Source: Escherichia coli (GTDB lineage Bacteria > Pseudomonadota > Gammaproteobacteria > Enterobacterales > Enterobacteriaceae). Taken from it: 64,000 nucleotides of DNA. The stretch is taken from NCBI RefSeq assembly GCF_024223415.1, contig NZ_CP100500.1; one strand, given 5' to 3'. The translations under genes were made by a program, and so were the position numbers. This document shows positions 1-64,000 of this stretch, one piece after another. How positions within the stretch are numbered: the first letter of the stretch is position 1; each line of letters starts with the position of its first letter. Under the pieces are notes generated by a model, which saw only the letters and a list, made by a program, of their open reading frames with translations, ran no database searches and was not told the DNA's origin.

Positions 1-825
1 GACCAGAGATATCCAGTGCACAGCGGGCAAGGCATTCGTCCATCGGCAGCACAAAACCAAAGCGGCAAATACCGCGTTTGTCGCCGAGGGCGATTTTTAA
101 CGCTTCGCCCAGCGCCAGGCCGGTATCTTCGACGGTGTGGTGATCGTCGATATAGAGGTCGCCTTTGACGTTGATTTCCATGCGGAAACCGCCGTGGGTG
201 GCGATCTGATCCAGCATATGATCAAAGAAGCCAACGCCGGTGTTAATCTTGCTGCCACCTTCGCGATCCAGCCACACCTGGACGTCAATTTGCGTCTCTT
301 TGGTGTTGCGCACTACATGGGCGTAACGGTCTCGTTTAGTGAGCTGCTCGCCAATCATTGGCCAGTTCAGGGTTTCGCGGTCATAGCGTAAACCATTAAT
401 GCCCATGTTTTCCGCCAGCTGAATATCGGTCGCGCGATCGCCAATCACATAACTATTGGCACGATCCATCGCTTGCTCAGCGAGATAACGCTCCACCAGT
501 TTTACTTTCGGCTTACGGCAGTCGCACTCATCGGCGGGCAGGTGCGGACAAATCAGCACTTCATCAAACTGCACGCCTTGCGAGGTGAAGAACTGCATCA
601 TCAGGTTGTGCGGGCCATCAAAATCCGCCTGCGGGAAACTTTGTGTTCCCAGACCATCCTGATTAGTGATCATCACCAGCTTGTAGCCCGCTTTTTGCAG
701 CTTCAGCAGCTCCGGGATCACGCCTGGTTCAAAGGCGAGTTTGTCAAAACGGTCCACCTGAAAATCACTCGGCGGTTCGCTAATCAGGGTTCCATCGCGA
801 TCGATAAAAAGATACTTCTGACTCA

Positions 826-826
<1 letters not shown>
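1..826 (-). CDS. hisB: Histidine biosynthesis bifunctional protein HisB, N-terminal ~275 codons; 3' end lies beyond the window start
   Basis: Minus-strand translation from ATG at 826-824 reads [19 protein letters not shown]...; window start translates ...[27 protein letters not shown] overlap with hisC stop. Confidence 0.9.
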
Positions 827-3197
<2,371 letters not shown>

Positions 3198-3202
3198 GGC
3201 GA

Positions 3203-4102
3203 TCACTCCATCATTTTCTCAATCGGCAGCACCAGGATTGAACTGGCACCCAGCGCTTTCAGTTTTTCCATCGTTTCCCAGAACAGGGTTTCGCTACTCA
3301 CCATGTGCATCGCTACGCGCTGTTGATCACCCGCCAGCGGTAGAATAGTTGGGCGTTCGGCACCTGGCAGCAGGGCGATGACTTCATCCAGGCGTTCGGT
3401 CGGTGCGTGCATCATGATGTATTTTGATTCGCGCGCCTGGATCACACCCTGAATACGGGTCAGCAGTTTGTCGATCAGCTGCTGTTTGGATTCTTCCATT
3501 TCGCCATCGCGTTGTATCAGGCAAGCTTTCGAGCGGTAGATAACTTCGACTTCGCGCAGGCCGTTTGCTTCCAGCGTGGCACCGGTGGAAACCAGATCGC
3601 AAATCGCATCCGCCAGTCCGGCGCGCGGGGCGACTTCAACAGAACCGTTCAGTAAGCAGGATTTAAAAGAGATGCCTTTCTGGTCGAGATAACGCTTGAG
3701 CAGGTGAGGATAAGAGGTGGCGATACGTTTACCGTTTAAGGAGAGCGGGCCGTCCCAGGCTTCATCAACCGGCGTTGCCAGCGAAAGACGGCAGCCGCCG
3801 AAATCCAGACGACGCAGGGTAAAGTAGCGTGGATCTTCACCCTGGGCGCGGCGGTTAAGCAGTTCTTCTTCCAGCACGTTTTCGCCGATAATCCCAAGGT
3901 CTACCACGCCGTCCATTACCAGACCGGGAATGTCGTCGTCACGCACGCGCAGAATATCAATCGGCATGTTTTCTGCCATCGCGATCAGGCGCTGGGTGTG
4001 AAGATTGATTTTAATGCCACAGCGCGCCAGTAATTCGCGTGAGTCATCACTTAAACGGCCGGATTTCTGCATAGCTATGCGTAAACGAGTGTTGTCTGTC
4101 AT
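3203..4102 (-). CDS. hisG: ATP phosphoribosyltransferase
   Basis: ORF 3203..4141; 299-aa product if started at [15 protein letters not shown] (4102). Confidence 0.93.
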
Positions 4103-4148
4103 TTTCTTATTCCTCTTTAAACCTGTCTGAACCGTTATCAATCGCGCA

Positions 4149-4184
4149 ATAAAAAAGCCCCCGGAAGGTGATCTTCCGGGGGCT
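4149..4184 (-). terminator. his attenuator terminator (GC-rich hairpin plus U-run) between hisL and hisG
   Basis: Plus strand aaaaaagcccccggaaggtgatcttccgggggct; on minus strand a 12-bp stem followed by a T-run. Confidence 0.85.
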
Positions 4185-4247
4185 TTCTCATGCGTTCATG
4201 CACCACTGGAAGATCTGAATGTCTTCCAGCACACATCGCCTGAAAGA

Positions 4248-4298
4248 CTAGTCAGGATGATGGTGATGATGGTGGTGTTTAAATTGAACGCGTGTCAT
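4248..4298 (-). CDS. hisL: his operon leader peptide with seven consecutive His codons
   Basis: Minus strand ATGACACGCGTTCAATTTAAACACCACCATCATCACCATCATCCTGACTAG = MTRVQFKHHHHHHHPD. Confidence 0.95.
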   Translation of the reverse strand: MTRVQFKHHHHHHHPD

Positions 4299-4336
4299 AA
4301 AAGTCTCTGTGAATGTTTATTCAACTGATGTCTTTT

Positions 4337-4366
4337 AACCTAAACCACTTTCACGTTAGAAAGCAA
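4337..4366 (-). promoter_or_regulatory. his operon primary promoter (-35 TTGCTT, -10 TAGGTT)
   Basis: Minus strand reads gcccTTGCTTtctaacgtgaaagtggttTAGGTTaaaag upstream of hisL. Confidence 0.7.
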
Positions 4367-4547
4367 GGGCTTTTTTATATATTTTATGGCAATGGATTTG
4401 TTTAATGAATGAGCGGGGAAAGGAGGGGGCTAAGAGGACTGTCCTCTAACCTGACGGCACCAAAAATAGCGAAGCCTGGATTTTCGTCTCACTGACAATA
4501 TCTTGATCTACAAACTAATTAATAAATAGTTAATTAACGCCCATCAT

Positions 4548-4565
4548 TGTACAATGAGCTGTACA
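4548..4565 (+). promoter_or_regulatory. Palindromic operator with two TGTACA hexamers in the yefM-yoeB promoter
   Basis: tgtacaatgagctgtaca about 15 bp upstream of yefM ATG; SD gaggag follows. Confidence 0.6.
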
Positions 4566-4580
4566 TAAGAGGAGATTGAT

Positions 4581-4832
4581 ATGCGTACAATTAGCTACAG
4601 CGAAGCGCGTCAGAATTTGTCGGCAACAATGATGAAAGCCGTTGAAGATCATGCCCCGATCCTTATTACTCGTCAGAATGGAGAGGCTTGTGTTCTGATG
4701 TCACTCGAAGAATACAACTCGCTGGAAGAGACGGCTTATCTACTGCGCTCCCCCGCTAACGCCCGGAGATTGATGGACTCAATCGATAGCCTGAAATCTG
4801 GCAAAGGAACGGAAAAGGACATCATTGAGTGA
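4581..4832 (+). CDS. yefM: Antitoxin YefM
   Basis: 83-aa [53 protein letters not shown]...; 4-nt overlap with yoeB. Confidence 0.93.
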
Positions 4833-5083
4833 AACTAATCTGGTCTGAGGAATCATGGGACGATTATCTGTACTGGCAGGAAACAGATAAGCGAATTGTT
4901 AAAAAGATCAATGAACTTATCAAAGATACCCGCAGAACGCCATTTGAAGGTAAGGGGAAGCCAGAACCCCTGAAACATAATTTGTCAGGTTTCTGGTCCC
5001 GACGCATTACAGAGGAGCACCGTCTGGTATACGCGGTTACCGACGATTCACTGCTCATTGCAGCATGTCGTTATCATTATTGA
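4829..5083 (+). CDS. yoeB: mRNA interferase toxin YoeB
   Basis: 84-aa ORF ending ...[26 protein letters not shown]; coupled to yefM. Confidence 0.93.
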
Positions 5084-5165
5084 ACAGATTCATTCATAGA
5101 ATGAATTGTCAGTTTTGATACGCTAGCGTAGCCTTATAGATCTAAGGTGTATCAGGAGATAACGG

Positions 5166-5990
5166 ATGAAAAAGGTCGCAATTGTCGGGTTAGGGTGGTT
5201 AGGCATGCCGCTGGCGATGTCACTTTCAGCGCGAGGCTGGCAAGTCACCGGGAGTAAAACCACACAAGATGGTGTCGAAGCGGCCCGAATGAGTGGCATT
5301 GATAGCTATCTGCTTCGCATGGAGCCTGAGTTAGTTTGCGATTCTGACGATCTGGATGCCCTGATGGATGCCGACGCGCTGGTCATTACGCTTCCGGCAC
5401 GTCGTAGCGGCCCCGGCGATGAGTTCTATTTACAAGCGGTACAAGAGTTAGTGGATAGCGCGCTGGCCCATCGTATTCCCCGCATTATTTTTACCAGCTC
5501 AACGTCTGTCTATGGCGACGCGCAAGGCACGGTGAAAGAAACCACCCCGCGTAATCCGGTAACCAACAGTGGACGAGTATTAGAAGAACTCGAAGACTGG
5601 CTGCACAATTTACCCGGTACTTCGGTCGATATTCTGCGTCTTGCGGGGCTGGTCGGACCGGGACGTCATCCCGGACGCTTCTTTGCCGGAAAAACCGCGC
5701 CTGATGGTGAACATGGTGTTAATTTAGTCCATTTAGAAGATGTTATTGGCGCTATCACTCTGTTGTTACAGGCACCTAAAGGCGGACACATCTATAATAT
5801 ATGTGCGCCAGCTCACCCTGCGCGTAATGTTTTCTATCCGCAGATGGCCCGTTTACTGGGGCTGGAACCTCCGCAGTTCAGAAATAGTCTGGACAGCGGC
5901 AAAGGTAAGATTATTGATGGCAGTCGGATTTGTAATGAACTGGGATTTGAATACCAGTATCCCGATCCGCTGGTAATGCCGCTGGAGTAA
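5166..5990 (+). CDS. yeeZ: NAD-dependent epimerase/dehydratase-family protein
   Basis: 274-aa ORF with N-terminal Rossmann motif VAIVGLGWLGMPLA; synteny. Confidence 0.8.
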   Translation: MKKVAIVGLGWLGMPLAMSLSARGWQVTGSKTTQDGVEAARMSGIDSYLLRMEPELVCDSDDLDALMDADALVITLPARRSGPGDEFYLQAVQELVDSALAHRIPRIIFTSSTSVYGDAQGTVKETTPRNPVTNSGRVLEELEDWLHNLPGTSVDILRLAGLVGPGRHPGRFFAGKTAPDGEHGVNLVHLEDVIGAITLLLQAPKGGHIYNICAPAHPARNVFYPQMARLLGLEPPQFRNSLDSGKGKIIDGSRICNELGFEYQYPDPLVMPLE

Positions 5991-6035
5991 ACGATCACGC
6001 CAGCAGGACGCCGCATACACTGCAAGGGGGCGTGT

Positions 6036-6965
6036 ATGAAACCACTGCTGGATGTGTTGATGATCCTCGATGCCTTAGAAAAAGAAGGTAGTTTTGCGGC
6101 GGCGTCGGCCAAACTCTATAAGACGCCGTCCGCTCTGAGTTACACCGTTCACAAGCTGGAAAGCGACCTTAATATTCAATTGCTTGATCGTAGCGGTCAC
6201 CGCGCTAAATTCACCCGTACCGGAAAAATGTTATTAGAGAAAGGGCGGGAAGTTCTGCATACCGTGCGGGAACTGGAAAAGCAGGCGATCAAACTGCATG
6301 AAGGCTGGGAAAACGAGCTGGTGATTGGCGTGGACGACACGTTTCCTTTTTCTCTGCTTGCGCCACTGATTGAAGCTTTTTATCAACATCATAGCGTGAC
6401 GCGCCTGAAGTTTATCAATGGCGTACTCGGTGGTTCCTGGGATGCCCTGACTCAGGGGCGAGCGGATATTATTGTTGGCGCGATGCATGAGCCACCATCT
6501 TCCAGTGAGTTTGGTTTTTCACGGTTGGGCGATCTGGAACAAGTCTTTGCGGTCGCGCCTCATCATCCGTTAGCCCTGGAAGAAGAGCCGTTAAATCGTC
6601 GTATTATTAAGCGATATCGGGCGATTGTGGTGGGGGATACTGCGCAGGCAGGCGCTTCTACGGCCTCACAACTTCTCGACGAACAAGAAGCCATTACCGT
6701 TTTCGATTTTAAAACCAAGCTGGAGCTGCAAATTAGCGGCCTCGGCTGCGGCTATTTACCCCGTTATCTGGCGCAACGTTTTCTCGATAGTGGCGCGTTA
6801 ATCGAGAAGAAAGTGGTCGCCCAAACTCTCTTTGAACCCGTCTGGATTGGCTGGAACGAACAGACCGCAGGGCTTGCCAGCGGCTGGTGGCGAGATGAAA
6901 TTTTAGCAAATAGTGCGATCGCCGGTGTTTATGCAAAATCTGATGACGGAAAATCAGCCATTTAA
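6036..6965 (+). CDS. yeeY: LysR-family transcriptional regulator
   Basis: 309-aa ORF; N-terminal HTH then LysR substrate-binding region; synteny. Confidence 0.8.
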   Translation: MKPLLDVLMILDALEKEGSFAAASAKLYKTPSALSYTVHKLESDLNIQLLDRSGHRAKFTRTGKMLLEKGREVLHTVRELEKQAIKLHEGWENELVIGVDDTFPFSLLAPLIEAFYQHHSVTRLKFINGVLGGSWDALTQGRADIIVGAMHEPPSSSEFGFSRLGDLEQVFAVAPHHPLALEEEPLNRRIIKRYRAIVVGDTAQAGASTASQLLDEQEAITVFDFKTKLELQISGLGCGYLPRYLAQRFLDSGALIEKKVVAQTLFEPVWIGWNEQTAGLASGWWRDEILANSAIAGVYAKSDDGKSAI

Positions 6966-7231
6966 AGAAAAATTATTATGGCAAGCCTCTCATTCTCTTG
7001 TCATTTCCCCCCCATTTAGGCACAATGCGCCGCTGTCAAAAAATGACTAAAAACCGACGTTTCATCAGCGTCGGTTATTTTTTGCTTCAAACCAATCATT
7101 CATACCAAGAGGCCGGGCTTCGTACCGGATAGATATTTACTAAAAATCGACAGTTGTTGTCGCTGAGGAATCCAAAAAAATGGGGCAATTTTTTGCTTAC
7201 GCGACGGTTATCACCGTAAAGGAGAATGACC

Positions 7232-8590
7232 ATGTCGCATAACGTTACTCCAAACACCTCTCGCGTGGAATTGCGTAAAACGCTTACGTTAGTTCCGGTT
7301 GTAATGATGGGTCTTGCCTATATGCAGCCGATGACGCTGTTTGATACTTTTGGTATCGTTTCAGGCCTCACGGATGGTCATGTGCCGACAGCCTATGCGT
7401 TCGCATTGATTGCGATCCTGTTTACGGCTCTGAGCTACGGGAAGCTGGTTCGCCGCTATCCTTCTGCTGGCTCTGCATACACTTACGCCCAGAAATCCAT
7501 TAGCCCGACTGTCGGCTTTATGGTGGGTTGGTCTTCTCTGCTCGACTATCTGTTCGCGCCGATGATCAACATTCTGCTGGCGAAAATTTATTTTGAAGCT
7601 CTGGTGCCTTCCATCCCATCGTGGATGTTTGTGGTGGCGCTGGTGGCCTTTATGACCGCCTTTAACCTGCGTAGTCTGAAATCTGTAGCGAACTTCAACA
7701 CTGTAATCGTCGTGTTGCAGGTAGTGCTGATCGCGGTGATTCTGGGCATGGTTGTTTATGGCGTATTTGAAGGTGAAGGCGCTGGTACGCTGGCGAGCAC
7801 TCGTCCGTTCTGGTCTGGCGATGCGCATGTTATCCCGATGATTACCGGGGCGACAATCCTGTGCTTCTCCTTTACCGGCTTTGACGGCATCAGCAACCTG
7901 TCGGAAGAAACCAAAGATGCAGAGCGCGTGATCCCGCGTGCGATTTTCCTGACCGCGCTGATCGGCGGCATGATCTTCATCTTTGCAACTTACTTCCTGC
8001 AGCTGTACTTCCCGGATATCTCTCGCTTTAAAGATCCGGATGCGTCACAGCCTGAAATCATGCTGTACGTTGCGGGTAAAGCGTTCCAGGTTGGCGCGCT
8101 GATCTTCTCCACCATTACCGTACTGGCGTCTGGTATGGCGGCGCACGCAGGTGTTGCGCGTCTGATGTACGTAATGGGTCGTGACGGCGTGTTCCCGAAA
8201 AGCTTCTTCGGTTATGTTCACCCGAAATGGCGTACTCCGGCGATGAACATCATCCTGGTTGGCGCGATTGCCCTGCTGGCAATCAACTTCGACCTGGTAA
8301 TGGCAACGGCGCTGATTAACTTTGGTGCGCTGGTGGCGTTCACCTTTGTTAACCTGTCGGTCATCTCGCAGTTCTGGATCCGTGAGAAGCGTAATAAGAC
8401 GCTGAAAGATCACTTCCAGTATCTGTTCCTGCCGATGTGTGGTGCGCTGACCGTTGGTGCGCTGTGGGTTAATCTGGAAGAAAGCTCAATGGTTCTGGGT
8501 CTGATCTGGGCTGCTATCGGTCTGATTTACCTGGCTTGCGTCACCAAGAGCTTCCGTAACCCGGTTCCGCAGTACGAAGACGTAGCATAA
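7232..8590 (+). CDS. plaP: Putrescine importer (APC-family amino acid/polyamine permease)
   Basis: ORF 7226..8590; SD aaggag positioned for ATG 7232 ([10 protein letters not shown]...), giving 452 aa; multi-TM. Confidence 0.88.
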
Positions 8591-8608
8591 TCATCTTTTC
8601 TAATAATC

Positions 8609-8647
8609 AACCGGAGTCGAATGAACAGTTGGCTCCGGTTTTTTTAT
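8609..8647 (+). terminator. Rho-independent terminator after plaP
   Basis: aaccggagtcgaatgaacagttggctccggttttttt. Confidence 0.8.
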
Positions 8648-8768
8648 TCTTTTTTATCGACATCCTCATTAATAACCATTTGTTCTAATTTAGAGAATTT
8701 GGTTATTGGTCTGCATTCCACCAGTCATGAATAATTTCCCTATTAACATTCATCTGGTTAATTAATTT

Positions 8769-9729
8769 ATGTTTTCAATGATATTAAGCGGGCTAATTTG
8801 TGGTGCTCTGCTGGGATTTGTCATGCAGCGTGGGGGTTTTTGCGTTAATTCAGGCGGGCCTACTGACTTACGAAGCCGGGGCGTTCCCGTGGCTTGGTAC
8901 TGTTATAGGTGGGTATATCTTCGGGCTGGGAATTGTTCTGGCGGGTGGATGTGCCACCGGGACCTGGTATCGCGCGGGTGAGGGATTGATCGGCAGTTGG
9001 ATCGCGCTTTTCACTTATATGGTGATGAGTGCGGTGATGCGTTCTCCACACGCCAGTGGTTTAAATCAAACCTTGCAGCACTACACTACTGAACATAACT
9101 CTATTGCTGATACTTTTAATTTGTCTGTGTGGCCGTTGGTTGCCGTTTTGCTGGTGATAACGCTCTGGGTGGTGATGAAAGAGTTGAAGAAGCCAAAACT
9201 GAAAGTCGCGACCTTACCGCCGCGCCGAACCGGGATCGCTCATATTCTGTTTGAAAAACGCTGGCATCCCTTTGTCACTGCTGTACTCATCGGTTTGATT
9301 GCGCTTTTAGCCTGGCCCCTGAGTGAAGCAACCGGACGCATGTTTGGGTTAGGAATCACTTCCCCAACGGCCAATATTCTGCAATTTCTGGTCGCGGGTG
9401 ACGTGAAATACATTAACTGGGGCGTTTTCCTGGTGTTAGGGATCTTCGTGGGGTCATTTATTGCAGCCAAAGCGAGCCGTGAGTTCCGCGTTCGCGCAGC
9501 TGATGCACAAACAACAGTACGTAGCGGGTTAGGTGGTGTACTGATGGGCTTCGGTGCCAGTATTGCAGGTGGTTGCTCTATCGGTAATGGACTGGTTATG
9601 ACTGCAATGATGACCTGGCAGGGCTGGGTTGGCCTTGTATTTATGATTCTCGGAGTCTGGACTGCGTCCTGGCTTGTGTATGTTCGACCGCAGCGTAAGG
9701 CGCGACTGGCAACTGCTGCGGCAAATTAA
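8769..9729 (+). pseudogene. yeeE: YeeE/YedE-family thiosulfate transporter (TsuA) reading frame split by a frameshift or internal deletion
   Basis: ORF 8769..8981 (MFSMILSGLICGALLGFVMQRGGFC...) and ORF 8800..9729 are in different frames; downstream frame carries two GGC(A/S)xG repeat motifs; 961-nt span is not a multiple of 3. Confidence 0.6.
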
Positions 9730-9742
9730 GTAAGGTGTAAAG

Positions 9743-9970
9743 ATGGCGATTAAAAAGCTGGATGTGGTGACGCAGGTCTGTCCGTTTCCACTCATAGAAG
9801 CAAAAGCAGCACTGGCAGAAATGGCCAGCGGCGATAAGTTGGTAATTGAGTTTGATTGCACCCAGGCAACTGAAGCAATCCCACAGTGGGCGGCAGAAGA
9901 AGGACATGCCATCACCGATTATCAGCAGATTGGCGATGCTGCGTGGAGCATCACCGTTCAAAAAGCCTGA
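9743..9970 (+). CDS. yeeD: TusA-like sulfur carrier protein
   Basis: 75-aa ORF with CPFP motif (VCPFPLIEAKAA); follows yeeE. Confidence 0.85.
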   Translation: MAIKKLDVVTQVCPFPLIEAKAALAEMASGDKLVIEFDCTQATEAIPQWAAEEGHAITDYQQIGDAAWSITVQKA

Positions 9971-9981
9971 CCCAACATTGT

Positions 9982-10005
9982 CCTCCGCCGTATCAGCGGC
10001 GGAGG
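9982..10005. terminator. Bidirectional hairpin between convergent yeeD and sbcB
   Basis: cctccgccgtatcagcggcggagg, 8-9 bp GC stem. Confidence 0.6.
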
Positions 10006-10012
10006 CTTCAAA

Positions 10013-11440
10013 CTAGACGATCTCTTCCGCGTACTGCCAAAGCGCTTTTAACAGCGCCACTTTTTCTTTATCGTCGGCATACTGCTGCGCCAGCATCTGA
10101 ATCTCTTCTGCATAGCCTTGTAAAAACTCGGGTGTGAATACCTGGCGGCGGTGCTCCAGCCAACGTTGCTGCTCGGCATAATCCAGCGTCCCCGGGAAGT
10201 TGCGTGCCCGATAATTGAACAACAGCTTTTCAATCCGTTTATCAACAAAAGTGATATCCAGTGCCGGTAAATTACGCGGCTCGGTTTCCAGCACAATTTT
10301 CATTGCTGCACGATCGGCGTCACTGAAAAAGCCGTTATAAAGCTGTGCATCCACGTTATCTGAAGGCGTAAACGGTTCGGCTTCCGCGAATATCGCCACC
10401 ACTTTTTCACGCACTTGCGGATTTTCACGCAGAATTTTTAGGTTATCGAGGCAATGCTGACGATTAATTCCCAGTCGGTCGGCATCTTCCGGGCGTAGCG
10501 TATTCGCCTGGGCCAGTACCGGACATTTATTGATGTGCACCAGCTTAACCGGAACGGCGGCGTTATCGCCAAGATCGGCTTTTGCGGTATATAAACGCTC
10601 GCGCAATGTGTCGCTATCCAGCTCCAGTAATGGCGAAATGTCTCCTGCCAAATCCACCATAATTACGGCATTGCGATTTTCAGGATGCCACGCCAGCGGT
10701 GCCACCCAGCTGGTATTGCCACGCCATGCCCCAAACATTCCGGAAACGTGAACCAGGGGTTTCATCTGCGGAACATCAATCAACGCCATCAGTTTGTGTT
10801 TATTACGATGGGTAAAGAGATAATCAAACAGACGTGGCTGACGCGTTTTTACCAGTTTCGCCATCGCAATAGTGGCGTACACATCAGCCATCGCATCGTG
10901 GGCGTTGCTATGTTCAATACCATTCGCTTTGGTTAAATGCTCAAGGCGAAAGCTCGGTAGACCGTCATCATTTTCAGGCCAGTTTATTCCTTCCGGGCGC
11001 AGGGCATAACAGGCACGCATAACATCCAGTAAATCCCAGCGCGAGTTATCATGCTGCCAGCTCCAGGCGTAAGGATCGTAGAAATTACGATAAAAAACGT
11101 TGCGTGTGACTTCGTCGTCGAAACGCACATTGTTGTAGCCCAGAATACAGGTCTTCGGTACGGTAAAAAGCGAGTGAATACGGGCGGCAAACGTGGCTTC
11201 GTTTTCTCCTTTCGCCCGTGCTTCCTGCGGGGTAATACCGGTAATTAATACTGCTCCAGGCTGGGGTAAATAGTCATCCGCGGGCTTGCAGTAAAAGACT
11301 TCGGGTTCGCCGATGACATTGAATTCGTTATCAGTGCGAATGGCTGCGAACTGTGCAGGGCGATCTAACGCGGGGTGCGTTCCAAAGGTTTCGTAATCGT
11401 GAAACAAAAAGGTAGATTGTTGCTTACCGTCATTCATCAT
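10013..11440 (-). CDS. sbcB: Exodeoxyribonuclease I
   Basis: ORF 10013..11512; product starts MMNDGKQQSTFLFHDYETFG at 11440, giving 475 aa. Confidence 0.93.
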   Translation of the reverse strand: MMNDGKQQSTFLFHDYETFGTHPALDRPAQFAAIRTDNEFNVIGEPEVFYCKPADDYLPQPGAVLITGITPQEARAKGENEATFAARIHSLFTVPKTCILGYNNVRFDDEVTRNVFYRNFYDPYAWSWQHDNSRWDLLDVMRACYALRPEGINWPENDDGLPSFRLEHLTKANGIEHSNAHDAMADVYATIAMAKLVKTRQPRLFDYLFTHRNKHKLMALIDVPQMKPLVHVSGMFGAWRGNTSWVAPLAWHPENRNAVIMVDLAGDISPLLELDSDTLRERLYTAKADLGDNAAVPVKLVHINKCPVLAQANTLRPEDADRLGINRQHCLDNLKILRENPQVREKVVAIFAEAEPFTPSDNVDAQLYNGFFSDADRAAMKIVLETEPRNLPALDITFVDKRIEKLLFNYRARNFPGTLDYAEQQRWLEHRRQVFTPEFLQGYAEEIQMLAQQYADDKEKVALLKALWQYAEEIV

Positions 11441-11642
11441 TAGGTTAAATCCGTTATTTCTGCTGTCTGCCAGAGTATCAAATATCACCGTGCTAATCAG
11501 CTTTAGCGCCACAATTTGGCAGCGAGTGGCAACAGATCATGTCAGATAAAAATGAGAGGGTAGTCACATTTTCTTGCACTTTATTCCAGCCAGTTCATAA
11601 GTATTTCCGTAAAAAGAACAGCTATTTGAAACTCCTGAGGGT

Positions 11643-12815
11643 TTGCTGTTGAAACGCCGTCTTATTATTGCTGCTTCTTTGTTCGTTTTTAACTTATCGT
11701 CTGGTTTTGCGGCGGAAAACATTCCTTTTTCACCTCAGCCTCCAGAGATTCATGCCGGGTCCTGGGTATTGATGGATTACACCACCGGTCAGATCCTCAC
11801 CGCGGTTAATGAGCATCAACAGCGCAATCCCGCCAGCCTGACAAAGCTGATGACGGGTTATGTCGTGGATCGCGCTATCGATAGTCATCGCATTACGCCA
11901 GACGATATTGTCACCGTGGGGCGCAATGCGTGGGCGAAAGATAATCCGGTGTTTGTCGGTTCTTCACTGATGTTTTTGAAAGAGGGCGATCGCGTATCGG
12001 TACGTGATTTAAGCCGTGGTTTAATTGTGGATTCCGGAAATGACGCTTGTGTTGCTCTGGCTGACTATATTGCCGGTGGGCAACGGCAGTTTGTTGAAAT
12101 GATGAACAACTATGCCGAGAAGCTGCATCTCAAGGATACGCATTTTGAAACAGTGCATGGTCTGGATGCACCTGGCCAGCATAGCTCGGCTTATGATTTA
12201 GCTGTGCTTTCTCGCGCTATCATCCACGGCGAGCCCGAGTTTTATCATATGTACAGTGAGAAAAGTCTCACCTGGAACGGTATCACCCAGCAAAACCGTA
12301 ACGGGTTGTTGTGGGATAAAACCATGAATGTTGACGGCCTGAAAACGGGTCATACTTCTGGTGCCGGGTTTAATCTCATTGCTTCGGCTGTAGATGGGCA
12401 GCGTCGTCTCATTGCAGTGGTAATGGGGGCTGACAGTGCAAAAGGTCGTGAGGAAGAGGCAAGAAAATTACTGCGTTGGGGGCAACAAAACTTTACTACG
12501 GTGCAAATTTTGCACCGTGGGAAAAAGGTCGGAACGGAACGCATCTGGTATGGCGATAAAGAAAATATCGACCTGGGAACGGAACAAGAGTTCTGGATGG
12601 TGCTACCGAAAGCCGAAATTCCACATATCAAAGCCAAATATACCCTTAATGGTAAAGAGCTCACCGCGCCAATTAGCGCCCATCAGCGGGTAGGGGAAAT
12701 TGAACTTTACGACCGTGATAAACAGGTGGCGCACTGGCCGCTGGTTACCCTGGAATCTGTCGGGGAAGGCAGCATGTTTTCTCGCCTGAGTGATTATTTC
12801 CACCATAAGGCCTGA
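11643..12815 (+). CDS. dacD: D-alanyl-D-alanine carboxypeptidase (PBP6b)
   Basis: About 390-aa ORF with signal peptide, SxxK motif (ASLTKLM), SGN motif (DSGNDA) and KTG motif (LKTGHT); probable TTG start. Confidence 0.9.
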   Translation: MLLKRRLIIAASLFVFNLSSGFAAENIPFSPQPPEIHAGSWVLMDYTTGQILTAVNEHQQRNPASLTKLMTGYVVDRAIDSHRITPDDIVTVGRNAWAKDNPVFVGSSLMFLKEGDRVSVRDLSRGLIVDSGNDACVALADYIAGGQRQFVEMMNNYAEKLHLKDTHFETVHGLDAPGQHSSAYDLAVLSRAIIHGEPEFYHMYSEKSLTWNGITQQNRNGLLWDKTMNVDGLKTGHTSGAGFNLIASAVDGQRRLIAVVMGADSAKGREEEARKLLRWGQQNFTTVQILHRGKKVGTERIWYGDKENIDLGTEQEFWMVLPKAEIPHIKAKYTLNGKELTAPISAHQRVGEIELYDRDKQVAHWPLVTLESVGEGSMFSRLSDYFHHKA

Positions 12816-12901
12816 CCTTTCTTTTGCAGCAGACTGGCAGGAGTGCGAGTCTGCTCGCATAATCAACACTCATTCCTTGTGGTTTTAATATTGCAACTAT
12901 A

Positions 12902-12917
12902 CTGTATATAAAAACAG
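12902..12917 (+). promoter_or_regulatory. LexA (SOS) box upstream of sbmC
   Basis: CTGTATATAAAAACAG matches CTGT-N8-ACAG, 17 bp upstream of sbmC ATG. Confidence 0.85.
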
Positions 12918-12933
12918 TAATAATGGAGGCGTC

Positions 12934-13407
12934 ATGAACTACGAGATTAAGCAGGAAGATAAACGTACCGTTGCAGGTTTCCATCTCGTTGGCCCGTGGG
13001 AACAGACGGTAAAGAAAGGTTTTGAGCAGTTGATGATGTGGGTAGATAGCAAAAATATTGTGCCGAAGGAGTGGGTTGCTGTCTATTACGACAATCCGGA
13101 TGAAACACCCGCCGAAAAATTACGCTGCGACACCGTCGTGACGGTACCGAATAACTTTACGCTCCCCGAAAACAGTGAGGGCGTCATTCTGACAGAAATT
13201 TCAGGTGGTCAATATGCGGTGGCGGTGGCTCGTGTAGTCGGTGATGATTTTGCTAAACCCTGGTATCAGTTCTTTAATAGCCTCTTGCAGGACAGTGCTT
13301 ATGAAATGTTACCAAAGCCCTGCTTCGAGGTTTACTTGAACAATGGCGCGGAAGATGGGTACTGGGATATCGAAATGTATGTTGCGGTGCAGCCAAAACA
13401 TCACTAA
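12934..13407 (+). CDS. sbmC: DNA gyrase inhibitor SbmC (GyrI)
   Basis: 157-aa [27 protein letters not shown]... Confidence 0.92.
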
Positions 13408-13604
13408 TTCATCTCAGGGCGGTGTGTTGACGCGAAGACCACTCTTTTTTTGAAAACGAAAAGAGTAAGATGCGCCTTTCAATTTTTTCGCTCCTGCCGG
13501 GAAATTACACTGTTCCCGGTTTGTCCGTCGGATAATTCAGAGGCGCGCCTTCTGGCCGACAGATGAGTTATGAGCGCTTTTAATCTTCATTACGGAGTTT
13601 CTGC

Positions 13605-14663
13605 GTGCGTGCCGATAAGTCATTAAGCCCGTTTGAAATCCGGGTATACCGCCATTACCGCATTGTGCATGGTACTCGGGTCGCGCTGGCATTCCTGCTC
13701 ACTTTTCTCATTATCCGCCTGTTTACTATCCCGGAAAGCACCTGGCCGCTGGTCACCATGGTGGTGATTATGGGGCCAATCTCGTTCTGGGGGAACGTTG
13801 TCCCTCGCGCATTCGAACGTATTGGCGGTACGGTGTTGGGGTCGATTTTAGGTCTTATCGCTCTGCAACTGGAGTTAATCTCGTTACCGCTGATGTTAGT
13901 CTGGTGCGCGGCGGCTATGTTTCTTTGCGGTTGGCTGGCGCTGGGCAAGAAACCGTATCAAGGTTTATTGATTGGGGTGACGCTGGCAATTGTTGTTGGT
14001 TCCCCGACAGGTGAAATTAATACGGCGTTATGGCGAAGCGGCGATGTGATCCTCGGCTCTTTACTGGCAATGTTGTTTACCGGTATCTGGCCACAACGGG
14101 CGTTCATCCACTGGCGCATTCAACTGGCGAAAAGTCTGACCGAGTATAATCGGGTCTATCAATCTGCATTCTCACCGAACTTACTCGAACGCCCACGTCT
14201 GGAAAGCCATCTACAAAAACTCCTGACCGATGCCGTGAAAATGCGTGGGCTGATTGCGCCCGCCAGCAAAGAAACCCGTATTCCAAAATCGATATATGAA
14301 GGTATCCAGACCATTAACCGCAATCTGGTTTGTATGCTGGAGTTGCAAATCAATGCGTACTGGGCCACGCGCCCCAGCCATTTCGTGTTATTGAGCGCGC
14401 AAAAACTTCGTGATACCCAGCACATGATGCAGCAAATACTGCTGAGCCTTGTTCATGCGCTGTACGAAGGTAATCCGCAGCCGGTTTTTGCCAATACGGA
14501 AAAATTGAACGATGCTGTGGAAGAGCTGCGTCAGTTGCTCAATAACCACCATGACCTGAAGGTAGTGGAAACACCAATCTATGGTTATGTGTGGCTGAAC
14601 ATGGAAACGGCGCATCAGCTTGAGTTGCTATCGAATCTGATTTGCCGGGCCTTGCGCAAATAA
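13605..14663 (+). CDS. yeeA: Inner membrane protein YeeA (FUSC-like)
   Basis: 352-aa ORF with several hydrophobic helices; synteny. Confidence 0.85.
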   Translation: MRADKSLSPFEIRVYRHYRIVHGTRVALAFLLTFLIIRLFTIPESTWPLVTMVVIMGPISFWGNVVPRAFERIGGTVLGSILGLIALQLELISLPLMLVWCAAAMFLCGWLALGKKPYQGLLIGVTLAIVVGSPTGEINTALWRSGDVILGSLLAMLFTGIWPQRAFIHWRIQLAKSLTEYNRVYQSAFSPNLLERPRLESHLQKLLTDAVKMRGLIAPASKETRIPKSIYEGIQTINRNLVCMLELQINAYWATRPSHFVLLSAQKLRDTQHMMQQILLSLVHALYEGNPQPVFANTEKLNDAVEELRQLLNNHHDLKVVETPIYGYVWLNMETAHQLELLSNLICRALRK

Positions 14664-14834
14664 TTCCTGAACTTCAGAATCATCTTGCTGCTGCTTCGAT
14701 TCAGCAAGGATAAAGGGTATGATAGTGAAAAGGGATAAAAGCATTGTCATCTGCGGCAGCTATGAGTAATGTTGGCCCTAACGAATAGCGGTTGCTTAAA
14801 CGAATCCGACTCTCACATTATCAGGGGTATAAAA

Positions 14835-15164
14835 ATGGAAACTACCAAGCCTTCATTCCAGGACGTACTGGAATTTGTTCGTCTGTTCCGTCGTAAGAAC
14901 AAACTGCAACGTGAAATTCAGGACGTTGAGAAAAAGATCCGTGACAACCAGAAGCGCGTCCTGCTGCTGGACAACCTGAGCGATTACATCAAGCCTGGGA
15001 TGAGCGTTGAAGCAATCCAGGGCATCATCGCCAGCATGAAAGGTGACTATGAAGATCGCGTTGACGATTACATCATCAAAAATGCCGAGCTCTCCAAAGA
15101 ACGCCGCGATATCTCCAAAAAGCTGAAAGCTATGGGCGAAATGAAAAACGGCGAAGCGAAGTAA
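14835..15164 (+). CDS. yeeX: DUF496/UPF0265 protein YeeX
   Basis: ORF 14769..15164; 109-aa product from [23 protein letters not shown] (ATG 14835). Confidence 0.9.
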
Positions 15165-15177
15165 TTCCCGTTTTATT

Positions 15178-15204
15178 CAATGAGGGTTGCCCGGCAACCC
15201 TCAT
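15178..15204 (+). terminator. Palindromic terminator after yeeX
   Basis: aatgagggttgcccggcaaccctcatt, perfect 13-bp arms. Confidence 0.7.
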
Positions 15205-15264
15205 TGCTCATTGATTCTTATCTGTGTATCACCGTCATCATTCTCATCTGAGAACCAATCGAAA

Positions 15265-15495
15265 TTAACAACAGCCTTCTTCTGTATGCAGCAAGGCAAA
15301 AAGTTCTGTAACTCCATTGTTATTAACTGCACTGGTTACTAACACGTTGTGCGCTCCAGCTTCCCGTAACCAACTTTTCACCAAAGATATTTGTTCCATG
15401 CTGGCTAAATCTGCTTTGGTTACTACTCCAATGACCGGGTGATTCATGGCCCGGTAGGGCGTTTTTACCTCTAATTCCTGCTTCAGCACTGAGAT
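15265..15495 (-). pseudogene. 3' fragment of an EutP/PduV-like GTPase gene (island-edge remnant)
   Basis: Minus-strand translation ...GISVLKQELEVKTPYRAMNHPVIGVVTKADLASMEQISLVKSWLREAGAHNVLVTSAVNNNGVTELFALL; no N-terminal P-loop region present. Confidence 0.5.
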
Positions 15496-15504
15496 TCCTG
15501 CTTG

Positions 15505-15677
15505 TTGCCGGAAAAGCAGGCACCTGCCGTCTGAACGGTATCGATCCGGAAGCGTATCTGCGCCATATTCTGAGCATACTGCCGGAATGGCCCTCCAACC
15601 GTGTTGACGAACTCCTGCCATGGAACGTAGTTCTCACCAATAAATAAGCGTCAATACGGTGCTCCGTTGACGCTTAC
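15505..15677 (+). mobile_element. IS66-family 3' remnant: last ~45 codons of the transposase plus terminal inverted repeat ending ...CGCTTAC
   Basis: Translates ...LNGIDPEAYLRHILSILPEWPSNRVDELLPWNVVLTNK*, similar to the C-terminus of the intact copy at 29821..31356; inverted partner at 45289. Confidence 0.75.
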
Positions 15678-15877
15678 TTTAATCCGTTTTCTGAGCTTAG
15701 ATTTTTCTGTTCCTACCCAGACCGTGGATTTGGAATTCATTTTTTGTCAGGTCAATGCTAATCGTTAAAACGGCCATAACGCACCTCCACTGGAAGGTTT
15801 ATCAGTAATATCCTACCGTTGCTTCATGGTCGGGGCGTCCATTCCATTATTATCGGTTTTCCTTTCTGTTTATAAAT

Positions 15878-15905
15878 GAAAACGCCAGCTGTATTCAGGC
15901 TGGCG
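15878..15905 (-). terminator. Hairpin downstream of yeeW (possible terminator)
   Basis: cgccagctgtattcaggctggcg with a short A/T run. Confidence 0.4.
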
Positions 15906-16061
15906 TCAGGGGAAATGAAGCCTGTTGAGTGAGATTCACCGGTTCTGGTGCAGAAGCTGCAGATGGCGCAGGGTAAGGACATCTTCTCTTGCCTGCTTAA
16001 TACAGGACAACAGTGCTGTTTCTGTGGTTAATGGCACTATACCCTGCATCACTGCATTGTC

Positions 16062-16256
16062 TTACAGCAACTGGTGAGGGCTGGCATAAGTTGCCGGTGT
16101 TTCGGTAGAGTCACGGTCATCCACCACGCGGAGTGAATAACCTTTTTCAGCGGCCTTATTAATCAGTTCAGTGATATTAACACCATCAATGTCAACGGCA
16201 ATGTGCCCCATATCCAGCGCCTGTACGTTAACGCTGTCGGCTTCCAGTGTCATCAT
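16062..16256 (-). CDS. yeeW: Small prophage protein YeeW
   Basis: 64-aa ORF directly downstream of cbtA; start overlaps cbtA stop. Confidence 0.7.
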   Translation of the reverse strand: MMTLEADSVNVQALDMGHIAVDIDGVNITELINKAAEKGYSLRVVDDRDSTETPATYASPHQLL

Positions 16257-16626
16257 TTCGCCTCCGGATACTTACCCAGGGTAATGTTATTTACCGTTCT
16301 GTAATTGTCGCGGGTCATCAGGCCGGTCGCCCTGCGAGCCCGGAGGATATCGATGCTGTTTATTAACTGAGAGCGGGTACAGGCGCTGAATCCCGGCTGG
16401 TCGGTAGCACCAGCGCGTATTTTTCCACGAGAAAGTTCACCGCATCACACAGTGAAATGCCTGCCTCAATATGCTGCTCAATCACACGTTCATCGGCAAA
16501 AGGTGTGTCATTCAGTGTGAGGCCATAGTGCTGGTCCAGCAGTCGGGACAGCAGTATCTGCCAGATTTCAACAGGAGACGGGCGAGAACTGGTCGCCTGC
16601 CCGGGTAATACAGGTAATGTTTTCAT
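16253..16626 (-). pseudogene. cbtA: CbtA (YeeV) type IV toxin gene with a frameshift after codon ~80
   Basis: ORF 16363..16626 gives [36 protein letters not shown]...EKYALV then [14 protein letters not shown]; the +1 frame continues [50 protein letters not shown]. Confidence 0.8.
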
Positions 16627-16714
16627 ACTGAAGATTTTCCTGATATGCAGATATAAAAATGGAAAAGTGGCGTGGTGAAAACACCAGGCCGTAGCAGAAG
16701 GCTATTCTGGAGAG

Positions 16715-17083
16715 TTAATTTTTCATTTCGGGCGTCGGATAAACAGCCAGATAAACGTAACCACAACTGCTGAGGGTATCGGCTTTGCAGGTCAGCCCTT
16801 TTGCATACAGCGTGACGGTATGCTGATGGCGGGGATTCAGTTCACCGCTGGTGAGCATGAGTTCCAGTTGTTTCATCAGCAGCGGAAAGGCCTGGTCCAG
16901 GTGGTACGCATCTGCATCGCTGAACAGGCCTCTGATACCGGCGCGGTCGGCAAGGTAATGCAACCGGTTACCCTCCTGCACCAGACGTGCCCCGAAACAG
17001 GGCGTCACGGTGCAGGGCAGCCCCCACCAGGGGCGGTCGTGATTGTCGTCGGGAAGTGTTGTCCCGGGGAGTGTGTCTGACAC
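16715..17083 (-). CDS. cbeA: Antitoxin CbeA (YeeU)
   Basis: 122-aa ORF MSDTLPGTTLPDDNHDRPWWGLPCTVTPCFGARLVQEGNRLHYLADRAG... Confidence 0.9.
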   Translation of the reverse strand: MSDTLPGTTLPDDNHDRPWWGLPCTVTPCFGARLVQEGNRLHYLADRAGIRGLFSDADAYHLDQAFPLLMKQLELMLTSGELNPRHQHTVTLYAKGLTCKADTLSSCGYVYLAVYPTPEMKN

Positions 17084-17156
17084 GATAAAATCCTTACAGA
17101 AAATCGGCTAAGAATGGTCCGGTAGTGGCGATAATTCTGCTCATCAGAATTCCCAC

Positions 17157-17378
17157 TCAGTTCAGGGTGACGCTCATCAGCCGGACATACGGACCAAAAC
17201 TGTCCTTACGGCGTTCAGCAAACACGGCCAGCACACCGGGAATATCCTGCACTTCACGACCGGTATACGCTTCAGCACTGCCGTGCCAGCGGTATTTACC
17301 GGTACAGAACGGAAAAAGACGGGATGTCGGATGTTGTTGGTGAATACGCATGGCTTCACCACGGGTGATAATTTTCAT
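17157..17378 (-). CDS. yeeT: Prophage protein YeeT (DUF987)
   Basis: 73-aa ORF MKIITRGEAMRIHQQHPTSRLFPFCTGKYRWHGSAEAYTGREV... Confidence 0.88.
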   Translation of the reverse strand: MKIITRGEAMRIHQQHPTSRLFPFCTGKYRWHGSAEAYTGREVQDIPGVLAVFAERRKDSFGPYVRLMSVTLN

Positions 17379-17440
17379 AATGGGATACCTCTGAAGACAG
17401 AAGATAAAAGTGAAAACAGGTGTGATGTGGTTGTGAAGGG

Positions 17441-17917
17441 TTAAAGCAGACCATGTTCGGCAAAGGAGAAAACCTGGTTGCCACCGACTATCAGATGGTC
17501 CGGCACCCGGATATCCACCAGGCCCAGTGCCTGTACCAGACGTTCCGTGATAAGGCGGTCTGCCTTACTGGGTGTGACTTCACCGGAGGGGTGATTGTGT
17601 GCCAGCACCACGGCAGCGGCATTGTGGTACAGGGCGCGTTTAATCACTTCCCGGGGATGGACTTCCGTGCGGTTGATGGTGCCGGTAAAGAGGGTTTCAC
17701 CGGCAATCAGTTGATTCTGGTTATTCAGATACAGCACCCGGAATTCTTCACGCTCCAGTCCCGCCATGTTCAGAATCAGCCATTCCCGTGCTGCACGGGT
17801 GGAGGTGAAGGCCACGCCGGGTTCATGAAGATGGCGGTCCAGGGTTTTCAGGGCCCGTTGAATGAGGCTGCGCTCGCCGGGCGTCATCTCTCCGGGCAGA
17901 AAGGAAAGTTGTTGCAT
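17441..17917 (-). CDS. yeeS: RadC-like JAB-domain protein YeeS
   Basis: 158-aa ORF (possible start at MTPGER, 17887); HNHPSGEVTPSKAD JAMM-type motif. Confidence 0.88.
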   Translation of the reverse strand: MQQLSFLPGEMTPGERSLIQRALKTLDRHLHEPGVAFTSTRAAREWLILNMAGLEREEFRVLYLNNQNQLIAGETLFTGTINRTEVHPREVIKRALYHNAAAVVLAHNHPSGEVTPSKADRLITERLVQALGLVDIRVPDHLIVGGNQVFSFAEHGLL

Positions 17918-17932
17918 TGTGCTTCTCTCAAT

Positions 17933-18412
17933 TCAGTCGATGATGCGCATAATGGCGCTGCATTCCGGATGCTGCAGGGCGTAATCCCGCAACCGGTAAT
18001 AATGGACCGTCATGGCATAATTCTCCGTACGACAGGCATGATGACTGTACGTCATCAGACAGGCGGCAATACCGGCGGCTTCCGGGCTCATTTCTGCGCG
18101 GTTACCGTTCATGGCATTGAACAGTACCCATGTTTCGTCATCATCGTCATCCGGTTCGGGTGCCATAAATGCCCCGCCGTTGTTCAGGGTGTACAGATTC
18201 CAGATACCACCGCAGTAGTCTTCGCACAGACGGTCCATCCAGCCGAAGACACGGGGCTCCAGGGTCACCCACTGTGGAATGAGGCCAAAATGCTGCGGCC
18301 AGAAGCTGATGCGCTGTTCATCAGGGACGAGGCTGGCAACCAACTGAGGCGGATTATTCTCTGGTGTTGTAGCTGAATAAATTGTGGGGGTATTCTGAGA
18401 AACGGTTTTCAT
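17933..18412 (-). CDS. Antirestriction protein (KlcA/ArdB/YfjX-like)
   Basis: 159-aa ORF with acidic stretch EPDDDDDETW; sits upstream of radC in the position yfjX occupies in CP4-57. Confidence 0.6.
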   Translation of the reverse strand: MKTVSQNTPTIYSATTPENNPPQLVASLVPDEQRISFWPQHFGLIPQWVTLEPRVFGWMDRLCEDYCGGIWNLYTLNNGGAFMAPEPDDDDDETWVLFNAMNGNRAEMSPEAAGIAACLMTYSHHACRTENYAMTVHYYRLRDYALQHPECSAIMRIID

Positions 18413-18493
18413 GAGATAACTCCTTAAATAACAAATAAATGTGTGTTTTTCAGGAACGAAAGCTGAATGATTCCCTCACTCAGGGAAACGGCA

Positions 18494-19315
18494 TCAGCGC
18501 AGGCTCTCCAGCATCGTTTCTGCCATCACCCACAATGCGCGATTGAGCTTAATGTCGGTATCAATGCTGTGAATGGCCCGGGTATGGATACGTTTTCCTT
18601 TTGCACTGCGACCGGAAATCCCGCCTTTCAGCATATTCTCCTGGATGGTCTGATATGCGCTCCACAGGTCCTTACCGTAATCCTCCCGGCGTCGCGGCGT
18701 CAGAATGTCGGCGGTGGTGACGGGCTGATGTTCGTCACCATAACGGTAAGTCAGTGCCGCCTGTGCCAGCGCCTGGCGTGCCGGTGGCGGCAGGACCAGC
18801 GACTGCATGGCATCACGCTTCTCCTCTATCCGGTCAAACACGCCCACCACCTCGTAAGCCCCTTCAATGACTCTGTCCACCACATTTCCCCGGTGCGGAA
18901 CACGCACTTCCCCCAGAGACTGACCACAGACGCAGCCGTTCTGGCAGACGAACCTGAAGTAACCCGGCAGCATCTGGTAGCTGGAGGTACCGTCATGAGA
19001 GTTGAGCAGAATAATTTCAGGGACATGTTCTCCGTTTATCTCTCCGGCCCGCCGCAGACGCAGCATGTGTTTGGTATATTCCCGGCGGCTCTGGTCGCGC
19101 ACACGGGTCTGGCAGGCGAAGAACGGCTGAAAGCCTTCCCGCTGCAGATTTTCCAGGACGGTAATGGTGGGAATGTACGCATACCGTTCACTGCGGGAGG
19201 TGTGCCGGTCTTCCCCAAAAATACTGGGTACATGGCGTATCAGTTCTTCATGTGTCAGCGGACGGTCACGGCGTATCTGGTTTGCAGCATAACCAAAACG
19301 ACTGGCTAATCGCAT
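18494..19315 (-). CDS. DUF932-family protein (YfjQ/YafZ-like)
   Basis: 273-aa ORF; position and size match the DUF932 gene of CP4-type elements. Confidence 0.6.
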   Translation of the reverse strand: MRLASRFGYAANQIRRDRPLTHEELIRHVPSIFGEDRHTSRSERYAYIPTITVLENLQREGFQPFFACQTRVRDQSRREYTKHMLRLRRAGEINGEHVPEIILLNSHDGTSSYQMLPGYFRFVCQNGCVCGQSLGEVRVPHRGNVVDRVIEGAYEVVGVFDRIEEKRDAMQSLVLPPPARQALAQAALTYRYGDEHQPVTTADILTPRRREDYGKDLWSAYQTIQENMLKGGISGRSAKGKRIHTRAIHSIDTDIKLNRALWVMAETMLESLR

Positions 19316-19535
19316 ACTTTGCTCCTTATCGGTGGTTAAGATTTACTGGTGCAATAAATGAAAAAAGCCGCGTCTCCCGGAGAAGACGCGGCCTGACGGG
19401 TGAAATGAATAAGGTTTATTGTCTGAGAGGCCTTTCACTGGCGAGCCACGCATTAAGCGGCTTTCCGGTAACAATGGCTGGGGCTGTATTTACCTTTGAT
19501 ATTAATAATGTGCAGAGAAACGCATGGTTTACTCC

Positions 19536-19946
19536 TTAGATTTTAAGTTTGTCCTGGGCTACAACGACAGGTTTTCCGGATGTGTCGATGACTCCTACCG
19601 TCGGTACGCCATTTTTGATTTCGAAGAACGGTTTGTTGCTACCTGAGCACAGTTGATTGTCCCCGTATTCAATCATTTGTGCTTTCCCGGTTTTCAGGTT
19701 AACTACCGAGACAGTGTAGTCGTAGCACCAGGCACCACCACGTTCAAGCACGAAAACATAGCTGTTATCTTTATAGTTGAACTGATTCTTTGTCTGGCAA
19801 TTCATACCGTCAATTTCGGTACAGGAAAACGCTTCTGTAGTATTAACGTATTTGATGTTATTTGGCAGTTTTACTTGTTTCGCAGTAGCGAAGACAGAGA
19901 ACAGAATAGTTACAGCAACGAGTAAAGTTTTGATAAAAGTTTTCAT
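19536..19946 (-). CDS. Small secreted protein of unknown function (four Cys)
   Basis: 136-aa ORF with signal peptide MKTFIKTLLVAVTILFSVFATA; AT-rich; SD present. Confidence 0.6.
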   Translation of the reverse strand: MKTFIKTLLVAVTILFSVFATAKQVKLPNNIKYVNTTEAFSCTEIDGMNCQTKNQFNYKDNSYVFVLERGGAWCYDYTVSVVNLKTGKAQMIEYGDNQLCSGSNKPFFEIKNGVPTVGVIDTSGKPVVVAQDKLKI

Positions 19947-19961
19947 GATAGACTCCTTAAA

Positions 19962-20450
19962 TTAGTTAAACGCAGCTACGTAGTTTTTCACCAGATACGC
20001 GAATTCATGCACGCCAATTTCACCGAACCAAACCAGGTAGGCCGGGTCATCTAAACCAAAGTAACGGTAGCCAACAACTTCATGGGTTTTTGGGTTATAG
20101 AGTGTTACGATAAAGTCCCAGCCGCAGGTATTGGCTTTGCAACCGTCGCCCTGGAGCCAGACTGTATCGTTAATGTTTACTGGCGTGATACCTCCACCAG
20201 GGCCATCCATATAGCCGCCTTTACCGAACATGCCGCTCAGTCCGACCGGTTTTAATGCTTTGTCGATAGCGGCTTTGTAGGTAGCGTCACCTTCGTACAA
20301 CTCGTACGTTGATGGACACGCTCCAGGTTGTTCAGCCCAGGCTTCCGGGTTACAACTAAGTGCTTGTTTTACGGTAGCCGCTTCTGCGTTAAAGTTAAAG
20401 CCCGTGAACAGAACCGCCAGAAATAACATAAGGGTATGTAAACGTTTCAT
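19962..20450 (-). CDS. Secreted/periplasmic protein of unknown function
   Basis: Signal peptide MKRLHTLMLFLAVLFTGFNFNAEA with GGAAG SD; ORF track extends in frame to 20753 (263 aa) with a second upstream Met at 20645. Confidence 0.55.
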   Translation of the reverse strand: MKRLHTLMLFLAVLFTGFNFNAEAATVKQALSCNPEAWAEQPGACPSTYELYEGDATYKAAIDKALKPVGLSGMFGKGGYMDGPGGGITPVNINDTVWLQGDGCKANTCGWDFIVTLYNPKTHEVVGYRYFGLDDPAYLVWFGEIGVHEFAYLVKNYVAAFN

Positions 20451-20780
20451 TGTAAATATTCTTCCGTTGTAAATGGCGCTGGAAAATTTCTCATCAGTGA
20501 AACCTTCCGGAAGTTTCCCCCCCTTGTATGATGTATATCGCCAGTATTTTATTTCATCCCGGCTGTAATTTTTATATTCCCCGGCACGTGCAATAACGCT
20601 GACCAGAGATATAAGGCTCATTAATAACTTTACAGGTAATTTCATAATTAAATTTCCAGTGAGTGAATTGACAGGTGAGGGGTAAAACTTTCTCTCAGGT
20701 AATATATATCTGAAAATATTTTCAATAACACCAGACAGGAAAAACACCACCACAGGCGGTGGCGTTTCTTTGGGGCGTCT

Positions 20781-21851
20781 TTATTTAATCCGGGCCATCG
20801 CGTTTCTCAGTGCCAAATCTGCCTCTTCCGTTATATCCAGGCTTTTCTGCAATACCGCCTCTGACCGGGTCAGTGCCTGACGTGCTGCCAAGGGGTTCCG
20901 GATATGCTCCATCGTCAGCATCGTGTCTTCATAGCCCTGCTGACGCCAGATGTCGGTATGTGCCGATGTAAAACTGAGCAGACCGCCACTTTTGCCTTCT
21001 TCCCCTGTGTGTTTCAGCCTTTTCCGGGGACGGATTTCAAGGATTGTGGTGTCCGGAAAAGCCCGGCGATCCCATAAAGAACCGTCACTCAGATGCGTCA
21101 CAATCACCATATTGCATCCGGCATCGACCAGAGGCGTTACAGGGGTATTTCCCTGCATATTTCGCCATCCTCCCATCCCACCATCACCGAACATTGTCCC
21201 CTGAACCTCACGGGGATGGAACAACAGGGGCAGTGCGGCTGACGCAAGCAGAGCCTCTTTCTGCTGTCCGCGGGGCAGACTCTGGATATGCTGAAAAACG
21301 GCGTTTTTCGTGGTTCCGGCACCCAGTTCAGCACGAATGCAGTCAATAATATCCTGCATGCCCCCTTCTGTGGGGTACAGCGACACATACAGCGGTAGCC
21401 CGTCTGCCAGAGCATCAGTATCAAGATAATGATCCATCAGCGCTGTCAGAGGCTCATCTGACAACAGCGGCTGAGCCATCGGATTGTCGAAGCCGTTGAT
21501 TATCGATATATGGCGAAGAAGTATCGTAAGCAGTGCTCCTGCACGTCCGGGGATCTGGCAGAGGTTCATTGCCTGGAACAATTTTTTCAGCAATGAAAAG
21601 TAAACCGATCGGTTTACCGACAGCACCTGATTATTCCCCAGATGATCCCAGAGCGCCTCCAGGCGTACGGCAGCTTCTGACAGATCGGGAGAGGCCGCGA
21701 TAATGGCACCATTGAATGCGCCAATGCTGGCCCCTGAAACCATGCTGATCTGTGTACCACACTCTGCCAGTGCCTTAACCACTCCCGCCTGATAAGCGCC
21801 CACCGCCCCGCCACCGGACAGCACCAGCCCCGTTTTCATTTCTGTACTCAT
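20781..21851 (-). CDS. Patatin-like phospholipase
   Basis: 356 aa; oxyanion-hole motif LSGGGAVGAYQAG, GxSxG nucleophile elbow (GASIGA), DGG motif (FGDGGMGG); ATG overlaps stop of upstream gene. Confidence 0.8.
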   Translation of the reverse strand: MSTEMKTGLVLSGGGAVGAYQAGVVKALAECGTQISMVSGASIGAFNGAIIAASPDLSEAAVRLEALWDHLGNNQVLSVNRSVYFSLLKKLFQAMNLCQIPGRAGALLTILLRHISIINGFDNPMAQPLLSDEPLTALMDHYLDTDALADGLPLYVSLYPTEGGMQDIIDCIRAELGAGTTKNAVFQHIQSLPRGQQKEALLASAALPLLFHPREVQGTMFGDGGMGGWRNMQGNTPVTPLVDAGCNMVIVTHLSDGSLWDRRAFPDTTILEIRPRKRLKHTGEEGKSGGLLSFTSAHTDIWRQQGYEDTMLTMEHIRNPLAARQALTRSEAVLQKSLDITEEADLALRNAMARIK

Positions 21852-22753
21852 GCAGCCCCCTTCTGAAATATTTCATCGACCATACTTTCAGAGAGGCGTT
21901 CTGCAGAGCAGAGGCGAGGCATGCGAACCGGTAAGTGTTCTGCAGCCTGCGTGGTTGACCAGATCACCGGATGCTGCTCTTCACTGCACCAGTCTCCCAG
22001 CCAGTTAATCGCGTCATGCCACTCGTTATCTGCCTGCTCCCGGCCCTGACCACCAAGCCAGTCCAGAGTGTTCAGACGCACGGTTGCACTACCGCCACTC
22101 TCCTGTGCCATCTGCGTTAATGCTTTATGTCTGAGAATATCCAGTAGCTGGTTAACCTGGCCTGTTTCGCTCTGACGTATCACATCACCAAACGCGCCCC
22201 AGCGAAGCTCTTCAAGTGCCACATAACAACGTCCGGCAGGGGAAAATGACGCATATCGCCCGGCGCTCCACCATGAGAATATCTGCTCAAGATGTAACTG
22301 CGCCCGCTGAACCTGGTCAACACGGTGGAGTTTTTCTTCAAGATGATTCAGTTTATGGTGAACCTGATCGGCCAGGGTGAGTAACTGCTCCCGCGTATCT
22401 GCGGAATAATGCGCCAGCCTGGCTGTATCACTGACCAGTGAACTGACCCTGTCGTTTACCCGGGTAATCGCGTAGTTTGTGGTGGCAAGTGACGTTGTCA
22501 TCTCCGTCAGCCAGCGCAGGGACGCCTCAACGCCCTGTGCAAGCGACGCATTGATGGCATTCTGCCGTGCAGCGCCTTCGCCGGTCAGCCCCTCTTTTAA
22601 ACGCCGGAAGAACGTGCGCTCTCCGGCCGTGCGGATATGCTCCTGTGCAACATCGATTCCGTTTGCGAAATCAACCACAAATTTTTCAGGAAGACAGGTG
22701 AGTACCTGACATACCCGGTTATCAGCAATTTGTTGAATAAATGGTGAAGTCAC
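21848..22753 (-). CDS. Hypothetical 301-aa helical protein, middle gene of the GTPase-patatin operon
   Basis: No P-loop; likely GTG start overlapping the GTPase stop (GTGA) and stop overlapping patatin start (ATGA). Confidence 0.6.
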   Translation of the reverse strand: MTSPFIQQIADNRVCQVLTCLPEKFVVDFANGIDVAQEHIRTAGERTFFRRLKEGLTGEGAARQNAINASLAQGVEASLRWLTEMTTSLATTNYAITRVNDRVSSLVSDTARLAHYSADTREQLLTLADQVHHKLNHLEEKLHRVDQVQRAQLHLEQIFSWWSAGRYASFSPAGRCYVALEELRWGAFGDVIRQSETGQVNQLLDILRHKALTQMAQESGGSATVRLNTLDWLGGQGREQADNEWHDAINWLGDWCSEEQHPVIWSTTQAAEHLPVRMPRLCSAERLSESMVDEIFQKGAA

Positions 22754-25146
22754 AGCATTGTCTCCAGCTCTTCCCTCAGCGCCTTACTGTCAGTAATGAG
22801 CTCAGGAACCCTTTCATTTAATGCCTGAAGTCGCCCGGTAAGTCGTTCCTGCGCCTGCTGATCGCGTTTATGATCTTCAGAGCTCTGAATCAGCGTGTTA
22901 CGCAGTTGTTCAACTTTCTCCCTGAATGCGCAGAAAAAGGCATCGATTTCCTGGCGGACGGGCTGGTTAATATCCTGCTCAATGGATGCCTGCAGCTCCC
23001 CGAAATATGCCCGGGTCAGTGACATAACTTCCTCTCTGACCTTGTTGATATTGATCACGCTGCGACTCACATCCTCGTCATAGTTTTCCCAGCCCAGGTC
23101 ACTGGTGCCAAACCATCGACAAACGGTTCCCCATACGCCACTCTGCCGACGGCGACGGGTGACGGTCTCCGTTCTTTCCTCCATAAGCGCACTCAGATTT
23201 ATTTTTACCGCGAGCCGGGTCTGTAACTGGCTGACTGCCGGAAAACTGATTTTTACGGTAAAGCCCTCATCCTCCAGGCGGGCATTGATGCGACCGGCAA
23301 TGTTTTCTGTGGCGTACAGGGCCGTGCCACGAAAACCTGTTTCAATCCCGCTGACGATTTTCTCCAGCTCAGGCCGGAACTGTGCTTCAGCCTCACGGTG
23401 CAGGCTGGTCACGGTCGATTCGATTTGCGTCATCAGTTCAAGGGCTTCCCTGCGATCACTGAATTTTATTTCGGGGCTGTCCGGGGCAAAATCTCGTTTC
23501 CTGTAATCCTCCCGGCCCTGGTTGTTGATACCGGACCATTGAGAAATTTTCCCCCATAATCCGGACTGAGACCTTCGTTGTTCTGCGTCTTCTTCCTCCA
23601 GCATTTGCTGTTCTTTGCGTTTACCGCTTCTGAAATAGTCATTCAGCTCCTCTTCCAGTGAGGTGCAGACCCCCGTCAGTAATTCCCGGGTTTTAGTATC
23701 GATCTCCTCCATGGCCATTCTGACATCAGTGGTCATCTGCTCCTGACAGTCCGCGATTTCCCGGATATCCGCAAGCAGGCTGGTGATATGCGACTGCAGT
23801 GACTGAATGCTTTGCTGTAGCCCCTGATGGCGTAACAACAGGTATTCACTGATATTTTCTGCATTCTGCATCAGTTTTGCGGCGGCAGAGTCAACCGCCA
23901 GTGCCGCAGCTCTGGAATGTGAGCTCTGTATGACTTCCGTTATCAGTTGATCGATAAGTGAGCCTTCCCACAGGTCTGTCGCCCCTTCAGTTGCCAGTTC
24001 ACTGTCTTTACAGACGTATTCTTTTTTCATGCAACCGAAGGCACCTCTGATAAAATCATCGACCCAGGCTTCATCAACAGGAAGGGTTCCGTTTTTCCGT
24101 AACTCATGAAGCGCACGGTTAGCCAGGTATGCCTGGCGTGAGGATCCGGGATAAACGCGGGAGGCGGGCAGCACATCGCTGTTCAGCATTGCCGGAACTT
24201 TCTGGCGTACGGCATCTGCCCCATCGCCATTGCGGTCTTTCTCATCAAATTTATTGACCAGTACAAACAGGCGGCCGGCTGATACGTCAGCAATGGCATT
24301 AAGCTCTTTACGGACGTCTTCATCCGCTTTTGAGTTCATCTGGGTGTAATCCATCACAGCCAGAACCGCAGAGGCTTTCTGCAGTTGATCCCGCATCATC
24401 ACTTCCATCTGCGGTTGTCCGGCCTCATTAGGGCCGGGGGTATCCAGCAGTGTGAGTGTTCCCTGGCATGCATCCATCCCCACCAGATGGCTGAATTCCA
24501 CGTCGATCACCGGCAGTTTCTGCACTTCTGCGTATTCATCAAAAGGAAATTCAGTCCCCATTGCCGCAGCAAGACGAACCAGATCGTTTAACGATGCCAG
24601 TCCGGTAAAGATTTCCTCCTCCCCGTGGTATTCATTTTTGAGCCAGCCATCATCCGTCAGAATATCCAGCAGTTCGCGGGTATCCCCGGTTTGCTGCAGG
24701 GTCTGTGCGACCTGCTGTCCTGCCGGGGTGGCGAGTTTTTCCTGCAGTGTGATTAATAAATTGCGGACAGGCTGAATATGTTCCAGATGGAGAACCGGCT
24801 CAGTTTTTCCGGGAACGTGGCGGATGAGCGTCGGTACAGAGGTCATGGGGCGGTTACGGTTAGGCAGAATTTCCTGCCCCACAATGGCGTTGATGGTGGT
24901 TGATTTGCCTGCTTTCATCGTGCCGACAACAGCCAGCACCATCTCCCTGCGGGCGGTTTTGATTTGTTCGCCCTCCAGCTCCTCAATTCTTTTCAGTGCT
25001 TTCTGTTTATCAAAAAGCAGTCTGTTTTCGTTCTTACTGTCAGATAACACATCTGGCTCCTCAACCATTTGCCGGAGCAGATTAATGTTCAGTTGCAAAA
25101 GTCGGTCGGCTTCATCACAAAGCAGGGCGATGTTCTTTTCGTGCAT
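22750..25146 (-). CDS. Large dynamin-like GTPase (798 aa)
   Basis: P-loop GTMKAGKST, switch II DTPG, G4 NKFD, then ~450 aa of predicted helical region; SD AGGAAGG upstream of ATG 25146. Confidence 0.75.
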   Translation of the reverse strand: MHEKNIALLCDEADRLLQLNINLLRQMVEEPDVLSDSKNENRLLFDKQKALKRIEELEGEQIKTARREMVLAVVGTMKAGKSTTINAIVGQEILPNRNRPMTSVPTLIRHVPGKTEPVLHLEHIQPVRNLLITLQEKLATPAGQQVAQTLQQTGDTRELLDILTDDGWLKNEYHGEEEIFTGLASLNDLVRLAAAMGTEFPFDEYAEVQKLPVIDVEFSHLVGMDACQGTLTLLDTPGPNEAGQPQMEVMMRDQLQKASAVLAVMDYTQMNSKADEDVRKELNAIADVSAGRLFVLVNKFDEKDRNGDGADAVRQKVPAMLNSDVLPASRVYPGSSRQAYLANRALHELRKNGTLPVDEAWVDDFIRGAFGCMKKEYVCKDSELATEGATDLWEGSLIDQLITEVIQSSHSRAAALAVDSAAAKLMQNAENISEYLLLRHQGLQQSIQSLQSHITSLLADIREIADCQEQMTTDVRMAMEEIDTKTRELLTGVCTSLEEELNDYFRSGKRKEQQMLEEEDAEQRRSQSGLWGKISQWSGINNQGREDYRKRDFAPDSPEIKFSDRREALELMTQIESTVTSLHREAEAQFRPELEKIVSGIETGFRGTALYATENIAGRINARLEDEGFTVKISFPAVSQLQTRLAVKINLSALMEERTETVTRRRRQSGVWGTVCRWFGTSDLGWENYDEDVSRSVININKVREEVMSLTRAYFGELQASIEQDINQPVRQEIDAFFCAFREKVEQLRNTLIQSSEDHKRDQQAQERLTGRLQALNERVPELITDSKALREELETML

Positions 25147-25207
25147 TATTTAACCTTCCTAAGACGCATTTTCATGACAACCACGGAGGAGGTCATTTAC
25201 TACAAAC

Positions 25208-25242
25208 GATCGTTTATAACGATCGATATGATAGTAACGATC
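25208..25242. promoter_or_regulatory. Cluster of three GATC (Dam) sites within repeated AACGATCG motifs in the leader of the GTPase operon
   Basis: aaacGATCgtttataacGATCgatatgatagtaacGATCgatac; GATC at 25208, 25221, 25239. Confidence 0.5.
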
Positions 25243-25363
25243 GATACATTCTATTAACTTGAGAAACACAACGCAAGGGGACAACCCGGGTATGGCTGCG
25301 TTTGCATAGTGTTTTCATGGAGTTAAAAATCTGTAACAACAGCCTGGTACATCACCACCGGGT

Positions 25364-26241
25364 TCAGAAGAAAATCCAGTTCCATACCGCGCGGGCAACA
25401 GAGACCACCGAGTCACGGACGGCGCGCAGAACCGTGCGTGCAACAGAGGCAATGCAGACGCTCTCCGCCGTGTCAAATATCCGGTCCACCGCACCGGTAA
25501 ACTGTTCACGGGCCTGAGACCGGACAGACTCCGTGCGCAGCTCGTCCTGCAGGCGGGTCATCAGGGGACTGGCGGCATGGTCGGGAAGTGCTGTCATGAG
25601 CGCACTGACCAGCGTATCCAGTTCCCAGCCGGTGCGGGCCGATACGGCAACAACCCGATGTACGGGCCGGAACAGACGGAATACCGCCTCCGTTTTTTCG
25701 CGAATGTTCTGTGCCTGTGCGGGAGAAGGCTGAATACCGGCCATATCCCATTCATGGCAGGGCTCCGTTTTATCGGCCTGCATCACCACAAACAGTACCC
25801 GCTGATGTCCCCGGTGCAGGATGTGTCGCCAGAAATACTCATCCACAGACAGGGCACGGTCATCGGCTTTAATCAGCCACAGTACCAGGTCCAGTTCGAG
25901 CAGAATGTCACGGTACAGGGCTTCATACTCTGCATCCCTGTCCCGGCTCTCGCCCACCCCACCCCGGGCAGGTCAGTGATAACCATGCTGTGACCATGGC
26001 CATTCAGACGGAAGCGCTGCACTTCCCGGGGGCCGGCGTGAACATCACTGACCGGGGTGACCTCCCCCTGAAACAGCGCATTACAGAGTGAGGATTTACC
26101 GGCCCCGCTTTTACCCATAATGCCAGGCACGGGTTCGTGACTGGTGAGTTTGCGCAGATGTTCCAGGATGTGACGGGAAAGTGAGTAAGGCAGGGAGGAG
26201 AGCGGTTTTTCAATTGCCTCAATGGCATCAGACGGATTCAT
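25364..26241 (-). pseudogene. yeeP: YeeP/YfjP/YkfA-family GTPase split by a 5-bp tandem duplication
   Basis: ORF 25873..26280 (P-loop GIMGKSGAGKSSLCNALF ... ITDLPGVGW) and ORF 25364..25957 (GESRDRDAEYEALY...) in different frames; junction reads cccggggtgggGTGGGcgagagc. Confidence 0.75.
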
Positions 26242-26324
26242 ACATGTATTCCCGGTGAAAAAAGACAAAACCCCGCGCACCGGAAAGGTGGCGGGGGATT
26301 CACGGAAATAATATCTGTCTGAAA

Positions 26325-27488
26325 TTATCTGGAATCGATTTGGCTGTTCTGCCTGGTTGCCACCAAATCATGGTACGCCTGCTCAATCATTTCATTCAGC
26401 AGTTTTTTTGGGAGGACACCACGACTTCGGGCAATACTTTCAAGCTGTTTGTGGATTTTTCCGGACAGTTTCAGAGGGACGGAACCATCAGCACGTTCAT
26501 CACGCCTTTTTTGTTGCTCCCGGGCACTTTTCAGCTCATCAAGAAGAATCGCTTTATGCTGAATCCTGGGGGCCTGGAAGGAGACCTGCGTAAACTTCGC
26601 TCTGTTCCGTCTGGGATTACTTTCCAGTAAAAACTGTACCTGTTGCTCATTCCAGCCCTCCCAGTTATCAAACGTGGCGCAGGCAAACCAGTATTTCTGC
26701 TCCGGGGTAAGGGGATTCAGCGGGGTTCCCACACACCGGACCTGCATGGCGTTCCATAACCAGTCACACTGTTCACTGTCCCTGCTGTCCACCCACGAAA
26801 AGGGGGAGGGGTAATCATTGTTTATGCTGGCCCATTCAGAGAATACTGAGTTGATAATCGTCCTCGTAGCCTCTGGTCCGGATTTCAGCAGGTAACTGGA
26901 GCAGAACCATATAATTTCACGGTAGATTTTATCCGGATGCACGGTGCGCATCGGCTTTTCTCTGGGACCGGCAATCTTCGGTTGCGATGGAAACCCCGTG
27001 GCAAACCGCAGATGTTCCGGGGGCATTCCTGAACGTTTTTCAGGAATGGGTGTGAGTCCTGCGTTTCTGGTCTTTTCCGCTTGTCCGGTATTGCCTCCGG
27101 CCGGAGTGTTGTCGGGAGTATCTTCCGGAGGCGAGGTGTTTTCATTAGTTGGGGGAACAACAGCAGAACTGTCCATCTCCGGAATGGGTTGAGGGGCATA
27201 ATCACTGTGGTAGCCAGGGGAAAGCGTTAAGTCCCGAAGGGTGACATCAGGTTCCGGGCAGTGAGTGCCACCGGGAGTGAACGGGAGTTGTTGCTTTTGG
27301 GAGAAAAATGTATTGTGAATGCGGGTATACAGCTGGAACAGAAAAAAATAAGATGCCCGTGGTTCTTTTTTTAACCACTGTGTATATTCCTCTATGGCAC
27401 CGAGCTGTTGTTTGTGCCGTTTTACAGCATCGATATACGGACAGCTGGTGCAGATATCATCCAGTTCCTTTCCCACAATACACCTCAC
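26325..27488 (-). CDS. Hypothetical 387-aa island protein with a Pro/Thr-rich linker
   Basis: Long ORF with no recognised motif; sits between the island GTPase and the IS66 insertions. Confidence 0.45.
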   Translation of the reverse strand: MRCIVGKELDDICTSCPYIDAVKRHKQQLGAIEEYTQWLKKEPRASYFFLFQLYTRIHNTFFSQKQQLPFTPGGTHCPEPDVTLRDLTLSPGYHSDYAPQPIPEMDSSAVVPPTNENTSPPEDTPDNTPAGGNTGQAEKTRNAGLTPIPEKRSGMPPEHLRFATGFPSQPKIAGPREKPMRTVHPDKIYREIIWFCSSYLLKSGPEATRTIINSVFSEWASINNDYPSPFSWVDSRDSEQCDWLWNAMQVRCVGTPLNPLTPEQKYWFACATFDNWEGWNEQQVQFLLESNPRRNRAKFTQVSFQAPRIQHKAILLDELKSAREQQKRRDERADGSVPLKLSGKIHKQLESIARSRGVLPKKLLNEMIEQAYHDLVATRQNSQIDSR

Positions 27489-29043
27489 CTGCTTTTCTCA
27501 CATTTGCAGATTTTAAAAAAGCAAACAAAAACCTCCGTACATGATGTACAGAACAATCTACCAGGTAGTGGCGTCAGAAAACCCCCGGGCCGCCTGCACT
27601 TTCCAGAATGCGCCGGTTATGAAAAACCGGAAATTCAGTCTCTGTTGTAAGATGTACCCTCTGATACTACGTTTTCTCTGTGTATTTAACTCACTGTATT
27701 TATTGTCTTTTTAAGCTTGACTGATATTCTCCGGTCATAGTGTGCCGGATATACATCCCGTAAACTTCTCATTTTTATATAAAAATACCTGCACTCTCTT
27801 CAGCGCATCTGTCTCCTTTAAGTAAAAAATGTTTTCACGTATTGCTGTAAATTCATTTTAAATCAGTATATTACCTTGATATTGCTGTCTCCTGGTTTGA
27901 TGCGTAATCGTTCTGCCTTTCTGGATGATTCTGGTGCTTCCGGGTGCATTCTCCTCTGCACATGCAACAGTTCGTCATCGCCACGCTCCCAAAAAGCATA
28001 TAAAAACGAATCGAATTTGATATTTTTTTCAATCGTTTTTCATAGGAATTTCGTAGGGTATTCTCCGCTATAACCTCCATATTTGCTGCCTTTTTCTCCA
28101 TAAATCGTATGCAATATAGCCTGTCTGTCAAGACCTCTTCTCTGCTGTTGAGGAGACGATCTCATTTTTGGTCTTTTCCGGGAGAGAGGCTGTCAGATGA
28201 GCGAGCCGGATATACTGTCAGAGGTACACCCCGTAGCAGACCTGTGCTCCCATTTCCGCGATCCGGAACCAACAACACCCTACGGTTAATACCATTTGAA
28301 GCGTCAGGTACTGCAGGAAGTTCCCCCCTGCGCGGACATCGGTTCCTGCCGACATCTCACAATACGGCCAGACTGTCATGCAGTAACACCCGCATGCGGT
28401 CTGCGGTTTTAAGCGCACTCTCCCGTTTTCAGTGCACCGATAATGCGTCATAGTAAGTCTGGGGGAAGTTACGGAATGCCTGTTAAGTGGTGCCGTGGGT
28501 GGAGACAGCTTACTTTTCTACAGCAACTGCAGTCATTCAGGATGATCAGGAGATATTCTGTCAATGTCACGATCCTGCCATTTTCGTACCCGCTAAGATA
28601 CTTCCGTTACTGATGCTGTCCGCTTTTCACCATTTCATCCTCACTGACAGGCGTTGCGTTTTGGGTCATCACCACAGCTTTACGTTTCTCTTTTAACCGG
28701 TAACGCTCTCCTTTGATATTCAGCGTGGTTGAGTGATGCAGCAGTCAATCCAGGAGCGCTGTTGTCCGGCAACCACCATATCAACTTCTTCCCGGGTGTG
28801 GCGGAGAGGTGGTATCCTGGCTGAGTTTCGAAGCGAACCGTTCTTTTTGACGGGCGCATTTTACGTCCGGGCTGAATGTAGTAACGCGGCATGGAACGTC
28901 GGCCCGTATACCATTGCCTTAATCTCCGCAAAGATAACCTCGTCATTCCGGACATTCTCTGTAAGCGTCGTCTGAGTACCGTCTGGTCCCGAATCCAGGA
29001 TCCTGTAACTTAAGCACCCACTTATTTTGCAGGTGGACACCTC

Positions 29044-29427
29044 ATGCGCGCTAAAGAAAGACTTCCCCGGAAACACTATTCCCCTGAATTCAAAATGGAA
29101 CTGGTCAGGCTGGCTCTTGAAGAAGAAGGCAGTATTGCCGCACTGGCCCGGAAACATGACGTCAATGATAACCTGCTCTTTAAATGGATAAGGCTCTGGC
29201 AGCGTGAAGGGCGGGTCTGTCGGCCCCGAAAAAACTCATCGTCGCTTCCTGCCCTGATACCCGTGCAGCTTCAGGCGGGCTCTTCTCTCCCAACCTTCGA
29301 ACTACCATCCTGCTCTCCTCCCGCTACCTGCCACATAAAATGTCGGGGAGGAGAAATAACACTGACTCATCCCTCTGCTGAACTCATGAGCACTGTCCTG
29401 CGCGAACTGATGCGGGGGCCTGTATGA
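29044..29427 (+). CDS. IS66-family accessory protein TnpA (orfA)
   Basis: 127-aa ORF with HTH-like N-terminus; first of three IS66 ORFs. Confidence 0.8.
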   Translation: MRAKERLPRKHYSPEFKMELVRLALEEEGSIAALARKHDVNDNLLFKWIRLWQREGRVCRPRKNSSSLPALIPVQLQAGSSLPTFELPSCSPPATCHIKCRGGEITLTHPSAELMSTVLRELMRGPV

Positions 29428-29771
29428 TAAATCTTCCCGCAGGCACAAAAATCTGGCTGGTTGCCGGTATCACCGATATGCGCAACGGCTTCAATGGCCT
29501 CGCCGCAAAGGTGCAGACCGCGCTGAAAGATGACCCGATGTCCGGCCACGTCTTCATCTTCCGGGGACGCAGCGGCAGTCAGGTAAAACTGCTCTGGTCC
29601 ACCGGCGATGGTCTGTGCCTGCTGACAAAGCGACTAGAACGTGGTCGCTTCGCCTGGCCCTCAGCCCGCGATGGCAAAGTGTTCCTGACGCTGGCGCAAC
29701 TGGCGATGCTGATGGAAGGTATCGACTGGCGACAGCCAAAGCGGTTACTGACATCCCTGACCATGTTGTAG
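29424..29771 (+). CDS. IS66-family TnpB (orfB)
   Basis: 115-aa [33 protein letters not shown]...; 4-nt overlap with orfA. Confidence 0.85.
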   Translation: MINLPAGTKIWLVAGITDMRNGFNGLAAKVQTALKDDPMSGHVFIFRGRSGSQVKLLWSTGDGLCLLTKRLERGRFAWPSARDGKVFLTLAQLAMLMEGIDWRQPKRLLTSLTML

Positions 29772-29820
29772 CGCTCTTTATCCTGGTTGTCGCAGAATAA
29801 GCCTGGTAAAATACAGGCTT

Positions 29821-31356
29821 ATGAACGACACCTCTTCTGACGACATCCTTCTGCTGAAACAGCGCCTGGCCGAACAGGAAGCGTTGATCCACGCCCTGCA
29901 GGAAAAGCTGAGCAACCGGGAACGCGAAATAGACCATCTGCAGGCGCAACTGGATAAGCTGCGCCGGATGAACTTCGGCAGTCGTTCCGAAAAGGTATCC
30001 CGCCGTATCGCGCAAATGGAAGCTGACCTGAACCTGCTGCAGCAGGAAAGCGATACGCTGACCGGCCGGGTGGATGACCCGGCAGTGCAGCGCCCGCTGC
30101 GTCAGACCCGCACCCGCAAACCGTTCCCTGAGTCACTCCCACGGGATGAGAAGCGGCTGCTGCCGACTGAGCCGTGTTGCCCGGAGTGCGGTGGTTCGCT
30201 GAGTTACCTGGGTGAGGATGCCGCCGAACAGCTGGAGCTGATGCGCAGCGCCTTCCGGGTTATCCGGACAGTCCGTGAAAAGCATGCCTGCCGTCGGTGC
30301 GATCGCATCGTTCAGGCCCCGGCTCCTTCGCGCCCCATCGAACGGGGGATCGCCGGACCGGGGCTGCTGGCCCGAGTGCTGACCTCAAAGTATGCAGAGC
30401 ACATACCGCTGTATCGCCAGTCGGAGATCTATGCCCGCCAGGGTGTAGTGTTGAGTCGTTCTGTACTGTCGGGCTGGGTGGATGCGTGTTGTCGTCTGCT
30501 GGCACCGCTGGATGAAGCCCTTCAGCACTATGTCCTGACCGACGGCAAACTCCATGCTGACGATATGCCTGTCCCGGTGCTGTTGCCGGGCAATAAGAAG
30601 ACGAAGACCGGGCGCTTATGGACGTACGTTCGAGACGACCGCAACGCCGGATCAGCGCTGGCCCCCGCAGTGTGGTTCGCTTACAGCCCGGACAGAAAAG
30701 GTATCCACCCTCAGACCCATCTTGCAGGCTTCAGTGGCGTACTGCAGGCTGATGCCTACGCCGGGTTCAACGAGCTCTACCGCGACGGCCATATAAAGGA
30801 AGCCGCGTGCTGGGCCCATGCCCGCCGAAAAATCCACGATGTTCACGTCCGTACCCCGTCAGCCCTGACGGAGGAGGCGCTGAAACGGATCGGCGAGCTG
30901 TATGCCATCGAGTCGGAGCTCAGAGGTAAAAGAGCAGAGGAACGGCAGGCAGTCCGGCACCAAAAAGTGCTGCCGCTGCTGGCGTCACTGGAGGGGTGGC
31001 TGCGGGAGAAACAGAAAACCCTCTCAAGGCACTCAGAACTGGCGAAGGCGTTCGGGTATGCGCTGAACCAGTGGCCGGCGCTGACCCGCTATGCAGAAGA
31101 TGGCTGGGTGGAGGTGGATAATAACATTGCCGAAAACGCCCTACGACTGGTCAGTCTGGGGAGAAAAAACTGGCTGTTCTTCGGCTCGGATCATGGTGGT
31201 GAGCGCGGTGCGTCACTGTACAGTCTTATCGGGACGTGCAAATTAAACGGCGTGGATCCGGAACGCTATCTGCATCATGTACTTGATGTCATCGCCGACT
31301 GGCCTGTGAACCGGGTGGGTGCTCTGCTCCCGTGGCGGGTTACTCTGCCTGCCTGA
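29821..31356 (+). CDS. IS66-family transposase TnpC
   Basis: 511-aa ORF with N-terminal leucine zipper, CPECGG zinc motif and DDE region. Confidence 0.88.
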   Translation: MNDTSSDDILLLKQRLAEQEALIHALQEKLSNREREIDHLQAQLDKLRRMNFGSRSEKVSRRIAQMEADLNLLQQESDTLTGRVDDPAVQRPLRQTRTRKPFPESLPRDEKRLLPTEPCCPECGGSLSYLGEDAAEQLELMRSAFRVIRTVREKHACRRCDRIVQAPAPSRPIERGIAGPGLLARVLTSKYAEHIPLYRQSEIYARQGVVLSRSVLSGWVDACCRLLAPLDEALQHYVLTDGKLHADDMPVPVLLPGNKKTKTGRLWTYVRDDRNAGSALAPAVWFAYSPDRKGIHPQTHLAGFSGVLQADAYAGFNELYRDGHIKEAACWAHARRKIHDVHVRTPSALTEEALKRIGELYAIESELRGKRAEERQAVRHQKVLPLLASLEGWLREKQKTLSRHSELAKAFGYALNQWPALTRYAEDGWVEVDNNIAENALRLVSLGRKNWLFFGSDHGGERGASLYSLIGTCKLNGVDPERYLHHVLDVIADWPVNRVGALLPWRVTLPA

Positions 31357-31999
31357 CCAGCTTCACTTCGTCAATACGGTTCTCACTGCACGCTTACCAT
31401 TCTCTGCCAGGCATATGTCGATGTAATCCATAAACGATTTCAGCTTACCCCTTTTGTGGCCAGTCTTTCTGGCTGGCGGTTCAGGGGATGTTTTCTGGTT
31501 ATCGTGTACCACAAAGCAGGGATATTGCCCCGATAGTCACATTTCAGATTGATCGCGGTCTGAAGATGTGGCACTGAGGTAACGTGCTGGTGTCACTGGT
31601 ATTGCTGAAGTTATGGTTTTTCGGGGTCAGGTGAGCCTGTTGTGTGTATGCTTTTTGTTCAGGTCAGAGGGGGACTGTGTGGACAGCGGCTTTTGTCTCC
31701 GGGCATTCACGCCTGAACGATGAATGCGATTTTCAGCAATATTTGTCTTTGTGACACTCTCTGGTTGAGAAGCTAATGCGCGCCCCTGTTTCCACAGAGA
31801 ATGAGGCTTGCCATCAGCCGAAACATCAGTATTCCACGCCATACAGACGGCGCCTGACCATGTGCTGATGCAGGTAAAATGTTTCACTACAACTGTTCGG
31901 GTTGCTATGCAACGAAACAGCGATTCTCACGATCTTTAACTGCAACGTTTTTCCGCCTGAAAGTAAGCGTACAGCGAGGGCCGTATTGACGGGGATGTG

Positions 32000-33538
32000 T
32001 TATTCAGCTGGCAGTGCTATGCGCCACGGAAGCAGTTCGCTGACCCGGTTGACCGGCCAGTCTGCTATGACGCCAAGCACATGGCGAAGGTAGCTTTCTG
32101 GATCCACGTCATTCAGTTTGCACGTCCCTATCAGGCTGTACAGTAGCGCTCCCCGCTCACCACCATGGCCAGAGCCGAAGAACAGGAAGTTTTTACGACC
32201 CAGACTTACCGCCCGCAGGGCATTTTCAGCGATGTTGTTGTCGATTTCCACCCAGCCATCGTTCGCATAGTACGTCAGTGCCGGCCACTGGTTAAGTGCG
32301 TACGCGAACGCCTTCGCCAACTCTGAGTGTCGCGACAGGGTCTTCATCTTTTCACGCAACCAGCTTTCCAGGGATTTCAACAGCGGTTTCGTTTTTCGCT
32401 GACGTTCAGCAAGCCGCTGCTCTGCCGGCATTCCCCTTATATCCGCCTCTATGGCGTACAACTGACCGATCTGCTCCAGGGCTTCTTCCGTCAGTGCTGA
32501 CGGGATGCGGACGTGCACATCGTGGATCTTTCGGCGGGCATGAGCCCAGCAGGCAGCTTCCGTTATCCCACCATTGCGATACAGCTCGTTGAACCCGGCG
32601 TACGCATCCGCTTGCAGCACACCGCTGAAGCAAGCAAGATGAGTCTGCGGATGGATGCCTTTTCTGTCCGGGCTGTAAGCGAACCACACTGCAGGTGCCA
32701 ACGCTGACCCGGCATTGCGGTCATCACGAACATACGCCCACAACCGCCCGGTCTTCGTCTTCTTATTACCCGGCATCAGTACCTGGACCGGGGTATCATC
32801 GGCATGGAGTTTGCCGTCAGTCATGACATAGCCATGAAGCGCCTCTTCCAGCGGAGACAGCAGCCGGCAGCATGCATCCACCCAGCCCGACAGCAGTGAA
32901 CGGCTCAGCTCCACACCTTGCCGGCCGTATATTTCTGACTGGCGATACAGCGGGGTGTGCTCTGCATACTTCGAGGTCAGCACGCGGGCCAGCAGCCCCG
33001 GTCCGGCGATACCCCGCTCGATGGGCCGCGAAGGTGCAGGTGCCTGCACGATGGCATCGCACTGAGTACAGGCATGTTTTTCCCGTACCGTCCGGATAAC
33101 CCGGAAGGCGCTACGCATCAACTCCAGCTGTTCGGCGGTATCCTCGCCCAGATAGCTCAGTGAACCGCCGCAGTTCGGGCAGCACGGCGCCGCAGGCAAC
33201 AGTCGCTTTTCGTCACGGGGTAGTGATTCAGGGAACGGCTTACGGATGCGGGTCTGACGCAACGGACGCTGTACTGCCGGGTCATACACCCTACCAGTCA
33301 GCGTATCGCTCTCTTTCTGAAGCTGGTTCAGATCGGCTTCCATTTGTGCGATACGGCGGGAGACTTTTTCGGAACGACTGCCGAAGTTCATCCGGCGGAG
33401 TTTATCCAGCTGCGCCTGCAGATGGTCTATTTCGCGCTCCCGGTTGCTCAGCTTTTCCTGCAGGGCGTGGATCAGCGCTTCCTGTTCGGCCAGGCGCTGT
33501 TTCAGCAGGAAGATGTCGTCAGAAGAGATGTCGTTCAT
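32000..33538 (-). CDS. IS66-family transposase TnpC (second copy, diverged from the first)
   Basis: 512-aa [33 protein letters not shown]... Confidence 0.88.
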
Positions 33539-33587
33539 AAGCCCGTATTTTACCGGGCTTATTCTGTGACAACCAGGATAAAGAGAT

Positions 33588-33935
33588 TTACAGCATGGTC
33601 AGGGAGGTCAGCAGCCGCTTAGGCTGTCGCCAGTCGATACCTTCCAGCAGCATCGCCAGCTGCGCCTGTGTAAGGAACACTTTGCCATCACGGGCTGACG
33701 GCCAGGCGAAGCGCCCACGCTCCAGCCGTTTGGTCAGGAGGCACAGTCCGTCACCGGTGGACCACAGCAGTTTAACCTGACTGCCGCTGCGGCCCCGGAA
33801 AATGAAAACATGGCCGGACATGGGATCGTCTTTCAGCGCCGTCTGTACTTTCGCAGCCAGGCCGTTGAAGCCATTTCTCATATCGGTGATACCGGCAACC
33901 AGCCAAATTTTGGTCCCGGAAGGTAAAGGGATCAT
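33588..33935 (-). CDS. IS66-family TnpB (second copy)
   Basis: 115-aa ORF nearly identical to 29424..29771. Confidence 0.85.
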
Positions 33936-34333
33936 CGCTTCAGTTCCTGTATCAGCAGAGTCAGGAGCTTTTCGCTGACATTGCCATTGAAGCGGAGCGT
34001 CCCGTGCCGGAACGTTACCTCACAGCTGATACTGAGGGTTTCCGGGTCCTCTGCGAGCGATTCTGGCTGTTCGGCAGCTGCATCGAGAGTCACAGGAAGT
34101 AGCTGGGGGCTCTCTGAAGAAGGTAATAGCAGCTTTCCCTCGCGCCATTGTTGTCGCCATTTGAACAACAGATTGGCGTTAATGCCATTTTCAAGAGCAA
34201 GTTTTGAGATGGATATCCCGGGTTCACAGGAGGCAGCAACGAGCTGCTGTTTAAATTCGGGAGGATAATTAGGGCAGCCTTTTCGCCTGCCGGGAGTCAC
34301 ATTTTTCTGCATATCTGACACTTTGGTTCCCAC
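33932..34333 (-). CDS. IS66-family TnpA (second copy, diverged)
   Basis: 133-aa ORF overlapping orfB by 4 nt. Confidence 0.75.
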   Translation of the reverse strand: MGTKVSDMQKNVTPGRRKGCPNYPPEFKQQLVAASCEPGISISKLALENGINANLLFKWRQQWREGKLLLPSSESPQLLPVTLDAAAEQPESLAEDPETLSISCEVTFRHGTLRFNGNVSEKLLTLLIQELKR

Positions 34334-34764
34334 TACTTATTTGGTGGACACCACTTTGTCTAATTCGTCAGATTCTGACCAGACGGTTCAGGCTGTACGC
34401 TTACGCCTGAAAGCTGACTGCCTCCTGCTGAGGTGGGAGGCTATGATTCAGTGCGTTTATAGTCTCCGGGGTATGCATGTACCGGAGCATACCATTTCTG
34501 GTGGATAACAAGCCGGCACATTCAGACTGCAGTGAAGATGGAGGCACCTGGTTGTGAAGAACGTTTCTGCCCGTGGCTGCTTCGCATCATCAATGGTATT
34601 CATACCCGCTCAGAAATGACCGGGTGCTGAAGCCCTCCGTTATCGCGCAGTATAATGACGTATATGATCTGTGGACGAGTGAGCGGCGTGCCTGATGTAC
34701 GCCGCTATTACTGTATTTTACCACAGGGCTGGTTTTCTGCTGCCAGCCCTGTGGTTCTCAGACA

Positions 34765-35382
34765 TCAACTGTGAGCGGCATCAACCGATGTACGGTATGC
34801 CATAAGCACGTACTGATCCATCAGATTTGTCAGTGGTTCACTCTGACCCTGACGTGCAATGATCCATTGCTCCAGATCTTTTTCTGATTTGTGTTTCAGG
34901 TTTTTCGTCCAGTCGTCAAGGCTGTTTCCGGTCATTAAGTCAAGCCAGCAGAGCCAGACCAGTTTGAGACGTAACTCCGTGCCGCCAAACTGACGGAAGA
35001 GGCTGATCAGTTTGTTTGCCAGAGAATGTTGCTTCAGGCGCTCACATTCAGACAGCAGGATCCCTTCCAGCATCGGATGATGAACCAGCAGGTGTTCGCT
35101 GGTGCATAAATTCACCACCAGATCATCATCCAGGGACGGGGAGCTCCGTTTGTCCGGACCATAAATCAGCCGGTGCAGACTCTGGGGAACGATGGCAATC
35201 TCCGGTTTTTCGCCATTGAATGACACCCACCCGGGCGTCAGATTATGGAAATAGTAGATATTCGGATGACACACGCCCCATGATACGGCGTGCCGGGTGA
35301 AGCCGGTCAGCCATTTCTGGTAGTTTTCATGGAGCAGCTCGTAACGGGTCTGATACTGTTGTTTCATTTTCATATTCCTCAC
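34765..35382 (-). CDS. Hypothetical 205-aa island protein
   Basis: ORF downstream of alpA on the same strand; two hairpins follow its stop (34690-34754). Confidence 0.45.
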   Translation of the reverse strand: MRNMKMKQQYQTRYELLHENYQKWLTGFTRHAVSWGVCHPNIYYFHNLTPGWVSFNGEKPEIAIVPQSLHRLIYGPDKRSSPSLDDDLVVNLCTSEHLLVHHPMLEGILLSECERLKQHSLANKLISLFRQFGGTELRLKLVWLCWLDLMTGNSLDDWTKNLKHKSEKDLEQWIIARQGQSEPLTNLMDQYVLMAYRTSVDAAHS

Positions 35383-35460
35383 GGGGGATAACAGGCAGCA
35401 GAGCGCCGCCGGCAGGCCGGAGATTGCGTCTGCTGTGGGCGAAGGGTTAGTGGTTAAAAA

Positions 35461-35667
35461 TTACGGACGGGACTGTGCAATACGCGCCTGCAGCCAGGCT
35501 TCCACTTCACTTTTCAGCCAGCGGGAGCTGCGCCCCATTTTGATGGGCGCAGGAAAGCCCCCATCTTTGATGAGTTTGTCAAACCACTTATCGGTTAGGC
35601 CGGTCAGTTGAGTGATAAACGCCATGTCGACCATCTGGTCATCCATCAGCGAAACTGGGGTAGCCAT
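35461..35667 (-). CDS. alpA: AlpA-family prophage transcriptional regulator
   Basis: ORF 35461..35739; about 68-aa product from MATPVSLMDDQMVDMAFITQLTGLTDKWFDKLIKDGGFPAPIKMGRSSRWLKSEVEAWL. Confidence 0.75.
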   Translation of the reverse strand: MATPVSLMDDQMVDMAFITQLTGLTDKWFDKLIKDGGFPAPIKMGRSSRWLKSEVEAWLQARIAQSRP

Positions 35668-36792
35668 GAGAATGTTCCTCCGGATGTTGTTAAACCAGCC
35701 GGTGTGGTCATGAAAACAGCGCGCCACCTTCACCGGCATAACAACCGGGGAGAAACGTAAAAAATAATCGGGAATGTGGCTGTCCGGAGATAAACGGGGG
35801 GATTGCGATGGCAGAGCCGTAGCGGAATCCCGGAGGGGGGTGTTGCAAAAGATGCTTCCGCACGCACGCGCGATAAAGAGGGGATAGTTTTCGTGAGGAC
35901 AGGGAGAGAAGCAGGCGTTCTGATAATTGCAGAGTTGTTTTCGGAGGTGGTTACAGTGAGTCAGCCCGTTCCTGGCGAGCAGGAGACTGATATCACCGAT
36001 GGGATAAGGTTGTCTGATTGGTATTATAAATATAAGAAGTCATCAGAGAGTAACGTAAAGGATTTGCCAGAATAACCTAAGAGAGTAAATCTCTCCGGTA
36101 ACAGAGCGCTATGAAGCATTCTGTATCAGAGTGCAGATACATGAACGCTGATGCGTAAAATCAGCAGTGACACGCCAGCTCCCCCTATGCCCATTCCTGT
36201 ATAAGACATGAACTGAGTGTATTAATGCTTCTGCCCTGAGACTGAGCCGGTGAGTGAGGGGCTGAGAAATCCCTCTTGACACAGCTCTAACCAGAAATAC
36301 TTCCCCGGTTGTTGCGGTGCGTCCGGATCCCCGATAACGGAACACTAAGGCTGTATTGCGGGACACCGGGTAAGTAGCAGCCCGTAAGGCGTTCTGTCAA
36401 CGCCAGAAAAAATGATTTCCCACACGCGTTATAGACTCACTCCTGTGGACCTGGAAGCCCGTAACTCTGCGGTTGCCCACTGACTGACGGAACTGACCGC
36501 AAATTTTACGAGTGCGTGCTGGGCTTCAGTCTGGTCACCTGAGCGTTCGGTAACGGAGGCGCGGGCGGTAATAGGCTGATTTTCAGGTATTACCGGCTTA
36601 CAGCGTGTGGTTGATATTGAGGGGCTGTGAGTTTCGCGTATTTGTCAGAAACCCAGACGAGTTTTCCTGTATGGGACGAAATAAGGCAGCGGCAATACCT
36701 GGAAAAATTTAATATGGTATGAAGGAGAACCTGTCGGTTACGCTTAATATACCCGGTACACTGTCAGCTCAGGGGATACATGAACCGTTATC

Positions 36793-36996
36793 TCACCAGC
36801 TACACAGTATATACACACTGACGCTGACAGTAGTCAGCAGGACCACAATAATCAGTGCCAGCAGTATGGTAACGATACGGTCTGTATTCCGGTAATAGCC
36901 GAAGGGGTCGACAGAACCACAATACGGGCAACACACTGTATTATGAGTAATCGCGTTTCCACAGTCCCTGCACTTCTTTTTGCGTATCACCATCAC
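36793..36996 (-). CDS. Small zinc-ribbon membrane protein (CxxC...CxxC then one TM helix)
   Basis: 67-aa ORF KKKCRDCGNAITHNTVCCPYCGSVDPF ... IVTILLALIIVVLLTTVSVSVYILCSW. Confidence 0.4.
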   Translation of the reverse strand: MMVIRKKKCRDCGNAITHNTVCCPYCGSVDPFGYYRNTDRIVTILLALIIVVLLTTVSVSVYILCSW

Positions 36997-37192
36997 TCCC
37001 TCCTCACAGCCTTACCCGTAACCGGTTTTTTACATTAAAAAAACAACGCTGAAAATTCAACCGTCAGTCCGGAGACGACCGTTCGGGTTATCACAGAGTG
37101 CCTGAGACAGTGTCCTGCCGGAGGTCACTTCAGGGACTCTGCGCATTTTTTACGACGTGGCTATTCCGTATGAACCATACGGAGATTTAACC

Positions 37193-37762
37193 ATGACCTA
37201 CAAATACAACCCCTTCTGGCAGCAACGTATTCGTGAGACGGTGCGGCACGCACTGAATGTTCATCCCCGCCTGACGGCATTGCGGGTTGACCTGCGTTTC
37301 CCGGATGTACCGGCAGCAACGGACGCAGCTGTGATATCCCGCTTCATCAATGCCCTGAAAGCCCGAATCGACGCTTACCAGAAACGTAAGCATCGGGAAG
37401 GTAAACGCGTGCATCCCACCACCCTGCATTACGTCTGGGCCCGGGAGTTTGGGGAGTGCAAAGGTAAAAAACACTATCACCTGATGCTGCTGGTTAACCG
37501 GGATACCTGGTGTCGTGCCGGTGATTACCGTGCTCCGGGATCACTGGCCGGGATGATTAAACAGGCGTGGTGCAGTGCCCTGGGAGTGGATGTCGGGTGC
37601 CATGCCACGCTGGTGCATTTTCCGGCCTGGCCGGCGGTGTGGCTGGAACGCGATGATGACACTGGCTTTCAGCAGGTGCTGGAACGTGCTGACTATCTGG
37701 CGAAGGAACATACCAAAGCTCACTGCACCGGTGAGCGCAATTTTGGCTGTAGCCGGAGTTGA
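37193..37762 (+). CDS. Hypothetical island protein, possibly YagK/YfjJ (inovirus Gp2-like) family
   Basis: ORF 37157..37762; SD ggaga precedes ATG 37193 (MTYKYNPFWQQRIRETV...). Confidence 0.45.
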   Translation: MTYKYNPFWQQRIRETVRHALNVHPRLTALRVDLRFPDVPAATDAAVISRFINALKARIDAYQKRKHREGKRVHPTTLHYVWAREFGECKGKKHYHLMLLVNRDTWCRAGDYRAPGSLAGMIKQAWCSALGVDVGCHATLVHFPAWPAVWLERDDDTGFQQVLERADYLAKEHTKAHCTGERNFGCSRS

Positions 37763-38015
37763 GCACGACTGGCGCGCCAATATCCGGCAAACCAAAAGTA
37801 TGGGTTGTTGTCTGGCGGCAACGATGTATCCACTCGCCCACTGACTGTTTTTTACGTCAGTGTTCCATTGTGTGACAACCACAGTGCTGTAACAGCAACC
37901 AGCCTGCTTTACCCAAACTCCAGTCCAGATTTTAACTGAACCGCCATTCACACCCTGACCACGCTGCCCGTACCGGGACGGCTGTTGCCTGCGTGTCGTC
38001 TGGCGGCTGAGGAAT

Positions 38016-38423
38016 ATGACTATGTACGCAAAATCCTTTATCGCTCTTGATGGCAACGGACGTCTGACGGGCGCCCGTACTGCACAGGCCGCACCTTATG
38101 CTAACTACACCTGCCACTTGTGTGGCAGTGCACTCAGATACCATCCGCAATACGACACTGAACTTCCCTGGTTTGAACACACTGACGACAGGCTGACAGA
38201 GCACGGTCAACAGTGCCCTTATGTCAGGCCGGAGCGCAGAGAAATACAGTTGATTAAACGTCTGCAGCAATTCGTACCGGATGCCTTACCCGTGGTGCGT
38301 AAAGCCAGCTGGCACTGCAGACAATGTCACCACGATTATTATGGGGAGCGGTACTGCACACACTGCCAGACCGGAGGATTCAGTATTCCCCGGACAACTC
38401 AGGAGGAAATATGCGAATTCTGA
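38016..38423 (+). CDS. Cys-rich zinc-ribbon protein, paralog A (unknown function)
   Basis: 135 aa with CHLCG...PWFEH...CRQCHHDYYGERYCTHCQTGG. Confidence 0.5.
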   Translation: MTMYAKSFIALDGNGRLTGARTAQAAPYANYTCHLCGSALRYHPQYDTELPWFEHTDDRLTEHGQQCPYVRPERREIQLIKRLQQFVPDALPVVRKASWHCRQCHHDYYGERYCTHCQTGGFSIPRTTQEEICEF

Positions 38424-38821
38424 ACTGTTATATGGCGAATGACAGCAAAGGCCATTTTGTTACGGCGAAAGAAGCAGCGAAGCACAACCGCCAGGACGTT
38501 TTGTGCTGTGTGTCCTGTGGATGCCCGTTAACACTTCAGCGGGGCAATGACGGACAACCACCGTGGTTTGAACATGACCAGATGACTGTCGCTGAGAAAA
38601 TCCTGCTGCGATGCACCTGGCTTGACCCGGCAGAGAAAGAGGCCCGTCGTTTGCATCTGCAGGGTATGACGGTTCCGGATTATACGGTGAAGGTGAGAAA
38701 GTGGTTTTGTGTGATGTGTGACGAAGATTATGAAGGAGAAAAGTGCTGCCCGCGTTGTGGTACCGGGGTATACAGCAGGGAGGGGGGGCTGCAGGAAGGC
38801 AACTGGAAGGATAGGAACTGA
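38411..38821 (+). CDS. Cys-rich zinc-ribbon protein, paralog B (unknown function)
   Basis: ORF 38324..38821; perfect SD aggagg before ATG 38411 (MRILNCYMAND...); CCVSCGC...PWFEH...CVMCDEDYEGEKCCPRCGTG mirrors paralog A. Confidence 0.5.
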   Translation: MRILNCYMANDSKGHFVTAKEAAKHNRQDVLCCVSCGCPLTLQRGNDGQPPWFEHDQMTVAEKILLRCTWLDPAEKEARRLHLQGMTVPDYTVKVRKWFCVMCDEDYEGEKCCPRCGTGVYSREGGLQEGNWKDRN

Positions 38822-39006
38822 GCGGTTCAGTCGCGGAAATCAGTTGCAGAGCTGTAATGATATCTCCGGGAGTGCTGCGTTGGTAGGGGCATCCCGGGAT
38901 AGAGAAATTTTAGCACTTTGCCCTGAATGATTGTAGACGTTCCGAGTACTCGTACCGGTCTGAGTTATTACAGTTAGATATTCACTTTTTCTCCCGCATA
39001 CTTCAC

Positions 39007-40790
39007 ATCTGTCAACGACGGATGAAAAGTGGTTCTTCCGCAACCTGGGTGGAAGAAAATGGATGAAACTTTCTGGCGAACAAGGATCTAAGCTGTTTTA
39101 AGTTATGGGCAACGCAATGCACTCTCTTAAGACACTTCTACAGTTACCTTGCGGATGGCGATGCAGTCGACAAATTATTAGCTCTGACGGTATAACCCTC
39201 CATCTCCACGGAAAACGCAAAACAGCACAATGTCCTGAATGCTTTAAGCGTAGCGACTCTGTTCATAGTTGTCGTCGGCGCCGGATACAGCATCTACCCT
39301 GCTCAGGGCAGACGCTATGGCTTGTATTTTCCGTCCGCCACTGGTACTGCCGTAACCCGGCTTGTTCACGTAAAATTTTTGCCGAGTCGCTTGCTCCCTT
39401 CGCCGGTTCACACCAGCAGTCTTCACAGGCGTTACAAAATTTACAACGTCAACTGGGATTAATAGCTGGAGGTGAGGCTGGAAAACGGGCTGCAACGGCA
39501 GCGGGTCTCCGTTGCAGTGCTGATACTCTTCTTCGCAGGGTATCAATACCCCGGAGACGAAACAGTCAGGCGCGCCTCATGTCGGTATTGATGAGTGGGC
39601 GTGGCATCGGGGCCACTGCTGCGGTATGTTAATAGTCAATCTTGATACTCACCGTCCCCTCGTCCTGCTTCCCGGCCGTGATCAGCGTACGCTGGCGACC
39701 TGGTTCAGAAAATATCCGGAAATACAGGTTGTCTCGCGTGATCGCAGTGGAGTCTATGCGACAGCAGCACGTGAAGGTGCACCTCAGGCCAGACAGGTGG
39801 CCGATCGATGGCACCTGCTAAAAAATATTGGTGATGAGCCTGAACGAATGATGTACAGACATATGCCTCTGATACGTCTTGTTGTCAGAGAGTTATCACT
39901 GAAGAAATCACCTGAGCCAGAAATATCTGTGCCTGTAGCATCGCTCCGTCGTCTGGAACGCCTTAAACAGCACATCCGCAAAAAACGGCATCAGCGTTGG
40001 ACAGAGGTTATGGCCCTGCATAACAAGGGATGTAGTTTCAGGGAAATATCCCGTATTACAGGCCTGTCGCGAGTGACAGTCAGTCGCTGGGTGGGTTCAG
40101 GAACATTCCCTGAAATGTCAACTAGGCCTCCAAAGCGAGGGCTTCTGGACCCATGGAGGGAGTGGTTAAAAGAGCAACGAGAATGTGGTAATTATAACTC
40201 CGGCCGGATATGGCGGGAAATGGTGGCCAGGGGGGTTACAGGCAGTGAAACCATCGTCAGGGATGCTGTTGCCAAATGGCGTAAAGGCTGGATCCCACCG
40301 GTTACTACTGCCGCAAGACTTCCTTCAGTGTCCCGGGTAAGCCGCTGGTTGATGCCCTGGAGAATAATCAGGGGTGAAGAAAATTATGCTTTCCGATTTA
40401 TTAGTCTGATGTGTGAAAAAGAACCGGAGTTGAAAATAGCGCAGCAACTGGTACTCGAGTTCTACCGTATTCTGAAAACCTAAAATAAATCACAGCTAAG
40501 CAGCTGGTTCACTCGGGTCCACGAAAGCGGCTCAGCAGAACTTCGGTGCGTAGCTGCGGGGATGGAAGCTGATGCTGCGGCTATATGTGAGGCAATCAGC
40601 AGTCGCTGGAGTACTGGTGTTGTCGAAGGTCATGTAAATCGCCTGAAGGTGCTGATACGCCAGATGTATGGTCGAGCCGGACTTGAACTACTTAGGCGGA
40701 GGGTAATGAGTCCACTGGCATGAAAATCTTCACCCAGGTTGCGGAAGAGCCACTTTTGCACTGTTCGTGACAGTATGGCCTTTATGTACT
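39007..40790 (+). mobile_element. ISL3-family-like insertion sequence with a frameshifted transposase; ends approximate
   Basis: Imperfect terminal inverted repeats containing GG(T/C)TCTTCCGCAACCTGGGTG at 39031 and (reverse) 40751; transposase split into frames 39105..39632, 39626..40483 and a C-terminal piece ending ...EGHVNRLKVLIRQMYGRAGLELLRRRVM (~40722). Confidence 0.5.
39105..40483 (+). pseudogene. Disrupted ISL3-like transposase (at least two frameshifts)
   Basis: Zinc-finger N-terminus (CPECFKRSDSVHSCRRRRIQHLPCSGQ), ADRWHLLKN segment and HTH-like segment lie in different frames. Confidence 0.5.
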
Positions 40791-40793
40791 CAC

Positions 40794-41095
40794 TTTGTTA
40801 CCGGTAGCTGGATCATCACTACCGTGCTGCAAATGGTGGTGAACAGCATCAATTGTGGAATGAATGTTGCCGAAGCGACCAATGCGCCTCGTTTCCACTA
40901 TCAGTGGTTGCCGGACGAGCTGCGTGTTGAAAAGGGTTTAGTCCGGATACGCTCAAGCTGCTGGATGCAAAAGGTCAGAAAGTGGCGCTGAATGAGGCGA
41001 TGGGCAGCACGCAAAGCATTATGGTTGGGTCGGATGGTGAGTTGTACGGCGCATCCGACTCGCGCTTGGTGGATGATTTAACGGCGGGGTATTAA
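40794..41095 (+). pseudogene. ggt: 3' remnant of a gamma-glutamyltranspeptidase gene with an internal frameshift
   Basis: Translates ...VTGSWIITTVLQMVVNSINCGMNVAEATNAPRFHYQWLPDELRVEKG then, after a frameshift, SPDTLKLLDAKGQKVALNEAMGSTQSIMVGSDGELYGASDSRLVDDLTAGY*. Confidence 0.7.
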
Positions 41096-41134
41096 TTGAC
41101 ATCCCCCGGCGCAATGTGCCGGGGGATAATGGTT

Positions 41135-42169
41135 TTATGCGGTCAATAATCGTCCGGGATTATCGATACAGAGTTTTTTGAGGATCGTTTTATCGACGCC
41201 GCGCTCCGCCAGATAGGCCAGAAAAACATCTGGAACAAATCCCCAGCCATTACCGCCATTTTTAGCCCACATTTGTTTAAGGAAGACATCGTGGCTGAGA
41301 ACAAGCTGATCGGCGTATCCCAACTCAATGAGATGAGCGACGGCATCGGCAGTCTCCTGCACCCCTGGCGCTATTCCCTCTTTCGGGAAGGTAATGTCTA
41401 GGCCAATCATGTCGAATTCCAGCCAGACACCTTTATCAAGCATTTTCCGCTGATACGCCACGTCTTTTCCTGACGGATCCGAGTGTGCGAGAGAGACTTT
41501 ATTTGGCGAGACGCCCATTTCACCTAACACAATGTCGAGTACTTCATCACCGCGACGAAGCCAGCCCGGCATGTGAATATTCATCGCCACATGAGGATTG
41601 TTAATCTGTGCCAGCGAGGCAGCCCGCAAGCTGTTATGCTCGGCTTCGGTAAATGTCGGTGAAACACCTATTTCACCGATCATTCCGGCACGAATATCCG
41701 TATCGCCAATCCCTTGATTCAATTCTTTATCGATCGTTGTCGCCAGTTCATCAACCGTTTTATGAATTCTCTGGCTTTCAAATTTTTCCAGGTAGGGACC
41801 GGAGGAAGCAACAATATTCAGACCTGTTTTTAATGCGACTTCTCGTAATGCCTGCGCATCTCGTCCGATAGACTCAGACCCTGTGGCATCAATAATGGTG
41901 CGACCACCGAGCGAGATAAAGTTATTGATTTCGAAGATCACATCTTCAATAGGTTTGCGGTCCATATTATCAGCGCAGCAATAAGGATCGTGTTTTAATG
42001 CCCACTGGATTTCTGCCGTGACTTTTTTATCAACAAGCCGTTGTGAAAAAGGATAGCAAGGAGCATCCACAACAGAGGAAAGATCGTTGAACAGATGTTC
42101 ATGAGGAAGTGTTAGCCCCATATCTTCACGGGCGACGGGGCCCGTCACAGTTTGTAGATAATCTTTCAT
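41135..42169 (-). CDS. Phosphotriesterase-family (PTE/PHP-like) metal-dependent hydrolase
   Basis: 344 aa; N-terminal GLTLPHEHL metal-binding signature. Confidence 0.7.
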   Translation of the reverse strand: MKDYLQTVTGPVAREDMGLTLPHEHLFNDLSSVVDAPCYPFSQRLVDKKVTAEIQWALKHDPYCCADNMDRKPIEDVIFEINNFISLGGRTIIDATGSESIGRDAQALREVALKTGLNIVASSGPYLEKFESQRIHKTVDELATTIDKELNQGIGDTDIRAGMIGEIGVSPTFTEAEHNSLRAASLAQINNPHVAMNIHMPGWLRRGDEVLDIVLGEMGVSPNKVSLAHSDPSGKDVAYQRKMLDKGVWLEFDMIGLDITFPKEGIAPGVQETADAVAHLIELGYADQLVLSHDVFLKQMWAKNGGNGWGFVPDVFLAYLAERGVDKTILKKLCIDNPGRLLTA

Positions 42170-42171
42170 GA

Positions 42172-43137
42172 TTATACCTCCATTTTCTTCATTGTTTTCG
42201 AGGTTCTGTATTCCGGAATAGTGGTAACAATTGCACCGACCAGTGCAAACAGTGTTCCGATGATCGTGACCAGATAAACGCTATTGCCCAGCGATGGAAT
42301 TAATACGTCAATCAATACTGATCCCAGTAACTGGCCCGCCGTTGAAGCAACCCCCAGCATCAGTAACCCCAGACCTCTGACCAAAATGGCCATTAAACCG
42401 ATAGACATTAGTCCAAGCGGGCCGCCAAGATACATCCACCAGACATCTGGTAATTGAACAGTGACGTGCCCTAATGCGACACGAATAGCAAGCGCTGTGC
42501 CTAAAACACAAAATCCAACGATGAAATTCTAGGTGATTGAAACCAGCATGGATCCCGTAGCTTCAGCTACTTTTGCATTTCCAGCGGGCTGCCATCCTGC
42601 AAGCAAACCAGCTAAGAACGGAAGAATGGCAAGTAAGATGAAAGAGGTAGAATGCCACTGAGGTGACACAACAAAAATCGTAGCAATAACCGCAAATAAT
42701 GCACCGATGATGCAATAAGGGGTAAAGTATTTTTTCTCGTCGACACCGATACCAAAGCGATCGCAAAGTAAACCAGACAGCAATAGCGCGGAGATCAGTG
42801 CGGTTTGAAACGTTGCGACCCCGAGTGCGCTGGCTGATGCGCCTTCAGAAAATACCACCATCGCTCCACAGAGACCGGCAAACCAGTTCCAGAGAGGAAC
42901 TTTTCGGTTTTTAATCAGAGAAGGAATTGCCGCAAATTGTTGCCGGGTTTCTTTTCGCGCCATAATAATAAAAAACATCACGACTAAACCACTGGCAAAG
43001 GAGATAACTGCGCATGCATTACCATCCTGTAACCAGTGACCTAATTGACCATTCACCGCTGATTGCATAGGGGAGAGCATACCCGCAAGAATCGTGGCAA
43101 GCATCCATAAGGGAGTTGAGTACTTATTCTTTTTCAT
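42172..43137 (-). pseudogene. Inner-membrane transporter gene interrupted by one in-frame amber codon (TAG at 42529-42531)
   Basis: ORFs 42529..43137 and 42172..42435 share a frame; membrane-like sequence continues straight across the TAG (...LVSIT*NFIVGFCVLGTALAIRVALGHVTVQLPDVWWMYLGGPLGLM...). Confidence 0.7.
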
Positions 43138-43193
43138 ACATCAATCCTTCTATTATAGTAAATGGAGTAACTGGAGTTACCCCATTATTATTA

Positions 43194-43952
43194 TTATCTT
43201 GCAATATGAGTCAGTATATTTACCCACAACGCGGTATAGAACGGCCAGGACATAAACTGCTGTGTACCCCAGTGCGGTGAACAGTCACTCATAAAGCAGG
43301 CTATTTTCCCGTTGTGATAGTTACCAAAGACCAGTAATGGAGCGTTGTTTATTGTTAATACCACCTCAGCATTTTCTTTAGCGATCGCCCGGTTATAACC
43401 TAGGAAAAAAGGATATTCAGAGAACCCTTTAATAACTGGATGTTCAGGTTGTGATGGCTGTGCAATAACACCCTCTGGTTTTTCGACACGATCGTCACCA
43501 TCTAACATCGTAACCGGGAGCACATCAGCCAGAACTGTATTTTTATAATTGGCTTTTGCTTCAATTCCCATGAATGAGAGATAGCCGCCAATCATCAATA
43601 ACCCACCACCGTTATTCACATATTCTTTAATCAGTTCGAGAGCGTTTGGTTTTATGCGAAGCTGATAAAAAGTATCATTTTGTAGCAGGAAAGTATTACT
43701 ACCAATATCACTAATAACGATGGCATCATATTGTTCTAACTGTGCCACATCTTCAGGGAAGGCAATTTGTACCGTATGTGCTGGCATATAGGTGACATCT
43801 ACCTGACTATTTTTCAGACACTGGAGTAACCAGGTCGCACCTTCTTCATATTTACTTGAGGTAAAACTGTCATATCCTTTTGAATGAATCATATGAATAT
43901 GCCAGGATTCCCCAATAAAGAGCACTTTTAGTGATTTTTTGGTGTTATTCAT
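43194..43952 (-). CDS. Class-I glutamine amidotransferase-like/ThuA-like domain protein
   Basis: 252-aa ORF; fold assignment by weak recollection only. Confidence 0.4.
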   Translation of the reverse strand: MNNTKKSLKVLFIGESWHIHMIHSKGYDSFTSSKYEEGATWLLQCLKNSQVDVTYMPAHTVQIAFPEDVAQLEQYDAIVISDIGSNTFLLQNDTFYQLRIKPNALELIKEYVNNGGGLLMIGGYLSFMGIEAKANYKNTVLADVLPVTMLDGDDRVEKPEGVIAQPSQPEHPVIKGFSEYPFFLGYNRAIAKENAEVVLTINNAPLLVFGNYHNGKIACFMSDCSPHWGTQQFMSWPFYTALWVNILTHIAR

Positions 43953-43965
43953 TCTCTGTCCCTTC

Positions 43966-45180
43966 TTAATGCGTAAAAATAGTTTGCTGATAATGTATAC
44001 TCTGAATTCGATGTATCACAGATTCATGTTCAGGCATGTCGGAAGCATTGCTTGTCTCCACCGCTAGGGATGCAAAGGCGCTGGCATAACACAGTGCTGA
44101 TTCCAGTGATTTTCCTTTCGCAAGTCCTGATGCCAGAGAGCCGTTAAACGCATCCCCGGCTCCTGCCGTATTTTTAACGACCGCTGGAAACGCTGGCGAA
44201 TGAATGAATTTTTTGCCATCAAATGCGAGCGAGCCCTTGCTACCGAGCGTGATAACCGTGTTTTTTACCCCTTTATTGTGGATAGCTTCTGCAGCTCGTT
44301 TAGCTGATTCAAGATCGTGTACGTCTATGCCGGACAGTAAACCAGCTTCTGTTTCATTGGGGGTGATATAATCAACATCCTGAATAAGTTCGTTGACGAT
44401 ATCATTATAGGGTGCCGGGTTAATAATGACCGGGATACTGTTTTTTTGCGCCAATGTGATCGCTTGTTGCAGAGCGGTATAATTTGTTTCGAGCTGCAGA
44501 AGTATGACATCAGAATTAATAATCGCTTCTTTCTGAATAGTTATTTCATCGGACGACATTGTCATGTTGGCACCGGGATAGATCGCAATAACATTATCGC
44601 CAGTACCTTCATTAACAAGGATCGTGGCAGTTCCGGTTTGCGTTTCTTTCGTTTGATAAATTATACTTTTATAAATCTTAGACGAATTCATAAAGTTGAT
44701 CGCATAATCACTAAAGTGATCTGTACCTACTTTTGTTATGAAATAAACATCAGTATCGGCAAAGCTTGCTGCCAGCGCCTGGTTACAGCCTTTTCCCCCC
44801 GGTGAAAATATAAAATTACTTGCCAGAAGCGATTCTCCGATAGTGGGAAGCCTCGGCAAATAACTGATGATATCAACATTAAACGAACCAATAACGCATA
44901 CTTGACTTTTCATAGTTGAGTGGCCTTTTTTTATTCCCTGGGCTGTATCATAATTTTCAAGCGCATAAGCGATTTCATTTTTCGCAATAGTATCAAGCGA
45001 GTCTAGGACGATAAAAGCACCGCCATGACATCGAGTCAGATAGCCAAGCCTGGCAAGTTCATTAAGATCTGAACGAATAGTTTCTTTCGTTACATTGAGG
45101 CTATTGGACAGATCGGATACTTTTACAGAACCGAATTTACTGAGTCGTTTCAATATTTCATGATGGCGTTCAAATTTCAT
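43966..45180 (-). CDS. DeoR-type HTH regulator fused to a PfkB/ribokinase-family sugar kinase
   Basis: 404 aa; N-terminal DeoR HTH (MKFERHHEILKRLSKFGSVKVSDLSNSLNVTKETIRSDLNELARLGYL); C-terminal PfkB signature DTAGAGDAFNG. Confidence 0.7.
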   Translation of the reverse strand: MKFERHHEILKRLSKFGSVKVSDLSNSLNVTKETIRSDLNELARLGYLTRCHGGAFIVLDSLDTIAKNEIAYALENYDTAQGIKKGHSTMKSQVCVIGSFNVDIISYLPRLPTIGESLLASNFIFSPGGKGCNQALAASFADTDVYFITKVGTDHFSDYAINFMNSSKIYKSIIYQTKETQTGTATILVNEGTGDNVIAIYPGANMTMSSDEITIQKEAIINSDVILLQLETNYTALQQAITLAQKNSIPVIINPAPYNDIVNELIQDVDYITPNETEAGLLSGIDVHDLESAKRAAEAIHNKGVKNTVITLGSKGSLAFDGKKFIHSPAFPAVVKNTAGAGDAFNGSLASGLAKGKSLESALCYASAFASLAVETSNASDMPEHESVIHRIQSIHYQQTIFTH

Positions 45181-45288
45181 GCTTCACCTCACTTCAGTTA
45201 CGTTAATATCTATCGATGTATATTGATGTGATAATCACCATAAAGTGGCGGGGAAAAGCAAAAAAAAGCAAAAATAGCCTGAGAAAAG

Positions 45289-45700
45289 GTAAGCGTTAAT
45301 GGAGAATCATATTGATGCTTATTTATTGGTGAGAACTACGTTCCATGGCAGGAGTTCATCAATACGGTTGGAAGGTTATTCCGGCAGTACGCTCAGGATA
45401 TGGCGCAGATACGCTTCCGGATCAATGTCGTTCAGAAGGCAAGTGCCGATAAGCCCATACAACAGTGCACTGCGCTCGCCGCCGAAGAACATAAAGTTTT
45501 TATTTCCGAGACAGATGGCACAAAGGGCTTTTTCCGCGGCATTATGTCTGCCTCCGCCTGACCGTCAACACTGTAATAACAGAGTGCGCCCCACTGATTC
45601 AGTACACAGCTGAACCATTCTCCCAGTCTGGATTTTTGGATAGCGTGGCATTTTTCTCCACCATGCATGCAGTGAGTCCAGTAACAGTTTGCTCTTCTTC
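45289..45700 (-). mobile_element. Degraded IS66-family 3' remnant (terminal IR GTAAGCG at 45289, decayed tnpC 3' region), inverted copy of the 15505-15677 fragment
   Basis: Reverse complement of 45289-45430 aligns base-for-base with 15541-15677 (about 90 percent identity by eye); ORF fragments 45432..45791 and 45565..45840 retain ...LNQWGAL... like tnpC. Confidence 0.7.
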
Positions 45701-47230
45701 TGCCTGACCACAAGATGTGCTGGACTGGTAAACGATGGGGATACCTGCTTACGCGAGAGCAATAAGTGGCTGGCCACAATTCTCGGTACAAAACTCTGCT
45801 GAATAGCAGCGATTTTCCCAGCGTGGTGCGTCGTTTTCATTTTACTGGTTCTAAGTTAACAATTATCTGTTCACTAATGACTACTCTAAAAACTTGTATC
45901 AGGACTATCACTTATTTAAGTGATATTGGTTGTCTGGAGATTCAGGGGGCCAGTCTATAAACTTTTTACAAAAGGATGAATGCAGAAGGTTACTCTAATG
46001 GCCAGAGTGATGACAATGATGGTCAGACGTTGACCTGCAGAAACTGCATTTTAATTGGTCTATAAAGTCTGCAAGAGGAATCAGGGTCAGATCAGTGAGT
46101 CTTATCGCGGCCCGAAGCTATGACTGAAAGAAGGCTGGATACAGAATTGCAACAATTTGGCAATGTCAGAACACAGAAGCTTTGCAAGCAGGTGAAAGGT
46201 TATGTCTAGCAAAAGGAGTATATCAGAATACATCTACTGATGTACAAAACACAACAATAGCTTCATGATATATAAATACGTGATGACGAGTGGTACTCCG
46301 CATGGTTATTTAACTTCTCAGCACCACTAATGATCCTGAGCAACTTCGTATTTGGGCCATTGCCATGGAGTAGAAAGCTGTGTCTGAGAATGCAGAATTT
46401 GAGAAAAGAATTCGCTTTCTTGGAGAGCTTCTGAAAATGGCACGCTAACAACGTTTTGTTAAAAAATGTGAATCACTTGCCGGGGCTGCATTTTCTATTC
46501 GAGGAGAATGTTGACGTAGATATTACAGAAATCTCAGCGCATCAGGATAAACTGCTACCTTAGGTCAACCACCAAAAGAAAATACAATACGTCCAGTTTG
46601 TATGCCTTTAATAACACATCTTCTAAATGTTGAAGAATTATCCCGCCTGCTGAAGAACGTTGCTCTGAGTGTGATAAACCTTTTTATTCTTGATGATGTC
46701 AGCGAGAAGATGGAATATATCCCCGACTGGGTCGTGGTTACCCGGTTAAACATCTGGTGGCGCTAATAAATCTGGCAAGTCACATTCTGTTGAATGCTGT
46801 GACAGTGCCTTACCGAGAGAGCGAAATTGTGGTGTTCTAGTGCATAGTCGCCACCATTCCGGATAATTCTATTGCGTTGTTTTACAAGTTCTTTTACAGC
46901 GCAGATCTGTTGCTGACGTTGAATCAATAGCCTGGATTTCAGAACACAATGCCCGTTTGCTGGTTGGTCCGGCAGTAGCATTAATTCATTATCTGAATGA
47001 AATGTGTCAATCCACAGAAACCGCTGTCAATGACACATTTTGTCGGACGTTAACACGAGAAAGTCTGGCTATTCCGTAATGCCATCTTATTTCGTAATGG
47101 ATTGAGAATGCTGGATTTTTAATTATATTACGCGCAGTATTAATCGCGTAAATGTTTTGCGGTCAGCAACGGTGGGGGATCCATTGTTCTGTTCAATGAA
47201 TACCATCATACATTTGAATCAGGAGTCGGT

Positions 47231-47776
47231 ATGATGATTTTGGTGACGGGGGGCGCACGGAGCGGGAAGAGTCGCCACGCAGAGGCGCTTATTGGGGACT
47301 CTTCACAGGTTCTGTATATCGCTACCTCGCAAATCCTTGATGATGAGATGGCTGCACGGATAGAACATCATCGGCAAGGCCGCCCGGAGCACTGGCGCAC
47401 AGTGGAGCGCTGGCAACATCTTGATGAATTAATTCATGCAGACATTAACCCGAATGAGGTTGTGTTGCTGGAATGCGTTACCACAATGGTGACTAATCTG
47501 TTGTTTGATTATGGCGGCGATAAAGACCCTGATGAATGGGATTATCAGGCGATGGAACAGGCGATTAATGCTGAGATTCAGTCGTTGATTGCTGCCTGCC
47601 AACGTTGCCCCGCAAAGGTTGTATTAGTGACTAACGAAGTGGGAATGGGGATTGTGCCGGAGAGTCGTCTGGCACGACATTTTCGTGATATTGCCGGGCG
47701 GGTAAATCAGCAGTTGGCCGCTGCGGCAAATGAAGTATGGCTGGTGGTTTCGGGTATTGGAGTAAAAATCAAATGA
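47231..47776 (+). CDS. cobU: Adenosylcobinamide kinase/adenosylcobinamide-phosphate guanylyltransferase
   Basis: 181 aa with P-loop [15 protein letters not shown] overlap with cobS. Confidence 0.93.
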
Positions 47777-48516
47777 GTAAATTATTTTGGGCGATGCTCT
47801 CATTTATTACGCGTCTGCCTGTACCGCGTCGCTGGTCCCAGGGACTGGATTTCGAGCATTATTCTCGCGGTATTATTACTTTTCCTTTAATTGGATTATT
47901 GCTTGGCGCGATTAGCGGGCTGGTCTTCATGGTGCTGCAGGCATGGTGTGGCGTACCACTGGCGGCACTGTTTAGCGTACTTGTGCTGGCGCTGATGACC
48001 GGGGGATTCCACCTGGACGGCCTCGCCGATACCTGTGATGGCGTATTTTCTGCACGTAGCCGCGATCGCATGTTGGAAATCATGCGTGATAGCCGTTTAG
48101 GCACCCATGGCGGTCTGGCATTGATTTTTGTTGTACTGGCAAAGATTCTGGTATTAAGCGAGTTGGCTCTGCGTGGCGAACCGATCCTTGCATCGCTGGC
48201 GGCAGCATGTGCGGTCAGCCGCGGGACTGCCGCATTATTGATGTATCGTCATCGTTATGCGCGGGAAGAAGGGCTTGGCAATGTGTTCATTGGCAAAATT
48301 GATGGGCGACAAACCTGCGTCACACTCGGCTTAGCCGCTATTTTTGCTGCCGTATTATTGCCGGGTATGCATGGTGTGGCTGCTATGGTGGTGACGATGG
48401 TGGCGATTTTCATCCTCGGTCAGCTTCTCAAACGTACGCTGGGCGGGCAAACCGGCGATACGCTGGGAGCTGCTATAGAGCTTGGTGAACTGGTCTTCCT
48501 GCTGGCACTGCTATAA
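47773..48516 (+). CDS. cobS: Adenosylcobinamide-GDP ribazoletransferase (cobalamin synthase)
   Basis: ORF 47737..48516; 247-aa product from [18 protein letters not shown] (47773). Confidence 0.92.
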
Positions 48517-48527
48517 AGAGACGTGAC

Positions 48528-49607
48528 ATGCAAACACTTGCCGATTTACTGAATACGATCCCTGCTATCGATCCTGCCGCTATGTCGCGTGCACAACGGC
48601 ATATTGACGGGTTACTCAAACCTGTTGGTAGCCTGGGAAGGCTGGAGGCGCTTGCCATACAACTGGCGGGAATGCCGGGGTTGAATGGCATACCGCATGT
48701 GGGCAAAAAAGCGGTACTGGTTATGTGTGCCGATCACGGCGTCTGGGAGGAAGGGGTCGCTATTTCCCCAAAAGAAGTGACAGCCATTCAGGCTGAAAAT
48801 ATGACCCGCGGAACAACCGGCGTGTGTGTGCTGGCAGCACAAGCGGGCGCTAACGTCCACGTAGTTGATGTTGGTATTGATAGTGCTGAGCCTATCCCCG
48901 GGCTTATCAACATGCGTGTCGCACGAGGTAGCGGCAATATTGCTTCAGCTCCGGCAATGAGTCGCCGTCAGGCTGAAAAGTTGCTTTTGGACGTCATATG
49001 TTATACGCGGGAGCTGGCAAAAAACGGTGTCACGCTGTTTGGTGTAGGTGAACTGGGGATGGCAAACACGACACCGGCAGCGGCAATAGTCAGCACAATC
49101 ACTGGCCGGGATCCTGAAGAAGTGGTTGGGATTGGCGCAAACCTGCCGACAGATAAACTGGCTAATAAAATTGATGTTGTGCGCCGGGCGATTACGTTGA
49201 ATCAACCAAATCCGCAGGATGGCGTTGATGTCCTGGCAAAAGTGGGTGGATTTGATTTGGTCGGAATGGCTGGCGTGATGTTAGGCGCTGCTTCCTGCGG
49301 TTTACCCGTGTTGCTGGATGGATTTCTTTCTTATGCTGCCGCGCTCGCAGCCTGCCAGATGTCTCCTGCAAACAAACCGTATCTCATTCCTTCTCACCTG
49401 TCGGCAGAAAAAGGGGCGCGTATTGCGCTGTCGCATTTGGGGCTGGAGCCTTATCTCAATATGGAGATGCGTTTAGGTGAGGGGAGTGGCGCAGCTCTGG
49501 CGATGCCCATCATCGAAGCTGTCTGTGCGATATATAACAACATGGGCGAACTTGCTGCCAGTAATATTGTTCTACCGGGGAATACGACTTCTGATTTGAA
49601 CAGTTAA
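48528..49607 (+). CDS. cobT: Nicotinate-nucleotide--dimethylbenzimidazole phosphoribosyltransferase
   Basis: 359-aa [43 protein letters not shown]... Confidence 0.93.
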
Positions 49608-49668
49608 AAACGAAAAGTCTGATAAAAGCTATACTTAACGGATAGCTTTCGCGACTTAGGAAAGGGAC

Positions 49669-50604
49669 ATGATGCGTCGTGTAAATATTTTTTGCTCATT
49701 TGCTCTGCTTTTTGCCAGCCAAAATAGCCTGGCGGTAACTTATCCATTACCTCCAGAGGGTAGCCGTTTAGTGGGGCAGTCGCTTACTGTAACTGTTCCT
49801 GATCACAATACTCAGCCGCTGGAGACTTTTGCCGCACAATACGGGCAAGGGTTAAGTAATATGCTGGAAGCGAATCCGGGCGCTGATGTTTTTTTGCCGA
49901 AGCCTGGCTCACAACTCACCATTCCGCAGCAACTGATTTTGCCCGCCACTGTTCGTAAAGGGATTGTGGTTAACGTCGCTGAAATGCGTCTTTATTACTA
50001 TCCGCCAGACAGTAATACAGTGGAAGTCTTTCCTATTGGTATCGGCCAGGCTGGGCGAGAAACCCCGCGTAACTGGGTGACTACCGTTGAACGTAAACAA
50101 GAAGCACCAACCTGGACGCCAACGCCGAACACCCGGCGCGAATATGCGAAACGAGGGGAGAGTTTGCCCGCATTTGTTCCTGCGGGGCCCGATAACCCCA
50201 TGGGGCTGTACGCGATTTATATTGGCAGGTTGTATGCCATCCACGGTACCAATGCCAATTTTGGTATTGGGCTCCGTGTAAGTCAGGGCTGTATTCGTCT
50301 GCGTAATGACGATATCAAATATCTGTTTGATAATGTTCCTGTAGGCACTCGTGTACAAATTATTGATCAGCCAGTGAAATACACAACGGAACCGGATGGT
50401 TCAAAGTGGCTGGAAGTTCATGAGCCGCTGTCGCGCAATCGTGCAGAATATGAGTCTGACCGAAAAGTGCCATTGCCGGTAACCCCATCTTTGCGGGCGT
50501 TTATCAACGGGCAAGAAGTTGATGTAAATCGCGCAAATGCTGCGTTGCAACGTCGATCGGGAATGCCTGTGCAAATTAGTTCTGGTTCAAGACAGATGTT
50601 CTAA
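49669..50604 (+). CDS. ldtA: L,D-transpeptidase LdtA (ErfK)
   Basis: 310/311-aa ORF with signal peptide and YkuD-domain catalytic motif HGT...SQGCIRL. Confidence 0.9.
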
Positions 50605-50630
50605 GAGCGTTGATAATTAGAAAGTAAAAA

Positions 50631-50654
50631 GCCTGCTCGAAAGCAGGCTTTTTT
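50631..50654. terminator. Hairpin terminator between ldtA and tRNA-Asn
   Basis: gcctgctcgaaagcaggctttttt. Confidence 0.75.
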
Positions 50655-50659
50655 GAATT

Positions 50660-50735
50660 TGGCTCCTCTGACTGGACTCGAACCAGTGACATACGGATTA
50701 ACAGTCCGCCGTTCTACCGACTGAACTACAGAGGA
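50660..50735 (-). tRNA. asnV: tRNA-Asn (anticodon GUU)
   Basis: Reverse complement is TCCTCTGTAGTTCAGTCGGTAGAACGGCGGACTGTTAATCCGTATGTCACTGGTTCGAGTCCAGTCAGAGGAGCCA; -35 TTGACA / -10 TAATAT upstream on minus strand. Confidence 0.95.
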
Positions 50736-50990
50736 ATCGTGTGAACGGGGCGCATATTAATGGCAGTGCATGGTGATGTCAAAGGGTGAAATGCATTTTT
50801 TTGTTTGTTTGCTGCCAATTTCAACAAAGTGGTGAGCTTTCAATCTTATTGGGTAATGAACCATCGTGGTGCATACCCTCCTTTTATAGGGCAGGTGAAT
50901 GCGACTGCAGATAAAAAGAGCCAATGACGAATCTATCATAATCTCTTATTTGACAGTTGGTTAGCTTGCGCATCAACGCCAAAATAGAAC

Positions 50991-51006
50991 TGGCAAGCAT
51001 CTTGCA
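50991..51006 (+). promoter_or_regulatory. Sigma-54-type promoter element upstream of nac
   Basis: TGGCAagcatcTTGCA matches GG-N10-GC, about 55 bp upstream of nac ATG. Confidence 0.7.
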
Positions 51007-51061
51007 TTCTGGTTGTAAGTAATGGCGGCACTTGGGCCGACTCTTAAAAACCGGAGGCAAC

Positions 51062-51979
51062 ATGAACTTCAGACGCCTGAAATACTTCGTAAAAATTGTA
51101 GATATTGGTAGCCTGACCCAGGCTGCTGAAGTATTGCATATCGCACAACCAGCGCTCAGCCAGCAGGTTGCCACACTGGAAGGTGAGTTTAATCAACAAC
51201 TTTTGATTCGCACAAAACGGGGCGTTACGCCAACTGACGCCGGAAAAATTCTCTATACCCATGCGCGGGCCATTTTACGTCAGTGTGAGCAGGCCCAACT
51301 GGCGGTGCATAACGTTGGTCAGGCATTATCGGGGCAAGTCTCGATTGGCTTTGCGCCAGGAACCGCTGCGTCATCCATCACCATGCCCTTATTACAGGCG
51401 GTTCGCGCTGAATTCCCGGAGGTCGTTATCTATCTTCATGAAAATAGCGGTGCAGTGCTTAACGAAAAACTGATAAATCACCAACTCGATATGGCGGTGA
51501 TTTATGAGCATTCCCCTGTGGCTGGTGTATCCAGTCAGGCTTTACTGAAAGAAGATCTTTTCCTGGTAGGGACTCAAGATTGTCCGGGGCAAAGCGTTGA
51601 TGTTAATGCTATTGCGCAAATGAACCTCTTTCTTCCCAGTGATTACAGTGCTGTTAGACTTCGTGTTGATGAGGCTTTTTCCCTACGGCGACTCACGGCA
51701 AAAGTCATTGGTGAAATTGAGTCTATTGCCACGCTTACCGCAGCGATTGCCAGCGGCATGGGCGTTGCAGTATTACCCGAATCGGCCGCGCGTTCGTTAT
51801 GTGGCGCAGTAAACGGGTGGATGTCACGCATTACCACACCTTCCATGAGTCTCTCTTTGTCATTAAATTTACCCGCCAGAGCGAACTTATCACCACAGGC
51901 ACAGGCAGTGAAAGAGTTGTTAATGTCAGTGATGAGTTCTCCAGTGATGGAAAAAAGGCAGTGGCAATTGGTGAGCTAA
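51062..51979 (+). CDS. nac: Nitrogen assimilation control protein (LysR family)
   Basis: ORF 51032..51979; 305-aa product from MNFRRLKYFVKIVDIGSLTQAAEVLHIAQPALSQQV. Confidence 0.93.
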   Translation: MNFRRLKYFVKIVDIGSLTQAAEVLHIAQPALSQQVATLEGEFNQQLLIRTKRGVTPTDAGKILYTHARAILRQCEQAQLAVHNVGQALSGQVSIGFAPGTAASSITMPLLQAVRAEFPEVVIYLHENSGAVLNEKLINHQLDMAVIYEHSPVAGVSSQALLKEDLFLVGTQDCPGQSVDVNAIAQMNLFLPSDYSAVRLRVDEAFSLRRLTAKVIGEIESIATLTAAIASGMGVAVLPESAARSLCGAVNGWMSRITTPSMSLSLSLNLPARANLSPQAQAVKELLMSVMSSPVMEKRQWQLVS

Positions 51980-52080
51980 GCGTTATATCGGGATGGAATA
52001 AGATGCGGGTTTTTATTATTTGTTATGCCGGGCATTAGACTTTAACAATAACGGAAAATCTGAACTGCCCGGAGTTTACC

Positions 52081-53031
52081 GTGAATTTCCAACAACTAAA
52101 GATAATCCGCGAGGCTGCACGTCAGGATTACAACCTGACAGAGGTTGCGAATATGCTTTTTACCTCACAGTCCGGCGTCAGCCGTCATATTCGGGAACTG
52201 GAGGATGAACTTGGCATCGAAATATTTGTTCGACGAGGTAAGCGACTGCTGGGCATGACTGAACCGGGCAAAGCATTACTGGTCATTGCTGAACGTATTC
52301 TGAATGAAGCCAGTAATGTTCGTCGGCTTGCAGACCTGTTTACCAACGATACGTCTGGCGTTCTCACTATTGCAACGACGCATACTCAGGCACGTTATAG
52401 TTTGCCAGAGGTCATTAAATCTTTTCGCGAACTTTTCCCGGAGGTTCGGCTCGAGCTAATCCAGGGGACGCCACAGGAAATTGCGACGTTGTTGCATAAT
52501 GGTGAAGCTGATATTGGTATCGCCAGCGAGCGTTTGAGTAATGACCCGCAGCTCGTCGCCTTCCCGTGGTTTCGTTGGCACCATAGTTTGCTTGTTCCAC
52601 TCGATCATCCCTTGACGCAAATTACACCATTGACGCTGGAATCAATAGCGAAGTGGCCGTTAATCACTTACCGACAGGGGATTACGGGGCGCTCACGTAT
52701 TGATGACGCATTTGCCCGCAAAGGTTTGCTGGCAGATATTGTATTAAGTGCGCAGGATTCTGATGTCATTAAAACCTATGTTGCTCTTGGGCTTGGGATC
52801 GGAATAGTTGCCGAACAATCCAGCGGTGAACAAGAGGAAAAGAATTTAATCCGCCTGGATACGCGGCATCTTTTTGATGCTAATACTGTCTGGTTGGGAC
52901 TGAAGCGAGGACAACTTCAGCGTAACTATGTCTGGCGCTTTCTGGAACTTTGTAATGCAGGGCTTTCAGTTGAGGATATCAAGCGGCAGGTGATGGAAAA
53001 CAGTGAAGAGGAAATTGATTATCAGATATAG
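52081..53031 (+). CDS. cbl: CysB-like LysR-family regulator Cbl
   Basis: 316-aa ORF MNFQQLKIIREAARQDYNLTEVANMLFTSQSGVSRHIRELE... Confidence 0.93.
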   Translation: MNFQQLKIIREAARQDYNLTEVANMLFTSQSGVSRHIRELEDELGIEIFVRRGKRLLGMTEPGKALLVIAERILNEASNVRRLADLFTNDTSGVLTIATTHTQARYSLPEVIKSFRELFPEVRLELIQGTPQEIATLLHNGEADIGIASERLSNDPQLVAFPWFRWHHSLLVPLDHPLTQITPLTLESIAKWPLITYRQGITGRSRIDDAFARKGLLADIVLSAQDSDVIKTYVALGLGIGIVAEQSSGEQEEKNLIRLDTRHLFDANTVWLGLKRGQLQRNYVWRFLELCNAGLSVEDIKRQVMENSEEEIDYQI

Positions 53032-53068
53032 CAAAAAGCCCGCTATAAAAGCGGGCTTTTCAGAAATT

Positions 53069-53144
53069 TGGCTCCTCTGACTGGACTCGAACCAGTGACA
53101 TACGGATTAACAGTCCGCCGTTCTACCGACTGAACTACAGAGGA
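53069..53144 (-). tRNA. asnU: tRNA-Asn (anticodon GUU)
   Basis: Identical 76-nt tRNA-Asn sequence on minus strand; terminator hairpin of cbl directly upstream at 53034-53062. Confidence 0.95.
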
Positions 53145-53304
53145 ATCGCTGTTGAGGCACATCTTAACGGCGAAAAATCTTTTGTCAAACCCGATTTTTA
53201 ATTTTCCCAACTGTTTGCCGTTTCTATCAACAGTTTGTTGCATTTGCAGACAATTTGTTGGCGAAAATCTTTGCAGCTTTGCTGATTCTCCCTCATTATT
53301 TGAA

Positions 53305-54792
53305 ATGTGGTTTCACTTTCTGCAATTAAGGTCGGCTTTGAATATCTCCTCTGCTTTACGCCAGGTTGTTCACGGCACTCGCTGGCACGCTAAACGCAAG
53401 AGCTACAAAGTGTTGTTCTGGCGCGAGATAACCCCGCTTGCTGTTCCTATCTTCATGGAGAATGCCTGTGTCCTGTTGATGGGGGTTCTGAGCACTTTTC
53501 TGGTCAGCTGGCTGGGAAAAGATGCGATGGCCGGCGTGGGATTGGCGGACAGCTTCAATATGGTCATTATGGCTTTTTTTGCTGCTATCGATCTTGGTAC
53601 TACTGTCGTTGTGGCATTTAGTCTCGGTAAGCGGGATCGACGACGAGCGAGGGTGGCGACGCGGCAGTCATTGGTGATCATGACGTTGTTTGCCGTACTG
53701 TTGGCAACGATTATTCATCATTTTGGCGAGCAAATTATTGATTTTGTCGCGGGTGATGCCACGACAGAAGTTAAAGCACTGGCGTTGACTTATCTGGAGC
53801 TGACGGTACTCAGTTATCCAGCAGCTGCCATCACTTTGATTGGTAGCGGGGCACTTCGTGGTGCAGGGAATACGAAAATACCGCTACTGATTAACGGTAG
53901 CCTGAATATTCTTAATATTATTATTAGCGGCATATTGATTTACGGCCTTTTCTCCTGGCCGGGACTGGGATTTGTCGGGGCTGGGTTGGGGTTAACCATT
54001 TCTCGTTATATTGGCGCAGTGGCAATTTTGTGGGTGCTGGCGATTGGTTTTAATCCTGCGCTAAGGATTTCGTTAAAGAGCTATTTTAAACCGCTGAATT
54101 TTAGCATTATCTGGGAAGTCATGGGGATTGGTATTCCCGCGAGTGTCGAATCAGTGTTATTTACCAGTGGTCGGTTATTAACCCAAATGTTCGTTGCCGG
54201 GATGGGGACCAGTGTTATTGCCGGAAATTTTATCGCGTTTTCAATTGCGGCTCTTATCAACTTACCCGGAAGTGCGCTCGGCTCTGCTTCTACGATCATT
54301 ACAGGCCGAAGGTTGGGTGTAGGACAGATAGCGCAAGCAGAGATTCAGTTGCGGCATGTGTTCTGGCTTTCCACTCTTGGATTAACGGCCATCGCCTGGC
54401 TAACGGCTCCCTTTGCCGGGGTTATGGCATCGTTTTACACCCAGGATCCACAGGTTAAACATGTCGTTGTGATTCTGATTTGGCTAAATGCTTTATTTAT
54501 GCCTATTTGGTCTGCCTCATGGGTGCTACCCGCTGGATTTAAGGGTGCTCGCGATGCACGTTACGCCATGTGGGTTTCTATGTTGAGCATGTGGGGTTGC
54601 CGGGTTGTAGTCGGTTATGTGCTGGGAATCATGCTTGGCTGGGGTGTGGTTGGTGTCTGGATGGGAATGTTTGCCGACTGGGCTGTGCGGGCCGTGCTGT
54701 TTTACTGGCGAATGGTTACTGGACGTTGGCTGTGGAAATATCCTCGACCTGAGCCGCAAAAGTGTGAAAAAAAGCCAGTTGTGTCGGAATAA
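53305..54792 (+). CDS. yeeO: MATE-family multidrug/flavin efflux transporter YeeO
   Basis: ORF 53152..54792; 495-aa product from MWFHFLQLRSALN (53305); multi-TM. Confidence 0.85.
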   Translation: MWFHFLQLRSALNISSALRQVVHGTRWHAKRKSYKVLFWREITPLAVPIFMENACVLLMGVLSTFLVSWLGKDAMAGVGLADSFNMVIMAFFAAIDLGTTVVVAFSLGKRDRRRARVATRQSLVIMTLFAVLLATIIHHFGEQIIDFVAGDATTEVKALALTYLELTVLSYPAAAITLIGSGALRGAGNTKIPLLINGSLNILNIIISGILIYGLFSWPGLGFVGAGLGLTISRYIGAVAILWVLAIGFNPALRISLKSYFKPLNFSIIWEVMGIGIPASVESVLFTSGRLLTQMFVAGMGTSVIAGNFIAFSIAALINLPGSALGSASTIITGRRLGVGQIAQAEIQLRHVFWLSTLGLTAIAWLTAPFAGVMASFYTQDPQVKHVVVILIWLNALFMPIWSASWVLPAGFKGARDARYAMWVSMLSMWGCRVVVGYVLGIMLGWGVVGVWMGMFADWAVRAVLFYWRMVTGRWLWKYPRPEPQKCEKKPVVSE

Positions 54793-54845
54793 ACGACAAA
54801 GTGCAGATTATTTCAGCAAACGATTTCAAATTTAAAAAACAGGCT

Positions 54846-54874
54846 TTGACATTGTGGATGAGCGTCGCTAATAT
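54846..54874 (+). promoter_or_regulatory. Sigma-70 promoter of tRNA-Asn (TTGACA-17-TAATAT)
   Basis: TTGACAttgtggatgagcgtcgcTAATAT about 19 bp upstream of the tRNA 5' end. Confidence 0.75.
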
Positions 54875-54892
54875 TCGCCTCGTTCTCACGAT

Positions 54893-54968
54893 TCCTCTGT
54901 AGTTCAGTCGGTAGAACGGCGGACTGTTAATCCGTATGTCACTGGTTCGAGTCCAGTCAGAGGAGCCA
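54893..54968 (+). tRNA. asnW: tRNA-Asn (anticodon GUU)
   Basis: TCCTCTGTAGTTCAGTCGGTAGAACGGCGGACTGTTAATCCGTATGTCACTGGTTCGAGTCCAGTCAGAGGAGCCA. Confidence 0.95.
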
Positions 54969-55423
54969 AATTTTAGTTTTGAGATATCTCTATAAGTCTC
55001 AAAACAGTTAAAAAATAAAAATTATTTTTACCCGGCCGCTTTGTAAAAAAAAGTGGCCGGGTTTTTTGATTTCTGTGTTTCGTGCGCTTAATCGAGTCTC
55101 ACGCTTCAGTGAGCAAATTGCCCCTCCCCAACAGACATCACGATTCACAGGGTCAAAAATTCTGTTCCATGAAGTACCGTACAAAGATAAAGAGAAAAAT
55201 GCCTTATGCGGGATGTAGCTGTCGCGTCTTTATCGGGAAACTATACGTAATTGCCACTTTGTCTTCGGTAATCAGAAAAAGAAGACCTGGAATTTTAATA
55301 AATATTATTTCTCTGGGGGCGGTATTTTTATAATCAATATGACGAGTTGAACATTATATTTATTATAAGAATTATATGAAATTAAAGAAATCTGCCATAA
55401 AGACAGATTTCTTTAAAATATAA

Positions 55424-56140
55424 TTAGAGATTTGCGACGTTATGATAAACTTTTTGAACATCGTCGTCATCTTCAAGGGCATCAACAAGCCCTTCAAAGA
55501 TTTCTAAATCTTCTGGGGAAAGCTCAACTTCAGATTGAGCAATCATTTCTAATTCTGTTGTTGAGAACTCAGTGATTCCAGCAGCTTTTAGAGCCGCGAT
55601 TCCTTTATGAAGGTCAGTAGGTTCAGTATAAATAACAATATTACCTTCTTCTTCAGTTACATCACGAACATCAACTTCAGCTTCAAGTAAAATTTCAAAA
55701 ATATGGTCAGGGTCTGTTCCTTTAAATACAATCACACCCGTATTGTCAAACATATAGCTGACAGAACCTGCCGCTCCGATATTGCCGCCTTTTTTATTGA
55801 AAATTGTGCGAACGTTAGCAATCGTACGGTTAACATTTGAAGTCAAGGTCTCGGCGATAATCATTGAGCCATTAGGACCAAAGCCTTCATAACGGCCCTG
55901 CACGAACGTTTCATCTCCGCCGCCTTTGGCTTTATCAATTGCTTTATCAATAACATGCTTTGGAACTTGTGCCTGCTTTGCTCGTTCAATAACGAATTTT
56001 AAAGATGTGTTTAATTCTGGATCGGGTTCACCTTGTTTGGCAGCAGCATAGATTTCTACACCGAATTTTGCATAAATTTTAGACGTCGCACCGTCTTTAG
56101 CCGTTTTTTTAGCAACAATATTGGCCCATTTACGTCCCAC
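55424..56140 (-). CDS. yeeN: YebC/PmpR-family probable transcriptional regulator YeeN
   Basis: 238-aa [47 protein letters not shown]... Confidence 0.9.
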
Positions 56141-56481
56141 TGGAATGATCTCCTCGAAAATTTATTTACATTACTGGTAAATCGTTAACATGTGTTAATT
56201 CGGCATATTATATCATAACAGGAAAAATCTCGTCTATTAGAAATAAAAATATTCTAAATCCATAATCTTATATTTAATCTCATAAAAACTAATGTTGTTG
56301 GCGGATTTTTTTATAATTGTGTTTTGAAAGCATACTTGCTTTTAATATGTGGAAATCATTAAGGCTATAATAAAACTCGCATCTGCCCAAGGAAGCAAAC
56401 AGCCTGCTTTATTGCAGGCTATTTGCTGGATGACTTACTAAATCCTTCACATCTATTCCTGATAAAAAGGAACAGAACTTA

Positions 56482-57936
56482 TTACCGGAACGGCGGTTCA
56501 TTAAAGGTTCGTAATTTACGTGAATGCAGTCGGTCGCCTTCTGCGCGCAGCAAATCGATCGCCCGAATGCCAATTTGCAGGTGTTCGGAAATAGCGCCTT
56601 CATAAAAACGGTTAGCCTGACCGGGAAGTTTAATCTCACCATGCAACGGTTTATCTGAAACACACAGTAGTGTCCCGTATGGCACGCGGAAACGATATCC
56701 TTGCGCGGCAATGGTTGCACTTTCCATATCAATTGCTACGGCCCGGCTTAAGTTAAAACGAAGTGCAGAAGCTGAGTAACGTAATTCCCAGTTCCTGTCA
56801 TCTGTGGTTACCACAGTGCCAGTACGTAGCCGCTGTTTAACTTCCTCACCGGGCCTGCCGCTGACTAACTTGGTAGCGTCATAAAGCGCACGTTGCACTT
56901 CAGCAATGCTCGGAATAGGAATATCGGGCGGCAGTACCGCATCAAGAACGTGGTCATCGCGTAAATAAGCGTGTGCAAGTACATAATCTCCAATGGCCTG
57001 GCTTTCACGTAAGCCACCACAGTGACCAATCATCAACCAGACATCCGGGCGTAGTACTGCCAGATGATCGCAGATGGTTTTAGCATTTGACGGTCCCACG
57101 CCAATATTCACCAGAGTAATACCCTGACCATCGGCGGTAATTAAATGCCATGCTGGCATCTGGTGTTTTTTCCATGCAAGGTCGGAAATGGCTTCTTCTG
57201 GCGCTTCGGTTTCGGCGGTGATCCAGTTCCCGCCAGCACAAGAAAGGGCAATGTAGGGACTATCAGGATCGAGGATCTGGCTGCATCCCCAACGAACGAA
57301 TTCATCCACATAACGTGTGTAGTTGGTAAACAAGACGAACGGCTGAAAATGTTCAACTGGCGTACCGGTATAATGGCGCAACCGCGCGAGGGAAAAATCG
57401 ACGCGGCGCGCATCAAAATGCGATAGCGGGGAGAATTCCGTTGGATGATAAATGCCGTCTGCAGTTTCATCGCCAATTTGCGCCAGTTCTGTTGTCGGGA
57501 AGTAGCGAGTTAACCCAGCGCTCATTGAGCGATCAAGGGTCAATTCTGAGCCATCGATGACATAAGGATAAGGGATTTCATGCTGCGAGGGTTGCACCGA
57601 GATATGCGCACCATAATCCTGATACAGCAACGTAAGTTGTTCATTGAGATACGAACGAAAGAGAGTAGGGCGAGTAATCGTGGTGGTGTAGCTGCCTGCG
57701 TGGGTAAAACGACCAAATGCGCGCGTTTTGGGGGGATTGGTTGTGCTACCGTCCCAGGTTACGGTCAGTGATGGATAGACAAAAAGACCTTGTTTGCGGG
57801 CGTTTTCATCAGGTAATTCGCCACTTTTAATATATTTGCCAATGGCGTTGCGTAAAGCGACTACAGATTGCTCATACAGCGCGTCGAGTTTATCCAGTGC
57901 CTGAGCTGGGGTCAGACCGGAGCCCTTATTATTCAT
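56482..57936 (-). CDS. amn: AMP nucleosidase
   Basis: ORF 56482..58092; 484-aa product from MNNKGSGLTPAQALDKLDALYEQ (57936). Confidence 0.92.
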   Translation of the reverse strand: MNNKGSGLTPAQALDKLDALYEQSVVALRNAIGKYIKSGELPDENARKQGLFVYPSLTVTWDGSTTNPPKTRAFGRFTHAGSYTTTITRPTLFRSYLNEQLTLLYQDYGAHISVQPSQHEIPYPYVIDGSELTLDRSMSAGLTRYFPTTELAQIGDETADGIYHPTEFSPLSHFDARRVDFSLARLRHYTGTPVEHFQPFVLFTNYTRYVDEFVRWGCSQILDPDSPYIALSCAGGNWITAETEAPEEAISDLAWKKHQMPAWHLITADGQGITLVNIGVGPSNAKTICDHLAVLRPDVWLMIGHCGGLRESQAIGDYVLAHAYLRDDHVLDAVLPPDIPIPSIAEVQRALYDATKLVSGRPGEEVKQRLRTGTVVTTDDRNWELRYSASALRFNLSRAVAIDMESATIAAQGYRFRVPYGTLLCVSDKPLHGEIKLPGQANRFYEGAISEHLQIGIRAIDLLRAEGDRLHSRKLRTFNEPPFR

Positions 57937-58037
57937 GTGTGTCTCCTGTTCCATACAATTACCGCACATCCGATAGTATGTCACAGGAATGTGAAACAAA
58001 AGTGTAAGGCGAAGATCGGATGATCTTCGCCAGGCTA

Positions 58038-59354
58038 TTAAGCGCGTTGATTGTCTTTCATCAACAAAGCGGTCATTGCGGAAATCAGGCATCCAGCCAG
58101 CAAATAAATGGCGACGCTATGCCAGTTCCCCGCAAAGTAAGTGATGAGTGCAGCGGCAATGAAAGGTGTAAATCCACCGCCAACCACACTGGCAACCTGA
58201 TATCCGACTCCAGCGCCACTATAGCGATAACTGGCACCAAACATTTCGGTAAACATCGGTTGTTGTACACACACCACCATGTCATGCGCAATGTTTGCCA
58301 GCATTATGGAGAAGAAAACTATCCAGAAAATAGATTGTGCTTCAAGCGCCATAAAGAAAGGAAATGCGCTCAACGTTCCGATTAACGCACCTGTGATATA
58401 AACCCTGCGGCGACCAAAACGATCGGCAAGCCAGGCAAAACAGGGAATTGTCAGGCAGCTTAATCCACCTACCAGCAAACCAATATTGAGGAAAAGTTCG
58501 CGCGGTAACCCCATATTCTGGGTTGAATAATTAAGTGCGAAGGCGGTAACGATGTACATCGTCAGCAACTCGCACAGTCGTAGCGCAATAATCTTCAGGA
58601 AAGCACCGGGATGTCGTAATAGTGCTTCGATAACCGGGATGCGTTTTTTCGCGGCCGCTTGATTATGTTGCTGTTGTTCAAATTCCGCGGACTCCTCCAT
58701 GCCATTACGCACCCACAATGCTCCCAGTACCAGTACGATGCTAAACAGGAAAGGAATGCGCCAGCCCCAGCTTAAAAACTGTTCGTCAGTCGTCATCATA
58801 CTGATCAATGAAACCAGTCCGGTTGAAAGCAGTAAACCTACACCGTAGCCAACTTGTACACCGCTACTGTAAAAGGCTTTTTTATTTTTCGGAGCACTTT
58901 CAACGGAAAGCAACGCTGCGCCTCCCCATTCGCCGCCGACGGCAAATCCCTGAATGGCACGCAGCGTCACCAGTAAAATGGGGGCCCACCACCCAATGGT
59001 CGAGAAGGAAGGAAGAATACCAATCAAGGCTGTCGCGATACCCATCATCCAGACGGTCAGCATTAACATGCGTTTACGTCCCAGTCGGTCGCCAAAGTGA
59101 CCGAAAATGACACCGCCGAGCGGACGGAACAGGAATCCGACACCAAAGGTGGCAAATGCGGCGAGCGTTCCCATAGCAGGGCTTACTTGCGGGAAAAACT
59201 CGCGATTAAACACCAGTGCGGCGGTAATGCCATAGAGTAAAAAATCATACCAGTCGACGACGGCACCAGCGAAACTGCCTAACGCAGCTCGTCGGGCGCG
59301 ACTTAACGAAAGCGTCCCTTCATCGGGACGAGTGGAGATGAGCGTGGAGTCCAT
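58038..59354 (-). CDS. shiA: Shikimate transporter (MFS)
   Basis: 438-aa multi-TM ORF MDSTLISTRPDEGTLSLSRARRAALGSFAGAVVDWYDFLLYG... Confidence 0.92.
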   Translation of the reverse strand: MDSTLISTRPDEGTLSLSRARRAALGSFAGAVVDWYDFLLYGITAALVFNREFFPQVSPAMGTLAAFATFGVGFLFRPLGGVIFGHFGDRLGRKRMLMLTVWMMGIATALIGILPSFSTIGWWAPILLVTLRAIQGFAVGGEWGGAALLSVESAPKNKKAFYSSGVQVGYGVGLLLSTGLVSLISMMTTDEQFLSWGWRIPFLFSIVLVLGALWVRNGMEESAEFEQQQHNQAAAKKRIPVIEALLRHPGAFLKIIALRLCELLTMYIVTAFALNYSTQNMGLPRELFLNIGLLVGGLSCLTIPCFAWLADRFGRRRVYITGALIGTLSAFPFFMALEAQSIFWIVFFSIMLANIAHDMVVCVQQPMFTEMFGASYRYSGAGVGYQVASVVGGGFTPFIAAALITYFAGNWHSVAIYLLAGCLISAMTALLMKDNQRA

Positions 59355-59659
59355 AATGATCCTGTTTGTACTGTCTTTTTATAATTAGTATGGAAAAGGT
59401 AACTCACATTGCCGTCGATCTATAAACGAACCTTATGAGACTACCTCGACAGAGCGCATCTGCAAATGATTTTATGGCTGATTAACGGCAACATGAAAAA
59501 TTCGATGGAAGATGAAAGCGCAGGAGTTGCATAAGGATTAAGCAGGGCACCTACAGTTTTGAGATATGAAACATAAAAGTCCGCATATGCACAAAATTGC
59601 CCCCTGATGATTCTGATAGACTGCATTGCATTATAACCAGTAGGGAGGCGAGGTTAATT

Positions 59660-60712
59660 ATGTTTTTAGCATCATTGTTGAGACGTATTGCATTTAGTTA
59701 CTACGATTATAAAGCTTATAATTTCAATATTGAAAAAACAGACTTTGTTGTTATCCATATTCCCGATCAAATTGGCGATGCTATGGCCATCTTTCCAGTT
59801 ATTCGGGCGCTTGAAATGCATAAAATTAAGCGTCTTTTAATTGTTACTTCGACAATTAATTTAGAAGTCTTTAATACGCTCAAACTTGAACAGACTAAAT
59901 TAACATTAGTCACAATGACTATGCAGGATCACGCAACATTAAAAGAAATAAAAGATTTAGCGAAGAACATAACACAGCAATACGGTACGCCGGATCTTTG
60001 TATAGAGGCGATGCGTAAAAAGAACCTGAAAACGATGTTATTTATCAGTCAGTTGAAAGCAAAAACGAATTTTCAGGTAGTCGGTTTAACCATGCAGTGC
60101 TATTCCCCTTTGTGTAAGAACGCGTCCCGGATGGATCAGCATCTCAGGGCTCCCGTACCCATGACATGGGCATTTATGATGCGTGAGGCGGGTTTTCCAG
60201 CAGTCAGGCCAATATATGAATTGCCATTAAGCGAGGATGTACTCGATGAGGTGCGCGAGCAAATGCGATCGTTAGGATCTTACATTGCGCTTAATTTAGA
60301 AGGTAGCTCGCAGGAGCGTACATTTTCATTATCGATTGCAGAAAATCTAATAGCAAAAATTCAAAGTGAAACAGATATGCCAATAGTGATCGTTCATGGA
60401 CCCAAAGGGGAAGATAAAGCCAGGGTATTAGTGGATTGTTATAATAATGTCTTCCGTTTATCCTTATCATCCTCGATTAAACGTTCGGCAGCAATCATAA
60501 AAGATGCTTATATCGCAATAACTCCTGACACCTCAATATTACATATGGCAAGTGCCTATAATACCCCCGTTGTTGCAATTTATGCTGATTACAAAACGCG
60601 ATGGCCCGCAATGGCCGATGTCTCGGAGTCAGTCGTCGTTGGACAAAAAATTGACAATATAAGTCTGGATGAATTCGCAAAGGCATTAAAAAGTGTTTTG
60701 TCGAGAATATGA
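59660..60712 (+). CDS. yeeL: Glycosyltransferase family 9 (heptosyltransferase-like) protein, uninterrupted frame
   Basis: ORF 59597..60712; SD ggaggcgagg precedes ATG 59660 (MFLASLLRRIAFSYYDYKAYNF...), 350 aa. Confidence 0.7.
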   Translation: MFLASLLRRIAFSYYDYKAYNFNIEKTDFVVIHIPDQIGDAMAIFPVIRALEMHKIKRLLIVTSTINLEVFNTLKLEQTKLTLVTMTMQDHATLKEIKDLAKNITQQYGTPDLCIEAMRKKNLKTMLFISQLKAKTNFQVVGLTMQCYSPLCKNASRMDQHLRAPVPMTWAFMMREAGFPAVRPIYELPLSEDVLDEVREQMRSLGSYIALNLEGSSQERTFSLSIAENLIAKIQSETDMPIVIVHGPKGEDKARVLVDCYNNVFRLSLSSSIKRSAAIIKDAYIAITPDTSILHMASAYNTPVVAIYADYKTRWPAMADVSESVVVGQKIDNISLDEFAKALKSVLSRI

Positions 60713-60971
60713 GGAGTACTTATGCATAGTAGTACCGAACTGTTATGAACGGTGGTGTCATCAATACTCTGAGGCTGGTCAATCATCACAGAAAGCCAGC
60801 CTTTGGATCAAAGCAATACTCACCAAATACGATCATAGTCACACCGAACGCGATTCAGGTGGTGCCGTATTGTTATTTATTCATTTTCTTTGAGAGAGGG
60901 CAAGCTCTATAGTGGGAATGTAAAAAAGAGTGCCCCGAATGGAGCACTCTTTAAGAAATTATAGCGGAAAA

Positions 60972-63900
60972 TCAGAGGTTTTTATAACATGTCGCATAAG
61001 CAAACCCAAGCTTTTCAAATACGCTTTGATCACCTGTTGCCAGGGAAACTACGTATTGTTCGCTTGAGTTTGCGGGACTAGATGACCAATACATATTTGA
61101 TTGAAAACCAGCTTCAGTCGTGTAATGCCCCATATCTCCCCATTCACTGTACAGTGACCCGATGCCTCGGGAACGACTATGGTTTAAATGGTCTGCACGG
61201 GGAAGTGTGTAGCCATTGCTACTGCAAAAATTTTCAGCAAGGCTGTATATCATGAAAGCATCGCCGGCGTTCACCCACCAACTCTTCACACGGATTTCGT
61301 ATACATAGCTAGGGCCTCCTGATTTTGGCGTCGCCGTAATCCTTTCCCAATTGCTGCCGACATTTTTAAATGTCACTTTACCGGTAGCATCAACATCGAC
61401 CCAGGAGGCAGAGCTTGAAAACTCATAATCAGCCGCCGTTTTTCCTGGGGCAAAGTTGTCATTATTCAACTGATAATACGCCCCAGTGAACCCCTGCGAA
61501 GGGAATGTAGTTGTCGGTAGGTCAGTACCATTGACTGATACTGTACCGCTCATTATTTTGTCTTCTGCGCGAGTGAATTGTATTGTGGTACTCAGACCAG
61601 CTTGATGAACACCATTCAATACAGGGATCAGCGTTGCGATACCCTCTCCGCCGCCTGTAACAGTGGCTTTGTAATCACCGTTGATATTTAGACTGTAATC
61701 AATTGCGCTAATTTTTATATAGGGCACGTTAGTACCTGATTGCACAAATTCCATCCCTTCAGAAACTTTGATCGGATTGCCTGATATATCGTGCAGAACA
61801 AGACGTAATTCAGCACTATCGGTATAGTCCCCTTTCAGTGATGACCGATTGCTCTTAAGGACGGACTGCGAGGTGTCTGCCGGGCCAGCCACCAGCGTTA
61901 TATCTACTGTTTGCATTCCACCAGCGGTCGTGACTGCGCTTACCGTGACGCTACCTGTCATCGCTCCTTTCACGCTTGTTGTCGCGATTCCGTTTTGATC
62001 GGTCACCGCTGTTAATGACGTTAATGTGGCAGAGCCGCTTTTTAAGGCGAAGTACACAGTTAGACCTTCGATCAGGTTACCACTGCCATCCTCAACCGTT
62101 GCCTTTAAGGTACTTAAATCAGTGTTGGTGGCGGCGATAGTCGATGGATCAGCGATAAAGCTAGCAACATGTGCGGTGCTTGAGTTGCCAGTGACTTTCA
62201 CGGTTGTCTGTGTCTGTATTGTTACGCCGTTATGGAACGATGCAGTCACCGTATATGTACCGACTTTATTGCTGGTCAGAACGACTGGTGCCTGACCTGA
62301 AGAGTTGGTTCTCACTTTTCCGCCACTTAACGTTGCACCTTCTGGCGTTACGCTAAAGTTGATGACCTGACCCTCCACTGGCGTGCCATTTGCAGAAGTT
62401 AGCGTTGCCGTCAGAGTTGCACCTGTTGGGGAATTGACACCGATAAGCGGGCTGGACGCCGTGAGTGTCAGTTTTTCATCAATAGCCTCCAGTTGTTTCT
62501 CAATTGAGGCTCCATTCGCCAGGGATGCTTTCACCATATACGAACCGTTTCTTTCGGGCGTCATGGTGACCTCGGCTACACCCTGCGTATTAGTAGAGAC
62601 CGTATTCTGGCTGATGATCATTTGCGAGGATGGCTCTGCACTGAATGTCACGGGTTGATGCGCAACCGGGTTGCCAAACTGGTCGTTAACGTGAGCTTTA
62701 ACTGCTACGTCTTGTGCGACCATTACCTGACCTTCAGGTATCTCCAGACTGGTAATCGTCGCAGAATTAACATCTGCACTGGCATTCAGTAATCGCGAGA
62801 TGACTTCAGTAGGTTTATCTGCCAGAGAGGCTGAAACTGTTTTCAGTCCGACCTCGGTGCTTGTCACAAGAATTTCAGCGAATCCCTGACTATCCGTTTC
62901 AACGCTGGTGCTGCTTAGCGTGACGGAGGTTCCGCGGAAATTAACTTTTATGCCTTCTACCGGGTTGCCGTTAGCGTCAGTGACGCTTACCGTCATGGTT
63001 GCGCCCTCGGTCGTGCTGACGACGAATGAGTATACAGAGGTTAAGGAGGTCAGTTGAGCGGTACCCGGATCGCCAATCAACGTCACCTGTTTCGTATCAC
63101 TGACACCATAATTGATCACGCTAACTGTCACGGGATAGGTACCGGATTTGGTACCGCTCAGAGTAACTTCAGCCTTGCCGTTGATATCAGTAATGGCGGA
63201 ACCGCCTTGTCCGAGAGTGAAGCTTGCGCTCACATCTGCCGGTAGCGTGAATGTCACCGCCTCATTGGCGAATGGGTTGCCGTTTCCATCAGTCACTGTT
63301 GCCTGAAGTTTGGTCATCCCAATGTTATTGGCGATGAAATTGTCCTCGGTAACGTTAAGATTAACCTGCGCAGTGAGCGTATCCGCAGTAAAGTTCACCA
63401 TCAGTTGTCCGCTCTTACTGCCAGCCATCGATGCTGTAACAGTATGAGCGCCTGCTTTTGTACCTTTCAGCGTGACTTTCGCTTTGCCTTCAGTATCAGT
63501 AATCGCTTTACCGCCATCGCTCAGCGTGAAGTTCGCCCTCACATCTTCCGGCAGAGTAAATGTTACCCCAGTGTTGGCTATCGCATTGCCCTCTGTATCA
63601 GCGACTGTTGCTGTTAGTGTCGTGAGATCGTTATTGTCGGCAATCACCGGATCCTTCGAGGCTGCCAGCGTGATTTCAGCATTCGCGACGTTCGGCACAT
63701 AGGTCACTGTTTGTTGCATCGAATCGCCATTGTCGAGGGTTGCCGTCACTTGATAAACCCCGGCTTTTGTAGCGGTCATGCTTGCGTATAAATAGCCGTC
63801 GTGGTTGGTAGTATTTATACCGTTATTACTGAGGGTCACGCCTTCACTCGGCGAAACGCTGAGGGTTACCTGATGCAGGGGTACACCATTGCCGTAATTA

Positions 63901-64000
63901 TCATTCACCGTAATGTAGAGAGTGGTATCGTCGCCTGCCAATTGTGTGTCATAAAGTGTATATAGCGAGGTGAGATGTGCCGTAGACGCATCAGCGTCGA
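60972..64000 (-). CDS. yeeJ: Inverse-autotransporter adhesin YeeJ, C-terminal ~1000 codons (5' part beyond window end)
   Basis: Open frame to the window edge; repeated ~95-aa Ig-like modules (...TFTLPADV...FTL..GG.AITD..GKA.VTL.GTK.G...VT.S) then a C-terminal lectin-like domain. Confidence 0.85.
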   Translation of the reverse strand, partial: DADASTAHLTSLYTLYDTQLAGDDTTLYITVNDNYGNGVPLHQVTLSVSPSEGVTLSNNGINTTNHDGYLYASMTATKAGVYQVTATLDNGDSMQQTVTYVPNVANAEITLAASKDPVIADNNDLTTLTATVADTEGNAIANTGVTFTLPEDVRANFTLSDGGKAITDTEGKAKVTLKGTKAGAHTVTASMAGSKSGQLMVNFTADTLTAQVNLNVTEDNFIANNIGMTKLQATVTDGNGNPFANEAVTFTLPADVSASFTLGQGGSAITDINGKAEVTLSGTKSGTYPVTVSVINYGVSDTKQVTLIGDPGTAQLTSLTSVYSFVVSTTEGATMTVSVTDANGNPVEGIKVNFRGTSVTLSSTSVETDSQGFAEILVTSTEVGLKTVSASLADKPTEVISRLLNASADVNSATITSLEIPEGQVMVAQDVAVKAHVNDQFGNPVAHQPVTFSAEPSSQMIISQNTVSTNTQGVAEVTMTPERNGSYMVKASLANGASIEKQLEAIDEKLTLTASSPLIGVNSPTGATLTATLTSANGTPVEGQVINFSVTPEGATLSGGKVRTNSSGQAPVVLTSNKVGTYTVTASFHNGVTIQTQTTVKVTGNSSTAHVASFIADPSTIAATNTDLSTLKATVEDGSGNLIEGLTVYFALKSGSATLTSLTAVTDQNGIATTSVKGAMTGSVTVSAVTTAGGMQTVDITLVAGPADTSQSVLKSNRSSLKGDYTDSAELRLVLHDISGNPIKVSEGMEFVQSGTNVPYIKISAIDYSLNINGDYKATVTGGGEGIATLIPVLNGVHQAGLSTTIQFTRAEDKIMSGTVSVNGTDLPTTTFPSQGFTGAYYQLNNDNFAPGKTAADYEFSSSASWVDVDATGKVTFKNVGSNWERITATPKSGGPSYVYEIRVKSWWVNAGDAFMIYSLAENFCSSNGYTLPRADHLNHSRSRGIGSLYSEWGDMGHYTTEAGFQSNMYWSSSPANSSEQYVVSLATGDQSVFEKLGFAYATCYKNL

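Follow-up and report, generated by a model that had tools for sequence, protein, structure and literature searches.

The window, i.e. the whole stretch of 64,000 nucleotides of Escherichia coli DNA analyzed here, contains the genes plaP, tsuA (yeeE), tsuB (yeeD) and sbcB in this order, with sbcB lying downstream on the opposite strand. This is the orthologous position of intact TsuA/YeeE (K-12 b2013; NF041049; homologue structures PDB 6LEO, 8J4C and 8K1R): locus and synteny are the same, and the window matches the E. coli tsuA region with 97–100% nucleotide identity. Judged by its sequence, a terminator-like hairpin behind plaP separates tsuA and tsuB as a putative transcription unit of their own. 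A sigma-70 promoter scan of positions 8560 to 10060 returned no site, and is uninformative with regard to a tsuA promoter or an internal tsuB promoter. The features of the locus and of its wider surroundings are collected in Table 1.

Table 1. Features of the tsuA-tsuB locus and of the remaining window (positions refer to the window).
Feature	Position	Strand	Basis
His operon leader	4149-4272	-	Rfam gathering-score match
sRNA STnc240, just upstream of yoeI/plaP	7011-7085	+	Rfam gathering-score match
Terminator-like hairpin and T-run after plaP, 12-pair stem then TTTTTATTCT	8609..8640	+	Sequence scan
tsuA (yeeE) pseudogene, 961 nt vs 1059 nt intact	8769..9729	+	ORFs, alignment, PGAP on identical allele
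Native-start truncated frame: 22 native and 48 out-of-frame residues, then TGA stop	8769..8981	+	ORF table
Deletion junction: lone hybrid 17-nt direct repeat AGCGTGGGGGTTTTTGC	8827..8843	+	Alignment, repeat analysis
Residual tsuA coding sequence, residues 56-352, +1 frame vs start codon	8836..9729	+	ORF table, alignment
tsuB (yeeD), intact 75-aa sulfurtransferase partner	9743..9970	+	NF041048, 161.9 bits vs 147.5 cutoff
cbtA, frameshifted	~16253-16626	-	Annotation of Combat11I9
Dynamin-family protein (798 aa), RdcB-family diguanylate cyclase regulator, patatin-like phospholipase	~19962-25146	-	Annotation of Combat11I9
Three tRNA genes, identical scores, around cbl, nac and yeeO	50663-50735; 53072-53144; 54893-54965	-; -; +	Rfam; tRNA-Asn in Combat11I9
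yeeJ, annotated as frameshifted with internal stop, cut by window end	~60972-63941	-	Annotation of Combat11I9

The tsuA lesion and its intact partner tsuB

The first-pass annotation had described tsuA as disrupted near its N-terminus, with the transporter divided between two frames, and this description stands. The ORF table contains a 70-residue frame (frame 1) opening with the ATG at 8769 and closing with the stop at 8981, and a 309-residue frame from 8800 to 9729, which is shifted by +1 and encodes the bulk of the YeeE-type transporter. The span of 961 nt was read correctly, and the estimate of roughly 98 missing nucleotides, which had been made from a protein length of about 352 residues, turned out to be exact (1059 − 961 = 98). 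The alignment to intact alleles that had been suggested as a check reveals a single clean gap of 98 nt with zero other indels (GDSC2227PM and ATCC 8739 served as intact alleles), and with it a +1 change of frame. The deleted stretch comprises nucleotides 59–156 of the gene, where the identity of the ends over 8 nt permits any placement up to nucleotides 67–164.

Only residues 1–22 (MFSMILSGLICGALLGFVMQRG), covering most of helix H1, are retained as native N-terminus. The frame changes after Gly22, the 33 residues 23–55 (RFCLTGGFRDMYIAKNNRMFYALLIAISVQSVG) including Cys25 and Arg31 are lost, and residue 56 onward resumes at position 8836. Of the N-terminal string initially assigned to the transporter, residues 1–22 are indeed native, while its terminal “GFC” is the second copy of a repeat read out of frame and mimics the native “RFC”. 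The codons of Cys94 and Cys302 survive, exclusively in the downstream frame. The 894 nt downstream of the junction are not decayed: they contain zero stops and differ from intact alleles by 4–5 ordinary allelic substitutions.

Outside the deletion the window allele shares about 99% nucleotide identity with intact E. coli tsuA, and residues 1–22 and 56–352 remain recognizable. Unlike intact TsuA/YeeE it lacks nucleotides 59–156 and is frameshifted, and neither of its frames attains the curated score. As functional members of the TsuA family we regarded full-length matches to NCBIfam model NF041049 with at least 645 bits (curated cutoff). An intact tsuA allele obtains 710.2 bits, while the 309-residue frame covers model positions 52–348 with 593.7 bits and the 70-residue frame only positions 1–28 with 37.2 bits. 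A continuous frame of approximately 352 codons is missing, for the frame of the start codon is terminated after 70 codons, and no single polypeptide unites C25, C94 and C302, since C25 belongs to the deleted residues. The tsuA gene of the window is an ordinary dead gene, i.e. a pseudogene, and not a functional member of the family.

The gene tsuB is intact, as had been noted at first pass. It begins 14 nt past the tsuA stop and possesses its own Shine-Dalgarno sequence (AAGGTG). Cys13 of the CPFP motif and Cys39 are both present (VCPFP, FDC), which, together with the NF041048 score above the cutoff, makes the product a member of the TsuB family, and the single difference from TsuB of other alleles, E32K, is common to strain ET474.

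Direct repeats, hairpin and the origin of the deletion

In the intact gene two direct repeats of 17 nt, AGCGTGGGCGTTTTTGC and AGCGTGGGGGTTTTTGC, are identical in 16 of 17 positions and start exactly 98 bp apart (positions 3228–3244 and 3326–3342 of the intact allele L003). The length of the deletion equals this spacing, both endpoints fall inside the repeats, and one hybrid copy is left in the window. The two copies meet at an exact microhomology of 8 nt, AGCGTGGG (8827–8834). As the hybrid repeat keeps the variant base of copy 2, a G at 8835, the join must lie within these eight nucleotides.

The segment between the repeats of the intact allele contains a perfect inverted repeat of 12 bp with a 2-nt loop, TTTTCGCGATAT-gt-ATATCGCGAAAA. 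The resulting hairpin dominates the predicted fold of the single-stranded DNA and is contained in both the MFE and the centroid structure. Such a structure-forming sequence is a facilitating, non-obligatory attribute of deletions between direct repeats. Both repeats and their flanks are nearly invariant in E. coli, with at least 3,422 genomes matching a 90-nt probe at 99% or more.

The classical signature of slipped misalignment is a deletion that ends in direct repeats, is as long as these are spaced and spans a palindrome, and the tsuA deletion shows all three. From this architecture we conclude that the 98-bp deletion most likely arose by slipped-strand misalignment: during replication, mispairing between the imperfect 17-nt repeats would remove 98 bp, and the perfect 12-bp hairpin between them would help the misalignment. 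Mutations of this kind are very well known. Albertini and co-workers reportedly described spontaneous deletions with endpoints in short direct repeats in lacI in 1982, and assays of tandem-repeat deletion are said to have been developed in the Lovett laboratory. The tsuA deletion resembles these cases in its short direct-repeat endpoints (8 nt exact, 16/17 overall), the retained hybrid copy and the palindrome in between; unlike them it is a natural allele of wild isolates and not a mutant selected in the laboratory. A 1-bp deletion of the type present in ET474 was considered as a precursor and rejected, because the junction in the window keeps five G residues and not four.

Carriers and history of the allele

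We compared positions 8600 to 10000 of the window with 5,426 complete E. coli genomes by megablast, and 4,202 of these contain the region. It is matched in one piece in a handful, and in two pieces, with approximately 98 additional bases, in the other genomes listed. A probe of 90 nt placed across the deletion is covered to at least 80% by 4,138 records, and five of the 5,426 genomes match it in one piece with 100% identity. Beyond these five, every match listed consists of two pieces spanning 98 nt more. The carriers are Combat11I9 (human urine, Hong Kong), 181.1 (turkey, Canada), 1916D18 (swine, China), GDSC2239PM (vegetable, China) and 2017.17.01CC (human, Viet Nam), and PGAP labels tsuA as “frameshifted” in all of them, so that the allele is already present in public RefSeq annotation as a frameshifted pseudogene. 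The exact 309-residue frame occurs on 89 public contigs. An exact look-up of the 70-residue out-of-frame product returned no entry, probably because the longer frame is the one preferred by gene callers, and is uninformative on prevalence. The literature was searched for pseudogenes of yeeE in E. coli with no relevant result, and no paper describing the 98-bp allele was found.

Combat11I9 differs from the window by 3 SNPs over 16,090 nt (792 to 16881), and 181.1 by 6 SNPs over 16 kb. From approximately position 8171 through tsuA, GDSC2239PM and 1916D18 share the exact sequence of the window, but they diverge strongly in the his genes, a pattern that fits recombination around a shared haplotype block. 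2017.17.01CC, in contrast to the window, agrees with the intact allele of ATCC 8739 at all 32 sites that distinguish ATCC 8739 from the window across 1.8 kb, and the nearest of the discriminating sites are 8630 and 8979. This type of deletion allele is rare and was found on 2 contigs. The haplotype of the window itself matches ET474 except at two sites, with zero differences in the rest of tsuA.

That an identical junction is present on two tsuA haplotypes argues for at least two independent occurrences, as the repeat architecture would predict. We therefore consider it the parsimonious reading of the sequence comparison that the deletion probably arose at least twice. One must keep in mind a single origin, in which a very short tract of homologous recombination would have carried the deletion into the haplotype of 2017.17.01CC, which is of the ATCC 8739 type. 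The chromosomal region recombines often, as the shared tsuA haplotype and the differing his regions of GDSC2239PM and 1916D18 illustrate, and the 196 bp left and 144 bp right of the junction contain no discriminating SNP. With 32 of 32 sites being of the ATCC 8739 type, however, only a conversion tract of less than about 348 bp would fit, and recurrence is mechanistically expected where repeats and hairpin are present in at least 3,400 genomes; we regard the single origin as unlikely. Far less probable still is that the deletion reflects a sequencing or assembly artefact and that the isolate really has an intact tsuA. Repeats and a hairpin could in principle cause a local mis-assembly, and ET474, the closest relative of intact length, differs at the same repeat by 1 bp in a homopolymer, possibly through a sequencing error. 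Against this stand the atypical nature of a clean 98-bp deletion for read errors, the identical junction in five complete genomes made independently in different laboratories from different hosts and countries, and the 89 contigs with the corresponding frame. The occurrence in complete genomes and on contigs excludes an artefact for practical purposes.

The comparison with the carriers also yielded observations outside the tsuA locus. Up to about 31.9 kb the window and Combat11I9 are nearly identical; colinearity then ends at an IS66-type region (31963–34401, 83% inverted match), and from 34401 to 64000 the identity amounts to only 98.86%. This break points to a boundary made by recombination or by an IS element, and to a different strain. 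In the CP4-44-like island by tmaR/yeeW (approximately 16.9–47 kb) the annotation of Combat11I9 lists more pseudogenes, namely a frameshifted cbtA, a frameshifted GTPase, a DMT transporter with an internal stop, and IS fragments. Of these, only the frameshifted status of cbtA can safely be carried over to the window, because the stretch concerned aligns without gaps. The island genes for the dynamin-family protein, the RdcB-family regulator and the patatin-like phospholipase could possibly form an accessory or defence-type module. In two other carriers of the deletion, dacD contains an internal stop in 1916D18 (L006, 10858–12024) and is replaced by a prophage integrase directly after sbcB in GDSC2239PM (L007, 10828–12006).

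Consequences of the lesion and loss of the locus in E. coli

YeeE is built from 13 helices with the central loops LA to LD, and loop LA contains the equivalent of C22 (Tanaka et al. 2020, PMC7449682). The same study reports that C25, C94 and C302 of E. coli YeeE are essential and cannot be substituted even by serine. In our alignment residue 25 of E. coli TsuA corresponds to Cys22 of the S. thermophila YeeE structure PDB 6LEO, and Arg31 to St-Arg28. St-C22 and St-R28 are located at the interface between YeeE and YeeD, beside the active-site cysteine of YeeD, and uptake mediated by YeeE requires YeeD (Ikei et al. 2024, PMC11073785). With the essential Cys25 and the counterpart of a YeeD-contacting residue both deleted, the allele would be null whatever the frame, and the frameshift on top of the deletion makes the loss of TsuA complete. 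Taken as a whole, we hold it to be highly probable that tsuA lost its function through a 98-bp repeat-mediated deletion, most likely a slipped misalignment helped by the hairpin. Translation from the native start would end after 70 residues at 8981 and would give no functional TsuA.

Two further readings would leave an active protein. A programmed ribosomal frameshift or a functional split gene could draw on the overlap of the two frames between 8800 and 8981, which a +1 shift would join, and on the runs of five G and five T at the junction. The first-pass annotation had named such frameshifting, next to a continuous frame in the reference, as what would overturn its reading. The frame is continuous only in alleles bearing the additional 98 nt, and no shift of the ribosome could recover 33 codons that are physically missing, compared with about 4,190 genomes containing the full region: any joined product would be devoid of residues 23–55 and hence of Cys25. 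As the two-frame state is moreover restricted to five of the 5,426 genomes and is not a conserved organization, programmed frameshifting was rejected, and we assign it practically no probability. An N-terminally truncated TsuA (approximately residues 56–352, or from Met117), made from an internal start and retaining partial transport or another function with TsuB, is scarcely more credible. It could be favored by the undecayed downstream sequence with its Cys94 and Cys302 and by the finding that the C22A variant of StYeeE retained its ability to complement in one assay (PMC7449682). The corresponding cysteine of the E. coli protein is, however, indispensable, and the loss of helix H1, loop LA, H2 and most of H3 breaks topology and pseudo-symmetry. 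In addition, no Shine-Dalgarno-like sequence was found before the in-frame starts at 8800–8830 or 9019–9037. That the downstream sequence has not decayed reflects a young allele and not retained function, the remainder of tsuA being the same as in ET474.

Returning to loss of TsuA function as the preferred reading, the lesion would have little effect on the cell. Thiosulfate uptake would continue via CysPUWA, which is encoded outside the window, and the lesion would be silent and near-neutral. Deletion of yeeE is known to alter growth on thiosulfate only if cysPUWA is deleted as well (PMC7449682), so that no phenotype is expected in the presence of CysPUWA, and a functional CysPUWA system would probably keep the lesion silent. 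The roughly 760 untranslated nucleotides upstream of tsuB may lower its expression by polarity, and TsuB would have no transporter partner in this strain.

The window is not the only example of a missing TsuA. The flanks plaP and sbcB match 5,424 of the 5,426 complete genomes and the tsuA-tsuB operon 4,195; approximately 1,229 (about 23%) keep plaP and sbcB without tsuA-tsuB in between, the interval corresponding to 8591–10012 of the window. The genomes without the operon have a short spacer between plaP and sbcB; in AH21F008 it measures only 73 bp and has a hairpin of its own, and in the O25:H4 strain 18044 it contains an IS200C element. Insertions of IS1A interrupt tsuA in 2022CK-00450 and AR144.2 and represent a third independent route to the loss of tsuA. 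ET474 has a 1-bp deletion in repeat copy 2 that shortens five G residues to four (L002, approximately 3326–3336, equivalent to 8832 of the window) and is annotated as frameshifted; this could be a genuine lesion in its own right or an error of sequencing in a homopolymer. All of these alleles have the same outcome, namely no TsuA, whereas the window differs from them in that a small internal deletion has left both tsuB and the remainder of tsuA unaltered. The absence of the operon from about 23% of the genomes together with the IS1 insertions elsewhere indicates that tsuA-tsuB is dispensable in E. coli.

One might speculate that the repeat-hairpin-repeat arrangement in codons 20–60 of tsuA is a recurrent hot spot exploited by selection, the losses being adaptive because uptake by TsuA is costly in some niches, e.g. 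through import of toxic oxyanions or an excess of reduced sulfur. The 98-bp deletion (at least twice), the IS1 insertions, the 1-bp deletion and the absence of the operon from about 23% of the genomes would in that case reflect adaptation instead of neutral decay. We consider this improbable.

Our analysis adds to the known annotation the repeat-hairpin-repeat anatomy, the probable recurrence of the deletion and the finding that E. coli can do without the locus. The strain is best recorded as tsuA-negative with an orphan tsuB, and beyond correct annotation this is of little importance. For deletions associated with repeats and a hairpin the allele provides a clear example from nature, and a seemingly recurrent one, and since the junction seems to recur it is a marker prone to homoplasy and unfit as the sole basis of lineage typing. 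The observation that tsuA-tsuB is dispensable and often lost is relevant to models of sulfur assimilation and to strains for cysteine production.

Follow-up and report, generated by a model that had tools for sequence, protein, structure and literature searches.

The islands CP4-44, CP4-6 and CP4-57 of Escherichia coli share a hallmark block of genes that runs from DUF932 to DUF4942, and the same block is found in the segment described here, which is part of a window of 64,000 nucleotides from an E. coli chromosome (NZ_CP100500.1; positions are counted from the first letter of the window). Different from those islands, however, this one has neither an integrase nor a tRNA site, its edges are formed by remnants of a pduV and a cbi gene (pduV' and cbi'), and its cargo is a dynamin-like trio and a rikA module in place of flu. 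The chromosomal site, with pduV' and cbi' flanking the island, is the same as that of the pdu/cob polymorphism of enteric bacteria, and the loss of cbi and pdu in E. coli was reportedly treated by Lawrence and Roth in 1996; our finding, however, concerns IS relics in the island that replaces the pdu/cob genes and not these genes themselves. In the K-12 cryptic prophage CP4-44, the interval between yoeF/pduV' and yeeW holds yoeD (b4642), which is recorded as a pseudogene (PMC5526668). The left one of two IS66-family relics in our island is the same object, namely the same 159-nt IS66 3' end in a block that is 99% identical to K-12, without any material difference. The surroundings do differ, as K-12 has flu and yeeR in the interior, yoeA, IS2 and IS5 on the right side, and no right relic. 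For both relics the nearest intact relative is ISEc23, an IS66-family element of about 2.5 kb with the gene order tnpA-tnpB-tnpC and an 8-bp target duplication. They share its GTAAGCG/CGCTTAC termini and the C-terminus of its TnpC, but hold only its last 159 and about 435 nt, respectively, the right one being 83-88% identical and full of frameshifts.

The site between tmaR (yeeX) and cobU has three states in E. coli: it holds the pdu operon, holds a CP4-44-type island, or is empty. Strain A26 retains the series from pduV through pduA, pduF, pocR and cbi' to cobU. In the window this operon has left a 3' fragment of pduV (15265..15446, minus strand; part of the K-12 ORF yoeF and labelled EutP/PduV family protein in RefSeq), which aligns with the full-length pduV of A26 until about 15446 and diverges thereafter. 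Fused to it is a 72-nt piece (15447..15518, minus strand) of the N-terminal coding part of the island-terminal DUF4942 gene. Strain E4 has this gene intact, at an identity of about 77% to the piece, and in EH09-18-41 and PRO_A-1462 the piece is present as well and continues for another 112 nt, reaching the start codon. On the other side, a 3' fragment of a residual cbi gene upstream of cobU (46935..47079, plus strand) marks the right edge of the replaced region. It is preceded by IS debris consisting of K-12 yoeG and an IS4-family fragment (45956..46934), which is 99.8% identical to K-12 and common to most island-bearing E. coli, the match in most genomes beginning at 45956; it is missing from A26, where homology resumes at 46935, and is hence still accessory in comparison with strains that carry pdu. 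In the one allele with an empty site that was inspected, 15438 is joined to 47043 at 3-4 nt of microhomology, outside the two relics. Measured against one pdu-carrying and one empty-site strain, the accessory DNA begins at about 15447 and ends at 46934/47042, thus exceeding the left relic by 72 nt and the right one by about 1.2-1.3 kb. The true left edge of the island is the DUF4942 piece fused to pduV', and both edges are deletion junctions. The statement in the earlier note that everything accessory at this locus lies within or next to the two relics is thus only roughly correct, and the relics do not sit at the edges.

The island body (15849..39008) is of the CP4-44 type, is 99.95% identical to the annotated strain Combat11I9 and shows partial synteny with CP4-44 of K-12, with 99% identity over 12196-17893. 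It carries a DUF957 remnant, yeeW, a frameshifted cbtA, cbeA, yeeT, yeeS, an antirestriction gene and DUF932, further the patatin/RdcB-like/dynamin-like trio and a yeeP-like GTPase pseudogene, and finally an HTH gene, an inovirus Gp2-like gene and zinc-ribbon genes. The conserved block of CP4-44 (DUF932, antirestriction, yeeS(RadC), yeeT, cbeA, cbtA, yeeW, DUF957, DUF4942) is therefore present, with the DUF4942 and DUF957 genes truncated, and the annotation shows no P4-type integrase or tRNA attachment site between tmaR and cobU.

The two relics form a gap-free inverted repeat of 15519-15680 (plus strand) with 45286-45447 (minus strand), with 143 identities in 162 nt (88.3%), among them identical runs of 41 and 26 nt. 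The similarity is not due to chance, since the comparison of the arms by BLAST gave an E-value of 1.3e-55 in a search within the window. Both CGCTTAC termini point inward to an interior of 29,611 bp (15678-45288), the left relic ending with ...GACGCTTAC at 15677 and the right one beginning with GTAAGCG at 45289 on the minus strand. Such an inward-facing pair of IS66 3' ends, about 90% identical by eye, had been proposed in the earlier note, and the alignment bears this out, as it does the decayed state of the right copy, which can be aligned with ISEc23 as far as about 45715-45731. The left fragment had been given as 173 bp from 15505; its end at 15677 stands, but its start and length do not, as it spans 159 nt from 15519, and 15505-15518 is non-IS66 sequence that continues in other strains.

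Both relics are genuine 3' ends of the IS66 family, homologous far past the terminal repeat, and they are fragments of members of this family, not elements: tnpA, tnpB, the catalytic core of tnpC and the left end are all missing, and the terminus that survives in either relic is the right-hand one only. Two intact IS66-family elements in the window served as live-copy control, each with GTAAGCG...CGCTTAC termini, an 8-bp duplication and three ORFs. Element A (tnpA, tnpB, tnpC; 28961..31397, plus strand) is flanked by the duplication CATTCTCT and its TnpC matches NF033517 with 462 bits; element B (31963..34404, minus strand) is flanked by GCCTGAAA and is 83% identical to A. The two elements and ISEc23 share their termini with both relics, yet apart from one stretch of 65% no nucleotide similarity was detected between the relics and the two intact elements in the window. 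On sequence grounds the relics belong to the ISEc23 branch and not to that of the intact elements.

The left relic (15519..15677, plus strand), which maps onto b4642, corresponds to ISEc23 nt 2374-2532, from the last 42 codons of tnpC through the untranslated 3' end to the right terminal repeat. It is identical to a plasmid-borne IS66 copy in 158 of 159 positions and to ISEc23 in 154. Its translation matches the Pfam domain DDE_Tnp_IS66_C (PF13817; E=6.7e-16) and is 86% identical to ISEc23 TnpC in tblastn, whereas the 42 residues gave no match in NCBIfam because the fragment falls beyond the model. Adjoining it, at 15678..15848 (minus strand), a decayed IS110-family element survives with its 5' end, and comparison with PRO_A-1462 identifies this element as the target of the left insertion. 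In that strain the order is tmaR, pduV'/DUF4942', the IS110 pseudogene and then the island without interruption, and the pseudogene runs uninterrupted across the insertion point (...GGGAACG|TTTAATCC...). The window has the 159-nt relic in place of 1,311 nt of PRO_A-1462, and homology between the two picks up exactly at 15678, the first base past the IS terminus. The comparison of these alleles shows that the IS110-family element, which sat just upstream of the island-terminal DUF4942 gene, was already in decay when an ISEc23-like element inserted into it. A later deletion, at which we see no clear microhomology, then took away nt 1-2373 of the IS66 copy together with most of the IS110 element and 112 nt of the DUF4942 fragment, and the 159 nt of K-12 yoeD are what was left.

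The right relic (45289..45725, minus strand; about 435 nt) is the decayed 3' end of another copy, retaining TnpC residues 401-537 (E=3e-38, with a partial match to NF033517) and the right terminal repeat. Over 411 aligned nt it is 87.6% identical to ISEc23, with 51 substitutions, 8 indels and 2 in-frame stops; in the 159-nt comparison it scores 142/159, and of the 18 differences between the relics 15 are private to it. Among 72,556 plasmids its best intact relative is ISEc23 (83.5%), and no nearer intact relative was present in these plasmids or in 5,426 complete E. coli genomes. The few plasmid matches at 97-100% are captured copies of the relic itself, and a 23-nt exact pattern from it had no match in GTDB at one genome per species. 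It lies 108 nt upstream of rikA at the end of a module that begins with an ISL3-family pseudo-element (39009..40773, plus strand) with 43-nt terminal inverted repeats, whose transposase carries a frameshift and an internal stop according to RefSeq; the part of the module common to E4 begins at 39075, and the stretch that the window has in common with E4 and NCTC11129 stops at 45723, at the truncated outer edge of the relic. According to the annotation, there follow at 40803..45180 a ggt' fragment on the plus strand and then, on the minus strand, the rikA cluster (PMC13432705). Homologous to Salmonella STM3550-STM3547, the genes of this cluster encode a phosphotriesterase-like protein, a DMT transporter interrupted by an internal stop, a glutamine amidotransferase and the PfkB kinase RikA. 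The relic is truncated by the terminal remnant of an IS3-family (IS2-like) element (45742..45957), which is 82-88% identical to the end of IS2F and likewise to the IS2-like remnant adjoining yoeA in K-12; NCTC11129 and E4 have further IS3-family material at this position. These features suggest that the insertion 108 nt upstream of rikA was that of a much older IS66 relative and took place in the donor of the module with ggt' and the rikA cluster; this copy would have decayed as a pseudogene before an IS3-family insertion truncated it. The relic would then have spread in E. coli within the 6.6-kb module, most likely via recombination between related islands. This history is partly inferred and not shown, since the region upstream of rikA was not found in a pre-insertion state (with an uninterrupted ...CTTTTCTC... 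target).

Are the two relics then a pair? Their distribution argues otherwise. The left relic together with its flank is present in 3,217 of the 5,426 genomes and the left junction in 3,130, whereas the counts are about 1,906 for the 6.6-kb rikA module with the right relic and 767 for the right junction to the cobU backbone. K-12 and no fewer than 1,300 further genomes have the left relic but lack the right one. Conversely, E4 carries the right relic and the rikA module at 99% identity in a different island adjoining pao/ecp/ykg genes, with no left relic within roughly 80 kb to the left of the module; one plasmid carries part of the module (44976-45723), and neither relic was found in PRO_A-1462. 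All four states are thus represented, that is, left only (K-12), right with 6.6 kb elsewhere (E4), neither (PRO_A-1462) and both (the window), although co-occurrence is inferred from genome counts and from a few loci that were inspected. The earlier note had considered the bracket a possible footprint of IS-mediated rearrangement. Insertions followed by deletions are indeed evident, so the locus has been shaped by IS elements; the relics, however, occur independently in other E. coli, an outcome that the note itself had named as refuting its reading. We conclude, with a probability of roughly 90%, that they are two independent IS66-family insertions of very different age, that they are inert, and that the bracket is coincidental because they stem from separate insertion events. 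Eye-catching inverted IS ends around an island can thus come from two unrelated events.

We regard it as quite improbable that the relics are not wholly inert, be it through rare RecA-dependent flipping via the runs of 41 and 26 nt or through a promoter that drives rikA wherever the module lands. The rikA operon might, for instance, receive an outward promoter or some other regulatory signal from the right IS66 end, which would have been kept for this reason. The relic does contain a candidate promoter directed at rikA (45335-45306; TTCTCA, an 18-nt spacer and TATGAT), whose predicted -10 hexamer arises from substitutions private to this relic, and it stays with the rikA module in every genome and context sampled. 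Then again, the candidate matches the consensus at only 9 of 12 positions, the promoter scan returned 2 sites against a chance expectation of 1.0 +/- 0.9, and promoter and terminator scans of both relics were at chance level. Moreover, adjacent DNA is always expected to be linked, and the native upstream region of 108 nt could house the real promoter. We therefore consider a retained regulatory role very improbable.

Still less credible, in our opinion, and contradicted by the observations, is that the 29.6 kb arrived as a single unit between two inverted IS66 copies whose outer parts were later lost. The layout does resemble composites of the Tn5/Tn10 type, in which two inverted IS fragments surround a cargo, with the right-end termini proximal to it, and for both copies ISEc23 is a nearer relative than the other IS66 elements of the window. 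Different from such composites, however, the two copies differ in element and in age, and they have no outer ends, transposase or common duplication. They are 88% identical with a strongly asymmetric divergence, so that it is not the same IS on both sides: the left copy is 99% identical to a live plasmid copy, the right one 83-88% identical to the nearest intact IS. Where outer ends and a common duplication would be expected, there is a DUF4942 fragment on the left and an IS3-family remnant on the right. The left copy inserted into the IS110 pseudogene of an island that pre-existed without it, and the interior is itself a mosaic that varies among strains with the left relic. The independent inheritance described above, with the left relic in genomes lacking the right one and the right relic in another island with only 6.6 kb of cargo, is not that of one inherited unit.

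It is exceedingly doubtful, too, that the arms still drive RecA-dependent inversion of the island at a relevant rate. Such an inversion had been suggested in the earlier note, and the arms do offer 162 nt at 88% identity with two perfect runs. Shen and Huang are said to have put the minimum for RecA-dependent exchange, in 1986, at roughly 25 nt; runs of 41 and 26 nt are at or above this value, so that rare inversion in culture is conceivable despite the finished assemblies. Yet among the 5,426 genomes, of which several hundred to about 1,900 have both arms, not one matched a synthetic query for the predicted inversion junction at a coverage of at least 80%. Divergence of 12% and short length depress homologous recombination by orders of magnitude, which makes an inverted repeat of this kind at best a very poor recombination substrate, and the annotation of Combat11I9, which is 99.95% identical and has both arms, lists no invertase or integrase from tmaR to cobU. 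Nor can the relics transpose, because they lack a transposase, left ends and a second functional end. Deletion of the segment between the arms, the other outcome proposed, is ruled out by geometry, as simple homologous recombination between inverted repeats inverts and does not delete, and by the empty-site junction outside the relics.

With the bracket read as a coincidence of two independent insertions, one of which is already known and annotated as yoeD, the finding is one of ordinary IS debris and has little significance beyond good annotation. If the pair had turned out to form a true composite unit or an invertible segment, this would have added a new, if modest, case of a mechanism that is already known. 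What the finding does provide is a worked history of the tmaR-cobU locus in its three states, which may aid those who insert DNA at this locus or type CP4-44 variants. As for the remaining content of the region, a search of 14000-48000 against Rfam at gathering thresholds returned no matches, and in PADLOC the dynamin-like, RdcB-like and patatin genes gave weak matches only (about 1e-4). Element B in the interior is a recent insertion, because it is absent from the otherwise identical Combat11I9.

The sequence observation of two IS66 3' ends in inverted orientation is confirmed. Without gaps, 15519-15680 (plus strand) aligns with 45286-45447 (minus strand) at 143 of 162 nt (88.3%; BLAST E-value of 1.3e-55 in a search within the window), in agreement with the reverse-complement identity of about 90% given in the earlier note. 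The left arm terminates at 15677 with ...GACGCTTAC and the right arm, on the minus strand, starts at 45289 with GTAAGCG; both IS termini point into an interior of 29,611 bp, as had been described (~29.6 kb). The left fragment is indeed IS66-derived but shorter than the 173 bp first assigned to it, as it comprises 159 nt (15519-15677) and 15505-15518 is other sequence. Translated, it matches the C-terminus of an IS66-family TnpC over the final 42 codons (Pfam DDE_Tnp_IS66_C, E=6.7e-16), and the right relic (45289-~45725, minus strand) matches residues 401-537 of ISEc23 TnpC, with two in-frame stops and frameshifts. Each relic has one IS end only and lacks a transposase, and both are already known as annotated pseudogenes (K-12 yoeD; RefSeq "IS66 family transposase, incomplete"). 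The longest identical stretches between the arms are 41 nt and 26 nt, and 15 of 18 arm-arm differences are private to the right arm. Such private substitutions account for the -10 hexamer of a weak, outward promoter-like site in the right relic, which is an improbable candidate for a promoter. In the relics and their surroundings, promoter-like and terminator-like sites are as frequent as expected by chance, and a search of 14000-48000 against Rfam gave no match.

The two relics do not, however, form a pair. Among 5,426 E. coli genomes, with features counted at ≥80% coverage, the left relic with its inner flank is present in 3,217 and the left junction from tmaR to yeeW in 3,130, whereas the rikA module, a ~6.6-kb block that contains the right relic (present in 14 of 14 sampled rows for this module), is found in ~1,906 and the right junction into the cobU backbone in 767. 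The left relic therefore occurs without the right one in at least ~1,300 genomes. Both relics are found at the tmaR-cobU locus of strains UPEC69, ES4 and Combat11I9, K-12 has the left relic only and PRO_A-1462 has neither, an outcome that the earlier note had itself named as a refutation of the pairing.

What survives of the proposed IS-mediated footprint is that insertions and deletions have made the locus an IS graveyard; a reading of the relics as a bracket, as a composite unit or as an invertible repeat that is still active is unsupported. A query for the junction that inversion would create (the 162-nt arm flanked by 400 nt from the tmaR/pduV' side and 400 nt of reverse-complemented sequence from the rikA side) found it in none of the 5,426 genomes, and coverage never exceeded the 58% that the unrearranged left side would give. 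Given the identical runs, rare exchange between the arms in culture is conceivable, but finished genomes show no trace of it. Deletion through the repeat is forbidden by geometry, as inverted repeats are unable to delete the DNA between them, and the one empty-site allele examined, that of Eco_24-2013, formed elsewhere, joining 15438 to 47043 via 3-4 nt of microhomology.

The region corresponds to E. coli sbcB-dacD-sbmC-yeeA-tmaR(yeeX) ... cobUST, and its tmaR-cobU site exists in at least three allelic states: a full pdu operon with pocR and residual cbi, a CP4-44-type island, and empty. Strain A26 carries pduV through pduA, pduF, pocR, a residual cbi gene and cobU, and K-12 the cryptic prophage CP4-44. 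Homology of A26 to the window ends at ~15446 and restarts at 46935, and the accessory DNA of the window thus extends from ~15447 to 46934; neither relic sits at these edges. Fragments of pdu/cbi flank it at 15265-15446 and 46935-47079 (comparison loci L004/L008 and L002). The K-12 ORF yoeF is largely the pduV 3' fragment (pduV') with read-through into adjoining DNA, which shows that the lineages with an island go back to a state in which pdu was present. At 46837-46840 the window is uninterrupted where K-12 carries IS5H (insH6), the 4-bp overlap being consistent with an IS5 target duplication. Downstream of cobT/ldtA (50610-55035), several tRNA-Asn genes and their flanks cross-match in both orientations at 85-100%, and these repeats are longer and better matched than the IS66 relics.

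K-12 also carries the 159 nt of the left relic, at the equivalent position, as the annotated pseudogene yoeD (b4642; termed a pseudogene in PMC5526668). The relic is identical to a plasmid-borne IS66 copy at 158 of 159 positions and to ISEc23 at 154. Relic-free alleles are found in PRO_A-1462 and EH09-18-41, in the order tmaR, pduV', a fragment of the island's terminal gene, DUF4942 (~190 nt, terminating at the start codon), a decayed IS110-family element and the remaining island. The DUF4942 gene of strain E4 is intact and directly abuts DNA equivalent to 15849 onward, which identifies the IS110 element as inserted there. Compared with PRO_A-1462, the window has the 159-nt relic in place of 1,311 nt; homology breaks at 15518|15519 and restarts at 15678, the first base past the IS terminus, so that alignments fix both boundaries of the change. 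The order and mechanism of the deletion we infer: in the simplest history, an ISEc23-like element would have entered the IS110 pseudogene at ...GGGAACG^TTTAATCC..., and a single deletion would then have taken nt 1-2373 of the IS66 element together with the greater part of the IS110 element and 112 nt of the DUF4942 fragment.

The IS110-family remnant at 15678-15848 (also at L017 3072-4100 and, in EH09-18-41, at L003 12440-13684; "IS110 family RNA-guided transposase" in RefSeq) was inserted exactly at the DUF4942 start codon. The window retains its first ~21 codons (15678-15740) and 108 nt of the upstream end, which in live relatives would encode the guide (bridge) RNA. In EH09-18-41 (L003 8943-12426) it contains a nested IS629, itself split by a group II intron (ltrA), and mobile elements are thus nested three levels deep at the position of the left relic.

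The right relic differs from ISEc23 tnpC by 51 substitutions in 411 aligned nt, 8 indels (6 of them frame-shifting) and the two stops, and no intact relative closer than ISEc23 (83.5%) was found in the 5,426 genomes or in 72,556 plasmids. Its copies are 99-100% identical among E. coli strains, suggesting that it decayed for the most part before spreading within E. coli. An IS3-family (IS2-like) remnant (45742-45957) truncates its outer side, and rikA lies 108 nt downstream of its terminus. This gene opens a cluster whose other members code for a glutamine amidotransferase, a DMT transporter and a phosphotriesterase-like protein, with homologues in Salmonella STM3547-STM3550 (PMC13432705). At its far side the module is delimited by a ggt fragment together with an ISL3 pseudo-element. 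E4 has the block 39075-45723 at 99% identity (L014 12041-18694), in a different island beside pao, ecp and ykg genes and with no left relic in the ~80 kb fetched to its left, and 44976-45723 is also present on a conjugative IncF/IncI plasmid (L010 9776-10526). It follows that the right relic moves together with the rikA module. The ggt fragment is ~92% identical to native E. coli ggt, which suggests that the 6.6-kb block was picked up next to ggt in a related lineage of Escherichia; the cluster neighbours ggt in Salmonella LT2. The DMT transporter gene (42172-43137) has an internal stop in the window and is intact in NCTC11129 and E4; like the frameshifted toxin gene cbtA (16253-16626), whose antitoxin gene cbeA is intact, it is a pseudogene within an otherwise intact operon.

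The island also contains two intact IS66-family elements with GTAAGCG...CGCTTAC termini, at 28961-31397 (8-bp duplication CATTCTCT) and 31963-34404 (8-bp duplication GCCTGAAA), whose TnpC is only ~64% identical to that of ISEc23. They are inverted to each other, 565 bp apart and 83% identical. The second is the sole exception to the 99.95% identity between the window and Combat11I9 and, being absent there, is a recent transposition. In the place of K-12 flu-yeeR lies an operon-like trio (20781-25146, minus strand) whose genes encode a patatin-like phospholipase, an RdcB-family protein and a dynamin-family GTPase of 798 residues. The trio is a candidate module for membrane remodelling or defence, with weak PADLOC matches only (LeoBC, 8.6e-5; phospholipase effector, 8.4e-5).

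Follow-up and report, generated by a model that had tools for sequence, protein, structure and literature searches.

Why does an Escherichia coli chromosome carry an intact antitoxin gene of a type IV toxin-antitoxin module next to a toxin gene with a broken reading frame? The founding pair of this module type is encoded in the cryptic prophage CP4-44 of E. coli K-12 and consists of cbtA (yeeV, b2005, 124 aa) and cbeA (yeeU, b2004). The same locus, with yeeW, tmaR, yeeA and sbmC, is present in the E. coli DNA analyzed here, a stretch of 64,000 nucleotides of contig NZ_CP100500.1 which is referred to as the window. A complete CbtA/CbeA module has two intact partners, but in the window the toxin gene is frameshifted and only the antitoxin gene is whole. 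An earlier note on this DNA had taken this combination as a sign of decay of the module or of selection against the FtsZ/MreB-targeting toxin.

For the characterization of the lesion, window positions 16240-16640 were aligned with cbtA of K-12 MG1655 (b2005). One gap and one substitution were found over 402 columns; apart from the missing G and this SNP the cbtA DNA is identical to that of K-12. The gap (CTGGTGC-TACCGACC in the window versus CTGGTGCGTACCGACC in K-12) lies in codon 74, where CGT (Arg74) became C-T, and the G is absent between positions 16407 and 16406 of the minus strand (junction 16406..16407). The substitution is an exchange of GCC for ACC, which corresponds to A12T. Translation of the minus strand from 16626 to 16253 yields 73 native residues followed by 14 junk residues and a stop at 87 aa. 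A tblastn search with K-12 CbtA assigned residues 1-73 to positions 16626-16408 in one frame and residues 75-124 to positions 16405-16256 in the adjacent frame with 100% identity. The restored frame, TDQPGFSAC...YPEAK, extends to the natural stop codon at 16255-16253, which is still preserved. Every sequence detail of the earlier note was thus correct: the toxin frame reads normally and then runs into 14 aberrant residues and a stop (ORF 16363..16626), a shift by one base recovers the last 50 residues up to the natural stop, the alignment with b2005 which the note had proposed shows the single-base deletion at ctggtgc-taccgacc, and cbeA is uninterrupted over 122 aa. Full-length CbtA is not translatable from this allele in the standard way. 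The deletion is flanked by a 6-bp inverted repeat (GCTGGT...ACCAGC, 16396-16414), the loop of which is shortened from 8 to 7 bases without any improvement of the palindrome. A promoter and terminator scan gave nothing above chance except a terminator-like hairpin of the antisense strand across the deletion site.

All genes of the module are encoded on the minus strand. The cbtA pseudogene spans 16253..16626, its limits being the ATG (16626) and the former TGA (16255-16253), and identical DNA carries the frameshift flag of PGAP. The remaining ORF of 87 aa (16363..16626) comprises CbtA residues 1-73 including A12T, 14 out-of-frame residues and a TAA at 16365-16363, and the out-of-frame remnant (16256..16405) codes for residues 75-124 with zero substitutions relative to K-12. 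The antitoxin gene cbeA (16715..17083) is located 88 bp upstream of cbtA on the same strand, in the usual arrangement of the module; it encodes 122 aa, of which 121 are identical to K-12 (the exception is D108G), and matches the Pfam family CbeA_antitoxin (PF06154) with E = 4e-53. The gene yeeW (16062..16256), encoding a DUF5983 N-terminal domain of 64 aa, is intact as well, and its start overlaps the original cbtA stop in an ATGA at 16253-16256. The premature stop of cbtA (16363-16365) is now located 107 bases before the start of yeeW, and any translational coupling from cbtA to yeeW would therefore probably be lost. ORFs for DUF5983 and ANF00264 proteins were described to occur consistently 3' of cbtA, and a programmed frameshift was suggested there (PMC13294457, published in 2026). 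Neither a second cbtA nor a second cbeA was detected in the window by tblastn. The pairs ykfI/yafW of CP4-6 and ypjF/yfjZ of CP4-57, which share the Pfam families and the gene order with cbtA/cbeA and whose antitoxins are interchangeable with CbeA (PMC5371832), reside at other loci than cbtA/cbeA and are absent from the window according to tblastn.

The first explanation to be considered was an error of sequencing or assembly, which the earlier note itself had named as a possible refutation. An 80-mer centered on the junction was searched in 5,426 complete E. coli genomes and had an exact match in about 1,486 of them, counted in a 99% identity band that can be reached by exact match alone and with the full probe covered in all but two of the matching records. 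The equivalent 81-mer for the intact K-12 allele was exact in about 1,776 records of the same collection. This collection is heavily skewed towards O157:H7 and laboratory strains, and the resulting share of about 27% for the frameshifted allele is a figure of the sample and not a population frequency. Moreover, at least 40 complete E. coli genomes from independent assemblies match the window with 100% identity over 901 bp (16200-17100), a query which covers cbeA and cbtA and extends 57 bases into the start of yeeW. The deletion site is situated outside any homopolymer, so that a sequencing error shared by all these assemblies is not credible. An artefact of the window is accordingly hardly conceivable.

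The allele is also known to the databases. Five carriers were inspected (CP53, Combat11I9, O157:H7 PV15-279, CUVET19-1993 and strain 103), and in all five of them RefSeq annotation by PGAP tags cbtA as frameshifted and cbeA is intact. The deletion and the resulting 87-aa product of these E. coli strains are the same as in the window. All five carry the allele at the same locus, which in O157:H7, CUVET19-1993 and strain 103 is marked by the neighboring genes tmaR, yeeA and sbmC. Two variants of the 87-aa product exist, each on at least 1,000 contigs and both named in GenBank and UniRef: T12, the form of the window which is shared by CP53 and Combat11I9, and A12, the form in O157:H7. Literature searches on a cbtA frameshift or a yeeV pseudogene retrieved no paper on this allele. 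The frameshift of cbtA is a very common, already annotated allele in E. coli and an ordinary known pseudogene; in O157:H7, in ETEC and in many commensals RefSeq gives the same allele the label of a frameshifted pseudogene.

That the short allele is the original one was the second refutation named in the earlier note, and the direction of change was deduced from homologs. The best 120 CbtA homologs are mostly about 124-125 aa long, some being annotated as partial or fused. When 26 full-length relatives (Escherichia, Klebsiella, Citrobacter, Enterobacter, Serratia and Raoultella) were aligned, 45 columns proved invariant, and 20 of them, beginning with R74, fall into the part removed by the frameshift. 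The Pfam model CbtA_toxin (PF06755) is covered by the intact protein over positions 1-112 and by the 87-aa ORF over only 1-73 of these 112 positions. The ORF is still recognized as a family member (E = 3e-37, 127 bits at a cutoff of 25), but the unbroken frame of about 124 aa with the conserved region R74-G118 is missing because the ORF stops at 87 aa. A 28-mer across the junction had zero matches in 100,044 species-representative genomes, and the junction was seen nowhere outside E. coli. That the short form is ancestral and functional and the 124-aa form derived has, in view of the length and the invariant R74 of the homologs from the other five genera, practically no probability left. The 124-aa form is ancestral and the short form derived, as judged from these comparisons. 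A relative order of the changes can also be given. In O157:H7 and strain 103 the deletion is the sole difference between the frameshifted haplotype and K-12 cbtA, and A12T is added in the window, CP53 and Combat11I9; the intact gene therefore lost the G before A12T arose. A derived and disabling lesion that is reproducible over assemblies and flagged as a pseudogene by PGAP is what characterizes a unitary frameshift pseudogene.

A broken frame could be bridged during expression, either by programmed -1 recoding or by transcriptional slippage, which would restore a nearly full-length CbtA. To join the two frames again, a -1 shift could occur at any point of codons 61-88, an A5 run (GAA AAA) is present at codon 68, and the downstream frame is perfectly preserved. 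The A5 run, however, occurs likewise in the intact allele, so that no new signal has evolved, and the low divergence of the block as a whole accounts for the preserved downstream frame (see below). An evident stimulatory structure is absent, too. With no slippery heptamer of the type X XXY YYZ in codons 61-88 and no match in Rfam, a programmed ribosomal frameshift site was rejected, and recoding in general is considered very improbable. Separate expression of the C-terminal half was rejected as well, since no start codon leaves at least 30 aa in that frame.

What remains of the toxin deserves a closer look, because the loss of the toxin as postulated by the earlier note is only partly borne out: the full-length toxin is gone, but toxicity need not have gone with it, as the 87-aa product retains R15 and F65. 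The exchange R15C abolishes binding to MreB and F65S abolishes binding to FtsZ, and either interaction alone still kills cells (Heller et al., PMC5624674). Both target-binding residues are situated within the 73 retained residues. An AF2 model of CbtA, of moderate reliability with a pLDDT of 75.6 and with four of the five models below 61, predicts three helices before the break and two behind it (91-101 and 106-116), the break itself coinciding with the beginning of a linker of low confidence (residues 70-90); solved structures of the CbtA family were searched for and none was found. Tan and coworkers are said to have observed in 2011 that C-terminal deletions of YeeV cause cell elongation. 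Taken together with the intact cbeA in every inspected carrier, these points would fit an attenuated toxin, a predicted three-helix fragment which might still reach FtsZ via F65, might cause filamentation without the lemon shape and would still require cbeA. We regard this as rather unlikely. The fragment has lost 20 invariant positions and carries 14 junk residues which put its stability in doubt, the nonsynonymous exchange A12T arose after the frameshift, and a young lesion predicts an intact cbeA just as well. More far-reaching still, and an even longer shot, is the proposal that the 87-aa allele is a separated-function variant, which would keep the FtsZ surface, would have lost the block of elongation and might be selectively maintained as a milder, CbeA-controlled inhibitor of division in roughly one of four E. 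coli, O157:H7 among them. A genome-wide association study reported a "specific sequence" of cbtA, the allele being given in a figure only, as the strongest gene-content association with resistance to microcin J25 (MccJ25) in E. coli (PMC10926693).

The retained antitoxin had been read by the earlier note as an informative sign, and this reading does not hold. According to a passage in PMC5624674 that cites Masuda 2012, CbeA does not bind CbtA, stabilizes polymers of FtsZ and MreB and protects against other FtsZ inhibitors. Furthermore, CbeA, YafW and YfjZ each neutralize all three paralogous toxins, including YkfI and YpjF, and the operon is not autoregulated (PMC5371832). Since CbeA acts on FtsZ and MreB and cross-neutralizes the paralogs, an intact antitoxin gene is to be expected regardless of the state of the toxin gene.

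The window is 99.9% identical to Combat11I9 over positions 11000-31963 and 34401-41999, and the annotation of the island was transferred from this genome. The array yeeS-yeeT-cbeA-cbtA-yeeW adjoins tmaR, yeeA and sbmC, which form the chromosomal side, as is typical for an island of the CP4-44 type. Starting from there, a EutP-like fragment, a transposase fragment and a DUF957 fragment precede yeeW, followed by the frameshifted cbtA, cbeA, and the intact minus-strand genes yeeT (17157-17378), yeeS (17441-17917), an antirestriction gene (17933-18412) and a DUF932 gene (18494-19315). Two hypothetical genes, genes encoding a patatin-like phospholipase, an RdcB and a dynamin-family protein, a GTPase gene, IS66 elements and further genes complete the order. 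In K-12 cbtA is intact and flu and yeeR are located upstream, whereas the window, with its frame broken at codon 74, has the antirestriction, DUF932, patatin-like, RdcB and dynamin-family genes at this side. The genes for the patatin-like phospholipase, the RdcB-family protein and the dynamin-family protein of 798 aa are adjacent at about 20781-25146. A segment of about 2.4 kb (31964-34400) which is missing from the otherwise 99.9% identical Combat11I9 corresponds to a further IS66-family element in inverted orientation, which shares about 83% identity with the copy next to it. The yeeP-like gene of the GTPase family (25364..26280, minus strand) is a second frameshifted gene, consisting of overlapping ORFs of 135 and 197 aa and annotated as "frameshifted" in Combat11I9. 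The island is of the CP4-44 type and in advanced erosion. A decay of the module fits this setting, given the second split gene and the gene fragments.

Of the two explanations offered in the earlier note, decay of the module is thus in accordance with the degraded island, and selection against the toxin has to be judged from the diversity around the deletion. The window was compared with five other frameshifted genomes and with three genomes carrying the intact allele (K-12, JJ2434 and AVS0542). Over the 1,023 columns of the block cbeA-cbtA-yeeW, each comparison with K-12 or one of the five frameshifted genomes showed 0-6 substitutions. On either side of the block, four of these frameshifted genomes deviate from the window by 0.9-1.8% in yeeS, the antirestriction gene, the DUF932 gene and yeeA; the fifth, Combat11I9, is nearly identical throughout. 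Divergence of block and flanks differed with Fisher p-values of 0.0005-0.02, the comparisons not being independent of each other. Between lineages, positions 16062-17083 (0.1-0.6%) are 3-8 times less diverged than positions 13605-14663 and 17441-19315 (0.9-1.8%). This holds for frameshifted and intact alleles, and either homogenization by recombination or a constraint on the sequence may be the cause. In JJ2434 the first 63 bases of cbeA (3364-3426) contain 12 differences and the remainder almost none, which gives the gene a mosaic-like appearance; this patch probably originates from recombination with a paralogous module.

An adaptive loss, in which the deletion would have spread because absence of the FtsZ/MreB toxin is beneficial, could draw on the high number of carriers (about 1,486 of 5,426), on their distribution over distant lineages and on the low divergence of the surrounding block, as a recent spread by recombination would produce it. 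The low diversity is, however, shared by the intact alleles of K-12, JJ2434 and AVS0542 and is therefore a property of the block, not a sign that the frameshifted haplotype has swept. The 81-mer of the intact allele is at least as common, and the genome collection is clonally biased. Selection could be a cause of a frequency of about 27% across distant lineages, as counted in this biased collection, but on balance an adaptive loss appears unlikely.

The condition of the dead 3' part of cbtA argues in the same direction. It has acquired zero substitutions in the six compared carriers. A 194-base probe comprising the junction and the whole dead 3' part was exact in 17 of 17 cases, namely the first 17 of 60 evenly spaced rows of the ranking, and from this sampling about 1,400 of the 1,486 carriers (about 95%) are estimated to have an unchanged dead 3' part. 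Beyond the deletion, no further decay was seen in the cbtA-cbeA-yeeW module. As the allele equals the intact K-12 allele minus one base and the dead 3' part is unchanged, the lesion is young on its haplotype. There has been no time for the module to decay, and hence the intact cbeA does not testify to selection for keeping the antitoxin, and selection against the toxin cannot be deduced from how frequent the deletion is. Of the interpretation given in the earlier note, decay thus stands as far as the setting of the island is concerned, and selection does not follow from an allele that is K-12 minus the deletion.

We consider it likely that the locus carries a genuine, inherited loss-of-function allele of cbtA caused by deletion of one G, an ordinary pseudogenization in a degrading island for which selection is not demonstrated. 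In the sequence of events which we propose, a cbtA allele like that of K-12 would have lost one G of its invariant Arg74 codon, most likely in a single event within E. coli. The product would consist of 73 native and 14 junk residues and would lack the conserved C-terminal 51 residues with their two predicted helices. The allele would since have reached its present distribution at the CP4-44-type locus of about a quarter of the sequenced complete genomes, in phylogroups as distant as O157:H7 and ETEC, and the copy of the window would have gained A12T later. With a third of the conserved domain gone, the dual toxin function directed against FtsZ and MreB has presumably been lost, and the full dual toxin would no longer be made. 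The intact state of cbeA would be accounted for by the youth of the lesion on its haplotype together with the action of CbeA on the cytoskeleton, which would make it independent of CbtA. We classify the locus as a unitary pseudogene of a type IV toxin, accompanied by an orphaned, self-sufficient antitoxin.

As a discovery the observation is of little value, since a pseudogene in a cryptic island was correctly spotted which had already been annotated. Its meaning lies in the use of the family in other work. Surveys of toxin-antitoxin systems based on Pfam score the 87-aa ORF as a CbtA toxin in more than 1,000 genomes, including those of O157:H7, although the full toxin cannot be made there. At the same time the allele represents a natural truncation for testing which half of CbtA inhibits FtsZ and which inhibits MreB.

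Follow-up and report, generated by a model that had tools for sequence, protein, structure and literature searches.

A three-gene operon on the minus strand of the window (the whole stretch of 64 kb of Escherichia coli DNA that was analyzed) is interpreted here, with moderate confidence, as a phase-variable, GTPase-gated phospholipase module of abortive infection. The operon encodes a dynamin-like GTPase of 798 aa (22750-25146), an RdcB/YjcZ-family partner of 301 aa with a GTG start (21848-22753) and a cytoplasmic patatin-like phospholipase of 356 aa with an ATG start (20781-21851), identified as open reading frames with Pfam matches to Dynamin_N, YjcZ and Patatin, respectively. The overlapping stop and start codons GTGA (22750-22753) and ATGA (21848-21851), read in the earlier note from the letters, were found where it had placed them. 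A promoter, the three overlapping genes and a terminator-like hairpin follow each other in this order, and the operon is 4,366 nt long. The intrinsic-terminator-like hairpin with its T-run (20745-20761, minus strand) lies 20 nt past the patatin stop codon and has a stem of 7 bp with five G-C pairs, followed by TTTTTCC. The trio constitutes one translationally coupled transcription unit.

The three open reading frames are real genes and chance reading frames are ruled out, because, among 5,426 complete genomes of E. coli, 2,443 (about half) contain the 4.8 kb region at a coverage of at least 80%, and a genome scan found the trio kept together in 29 loci of other genera. The upstream flank is a frameshifted YeeP-type GTPase gene, and DUF932, an antirestriction gene, yeeS, yeeT, cbeA and cbtA follow downstream. 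The YeeP-type and DUF932 flanks named before are therefore correct, and the site is the chromosomal slot of CP4-44 (flu-yeeR) in K-12.

The product of the first gene matched Pfam Dynamin_N at 1.6e-17, and a long stalk of helices follows its G domain (approximately residues 66-350). The motifs GTMKAGKST, DTPG and NKFD, on which the protein had been called a GTPase, were all present, and G1-G4 (GTMKAGKST, T102, DTPG and NKFD) were invariant across 26 homologues. The AF2 model (pLDDT 78) displayed helices at residues 447-527, 565-626 and 700-759. With this model, the best Foldseek matches were BDLP (2j69, 3.7e-13), SynDLP and IniA, all three over the full length, and mitofusins, and the LeoA structure 4aur was found at 7e-6. 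The predicted fold agrees with the dynamin-like architecture proposed previously and has the dynamin-type G domain and the neck/stalk helical architecture of the BDLP superfamily. At the tip of the stalk are a Trp-rich motif that is conserved (aa 664-688) and a loop that varies (aa 528-553), the latter modeled with low confidence; motif and loop together are suggestive of membrane binding.

Such a protein could also serve membrane maintenance, sealing or reshaping damaged inner membrane as DynA does, while the lipase edits phospholipids locally and yields lysolipid, curvature or the removal of damaged lipids. The operon would then protect the cell, and any effect on phages would be a delayed lysis. 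The fold is indeed that of membrane-remodelling BDLPs and mitofusins, the Trp-rich motif and the variable hydrophobic loop at the stalk tip are absent from soluble RdcA, and both PMC12922286 and the Millman preprint cite DynA as a precedent. DynA of Bacillus subtilis resembles the first gene product in being a dynamin-like protein of bacteria with a link to phage resistance, but it is a housekeeping protein made of two fused dynamins, delays lysis, is not mobile and has neither an RdcB partner nor a lipase. Housekeeping repair functions are usually encoded by core genes, whereas the trio is patchy, mobile and, by prediction, phase-variable, its copies are often pseudogenised or IS-disrupted, and its neighbours are immune genes and not envelope-stress genes. 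We consider membrane maintenance unlikely.

The second product had been described as a helical protein of 301 aa with no P-loop, and both features held, since the protein is all-helical and GxxxxGK[ST] occurs in the first gene alone. Its family had been missed. It matched Pfam YjcZ (PF13990) at 4.7e-70, displayed 30% identity to K-12 RdcB/YjcZ over the full length and is, by sequence, a member of the RdcB/YjcZ family. The first product aligned over its full length with the NCBIfam CrfC equivalog NF007368 and was 33% identical to K-12 RdcA, also over the full length. Because its score of 556 bits was below the equivalog cut-off of 1146 and the identity was only 33%, the GTPase is classified as a paralogue of RdcA/CrfC/YjdA and not as an orthologue. 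With a YjcZ/RdcB-family partner and an RdcA paralogue, the closest characterised relative of the operon is therefore RdcAB and not Eleos, which the earlier note had named.

The GTPase pair RdcA and RdcB of K-12 binds the MASE1 domain of DgcE, a diguanylate cyclase, and activates its c-di-GMP synthesis; the nucleotide state of RdcA decides the binding and activation of DgcE, through which the pair controls the biofilm matrix (PMC6510439). The two systems share the gene order, with the PF13990 partner immediately downstream and overlapping stop/start codons (GTGA here), and G1-G4 are kept together with the catalytic Thr, which is T102 in the trio and T103 in RdcA. However, rdcAB is a two-gene core operon without an effector at the locus yjdM-rdcAB-proP and belongs to the FlhDC/FliA regulon, while the trio is mobile and patchy, has the patatin gene as its third member and stands under an agn43-type promoter. 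Compared with RdcA, the GTPase of the trio has one more loop at the tip of the stalk, and its Trp-rich motif is stronger. The patatin gene is the addition relative to the RdcAB pair, and the target of the trio, instead of DgcE, is presumably either the lipase or the membrane.

The third product matched Pfam Patatin (PF01734) at 7.2e-24, and the three patatin motifs reported before (GGG, GASIG and DGG) were all recovered. The catalytic set comprises the oxyanion residues GGG 13-15, the nucleophile S42 in GASIG (G40-S42-G44) and D223 in DGG. These residues were invariant across 30 homologues, and the lipase is predicted from its motifs to be catalytically intact. It also bears the subfamily motif GGWxxxQGNTPxxPL. 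The closest solved structure was PlpD (5fqu, 2.9e-12), matched by the N-terminal part only. The protein scored below the cut-offs of the CapV, RssA and DS-2 models, with 18.6 bits against 200 for CapV (NF041079).

Assignment to CBASS was rejected, as the operon encodes no CD-NTase or nucleotide cyclase and the CapV model was not reached. Type I CBASS with CapV is similar in having a cytoplasmic patatin as a probable membrane-destroying effector within a multi-gene module on mobile elements. However, the CBASS effector answers to a cyclic nucleotide, while the lipase of the trio would be controlled through protein-protein contact with the GTPase. Eleos (formerly 'Dynamins'; LeoA and LeoBC) is made up of two dynamin-like proteins in succession, both of which need their P-loops (Millman et al. 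2022). Membership in Eleos was rejected because two dynamin-like proteins, each with a P-loop, are required, and here a single dynamin with a P-loop is paired with a partner lacking one. The likeness to Eleos lies in a dynamin-like GTPase in defence islands, with homology at the G-domain level only; Eleos has no lipase, whereas the trio combines one dynamin and a partner devoid of a P-loop with a patatin effector. The PADLOC LeoBC model aligned at 8.6e-5 with residues 29-89 only, no stretch passed, and LeoA was not matched. No PADLOC model was hit by the trio, in agreement with the view that it corresponds to no described system.

The order Dynamin-YjcZ-Patatin was found in 29 of 29 trio-type loci of the genome scan and in six of six further look-ups, three of which are distant YjcZ representatives. 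All 35 non-RdcAB YjcZ loci examined, from γ- and β-proteobacteria, were thus trios in the same order. The gene overlaps were 4 or 8 nt in most of these loci. The three proteins co-evolve, with pairwise identities that correlate at r of approximately 0.85. Patatin was present in all trio-type loci and in none of about 48 RdcAB-type loci. Tentatively, the trio might represent the ancestral and predominant YjcZ/RdcB form, a GTP-gated phospholipase machine for immunity or suicide, from which RdcAB would be a domesticated derivative minus the effector, and the Escherichia machine would have become wired to the Ag43 switch.

The trio resides on islands and on plasmids, and was detected on 44 of the latter, including conjugative ones. 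Carriage by conjugative plasmids, and a slot that adjoins the CbtA/CbeA toxin-antitoxin pair along with further genes for island maintenance, would suit selfish addiction or competition cargo, in which the lipase, a toxin kept in check by its two partner proteins, stabilises the island or plasmid, or harms competitors, and has no anti-phage role. The lipase sequence, however, has no secretion signal and no linkage to a secretion system, large GTPase machines are atypical as antitoxins, and frequent pseudogenisation indicates that loss is tolerated. Addiction or competition cargo is very improbable.

WYL or BrxR regulators adjoin the trio in 12 of the 29 loci and are located directly upstream in L005, L034 and L088. 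Other genes in the vicinity include BREX genes (L005 and L008), a type III methyltransferase (L007), type I R-M (L028), SNF2/Zac-like genes with a type II REase (L009 and L039), Mrr (L088) and DndB (L093). The hypothesis of defence by abortive infection fits these neighbourhoods and agrees with an independent machine-learning prediction. Some observations speak against an immune role. At some loci, neither a defence nor a mobile context is seen, as in Yersinia (L086), where ars genes flank the trio on one side and a JmjC gene on the other. Many defence families have modular effectors, and here the effector is always a patatin and is never swapped. The sole characterised relative, RdcAB, is a signalling regulator and no immune system. 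No PADLOC model matched, and no copy was present among 50,697 phage genomes. The tie of the E. coli operon to an adhesin switch could hint at a function at the cell surface or in biofilms.

The leader of the operon is of the agn43-type Dam/OxyR kind, a feature that the earlier note had missed. A σ70-type promoter, TTGCGT-17 nt-TAGAAT (25248-25276, minus strand), was read from the sequence and is homologous to that of agn43 (flu) and cah; it aligns with the yeeP-flu leader of K-12 and the yeeP-cah leader of O157, and common to them is TAATAGAAT. Three GATC sites just 3' of the -10 box (25208-25242, minus strand) form a predicted agn43-type Dam/OxyR operator, and are spaced by 18 and 13 nt here and by 19 and 13 nt in K-12 agn43. 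The three-GATC pattern occurred once in the 64-kb window, and none was expected (100 shuffles). The promoter/GATC block was identical to K-12 agn43 at 51 of 74 positions (69%), against 28/96 and 27/62 in the flanks. In the leader of E. albertii, all three GATC sites are kept despite five substitutions nearby. The operon in E. coli is, by these homologies, predicted to be driven by an agn43-type Dam/OxyR phase-variation switch. Related Dam/OxyR switches are those of Salmonella gtr and opvAB. The mechanism of agn43 phase variation by Dam and OxyR has been described (PMC3764049), and the papers searched made no mention of such regulation for this operon.

Both the -10 box with its near-identically spaced GATC sites and the place downstream of yeeP are shared with the agn43 (flu)/cah switch. 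That switch drives an autotransporter adhesin, while here it would drive the GTPase-lipase operon instead (in O157, in addition), and the long 5' UTR of agn43 is missing. The proximal leader (25144-25190, minus strand), which contains the ribosome-binding site AGGAAGG (25154-25160), matches the final 47 nt of the O157:H7 spacer between cah and the dynamin gene without a mismatch and shows where the Ag43-family ORF was lost along with its long 5' UTR. The switch lies directly upstream of the trio in 1,985 E. coli genomes. In another 635, the switch would reach the trio by way of the Ag43 homologue cah; the trio is located 110 nt 3' of cah, and this interval contains neither a promoter nor a terminator.

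This arrangement bears on a signalling role like that of RdcAB, in which the GTPase pair would read the GTP pool and control a membrane target (such as a cyclase of the MASE1 type or the surface programme of Ag43/Cah), while the lipase makes a lipid signal or alters the envelope during aggregation and biofilm formation. The full-length homology to RdcA and RdcB, the control of the biofilm matrix by that pair via DgcE and the position of the trio behind cah or the agn43-type switch all favour it. However, the identity to RdcAB is only about 30% and the NCBIfam score is half of the equivalog cut-off. The Ag43 link is limited to Escherichia, while hosts of differing lifestyles (Allochromatium, Gallionella and Pseudomonas) carry the trio in defence-type contexts, and a strictly conserved, intact lipase active site suits an executioner more than a modulator. 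A signalling role of this kind appears rather improbable.

In the preferred reading as abortive infection, the trio would be a self-contained, horizontally mobile three-protein module with the patatin phospholipase as effector. By analogy with RdcA/RdcB, the dynamin-like GTPase and the RdcB-type partner would hold the lipase under control until a trigger, for which an infecting phage, a perturbed membrane or falling GTP are candidates, shifts the nucleotide or oligomeric state of their complex. The complex may then dock on the inner membrane via the Trp-rich stalk tip and release or activate the lipase, and hydrolysis of membrane phospholipids would cause growth stop or cell death before phage progeny mature. 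Which of the proteins would sense what, and whether the RdcB-type partner would restrain the lipase or switch it on, is conjecture. In Escherichia, the operon would be transcribed from the agn43-type promoter, with Dam and OxyR competing for the three GATC sites; thus only a heritable, reversible subpopulation would be armed, which would limit the cost of a self-damaging effector. More tentatively, immunity, together with the cah adhesin where present, would be confined to a heritable subpopulation, amounting to epigenetic bet-hedging of abortive infection.

The combination has already been noticed in two 2026 papers as putative or predicted defence, and the literature searched held no record of an anti-phage test of the trio. 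In PMC12922286, the operon was expressed and, in every condition, differed more strongly than any other locus between two clones of E. coli MP1; this difference does not track the lysis-lysogeny decision. DefensePredictor lists a 798-aa E. coli dynamin in a 4,366-nt operon as 'Predicted novel defense gene' with log-odds of 6.7; its list of tested systems has no 'dynamin' entry, and the operon is not among them. The listed dynamin operon adjoins the validated DS-38. In the window, two small unannotated genes, absent from the earlier note, lie in the gap between the patatin gene and DUF932.

The three minus-strand open reading frames claimed in the earlier note were recovered at the same places and lengths: a dynamin-like GTPase of 798 aa (gene 1, 22750-25146; Pfam Dynamin_N, 1.6e-17), a protein of 301 aa with a GTG start (gene 2, 21848-22753; Pfam YjcZ, 4.7e-70 over its full length) and a patatin lipase of 356 aa (gene 3, 20781-21851; Pfam Patatin, 7.2e-24). 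The GTGA and ATGA overlaps said to couple them are present in the window sequence, and a P-loop occurs in the first protein only. A candidate sigma-70-type promoter (TTGCGT-17-TAGAAT, 25276-25248, minus strand) was read from the sequence 5' of the operon and an intrinsic-terminator-like hairpin (20761-20745, minus strand) lies 3' of the patatin stop codon; by these signals the trio is a discrete transcription unit. The operon (4.8 kb, at least 80% coverage) was detected in 2,443 of 5,426 complete E. coli genomes, at up to six places per genome, and is thus real and not a chance feature; about 45% carry it intact, often in multiple copies, with EHEC, UPEC and O104:H4 strains included. Truncation or IS insertion affects many copies; in O145 and O157 strains, for instance, the dynamin gene is broken by IS3. 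Truncated fragments of the patatin, about 237 aa long and frequent in O157, carry the database name 'ferredoxin reductase', and the database names of the dynamin are inconsistent and partly wrong ('dGTPase', 'clamp-binding protein CrfC', 'putative vimentin').

The earlier description of gene 2 as a helical partner holds for its fold, which is all-alpha in the predicted structure (pLDDT 81, pTM 0.83), but missed its family, since gene 2 encodes a YjcZ/RdcB-family protein. Over essentially the full length, gene 1 shares 33% identity with K-12 RdcA (CrfC, YjdA) and gene 2 shares 30% with RdcB, identities which indicate that genes 1 and 2 are a paralogous copy of the rdcA-rdcB operon. Gene 1 matched the NCBIfam CrfC model end to end with 556 bits against a cut-off of 1146 and was rejected as a true CrfC orthologue. 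The AlphaFold model of the GTPase (pLDDT 78) has a G domain, a stalk of long helices and a distal tip, and Foldseek retrieved BDLP, SynDLP, IniA, mitofusins, a Campylobacter DLP pair and LeoA, which bears out the dynamin-like architecture. In a PDB sequence search the dynamin matched BDLP weakly (1.6e-5) and the patatin matched over its N-terminal region only; the RdcB-like protein gave no meaningful match there, and a structure search with its model did not find a specific solved relative.

Across homologues no variation was seen in G1-G4 of the GTPase, nor in the Gly-rich loop, Ser and Asp of the lipase. The trio-type dynamins also conserve a motif, RRRRxSGxWGxxCxWFxTDDWGWExY, located in beta-hairpins of the predicted stalk tip and adjoined by a variable, partly hydrophobic loop; the soluble K-12 RdcA has no such loop. 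The modelled stalk tip is therefore best described as a candidate membrane- or partner-binding region. As had been claimed, every element of the patatin catalytic set is found in the lipase, whose NCBIfam scores do not reach the thresholds of the RssA, CapV and DS-2 lipase models. A secreted virulence lipase of the ExoU/VipD type was rejected because no signal peptide was seen in the sequence and the trio also occurs in non-pathogens.

[quoted passage not shown] That pair binds and activates its partner according to nucleotide state, and its paralogues here are followed by a lipase gene. We lean, by a small measure, towards the trio being a GTPase-gated phospholipase module of the abortive-infection type that is phase-variably expressed in Escherichia, on the basis of its operon structure, conservation as a unit, intact catalytic sites, RdcAB paralogy, defence and mobile context and the agn43 homology of its leader. 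In such a module the lipase would take the place of DgcE as the partner under GTPase control, the Trp-rich stalk tip would target the membrane, the trigger would be linked to infection and the outcome would be membrane damage and growth arrest. A protective role in membrane repair could be proposed for the same proteins, and we regard it as improbable.

Co-occurrence of the three genes was confirmed beyond E. coli, as the order Dynamin_N-YjcZ-patatin recurs at loci in other genera. Patatin homologues with 47-64% identity were encoded directly 3' of Dynamin_N and YjcZ genes in every case checked (Pectobacterium, Vibrio vulnificus, Pseudomonas fluorescens, Yersinia, Plesiomonas and Enterobacter). 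A scan based on a YjcZ alignment, with one genome per species, yielded 79 loci, which were then split by tblastn. The 29 trio-type loci all displayed the arrangement dynamin-YjcZ-patatin where the contig allowed, and were distributed in Escherichia albertii, Pantoea, Erwinia, Budvicia, Serratia, many Pseudomonas, Thiodictyon, Allochromatium, Macromonas, Aquaspirillum, Comamonadaceae, Gallionella, Marinospirillum and others. In contrast, about 48 loci were two-gene RdcAB orthologues confined to Enterobacteriaceae, none of which had the patatin gene. The family is small, with only 480 representatives among 1.84 billion in an exhaustive YjcZ profile search, and an effector swap was not found in three distant representatives, where the patatin gene was 3' in 3/3 in the trio arrangement. 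At most trio loci adjacent genes share 4 or 8 nt at their junctions, and the pairwise identities of the three proteins correlate (r about 0.85); with the invariant catalytic motifs, this points to the three proteins functioning together.

In unrooted trees the two-gene RdcAB clade was monophyletic (100% bootstrap) and taxonomically narrow, while the trio ranges over γ- and β-Proteobacteria, and all the non-RdcAB YjcZ genes examined lie within it. RdcAB dynamins grouped with the trio dynamins of Budvicia and Serratia (100%), a grouping with 14% in the RdcB tree. Parsimony would make RdcAB a derivative of the trio that lost the lipase. This is offered as a hypothesis because the trees are unrooted and the RdcB tree does not reproduce the grouping.

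Outside Escherichia the trio has neighbours of the kind usual in defence islands and on mobile elements. Regulators of the WYL or BrxR type were detected at 12 of the 29 trio loci and are immediately upstream and co-oriented at three of them (L005, L034 and L088; such handles denote individual loci in other genomes). BREX genes are nearby at L005 (brxL and pglZ) and L008 (brxC), and restriction-modification genes at L007 (type III methyltransferase) and L028 (type I methyltransferase and S subunit). SNF2/Zac-like genes are found at L009 and L039, the latter also with a type II endonuclease gene; Mrr and PD-(D/E)XK genes at L088; and DndB at L093. Integrases and a relaxase also occur near trio loci. 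A Yersinia copy has no defence context and lies between ars genes and a JmjC gene. The trio was also found on plasmids, 44 in all, some of them conjugative IncF plasmids from Klebsiella and Enterobacter. The operon might accordingly be viewed as addiction or competition cargo, which seems to us very unlikely. A tblastn search of 50,697 phage records with the RdcB-like protein gave no match, and within this collection the trio is not phage or satellite cargo. About 25 plasmids from Klebsiella, Enterobacter and E. coli carry a 62%-identical variant; on the K. pneumoniae IncFII plasmid NZ_CP147596.1 (L089, 6773-10991) it is bracketed by IS1/IS30 and its dynamin gene is annotated with 2,232 nt, shorter than the chromosomal form.

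In the window the trio is part of a CP4-44-type island at the yeeA/tmaR site. Its placement between the YeeP and DUF932 genes, where K-12 has flu-yeeR, was correctly called, with the refinement that the YeeP GTPase is frameshifted. Past DUF932 the island continues with an antirestriction gene, yeeS, yeeT, cbeA and cbtA. The YeeP-type small GTPase (25364-26280, minus strand) is split in two overlapping ORFs and is annotated as frameshifted in the identical RefSeq record, and intact YeeP-like GTPases lie beside the trio in Pectobacterium, P. fluorescens, E. albertii and Serratia. The YeeP-type GTPase is island backbone rather than a trio member. Between the patatin terminator and DUF932 are two small genes (19536-20645, minus strand; 227 and 136 aa in RefSeq calls) with signal-peptide-like N-termini, the longer with a second internal signal-like segment; they are missing from O157, where DUF932 directly follows patatin. 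The three nearest flanking hypothetical proteins (227, 136 and 384 aa) had no PADLOC or NCBIfam match, and three other island ORFs had none in the PADLOC models.

The 5' leader of the trio aligns to the K-12 yeeP-flu and O157 yeeP-cah regulatory regions, including the -10 box and three GATC sites. Identity is 51/74 in the -10/GATC block versus 28/96 and 27/62 in the flanks, the GATC spacing is 18 and 13 nt versus 19 and 13 nt in agn43, and the triple-GATC pattern occurs once in the window versus 0 expected by chance. At the agn43 operator, Dam methylation and OxyR binding compete, giving heritable ON/OFF expression of Ag43 (PMC3764049). The trio leader is thus homologous to this switch and is a predicted Dam/OxyR phase operator. 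In O157:H7 (strain TR01, L090, 3623-8967) the locus reads yeeP, switch, cah, 110-nt spacer, dynamin, rdcB-like, patatin and DUF932. No promoter-like or terminator-like site was found in the spacer, and for this reason the cah adhesin and the trio are probably one phase-variable transcript. The 47 nt that precede the window dynamin ATG match the end of the O157 spacer exactly, which makes the window allele look as if the Ag43-family ORF (cah) and its long 5' UTR had been cleanly deleted and the switch thereby set 60 nt upstream of the dynamin. Of the E. coli genomes, 1,985 have the fused leader and 635 the cah-dynamin junction; between them the two alleles cover essentially every intact copy. 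A signalling or biofilm role like that of RdcAB, tied to Ag43, might be read from this linkage, but we give it slightly less weight than membrane repair. E. coli and E. albertii both have the switch, and its three GATCs are all retained although substitutions occur close by. The switch was not found at trio loci of other genera, where WYL genes (BrxR/CapW-like) are often upstream instead, which suggests that different lineages place the same module under different 'defence-style' regulators.

PADLOC models gave only sub-threshold matches to the trio proteins, and the trio is therefore not a catalogued system. It was rejected as a member of Eleos, lying outside that definition, and of CBASS, which needs a cyclase. 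The claim that the trio is undescribed stands in that no PADLOC model fits, but two 2026 publications had already flagged it as probable defence. An experimental study was not found in the literature searched, nor a description of a Dam/OxyR switch on the operon; the predicted switch thus appears new relative to the papers searched. In the DefensePredictor tables the 798-aa E. coli 'dynamin family protein' is a 'Predicted novel defense gene' (log-odds 6.7, and 7.7 for a 794-aa variant) in an operon of exactly 4,366 nt; its sole remote relative is Eleos LeoBC, matched at the G-domain level, and the dynamin adjoins the validated system DS-38 and is not in the tested-systems file (PMC13092281).

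According to the report on E. coli MP1, the trio genes were the top up-regulated ones in the Kapi1 lysogen versus the cured strain in all conditions, the regulation does not track the lysis-lysogeny decision, and the operons, with about 30% identity to RdcAB, were termed putative dynamin defence systems (PMC12922286). As the two strains passed separate single-colony bottlenecks, a simpler explanation may be that they are in different phases, and the switch may thus account for the reported 'prophage-induced' up-regulation. The two small genes beside patatin may make up the remainder of the 'five genes on island 8' that were co-up-regulated. Because of the predicted switch, single-colony isolates could differ at the trio locus by phase alone, which calls for caution in comparing transcriptomes, phage susceptibility and mutants.

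The trio, an RdcAB paralogue with a patatin lipase, is better understood than the earlier note could tell. If the gated-lipase reading is true, this uncharacterised accessory operon, among the commonest in E. coli, would be an immune module of new design, in which a mechanochemical GTPase controls a lipase directly, without a nucleotide second messenger; it would further be a clear example of mobile defence modules exchanging with core signalling. RdcA is credited with both replication-fork and c-di-GMP roles, and the trio offers a handle on what RdcA/CrfC-type dynamins sense. In a study of olaquindox resistance in E. coli ATCC 25922, variants were recorded in crfC (122), rssA (patatin, 75), yeeP (10) and yjcZ (3) (PMC7696260). 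As the variants cluster in just the genes of this multi-copy island operon, selection seems a less likely cause than mis-mapping of reads between its paralogous copies.

Follow-up and report, generated by a model that had tools for sequence, protein, structure and literature searches.

The locus described here lies on the minus strand of a 64-kb stretch of Escherichia coli DNA, referred to throughout as the window, and comprises a yeeP-like GTPase pseudogene (25364..26241), a leader (25147..25363) and an operon of five genes. The pseudogene matches at 98% an intact 873-nt gene for a 'GTPase family protein' (291 aa) of strain ECCNB12-2, but a 5-nt insertion near 25961-25965 puts it out of frame, with the broken frames spanning 25364-25957 and 25873-26280; yeeP is also annotated as a pseudogene in K-12 and in strain MP1. 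The first operon gene (22750..25146) encodes a dynamin-family GTPase of 798 aa, matched by the CrfC model of NCBIfam and named 'dynamin family protein' in RefSeq. It is followed by genes for a 301-aa protein of the YjcZ/RdcB family (21848..22753; Pfam YjcZ PF13990, E = 4.7e-70, and RefSeq), whose start overlaps the dynamin stop, and for a 356-aa patatin-like phospholipase (20781..21851; RefSeq, with weak patatin/phospholipase matches in NCBIfam and PADLOC), whose start again overlaps the preceding stop. Two more ORFs (19962-20753 and 19536-19946, together 19536..20753) have no Pfam match and correspond to SID94_19705 and SID94_19700 of MP1. A strong intrinsic-terminator-like hairpin on the same strand (19365..19394), with a 13-bp stem containing 8 GC pairs and followed by TTTTTCATTT, is predicted to end the transcription unit; its place after the fifth ORF fits a five-gene unit and matches the extent of a co-regulated cluster of five genes in MP1. 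Thus, the GTPase-lipase operon of the original prediction does contain both a GTPase and a lipase, but that name leaves out the YjcZ/RdcB-like gene and the two further ORFs.

The first two genes of the operon recall the RdcA/RdcB (YjdA/YjcZ) pair of K-12, the first encoding a dynamin-like GTPase of the CrfC/YjdA family and the second a YjcZ-family protein. Unlike that pair, the operon adds a patatin-like lipase, and the 798-aa GTPase is a paralogue of CrfC/YjdA (RdcA), scoring 556 bits with the CrfC model, under its equivalog cut-off of 1146. Assignment of the cargo to a known anti-phage defence system was considered and rejected, as PADLOC v2 gave only marginal matches for the operon proteins (LeoBC, E = 8.6e-5 over ~60 residues; a phospholipase effector, E = 8.4e-5), which sets the operon apart from the LeoABC and 'Dynamins' systems. 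Regarding the chromosomal context, the locus had been placed at the same backbone position as K-12 flu. This is confirmed by a near-identical strain, where the island ends with yeeS-yeeT-cbeA-cbtA-yeeW and is followed by tmaR, yeeA and sbmC. The gene order in K-12 is yeeP-isrC-flu-yeeR, inside the CP4-44 prophage.

The leader extends over 217 bp, from the stop of the yeeP-like gene (25364) to the ATG of the 798-aa ORF (25146), both on the minus strand, and a site search of the window locates three GATCs in it, at 25208, 25221 and 25239, with start-to-start spacings of 13 and 18 bp. Read on the plus strand, each of them lies inside a copy of AACGATCG(A/T)T, beginning at 25205, 25218 and 25236; the length, the sites and the repeated motif are all as originally predicted. 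In the direction of the operon, and palindromic on both strands, they are named GATC-I (25239..25242), the promoter-proximal Dam site; GATC-II (25221..25224), 18 bp away; and GATC-III (25208..25211), 13 bp farther on. They are the sole GATCs between 24582 and 28158, and four of the seven occurrences of AACGATCG on both strands of the window fall in the leader.

In K-12, agn43 (flu) carries three GATCs that overlap an OxyR site and confer ON/OFF phase variation dependent on Dam methylation. The leader was aligned with the K-12 yeeP-flu and the O157:H7 yeeP-like-cah intergenic regions, and the alignment, which had been proposed as a check, displays homology from the yeeP-like stop to ~20 nt beyond GATC-III. 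The 5' part of the leader is therefore homologous to the flu and cah regulatory regions, as anticipated by the idea that the switch was kept while the cargo was exchanged. Conservation in this alignment extends to the -10 box, all three GATCs and the OxyR half-sites, while the flanks have diverged. Relative to K-12, the window shows 76% identity in the core and 37% in the flanks.

A broader alignment covered ten switches of E. coli, Citrobacter and Enterobacter that precede three types of cargo, namely the fused leaders of the window, CFT073, MP1 and 536, K-12 flu, O157 cah and one agn43 allele, together with three Citrobacter/Enterobacter loci in which a yeeP-like gene and a switch precede two small signal-peptide proteins. 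From the -10 box (TAATAGAAT) to just beyond GATC-III, 34 of 51 columns are invariant, compared with 8 of 93 columns in the flanks (Fisher p = 4e-13), and GATC-I is among the elements that do not vary. Core identity of the window to the K-12, O157, AR0349 and Citrobacter/Enterobacter switches ranges from 71 to 86%, and flank identity from 32 to 47%; for the agn43/cah switches aligned here the core values are ~71-76%.

A sigma-70 promoter can be predicted on the minus strand immediately before the GATC sites. Its -35 element, TTGCGT (25271..25276), is homologous in position to TTGTCC of K-12 and TTGCGT of O157 cah, and is separated by a 17-bp spacer from the -10 element TAGAAT (25248..25253), which lies within TAATAGAAT and is invariant in all ten aligned sequences. 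The generic promoter scan did not call this pair in the leader, because TTGCGT matches TTGACA at only 3 of 6 positions. Transcription is predicted to start at the G of GATC-I (25242, minus strand) by homology to K-12 isrC, the 5' leader RNA of flu, which is annotated to begin at the G of the first GATC (L002:2318), 5 nt after TAGAAT. For agn43, Wallecha et al. in 2002 are said to have placed the start at the first GATC as well and the OxyR footprint at -16 to +42, with a region of ~100 nt reportedly sufficing for switching.

Candidate OxyR sites were scored by their matches at the 20 specified positions of the consensus ATAGnTnnnAnCTAT-N7-ATAGnTnnnAnCTAT, as quoted in PMC2909390. The predicted tetramer site of the leader, ATCGATCGTTACTATCATATCGATCGTTATAAACGAT (25209..25245, minus strand, 37 bp), spans GATC-I and GATC-II and reaches three bases (GAT) into GATC-III, and with 16/20 it outscores every other site on either strand of the 64-kb window, the runner-up reaching 13/20. 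By the same count, the experimentally characterised site of K-12 agn43 scores 14/20, O157 cah 13, and the other alleles of the fused leader 15-16. The geometry of the predicted site relative to the three GATCs is that of the K-12 site. In the direction of the gene, the GATCs are spaced by 18 + 13 bp in the fused leader, where agn43/cah leaders have 19 + 13 bp; the absent base falls between the first two half-sites and shifts GATC-I by 1 bp in the OxyR frame, and changes before GATC-I compensate for it, so that the canonical ATAG-N7-CTAT-N7-ATAG-N7-CTAT register is kept. In addition, the first half-site is nearer to consensus in the window (ATCG) than in K-12 agn43 (ACGA).

Considered as a whole, the leader shares with K-12 agn43 (i) a position downstream of yeeP in an island of the CP4-44 type, (ii) the same -10 box with a start, predicted here, at the first GATC, (iii) three GATCs in or overlapping one OxyR tetramer site, also predicted here, that lies across the start, and (iv) the 13 bp between GATC-II and GATC-III. 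It differs from K-12 agn43 in the distance between GATC-I and GATC-II, in its first OxyR half-site, in its flanks, in the absence of the ~200-nt isrC-type 5' UTR with its terminator hairpin, and in its cargo, which is a dynamin-like/YjcZ-like/patatin operon and not an autotransporter adhesin.

The clustering of GATCs as evidence in itself was rejected, since the window holds two triple clusters and 32% of dinucleotide shuffles reach at least two, with a mean of 1.2 clusters of three GATCs within 35 nt per shuffled 64-kb window. GATC is not enriched overall either (210 sites versus 241 +/- 14 expected). The second triple cluster, at 203-223 (203, 208 and 220), sits in GC-rich, coding-like DNA, lacks a repeated context and any OxyR-like match, and serves as a chance control for that of the leader. 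The leader cluster gains its significance from its repeated sequence context, the OxyR-consensus match and the homology to agn43 switches. That the triplet might be a chance cluster, or have some other GATC-dependent function, for instance in SeqA binding or in a small transcript hairpin, without any link to OxyR, would accord with the rate at which such clusters arise in 64 kb and with the 8-bp hairpin formed by CGATCGTTATAAACGATCG, which a terminator scan flagged. Nonetheless, this explanation is highly improbable considering the clear homology to agn43 switches, the block-wise conservation and the unique 16/20 OxyR match; the hairpin, moreover, follows from the CGATCG palindrome and is shared by agn43 leaders.

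The 3' part of the leader has a different origin. Over its last ~45 nt (~25192-25147; CCTCCGTGGTTGTCATGAAAATGCGTCTTAGGAAGGTTAAATA, followed by ATG) it matches exactly the end of the spacer between cah and the dynamin gene in O157:H7, so that the leader reads as an agn43-type regulatory region (~25363-25190) fused to the sequence proximally upstream of the dynamin operon (~25192-25147). At the joint, a CCT microhomology (25190..25192, minus strand), similarity to agn43/cah stops and identity to the cah-dynamin spacer starts; the sequences meeting there are ...AATGACCT|CCTCCGTGG in the window, ...AATGGCCT|GCGAAAAGG in the O157 cah leader and ...CATTGTCCT|CCGTGG in the O157 spacer. The O157:H7 locus has the order yeeP-like GTPase, switch, cah, dynamin operon. 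It has the same dynamin operon as the window, and the two loci are identical over the 77 nt that follow the yeeP stop and over the final ~45 nt ahead of the dynamin ATG. Unlike in the window, the switch of O157 is separated from the dynamin gene by a 2.85-kb cah with a long leader, its core is only ~71% identical and its GATC spacing is 19 + 13. As far as its sequence allows us to judge, the leader of the window is a diverged but intact copy of an agn43-type switch placed in front of a dynamin-like GTPase/lipase operon. Starting from the order yeeP - switch - agn43 - dynamin operon, the agn43/cah 5' UTR, the coding sequence and ~65 nt of the spacer were likely lost by a microhomology-mediated deletion; the CCT microhomology favours this direction, and so does a right flank that matches exactly.

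The opposite course, in which the fused arrangement is ancestral and agn43 was inserted, was evaluated by looking for a dynamin-proximal remnant downstream of the switch in the K-12 flu leader, and such a remnant was rejected: local alignment of the flu leader with the dynamin-proximal leader gave a score of 9, equal to the shuffle mean of 9.2 (p ~0.66), and thus no significant similarity. Neither a promoter nor a terminator was predicted in the O157 cah-dynamin spacer (L001 7239-7348). In islands of the O157 type, the dynamin operon may consequently be co-transcribed with cah from a phase-variable promoter, even before any loss of agn43.

The predicted 5' UTR of the operon (25147..25242, minus strand) is 96 nt long, with a Shine-Dalgarno sequence AGGAAGG at 25154-25160. 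It lacks the terminator hairpin of the isrC type seen in agn43 leaders, and an Rfam search of the leader returned neither IsrC nor any other RNA family. Its predicted fold (-25.6 kcal/mol, z = -2.3) has the Shine-Dalgarno sequence base-paired to CCUCCUCC. A mini-ORF of nine codons, MKMRLRKVK (25175-25147), ends in TAATG and thereby overlaps the dynamin start codon. This arrangement, which the O157 cah-dynamin spacer has as well, could provide translational control or coupling.

On the model of agn43, for which competition between Dam and OxyR is the established mechanism (PMC13337833; PMC2909390), the leader would operate as follows. Transcription would start at GATC-I from the predicted promoter, and the predicted 37-bp OxyR tetramer site, covering about -4 to +34, would overlap all three GATCs. 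In the OFF state, OxyR bound to the unmethylated site over the start would block RNA polymerase and at the same time shield the GATCs from Dam, making this state heritable. After replication, Dam and OxyR would again compete for the GATCs. In the ON state, methylation of the GATCs by Dam would prevent OxyR binding, and the 5.9-kb operon would be transcribed. OxyR binding, differential methylation and reversible ON/OFF switching of the leader are inferences, and the operon is probably ON in only part of a clonal population. Related designs occur in Salmonella, where gtr (P22, LT2) and opvAB are likewise described as having OxyR and Dam compete at GATCs within half-sites to give heritable ON/OFF states (PMC2909390; PMC4856963). 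Unlike the fused leader, to which they are likened here by description, they possess four GATCs that form two pairs, and upstream of the promoter OxyR has alternative sites, acting as activator or repressor depending on the one it occupies (PMC2909390). In the searchable literature, regulation of this dynamin operon by such a switch is not described, and the E. coli methylome and UPEC dam-mutant literature searched makes no mention of this locus.

Expression data bearing on the leader are available for E. coli MP1 from a 2026 RNA-seq comparison of MP13 and KP7, marked derivatives that were constructed separately and whose only differences, by the authors' account, are their markers and the Kapi1 prophage (PMC12922286). 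The five-gene cluster SID94_19700-19720 was 'the most strongly up-regulated' between them whatever the medium, both lysogen colonies being high and both cured colonies low in two media (PMC12922286). The authors state that regulation of these dynamins had not been described before, report ~30% identity to the core RdcAB proteins, and attribute the difference to the prophage, as crosstalk between mobile elements (PMC12922286). The 13 genes higher in the lysogen in any medium include the hyxRAB and dynamin operons (PMC12922286). When located in the MP1 genome (NZ_CP139039.1, segment 4052000-4082000), the cluster comprises the dynamin, RdcB-like and patatin genes and two hypothetical genes, and lies directly behind a fused leader that is identical to that of the window at 206 of 217 positions (95%), with the three GATCs at the same positions; the yeeP-like pseudogene directly upstream of the leader remains outside the co-regulated cluster. 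The hyxRAB promoter is itself said to be invertible and phase-variable, as reportedly described by Bateman and Seed in 2012.

The difference between the MP1 lineages fits a heritable ON/OFF promoter sampled through single-colony bottlenecks, and the design of the comparison cannot separate the prophage from the state of the lineage. Because the list of genes higher in the lysogen also holds hyxRAB, part of the reported prophage crosstalk is suggested to consist of lineage phase states. The MP1 authors' own view is that a prophage-encoded factor controls the operon; under this or any other trans-acting control, the GATC/OxyR block would be irrelevant to the MP1 differences. The agreement of lysogen colonies with each other, and of cured colonies with each other, in both media speaks for it. 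Nevertheless, neither a phage regulator nor a binding site is known, the separate construction of MP13 and KP7 took each of them through single-colony bottlenecks, and a bias of this kind is documented for agn43 (PMC3764049); together with the presence of hyxRAB in the list, these points make control in trans quite unlikely.

The fused leader is widespread. Its full length is found in ~1984 of 5426 complete E. coli genomes (1983-1985; ~37%), CFT073, UTI89 and 536 among them, with up to three copies per genome, and 635 genomes have agn43/cah adjacent to the dynamin gene. For the 5' end of the dynamin gene, 2888 occurrences were counted across 2466 genomes; this is roughly the sum of the fused and the agn43/cah contexts, and there is therefore no evidence for a third upstream context. 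In either arrangement, the operon is present in ~45% of complete E. coli genomes. Genomes at least 99% identical to the 106-nt core of the window number only 54.

Variation within the fused lineage was evaluated on 51 leaders, of which genomes supplied 11 and an unbiased pattern scan of metagenomes 40; together they represent 19 distinct core alleles. The 18 + 13 bp spacing is constant in 51/51, GATC-I is present in all of them, and all three GATCs are kept in 50/51, the exception being a TATC in place of GATC-III in one metagenome contig. Between the -10 box and GATC-I, the window allele carries a GT (25246-25247) that is unique among the 51; ACATCGATCG is the common form, most leaders having AC at the position of the GT, and MP1 has TAAA, resembling the agn43 form. 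A conservation of the GATCs beyond that of their surroundings could not be demonstrated within these 51 leaders, as 1 of 12 GATC positions varies versus 11 of 35 neighbouring ones (one-sided p = 0.11), a comparison that is underpowered.

GATC positions being statistically indistinguishable from their neighbours in the fused lineage is also what might be expected if the leader were a relic, that is, an agn43 promoter/OxyR region carried along by the deletion that still drives or represses the operon without heritable switching. Such a leader could be permanently OFF, owing to a stronger OxyR site, or permanently ON, with Dam always winning. The OxyR match, 16 versus 14/20 in K-12, could indeed bias the leader to OFF, and the spacing shorter by 1 bp moves GATC-I within the OxyR site. 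A relic is unlikely, though, for three reasons: (i) neither the -10 box nor any of the GATCs and half-sites was lost, in spite of a core identity of only ~71-76% to the agn43/cah switches, (ii) blastn searches for an agn43-linked leader resembling the fused one gave only pieces of 46-61 nt at 80-82%, and (iii) high and low states both exist in MP1 lineages that by the authors' account are distinguished by markers and one prophage. We therefore favour the functional reading, and regard it as likely that the leader constitutes an intact Dam/OxyR epigenetic switch of the agn43 type directly ahead of the five-gene operon. Phase variation of the operon itself is inferred with good support, on the basis that all agn43 elements are present and at least as near to consensus as in agn43, and that expression in MP1 depends on the lineage.

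Switches of this family are also observed outside E. coli. In Citrobacter braakii (L025 5064-5203), Enterobacter wuhouensis (L029 5627-5766) and C. amalonaticus (L037 883-1022), a yeeP-like GTPase gene is followed by a triple-GATC switch of the K-12 type, the core of which is matched by agn43 switches of that type in 1514 genomes of E. coli. Downstream come the two small signal-peptide proteins (155 and 158 aa) and then DUF932, antirestriction and yeeS-like genes. A genome-wide scan with the pattern CGATC-N14/15-GATCGTT-N5-CGATCG yielded mostly chance matches in GC-rich genomes, and only those in Enterobacterales are informative. In AT-rich intergenic DNA, the pattern appears in C. werkmanii (L005 7175-7212), Rahnella bruchi (L021 10674-10710), Mixta tenebrionis (L040 687-723), Erwinia oleae (L063 7877-7913) and Zophobihabitans entericus (L012 4458-4494). 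The genes downstream of these five loci are unrelated, that of Zophobihabitans encoding a 644-aa protein without known family, and the loci may represent further switches of the Dam/OxyR type.

Three cargo types are thus found behind the switch: the agn43/cah adhesins, the small secreted proteins of Citrobacter and Enterobacter, and the dynamin-like/YjcZ-like/patatin operon. The kind of switch is already known; what is new here is the dynamin operon as its cargo and the variant spacing shorter by 1 bp. A wider reading, put forward only tentatively and itself rather doubtful, would see in the yeeP-linked Dam/OxyR switch a portable epigenetic 'bet-hedging cassette' of CP4-44-family islands whose cargo is exchanged, and in the operon a costly phage-defence module of the membrane-remodelling or abortive-infection type that is kept ON in only a minority of cells. 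If this were true, the switch would control practically all E. coli copies of the operon, either directly or from in front of agn43, and some transcriptome differences between clones, those of MP1 for example, would be epigenetic lineage states and not regulation.

Should the switch of the leader work as proposed, a widespread operon would be expressed stochastically and heritably, and a cargo of E. coli other than an adhesin would join the short list of loci that are phase-variable through Dam and OxyR. It would also offer a testable account of the top differential gene set of MP1, published as prophage crosstalk, and a warning for transcriptomics and phenotyping of carrier strains, in which the picking of single colonies would fix the state. 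Finally, if the dynamin/patatin operon is a defence or membrane-stress system, it would be an example of a defence made phase-variable by epigenetic means.

Follow-up and report, generated by a model that had tools for sequence, protein, structure and literature searches.

A GTPase gene on the minus strand of the 64,000 nucleotide stretch of Escherichia coli DNA analysed here (the window) is divided between two reading frames. The question raised by this locus is whether the gene has truly been inactivated and, if it has, how the lesion arose and spread. The first-pass annotation read the gene as a GTPase of the YeeP family inactivated by a 5 bp tandem duplication. The comparisons presented here leave little doubt that this is a genuine loss-of-function allele of a yeeP orthologue, carried on an island of the CP4-44 type, probably born by slippage, of single recent origin and inherited in a small sublineage.

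Structure of the gene and its lesion

The gene, its reading frames and its motifs are located as follows.

25364..26241, minus strand: GTPase pseudogene, orthologue of yeeP, 878 bp (873 bp, encoding 290 aa, in the intact allele)
26092..26115, minus strand: G1 / P-loop GKSGAGKS, aa 43-50, from a motif scan and the MMR_HSR1 match
25963..25974, minus strand: G3 / switch II DLPG, aa 90-93, just upstream of, and overlapping, the duplicated block
25965-25953, minus strand: period-5 block GGGGT-GGGGT-GGG (GGGGTGGGGTGGG); intact alleles have GGGGT-GGG, 5 bases fewer
25873..26241, minus strand: truncated N-terminal reading frame, 95 native and 27 aberrant aa (WARAGTGMQSMKPCTVTFCSNWTWYCG), ending at TGA 25875-25873
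25364..25957, minus strand: out-of-frame C-terminal remnant, a mechanical ORF of 197 aa whose GTG start corresponds to codon V94 in the intact gene
25772..25783, minus strand: G4-equivalent MQAD, aa 152-155 of the intact protein, now out of frame

Read on the minus strand, the pseudogene starts at its 5' end with ATGAATCCG and finishes at its 3' end with TTCTTCTGA. Its two halves are offset from each other exactly as had been described, with an N-terminal frame running MNPS...GIMGKSGAGKSS...ITDLPGVG and a C-terminal frame that begins GESRDRDAEYEALY. In full, frame 0 is MNPSDAIEAIEK...EPVPGIMGKSGAGKSS...MVITDLPGVG, followed by WARAGTGMQSMKPCTVTFCSNWTWYCG and a premature stop after 122 codons, while the second frame, (V/M)GESRDRDAEYEALY...WNWIFF and a stop, reaches 25364. 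The minus strand around the junction reads ...ctgcccggggtggggtgggcgagagc..., the junction itself being ctgCCCGGGGTGGGGTGGGCGAGAGC. The string cccggg-gtggg-gtggg-cgagagc given for it in the first-pass annotation is correct as sequence, but is located at 25968-25946 and not at 25941-25960. Alignment places the 5-base gap at 25965-25961, and the single-copy counterpart of the block in intact alleles is GGGGTGGG. As had been predicted for the removal of one gtggg, taking out one 5-nt unit restores an unbroken 290-aa ORF. The repaired translation matches Pfam MMR_HSR1 with 49 bits, against a cut-off of 21.9.

Relative to the intact orthologue, the gene has a +5 nt indel and a premature stop, and is therefore a frameshift pseudogene. 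The frame is lost directly after the G3 motif (DLPGVG), with G4 and the C-terminal 195 residues out of frame in the window allele. A working GTPase would not be expected from the duplicated allele, since the truncated product would lack both G4 and those 195 residues. The repeat is not rare in itself: the window has 55 perfect 5 bp tandem repeats where about 62 are expected, and a single period-5 run of at least 13 nt where about 0.9 are expected. The case for the lesion therefore comes from comparison with orthologues, not from repeat statistics.

Comparison with intact alleles

A 1001 bp query around the gene has matches in 4,539 of 5,426 complete E. coli genomes. Among the matches listed for this query, strain Combat11I9 (NZ_CP021726.1) is the one that matches all 1001 bases, at 100%, while the remaining 39 span 996. 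An 81 bp query across the junction aligns at 93.8% identity, with a gap of 5 bases, in 4,106 of the 4,113 matching records. The strain S88 gene is an intact CDS of 873 bp, encoding WP_001069811.1, to which the window gene minus 5 bases is identical, with 0 mismatches over the 873 bp. This product, annotated as 'GTPase family protein', is found in strains S88, MB15 and AHM9C68I and is present on at least 1000 contigs. The intact allele has its island and its neighbours in common with the window, and differs in encoding a continuous 290 aa with G1 to G4 in frame.

A 40-mer across the duplication, designed to seed only if both repeat units are present, matches 2 of the 5,426 complete genomes, those of strains Combat11I9 and 181.1. 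A functional gene with the duplicated sequence would have spoken against inactivation; in this search no intact gene carries the duplication. It is likewise lacking in the intact orthologues and in the paralogues yfjP and ykfA, which bears out the proposed inactivation by a 5 bp duplication. The identical 878 bp are annotated by PGAP in strain Combat11I9 as 'GTPase family protein' and 'frameshifted'. The lesion is thus an ordinary lineage-specific frameshift pseudogene, already flagged in public annotation.

The 90%-identity protein cluster of the intact GTPase includes many partial 'Ag43 / AIDA repeat' autotransporter fragments, one of which is the cluster representative. They were probably drawn into the cluster artefactually, through fragments of the neighbouring flu gene at contig edges.

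Origin and spread of the allele

Within the intact sequence CCC-GGGGT-GGG-CGAG, a GGG microhomology recurs at a spacing of 5 nt. During replication, a single slipped-strand misalignment would duplicate the 5-nt unit and generate GGGGT-GGGGT-GGG, a step proposed from the microhomology only. The resulting +5 shift directly after G3 would leave a product of 95 native residues, with G1 and G3 only, and 27 aberrant residues up to the stop at 25875-25873. Translation in frame would reach neither G4 (MQAD), the guanine-specificity motif, nor the last 195 residues of the protein. The allele would have been born once, recently, on one island haplotype and passed down in a small E. coli sublineage, and in strain 181.1 the already-dead gene would later also have been struck by IS21/IS100.

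In the 9.5 kb around the gene, the duplication-bearing loci are 0 to 8 mismatches from the window, and the intact locus of strain MB15 differs by 5 SNPs. Since the close relatives MB15 and AHM9C68I are intact, the event is recent. Strains Combat11I9 and 181.1 have the island and several flanking chromosomal alleles in common: yeeA (WP_021541046.1), dacD (WP_021541047.1), a 961 bp tsuA frameshift and an IS66 TnpB (WP_064186576.1). None of these yeeA, dacD, tsuA-frameshift and TnpB alleles is found in the intact-gene strains MB15 and AHM9C68I. A single origin of the duplication in strains Combat11I9 and 181.1 is well supported.

In strain 181.1, nested IS21/IS100 elements also break the gene near nt 686, an insertion that fits relaxed selection on yeeP. 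Strain Combat11I9 was isolated from human urine in Hong Kong and strain 181.1 from a turkey in Canada. As a clonal marker, the 5 bp duplication could help to identify a small E. coli sublineage found in human urine, poultry and other samples. The allele also suggests that natural isolates, like K-12, can do without yeeP. Otherwise, this is one more decaying gene on a cryptic CP4-44-type island, and matters little beyond correct annotation.

Flanking sequences and the possibility of selected loss

The regions on either side of the gene contain the following features.

26271..26285, minus strand: terminator-like hairpin and T-run of the upstream 387-aa hypothetical ORF, its end some 30 nt upstream of the GTPase ATG
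25147..25363, minus strand: 217 bp spacer from the GTPase to the dynamin-family gene, with CGATCG cores and a sigma-70-like match
22750..25146, minus strand: dynamin-family (CrfC-like) gene, intact, 798 aa, scoring 556 bits against CrfC, under the cut-off of 1146
21848-22753: RdcB-family gene, 301 aa, its start overlapping the dynamin stop
20781-21851: patatin-like phospholipase gene, 356 aa

No promoter-like match was found between the hairpin (26271-26285) and the GTPase ATG (26241). The spacer on the other side has three AACGATCG/CGATCG cores, at 25205-25212, 25218-25225 and 25236-25243 (block 25205-25246). These make a 12-nt direct repeat (TAACGATCGATA, 2 copies) and a hairpin with an 8 bp stem (spacer part 25201-25284), and they overlap the only sigma-70-like match of the spacer, TTAATA-18-TATCAT at 25257-25228. 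Most of the SNPs among near-identical islands cluster in this spacer, with positions 25248-25246 being TGT, TAT, TAC or CAT across 12 genomes. The repeat region may act as an operator or a promoter, or may be a hotspot of mutation.

The three-gene module at 20781-25146 combines a pair paralogous to the chromosomal RdcA/RdcB-type genes with a lipase gene. PADLOC gave no confident defence-system match for the GTPase or for the module, the matches being weak ones at the level of the P-loop and of patatin. Its LeoBC model is matched by the GTPase with E=1.1e-5 and 22.8 bits over 80 of 601 model positions, and by the dynamin with E=8.6e-5, while the RdcB-family protein has no match to the PADLOC LeoA and LeoBC models. 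Assignment to the Eleos or 'Dynamins' (LeoA/LeoBC) anti-phage system was rejected, as the LeoBC matches are at the level of the P-loop only.

It is conceivable, although rather unlikely, that the inactivation is real and was selected, for example through relief of a cost or altered expression of the dynamin, RdcB and patatin genes, and is not neutral decay. The persistence of the allele and its spread over human urine in Hong Kong, a turkey in Canada and other samples would be in keeping with this, as would the accumulation of SNPs from near-identical islands in the operator-like spacer just downstream (25246-25248, four alleles) and the independent loss of yeeP in K-12. Clonal spread, however, requires no selection on yeeP, and in the complete genomes searched the intact allele is the prevailing one. 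The family has no known phenotype, and backgrounds with an intact gene also show the variation in the spacer. A more specific form of the idea, in which YeeP would work together with, or regulate, the dynamin/RdcB/patatin module immediately downstream and its loss would be adaptive, with tuning through the CGATCG operator or promoter, is very improbable.

Possible reversible switching or split-gene expression

Loss of function after a probable single slippage event can be set against two readings in which GTPase activity would be retained. In the first of these the repeat would act as a reversible on/off switch, either as a contingency locus or through programmed ribosomal frameshifting, with full-length GTPase in some cells. 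The tract is G-rich, and slippage back to one unit is conceivable for a tandem repeat. In true contingency loci, however, the tracts are long and their copy number is variable among close relatives. Here, just one or two units are observed, with the two-unit state in 2 of 5,426 complete genomes and on one haplotype, so that a tract of the contingency type is not seen. Repair of the frame on the ribosome would require a +1 or -2 shift, and no X XXY YYZ slippery heptamer was found at CTG CCC GGG GTG GGG TGG. No orthologue or paralogue shows the frame offset, so that programmed frameshifting, which would be expected to combine a conserved offset with a slippery site, has neither here. The gene in strain 181.1 has subsequently gained an IS insertion. 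A switch of either kind is therefore hardly credible.

The second reading has the 122-aa P-loop fragment and a 197-aa fragment, re-initiated at GTG 25957, together forming an active GTPase. There is a GTG in the downstream frame inside the duplicated block, preceded by G-rich sequence (CCCGGGGTGGG), and gene callers do call the 197-aa ORF. The break, however, lies within switch II, right behind G3, and leaves the N-terminal fragment with an aberrant tail of 27 aa. Gene callers also report the 197-aa ORF at contig edges where the duplication is absent, which marks it as a by-product of gene calling. The arrangement is conserved nowhere else and the C-terminal fragment is destroyed by the IS elements in strain 181.1. 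There is very little to recommend an active split GTPase over a pseudogene.

Other lesions and elements in the window

The duplication is not the only lesion in the window. The cbtA toxin gene at 16253-16626 (374 bp) and tsuA/yeeE at 8769-9729 (961 bp) are frameshifted according to the strain Combat11I9 annotation. The window aligns to strain Combat11I9 with 0 gaps at cbtA and tsuA and therefore has the same lesions. The cbtA gene is also frameshifted in strains 181.1, MB15 and AHM9C68I, and the antitoxin gene cbeA is intact. The tsuA frameshift is found only in the duplication-bearing pair Combat11I9 and 181.1 and not in strains MB15 and AHM9C68I.

The window also contains an insertion sequence.

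31963-34404, minus strand: IS66-family insertion, 2.44 kb, with TnpA (133 aa, 33932-34333), TnpB (115 aa, 33588-33935) and TnpC (512 aa, 32000-33538)

The flanks of this insertion overlap by about 10 bp, which resembles a target-site duplication. It is missing from the corresponding site in strains Combat11I9, 181.1, MB15 and AHM9C68I.

Independent carriers of the duplication

The window differs from strain Combat11I9 by 16 mismatches in 1-31963, and by 323 mismatches and 15 gap positions in the 29.6 kb at 34404-64000. Together with the additional IS66 element, the mismatches on the two sides led to the rejection of the possibility that the window is the strain Combat11I9 sequence itself. The region at 34404-64000 is far more diverged from strain Combat11I9 than 1-31963, which suggests a recombination boundary at or near the left part of the island. 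On the side of strain Combat11I9 that matches 34404-64000, yeeJ is annotated as frameshifted and a DMT transporter as interrupted by an internal stop. The window is also distinct from strain 181.1, so that three independent genomes have the lesion.

Further carriers are found among drafts and read sets. The exact 122-aa frameshift product is called as a gene in GCA_054663415.1 and in the Logan assemblies of ERR11813105, SRR12464869 and SRR36455807. The duplication is also present in GCA_014903915.1, GCA_007646745.1 and GCA_965254715.1, which were located through the 197-aa ORF. This brings the total to at least 10 independent assemblies, of which the 7 beyond the window and strains Combat11I9 and 181.1 are draft or read-derived. 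The 101 contigs with the 197-aa ORF were rejected as a count of carriers of the duplication. As the GTG at 25957 is the intact codon V94, this ORF is called at contig edges as well, and 7 of 10 contigs inspected are single-copy and cut at the contig edge, leaving 3 with the duplication. For the carriers known from short contigs, the extension of the single origin is weakly supported.

An intact frame in independent data would have contradicted the first-pass annotation; instead, the lesion is reproduced in independent sequence data. Although other annotated frameshifts within the 64 kb (cbtA, tsuA and yeeJ) might point to a noisy assembly, an artefact of sequencing or assembly, behind which the true genome would be single-copy and the gene intact, can practically be dismissed, given that the identical duplication recurs across these assemblies, which come from different laboratories and platforms and include three assembled directly from SRA read sets, that a 5-nt non-homopolymer insertion is atypical as a long-read error, and that the cbtA frameshift is common to four relatives and hence real too.

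Comparison with K-12 yeeP and related GTPases

K-12 yeeP and the window gene share 96.2% identity over 556 bp (K-12 2070659-2071214, window 25916-25361), and 96.9% across the 426 bp annotated as yeeP (b1999). The island occupies the cobU...tmaR/yeeA site, which is the CP4-44 site, in the K-12, Combat11I9, 181.1, MB15 and AHM9C68I annotations. On the strength of this identity, and by its position, the window gene is the true orthologue of K-12 yeeP.

The K-12 gene, in the cryptic prophage CP4-44, is a pseudogene like the window gene and lies at the shared chromosomal island site. The pseudogene status given for K-12 yeeP in the first-pass annotation was therefore right. A lesion common to the two was rejected, since the junction is wholly missing from K-12. 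Homology to K-12 starts only at window position 25916 (gene nt 326), which lies 37 nt beyond the repeat block, and the K-12 lesion is therefore a 5' deletion, independent of the duplication. In K-12 the 5' 325 nt, with the P-loop, G3 and the junction, are deleted beside yoeA/IS2; the window gene, by contrast, keeps its full length and has the 5 bp duplication. The 3' neighbours also differ, being isrC and flu (Ag43) in K-12 and the dynamin-family/RdcB-family/patatin-like module in the window. The K-12 pseudogene has been used as a neutral integration locus (PMC7677707).

The K-12 paralogues YfjP (CP4-57) and YkfA (CP4-6) can be aligned with the window gene end to end, at about 57% nucleotide identity. 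They are found at the corresponding backbone position of CP4-type islands and conserve GIMGKxGxGKSS, DLPGVGE and xQxDK. The G4-equivalent is TQAD in K-12 yeeP and SQSD in yfjP and ykfA. At the junction, both paralogues read CTGCCC-GGCGTGGGC-GAA, with one copy, and both genes are intact. They are directly followed by DUF932 genes (yfjQ and yafZ). No paper on the function of YeeP, YfjP or YkfA was found in the literature searched and, to our knowledge, the family is functionally uncharacterised.

Beyond these islands, the best solved-structure and NCBIfam matches over the G domain (aa ~40-220) are Era (7c1o, E=1.2e-5), Der and MnmE. The likeness to the Era, Der (EngA) and MnmE TRAFAC GTPases lies in the G domain. 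The scores are far under the equivalog cut-offs (43.7 against 237 bits for Era), and the window protein has neither a KH domain nor another partner domain. YeeP, YfjP and YkfA are a distinct family of island-borne, Era-like predicted GTPases. The placing of the window gene in the YeeP family by the first-pass annotation is upheld: its orthology, island position, G1, G3 and G4 motifs and full-length homology to the paralogues make it a member of this family.
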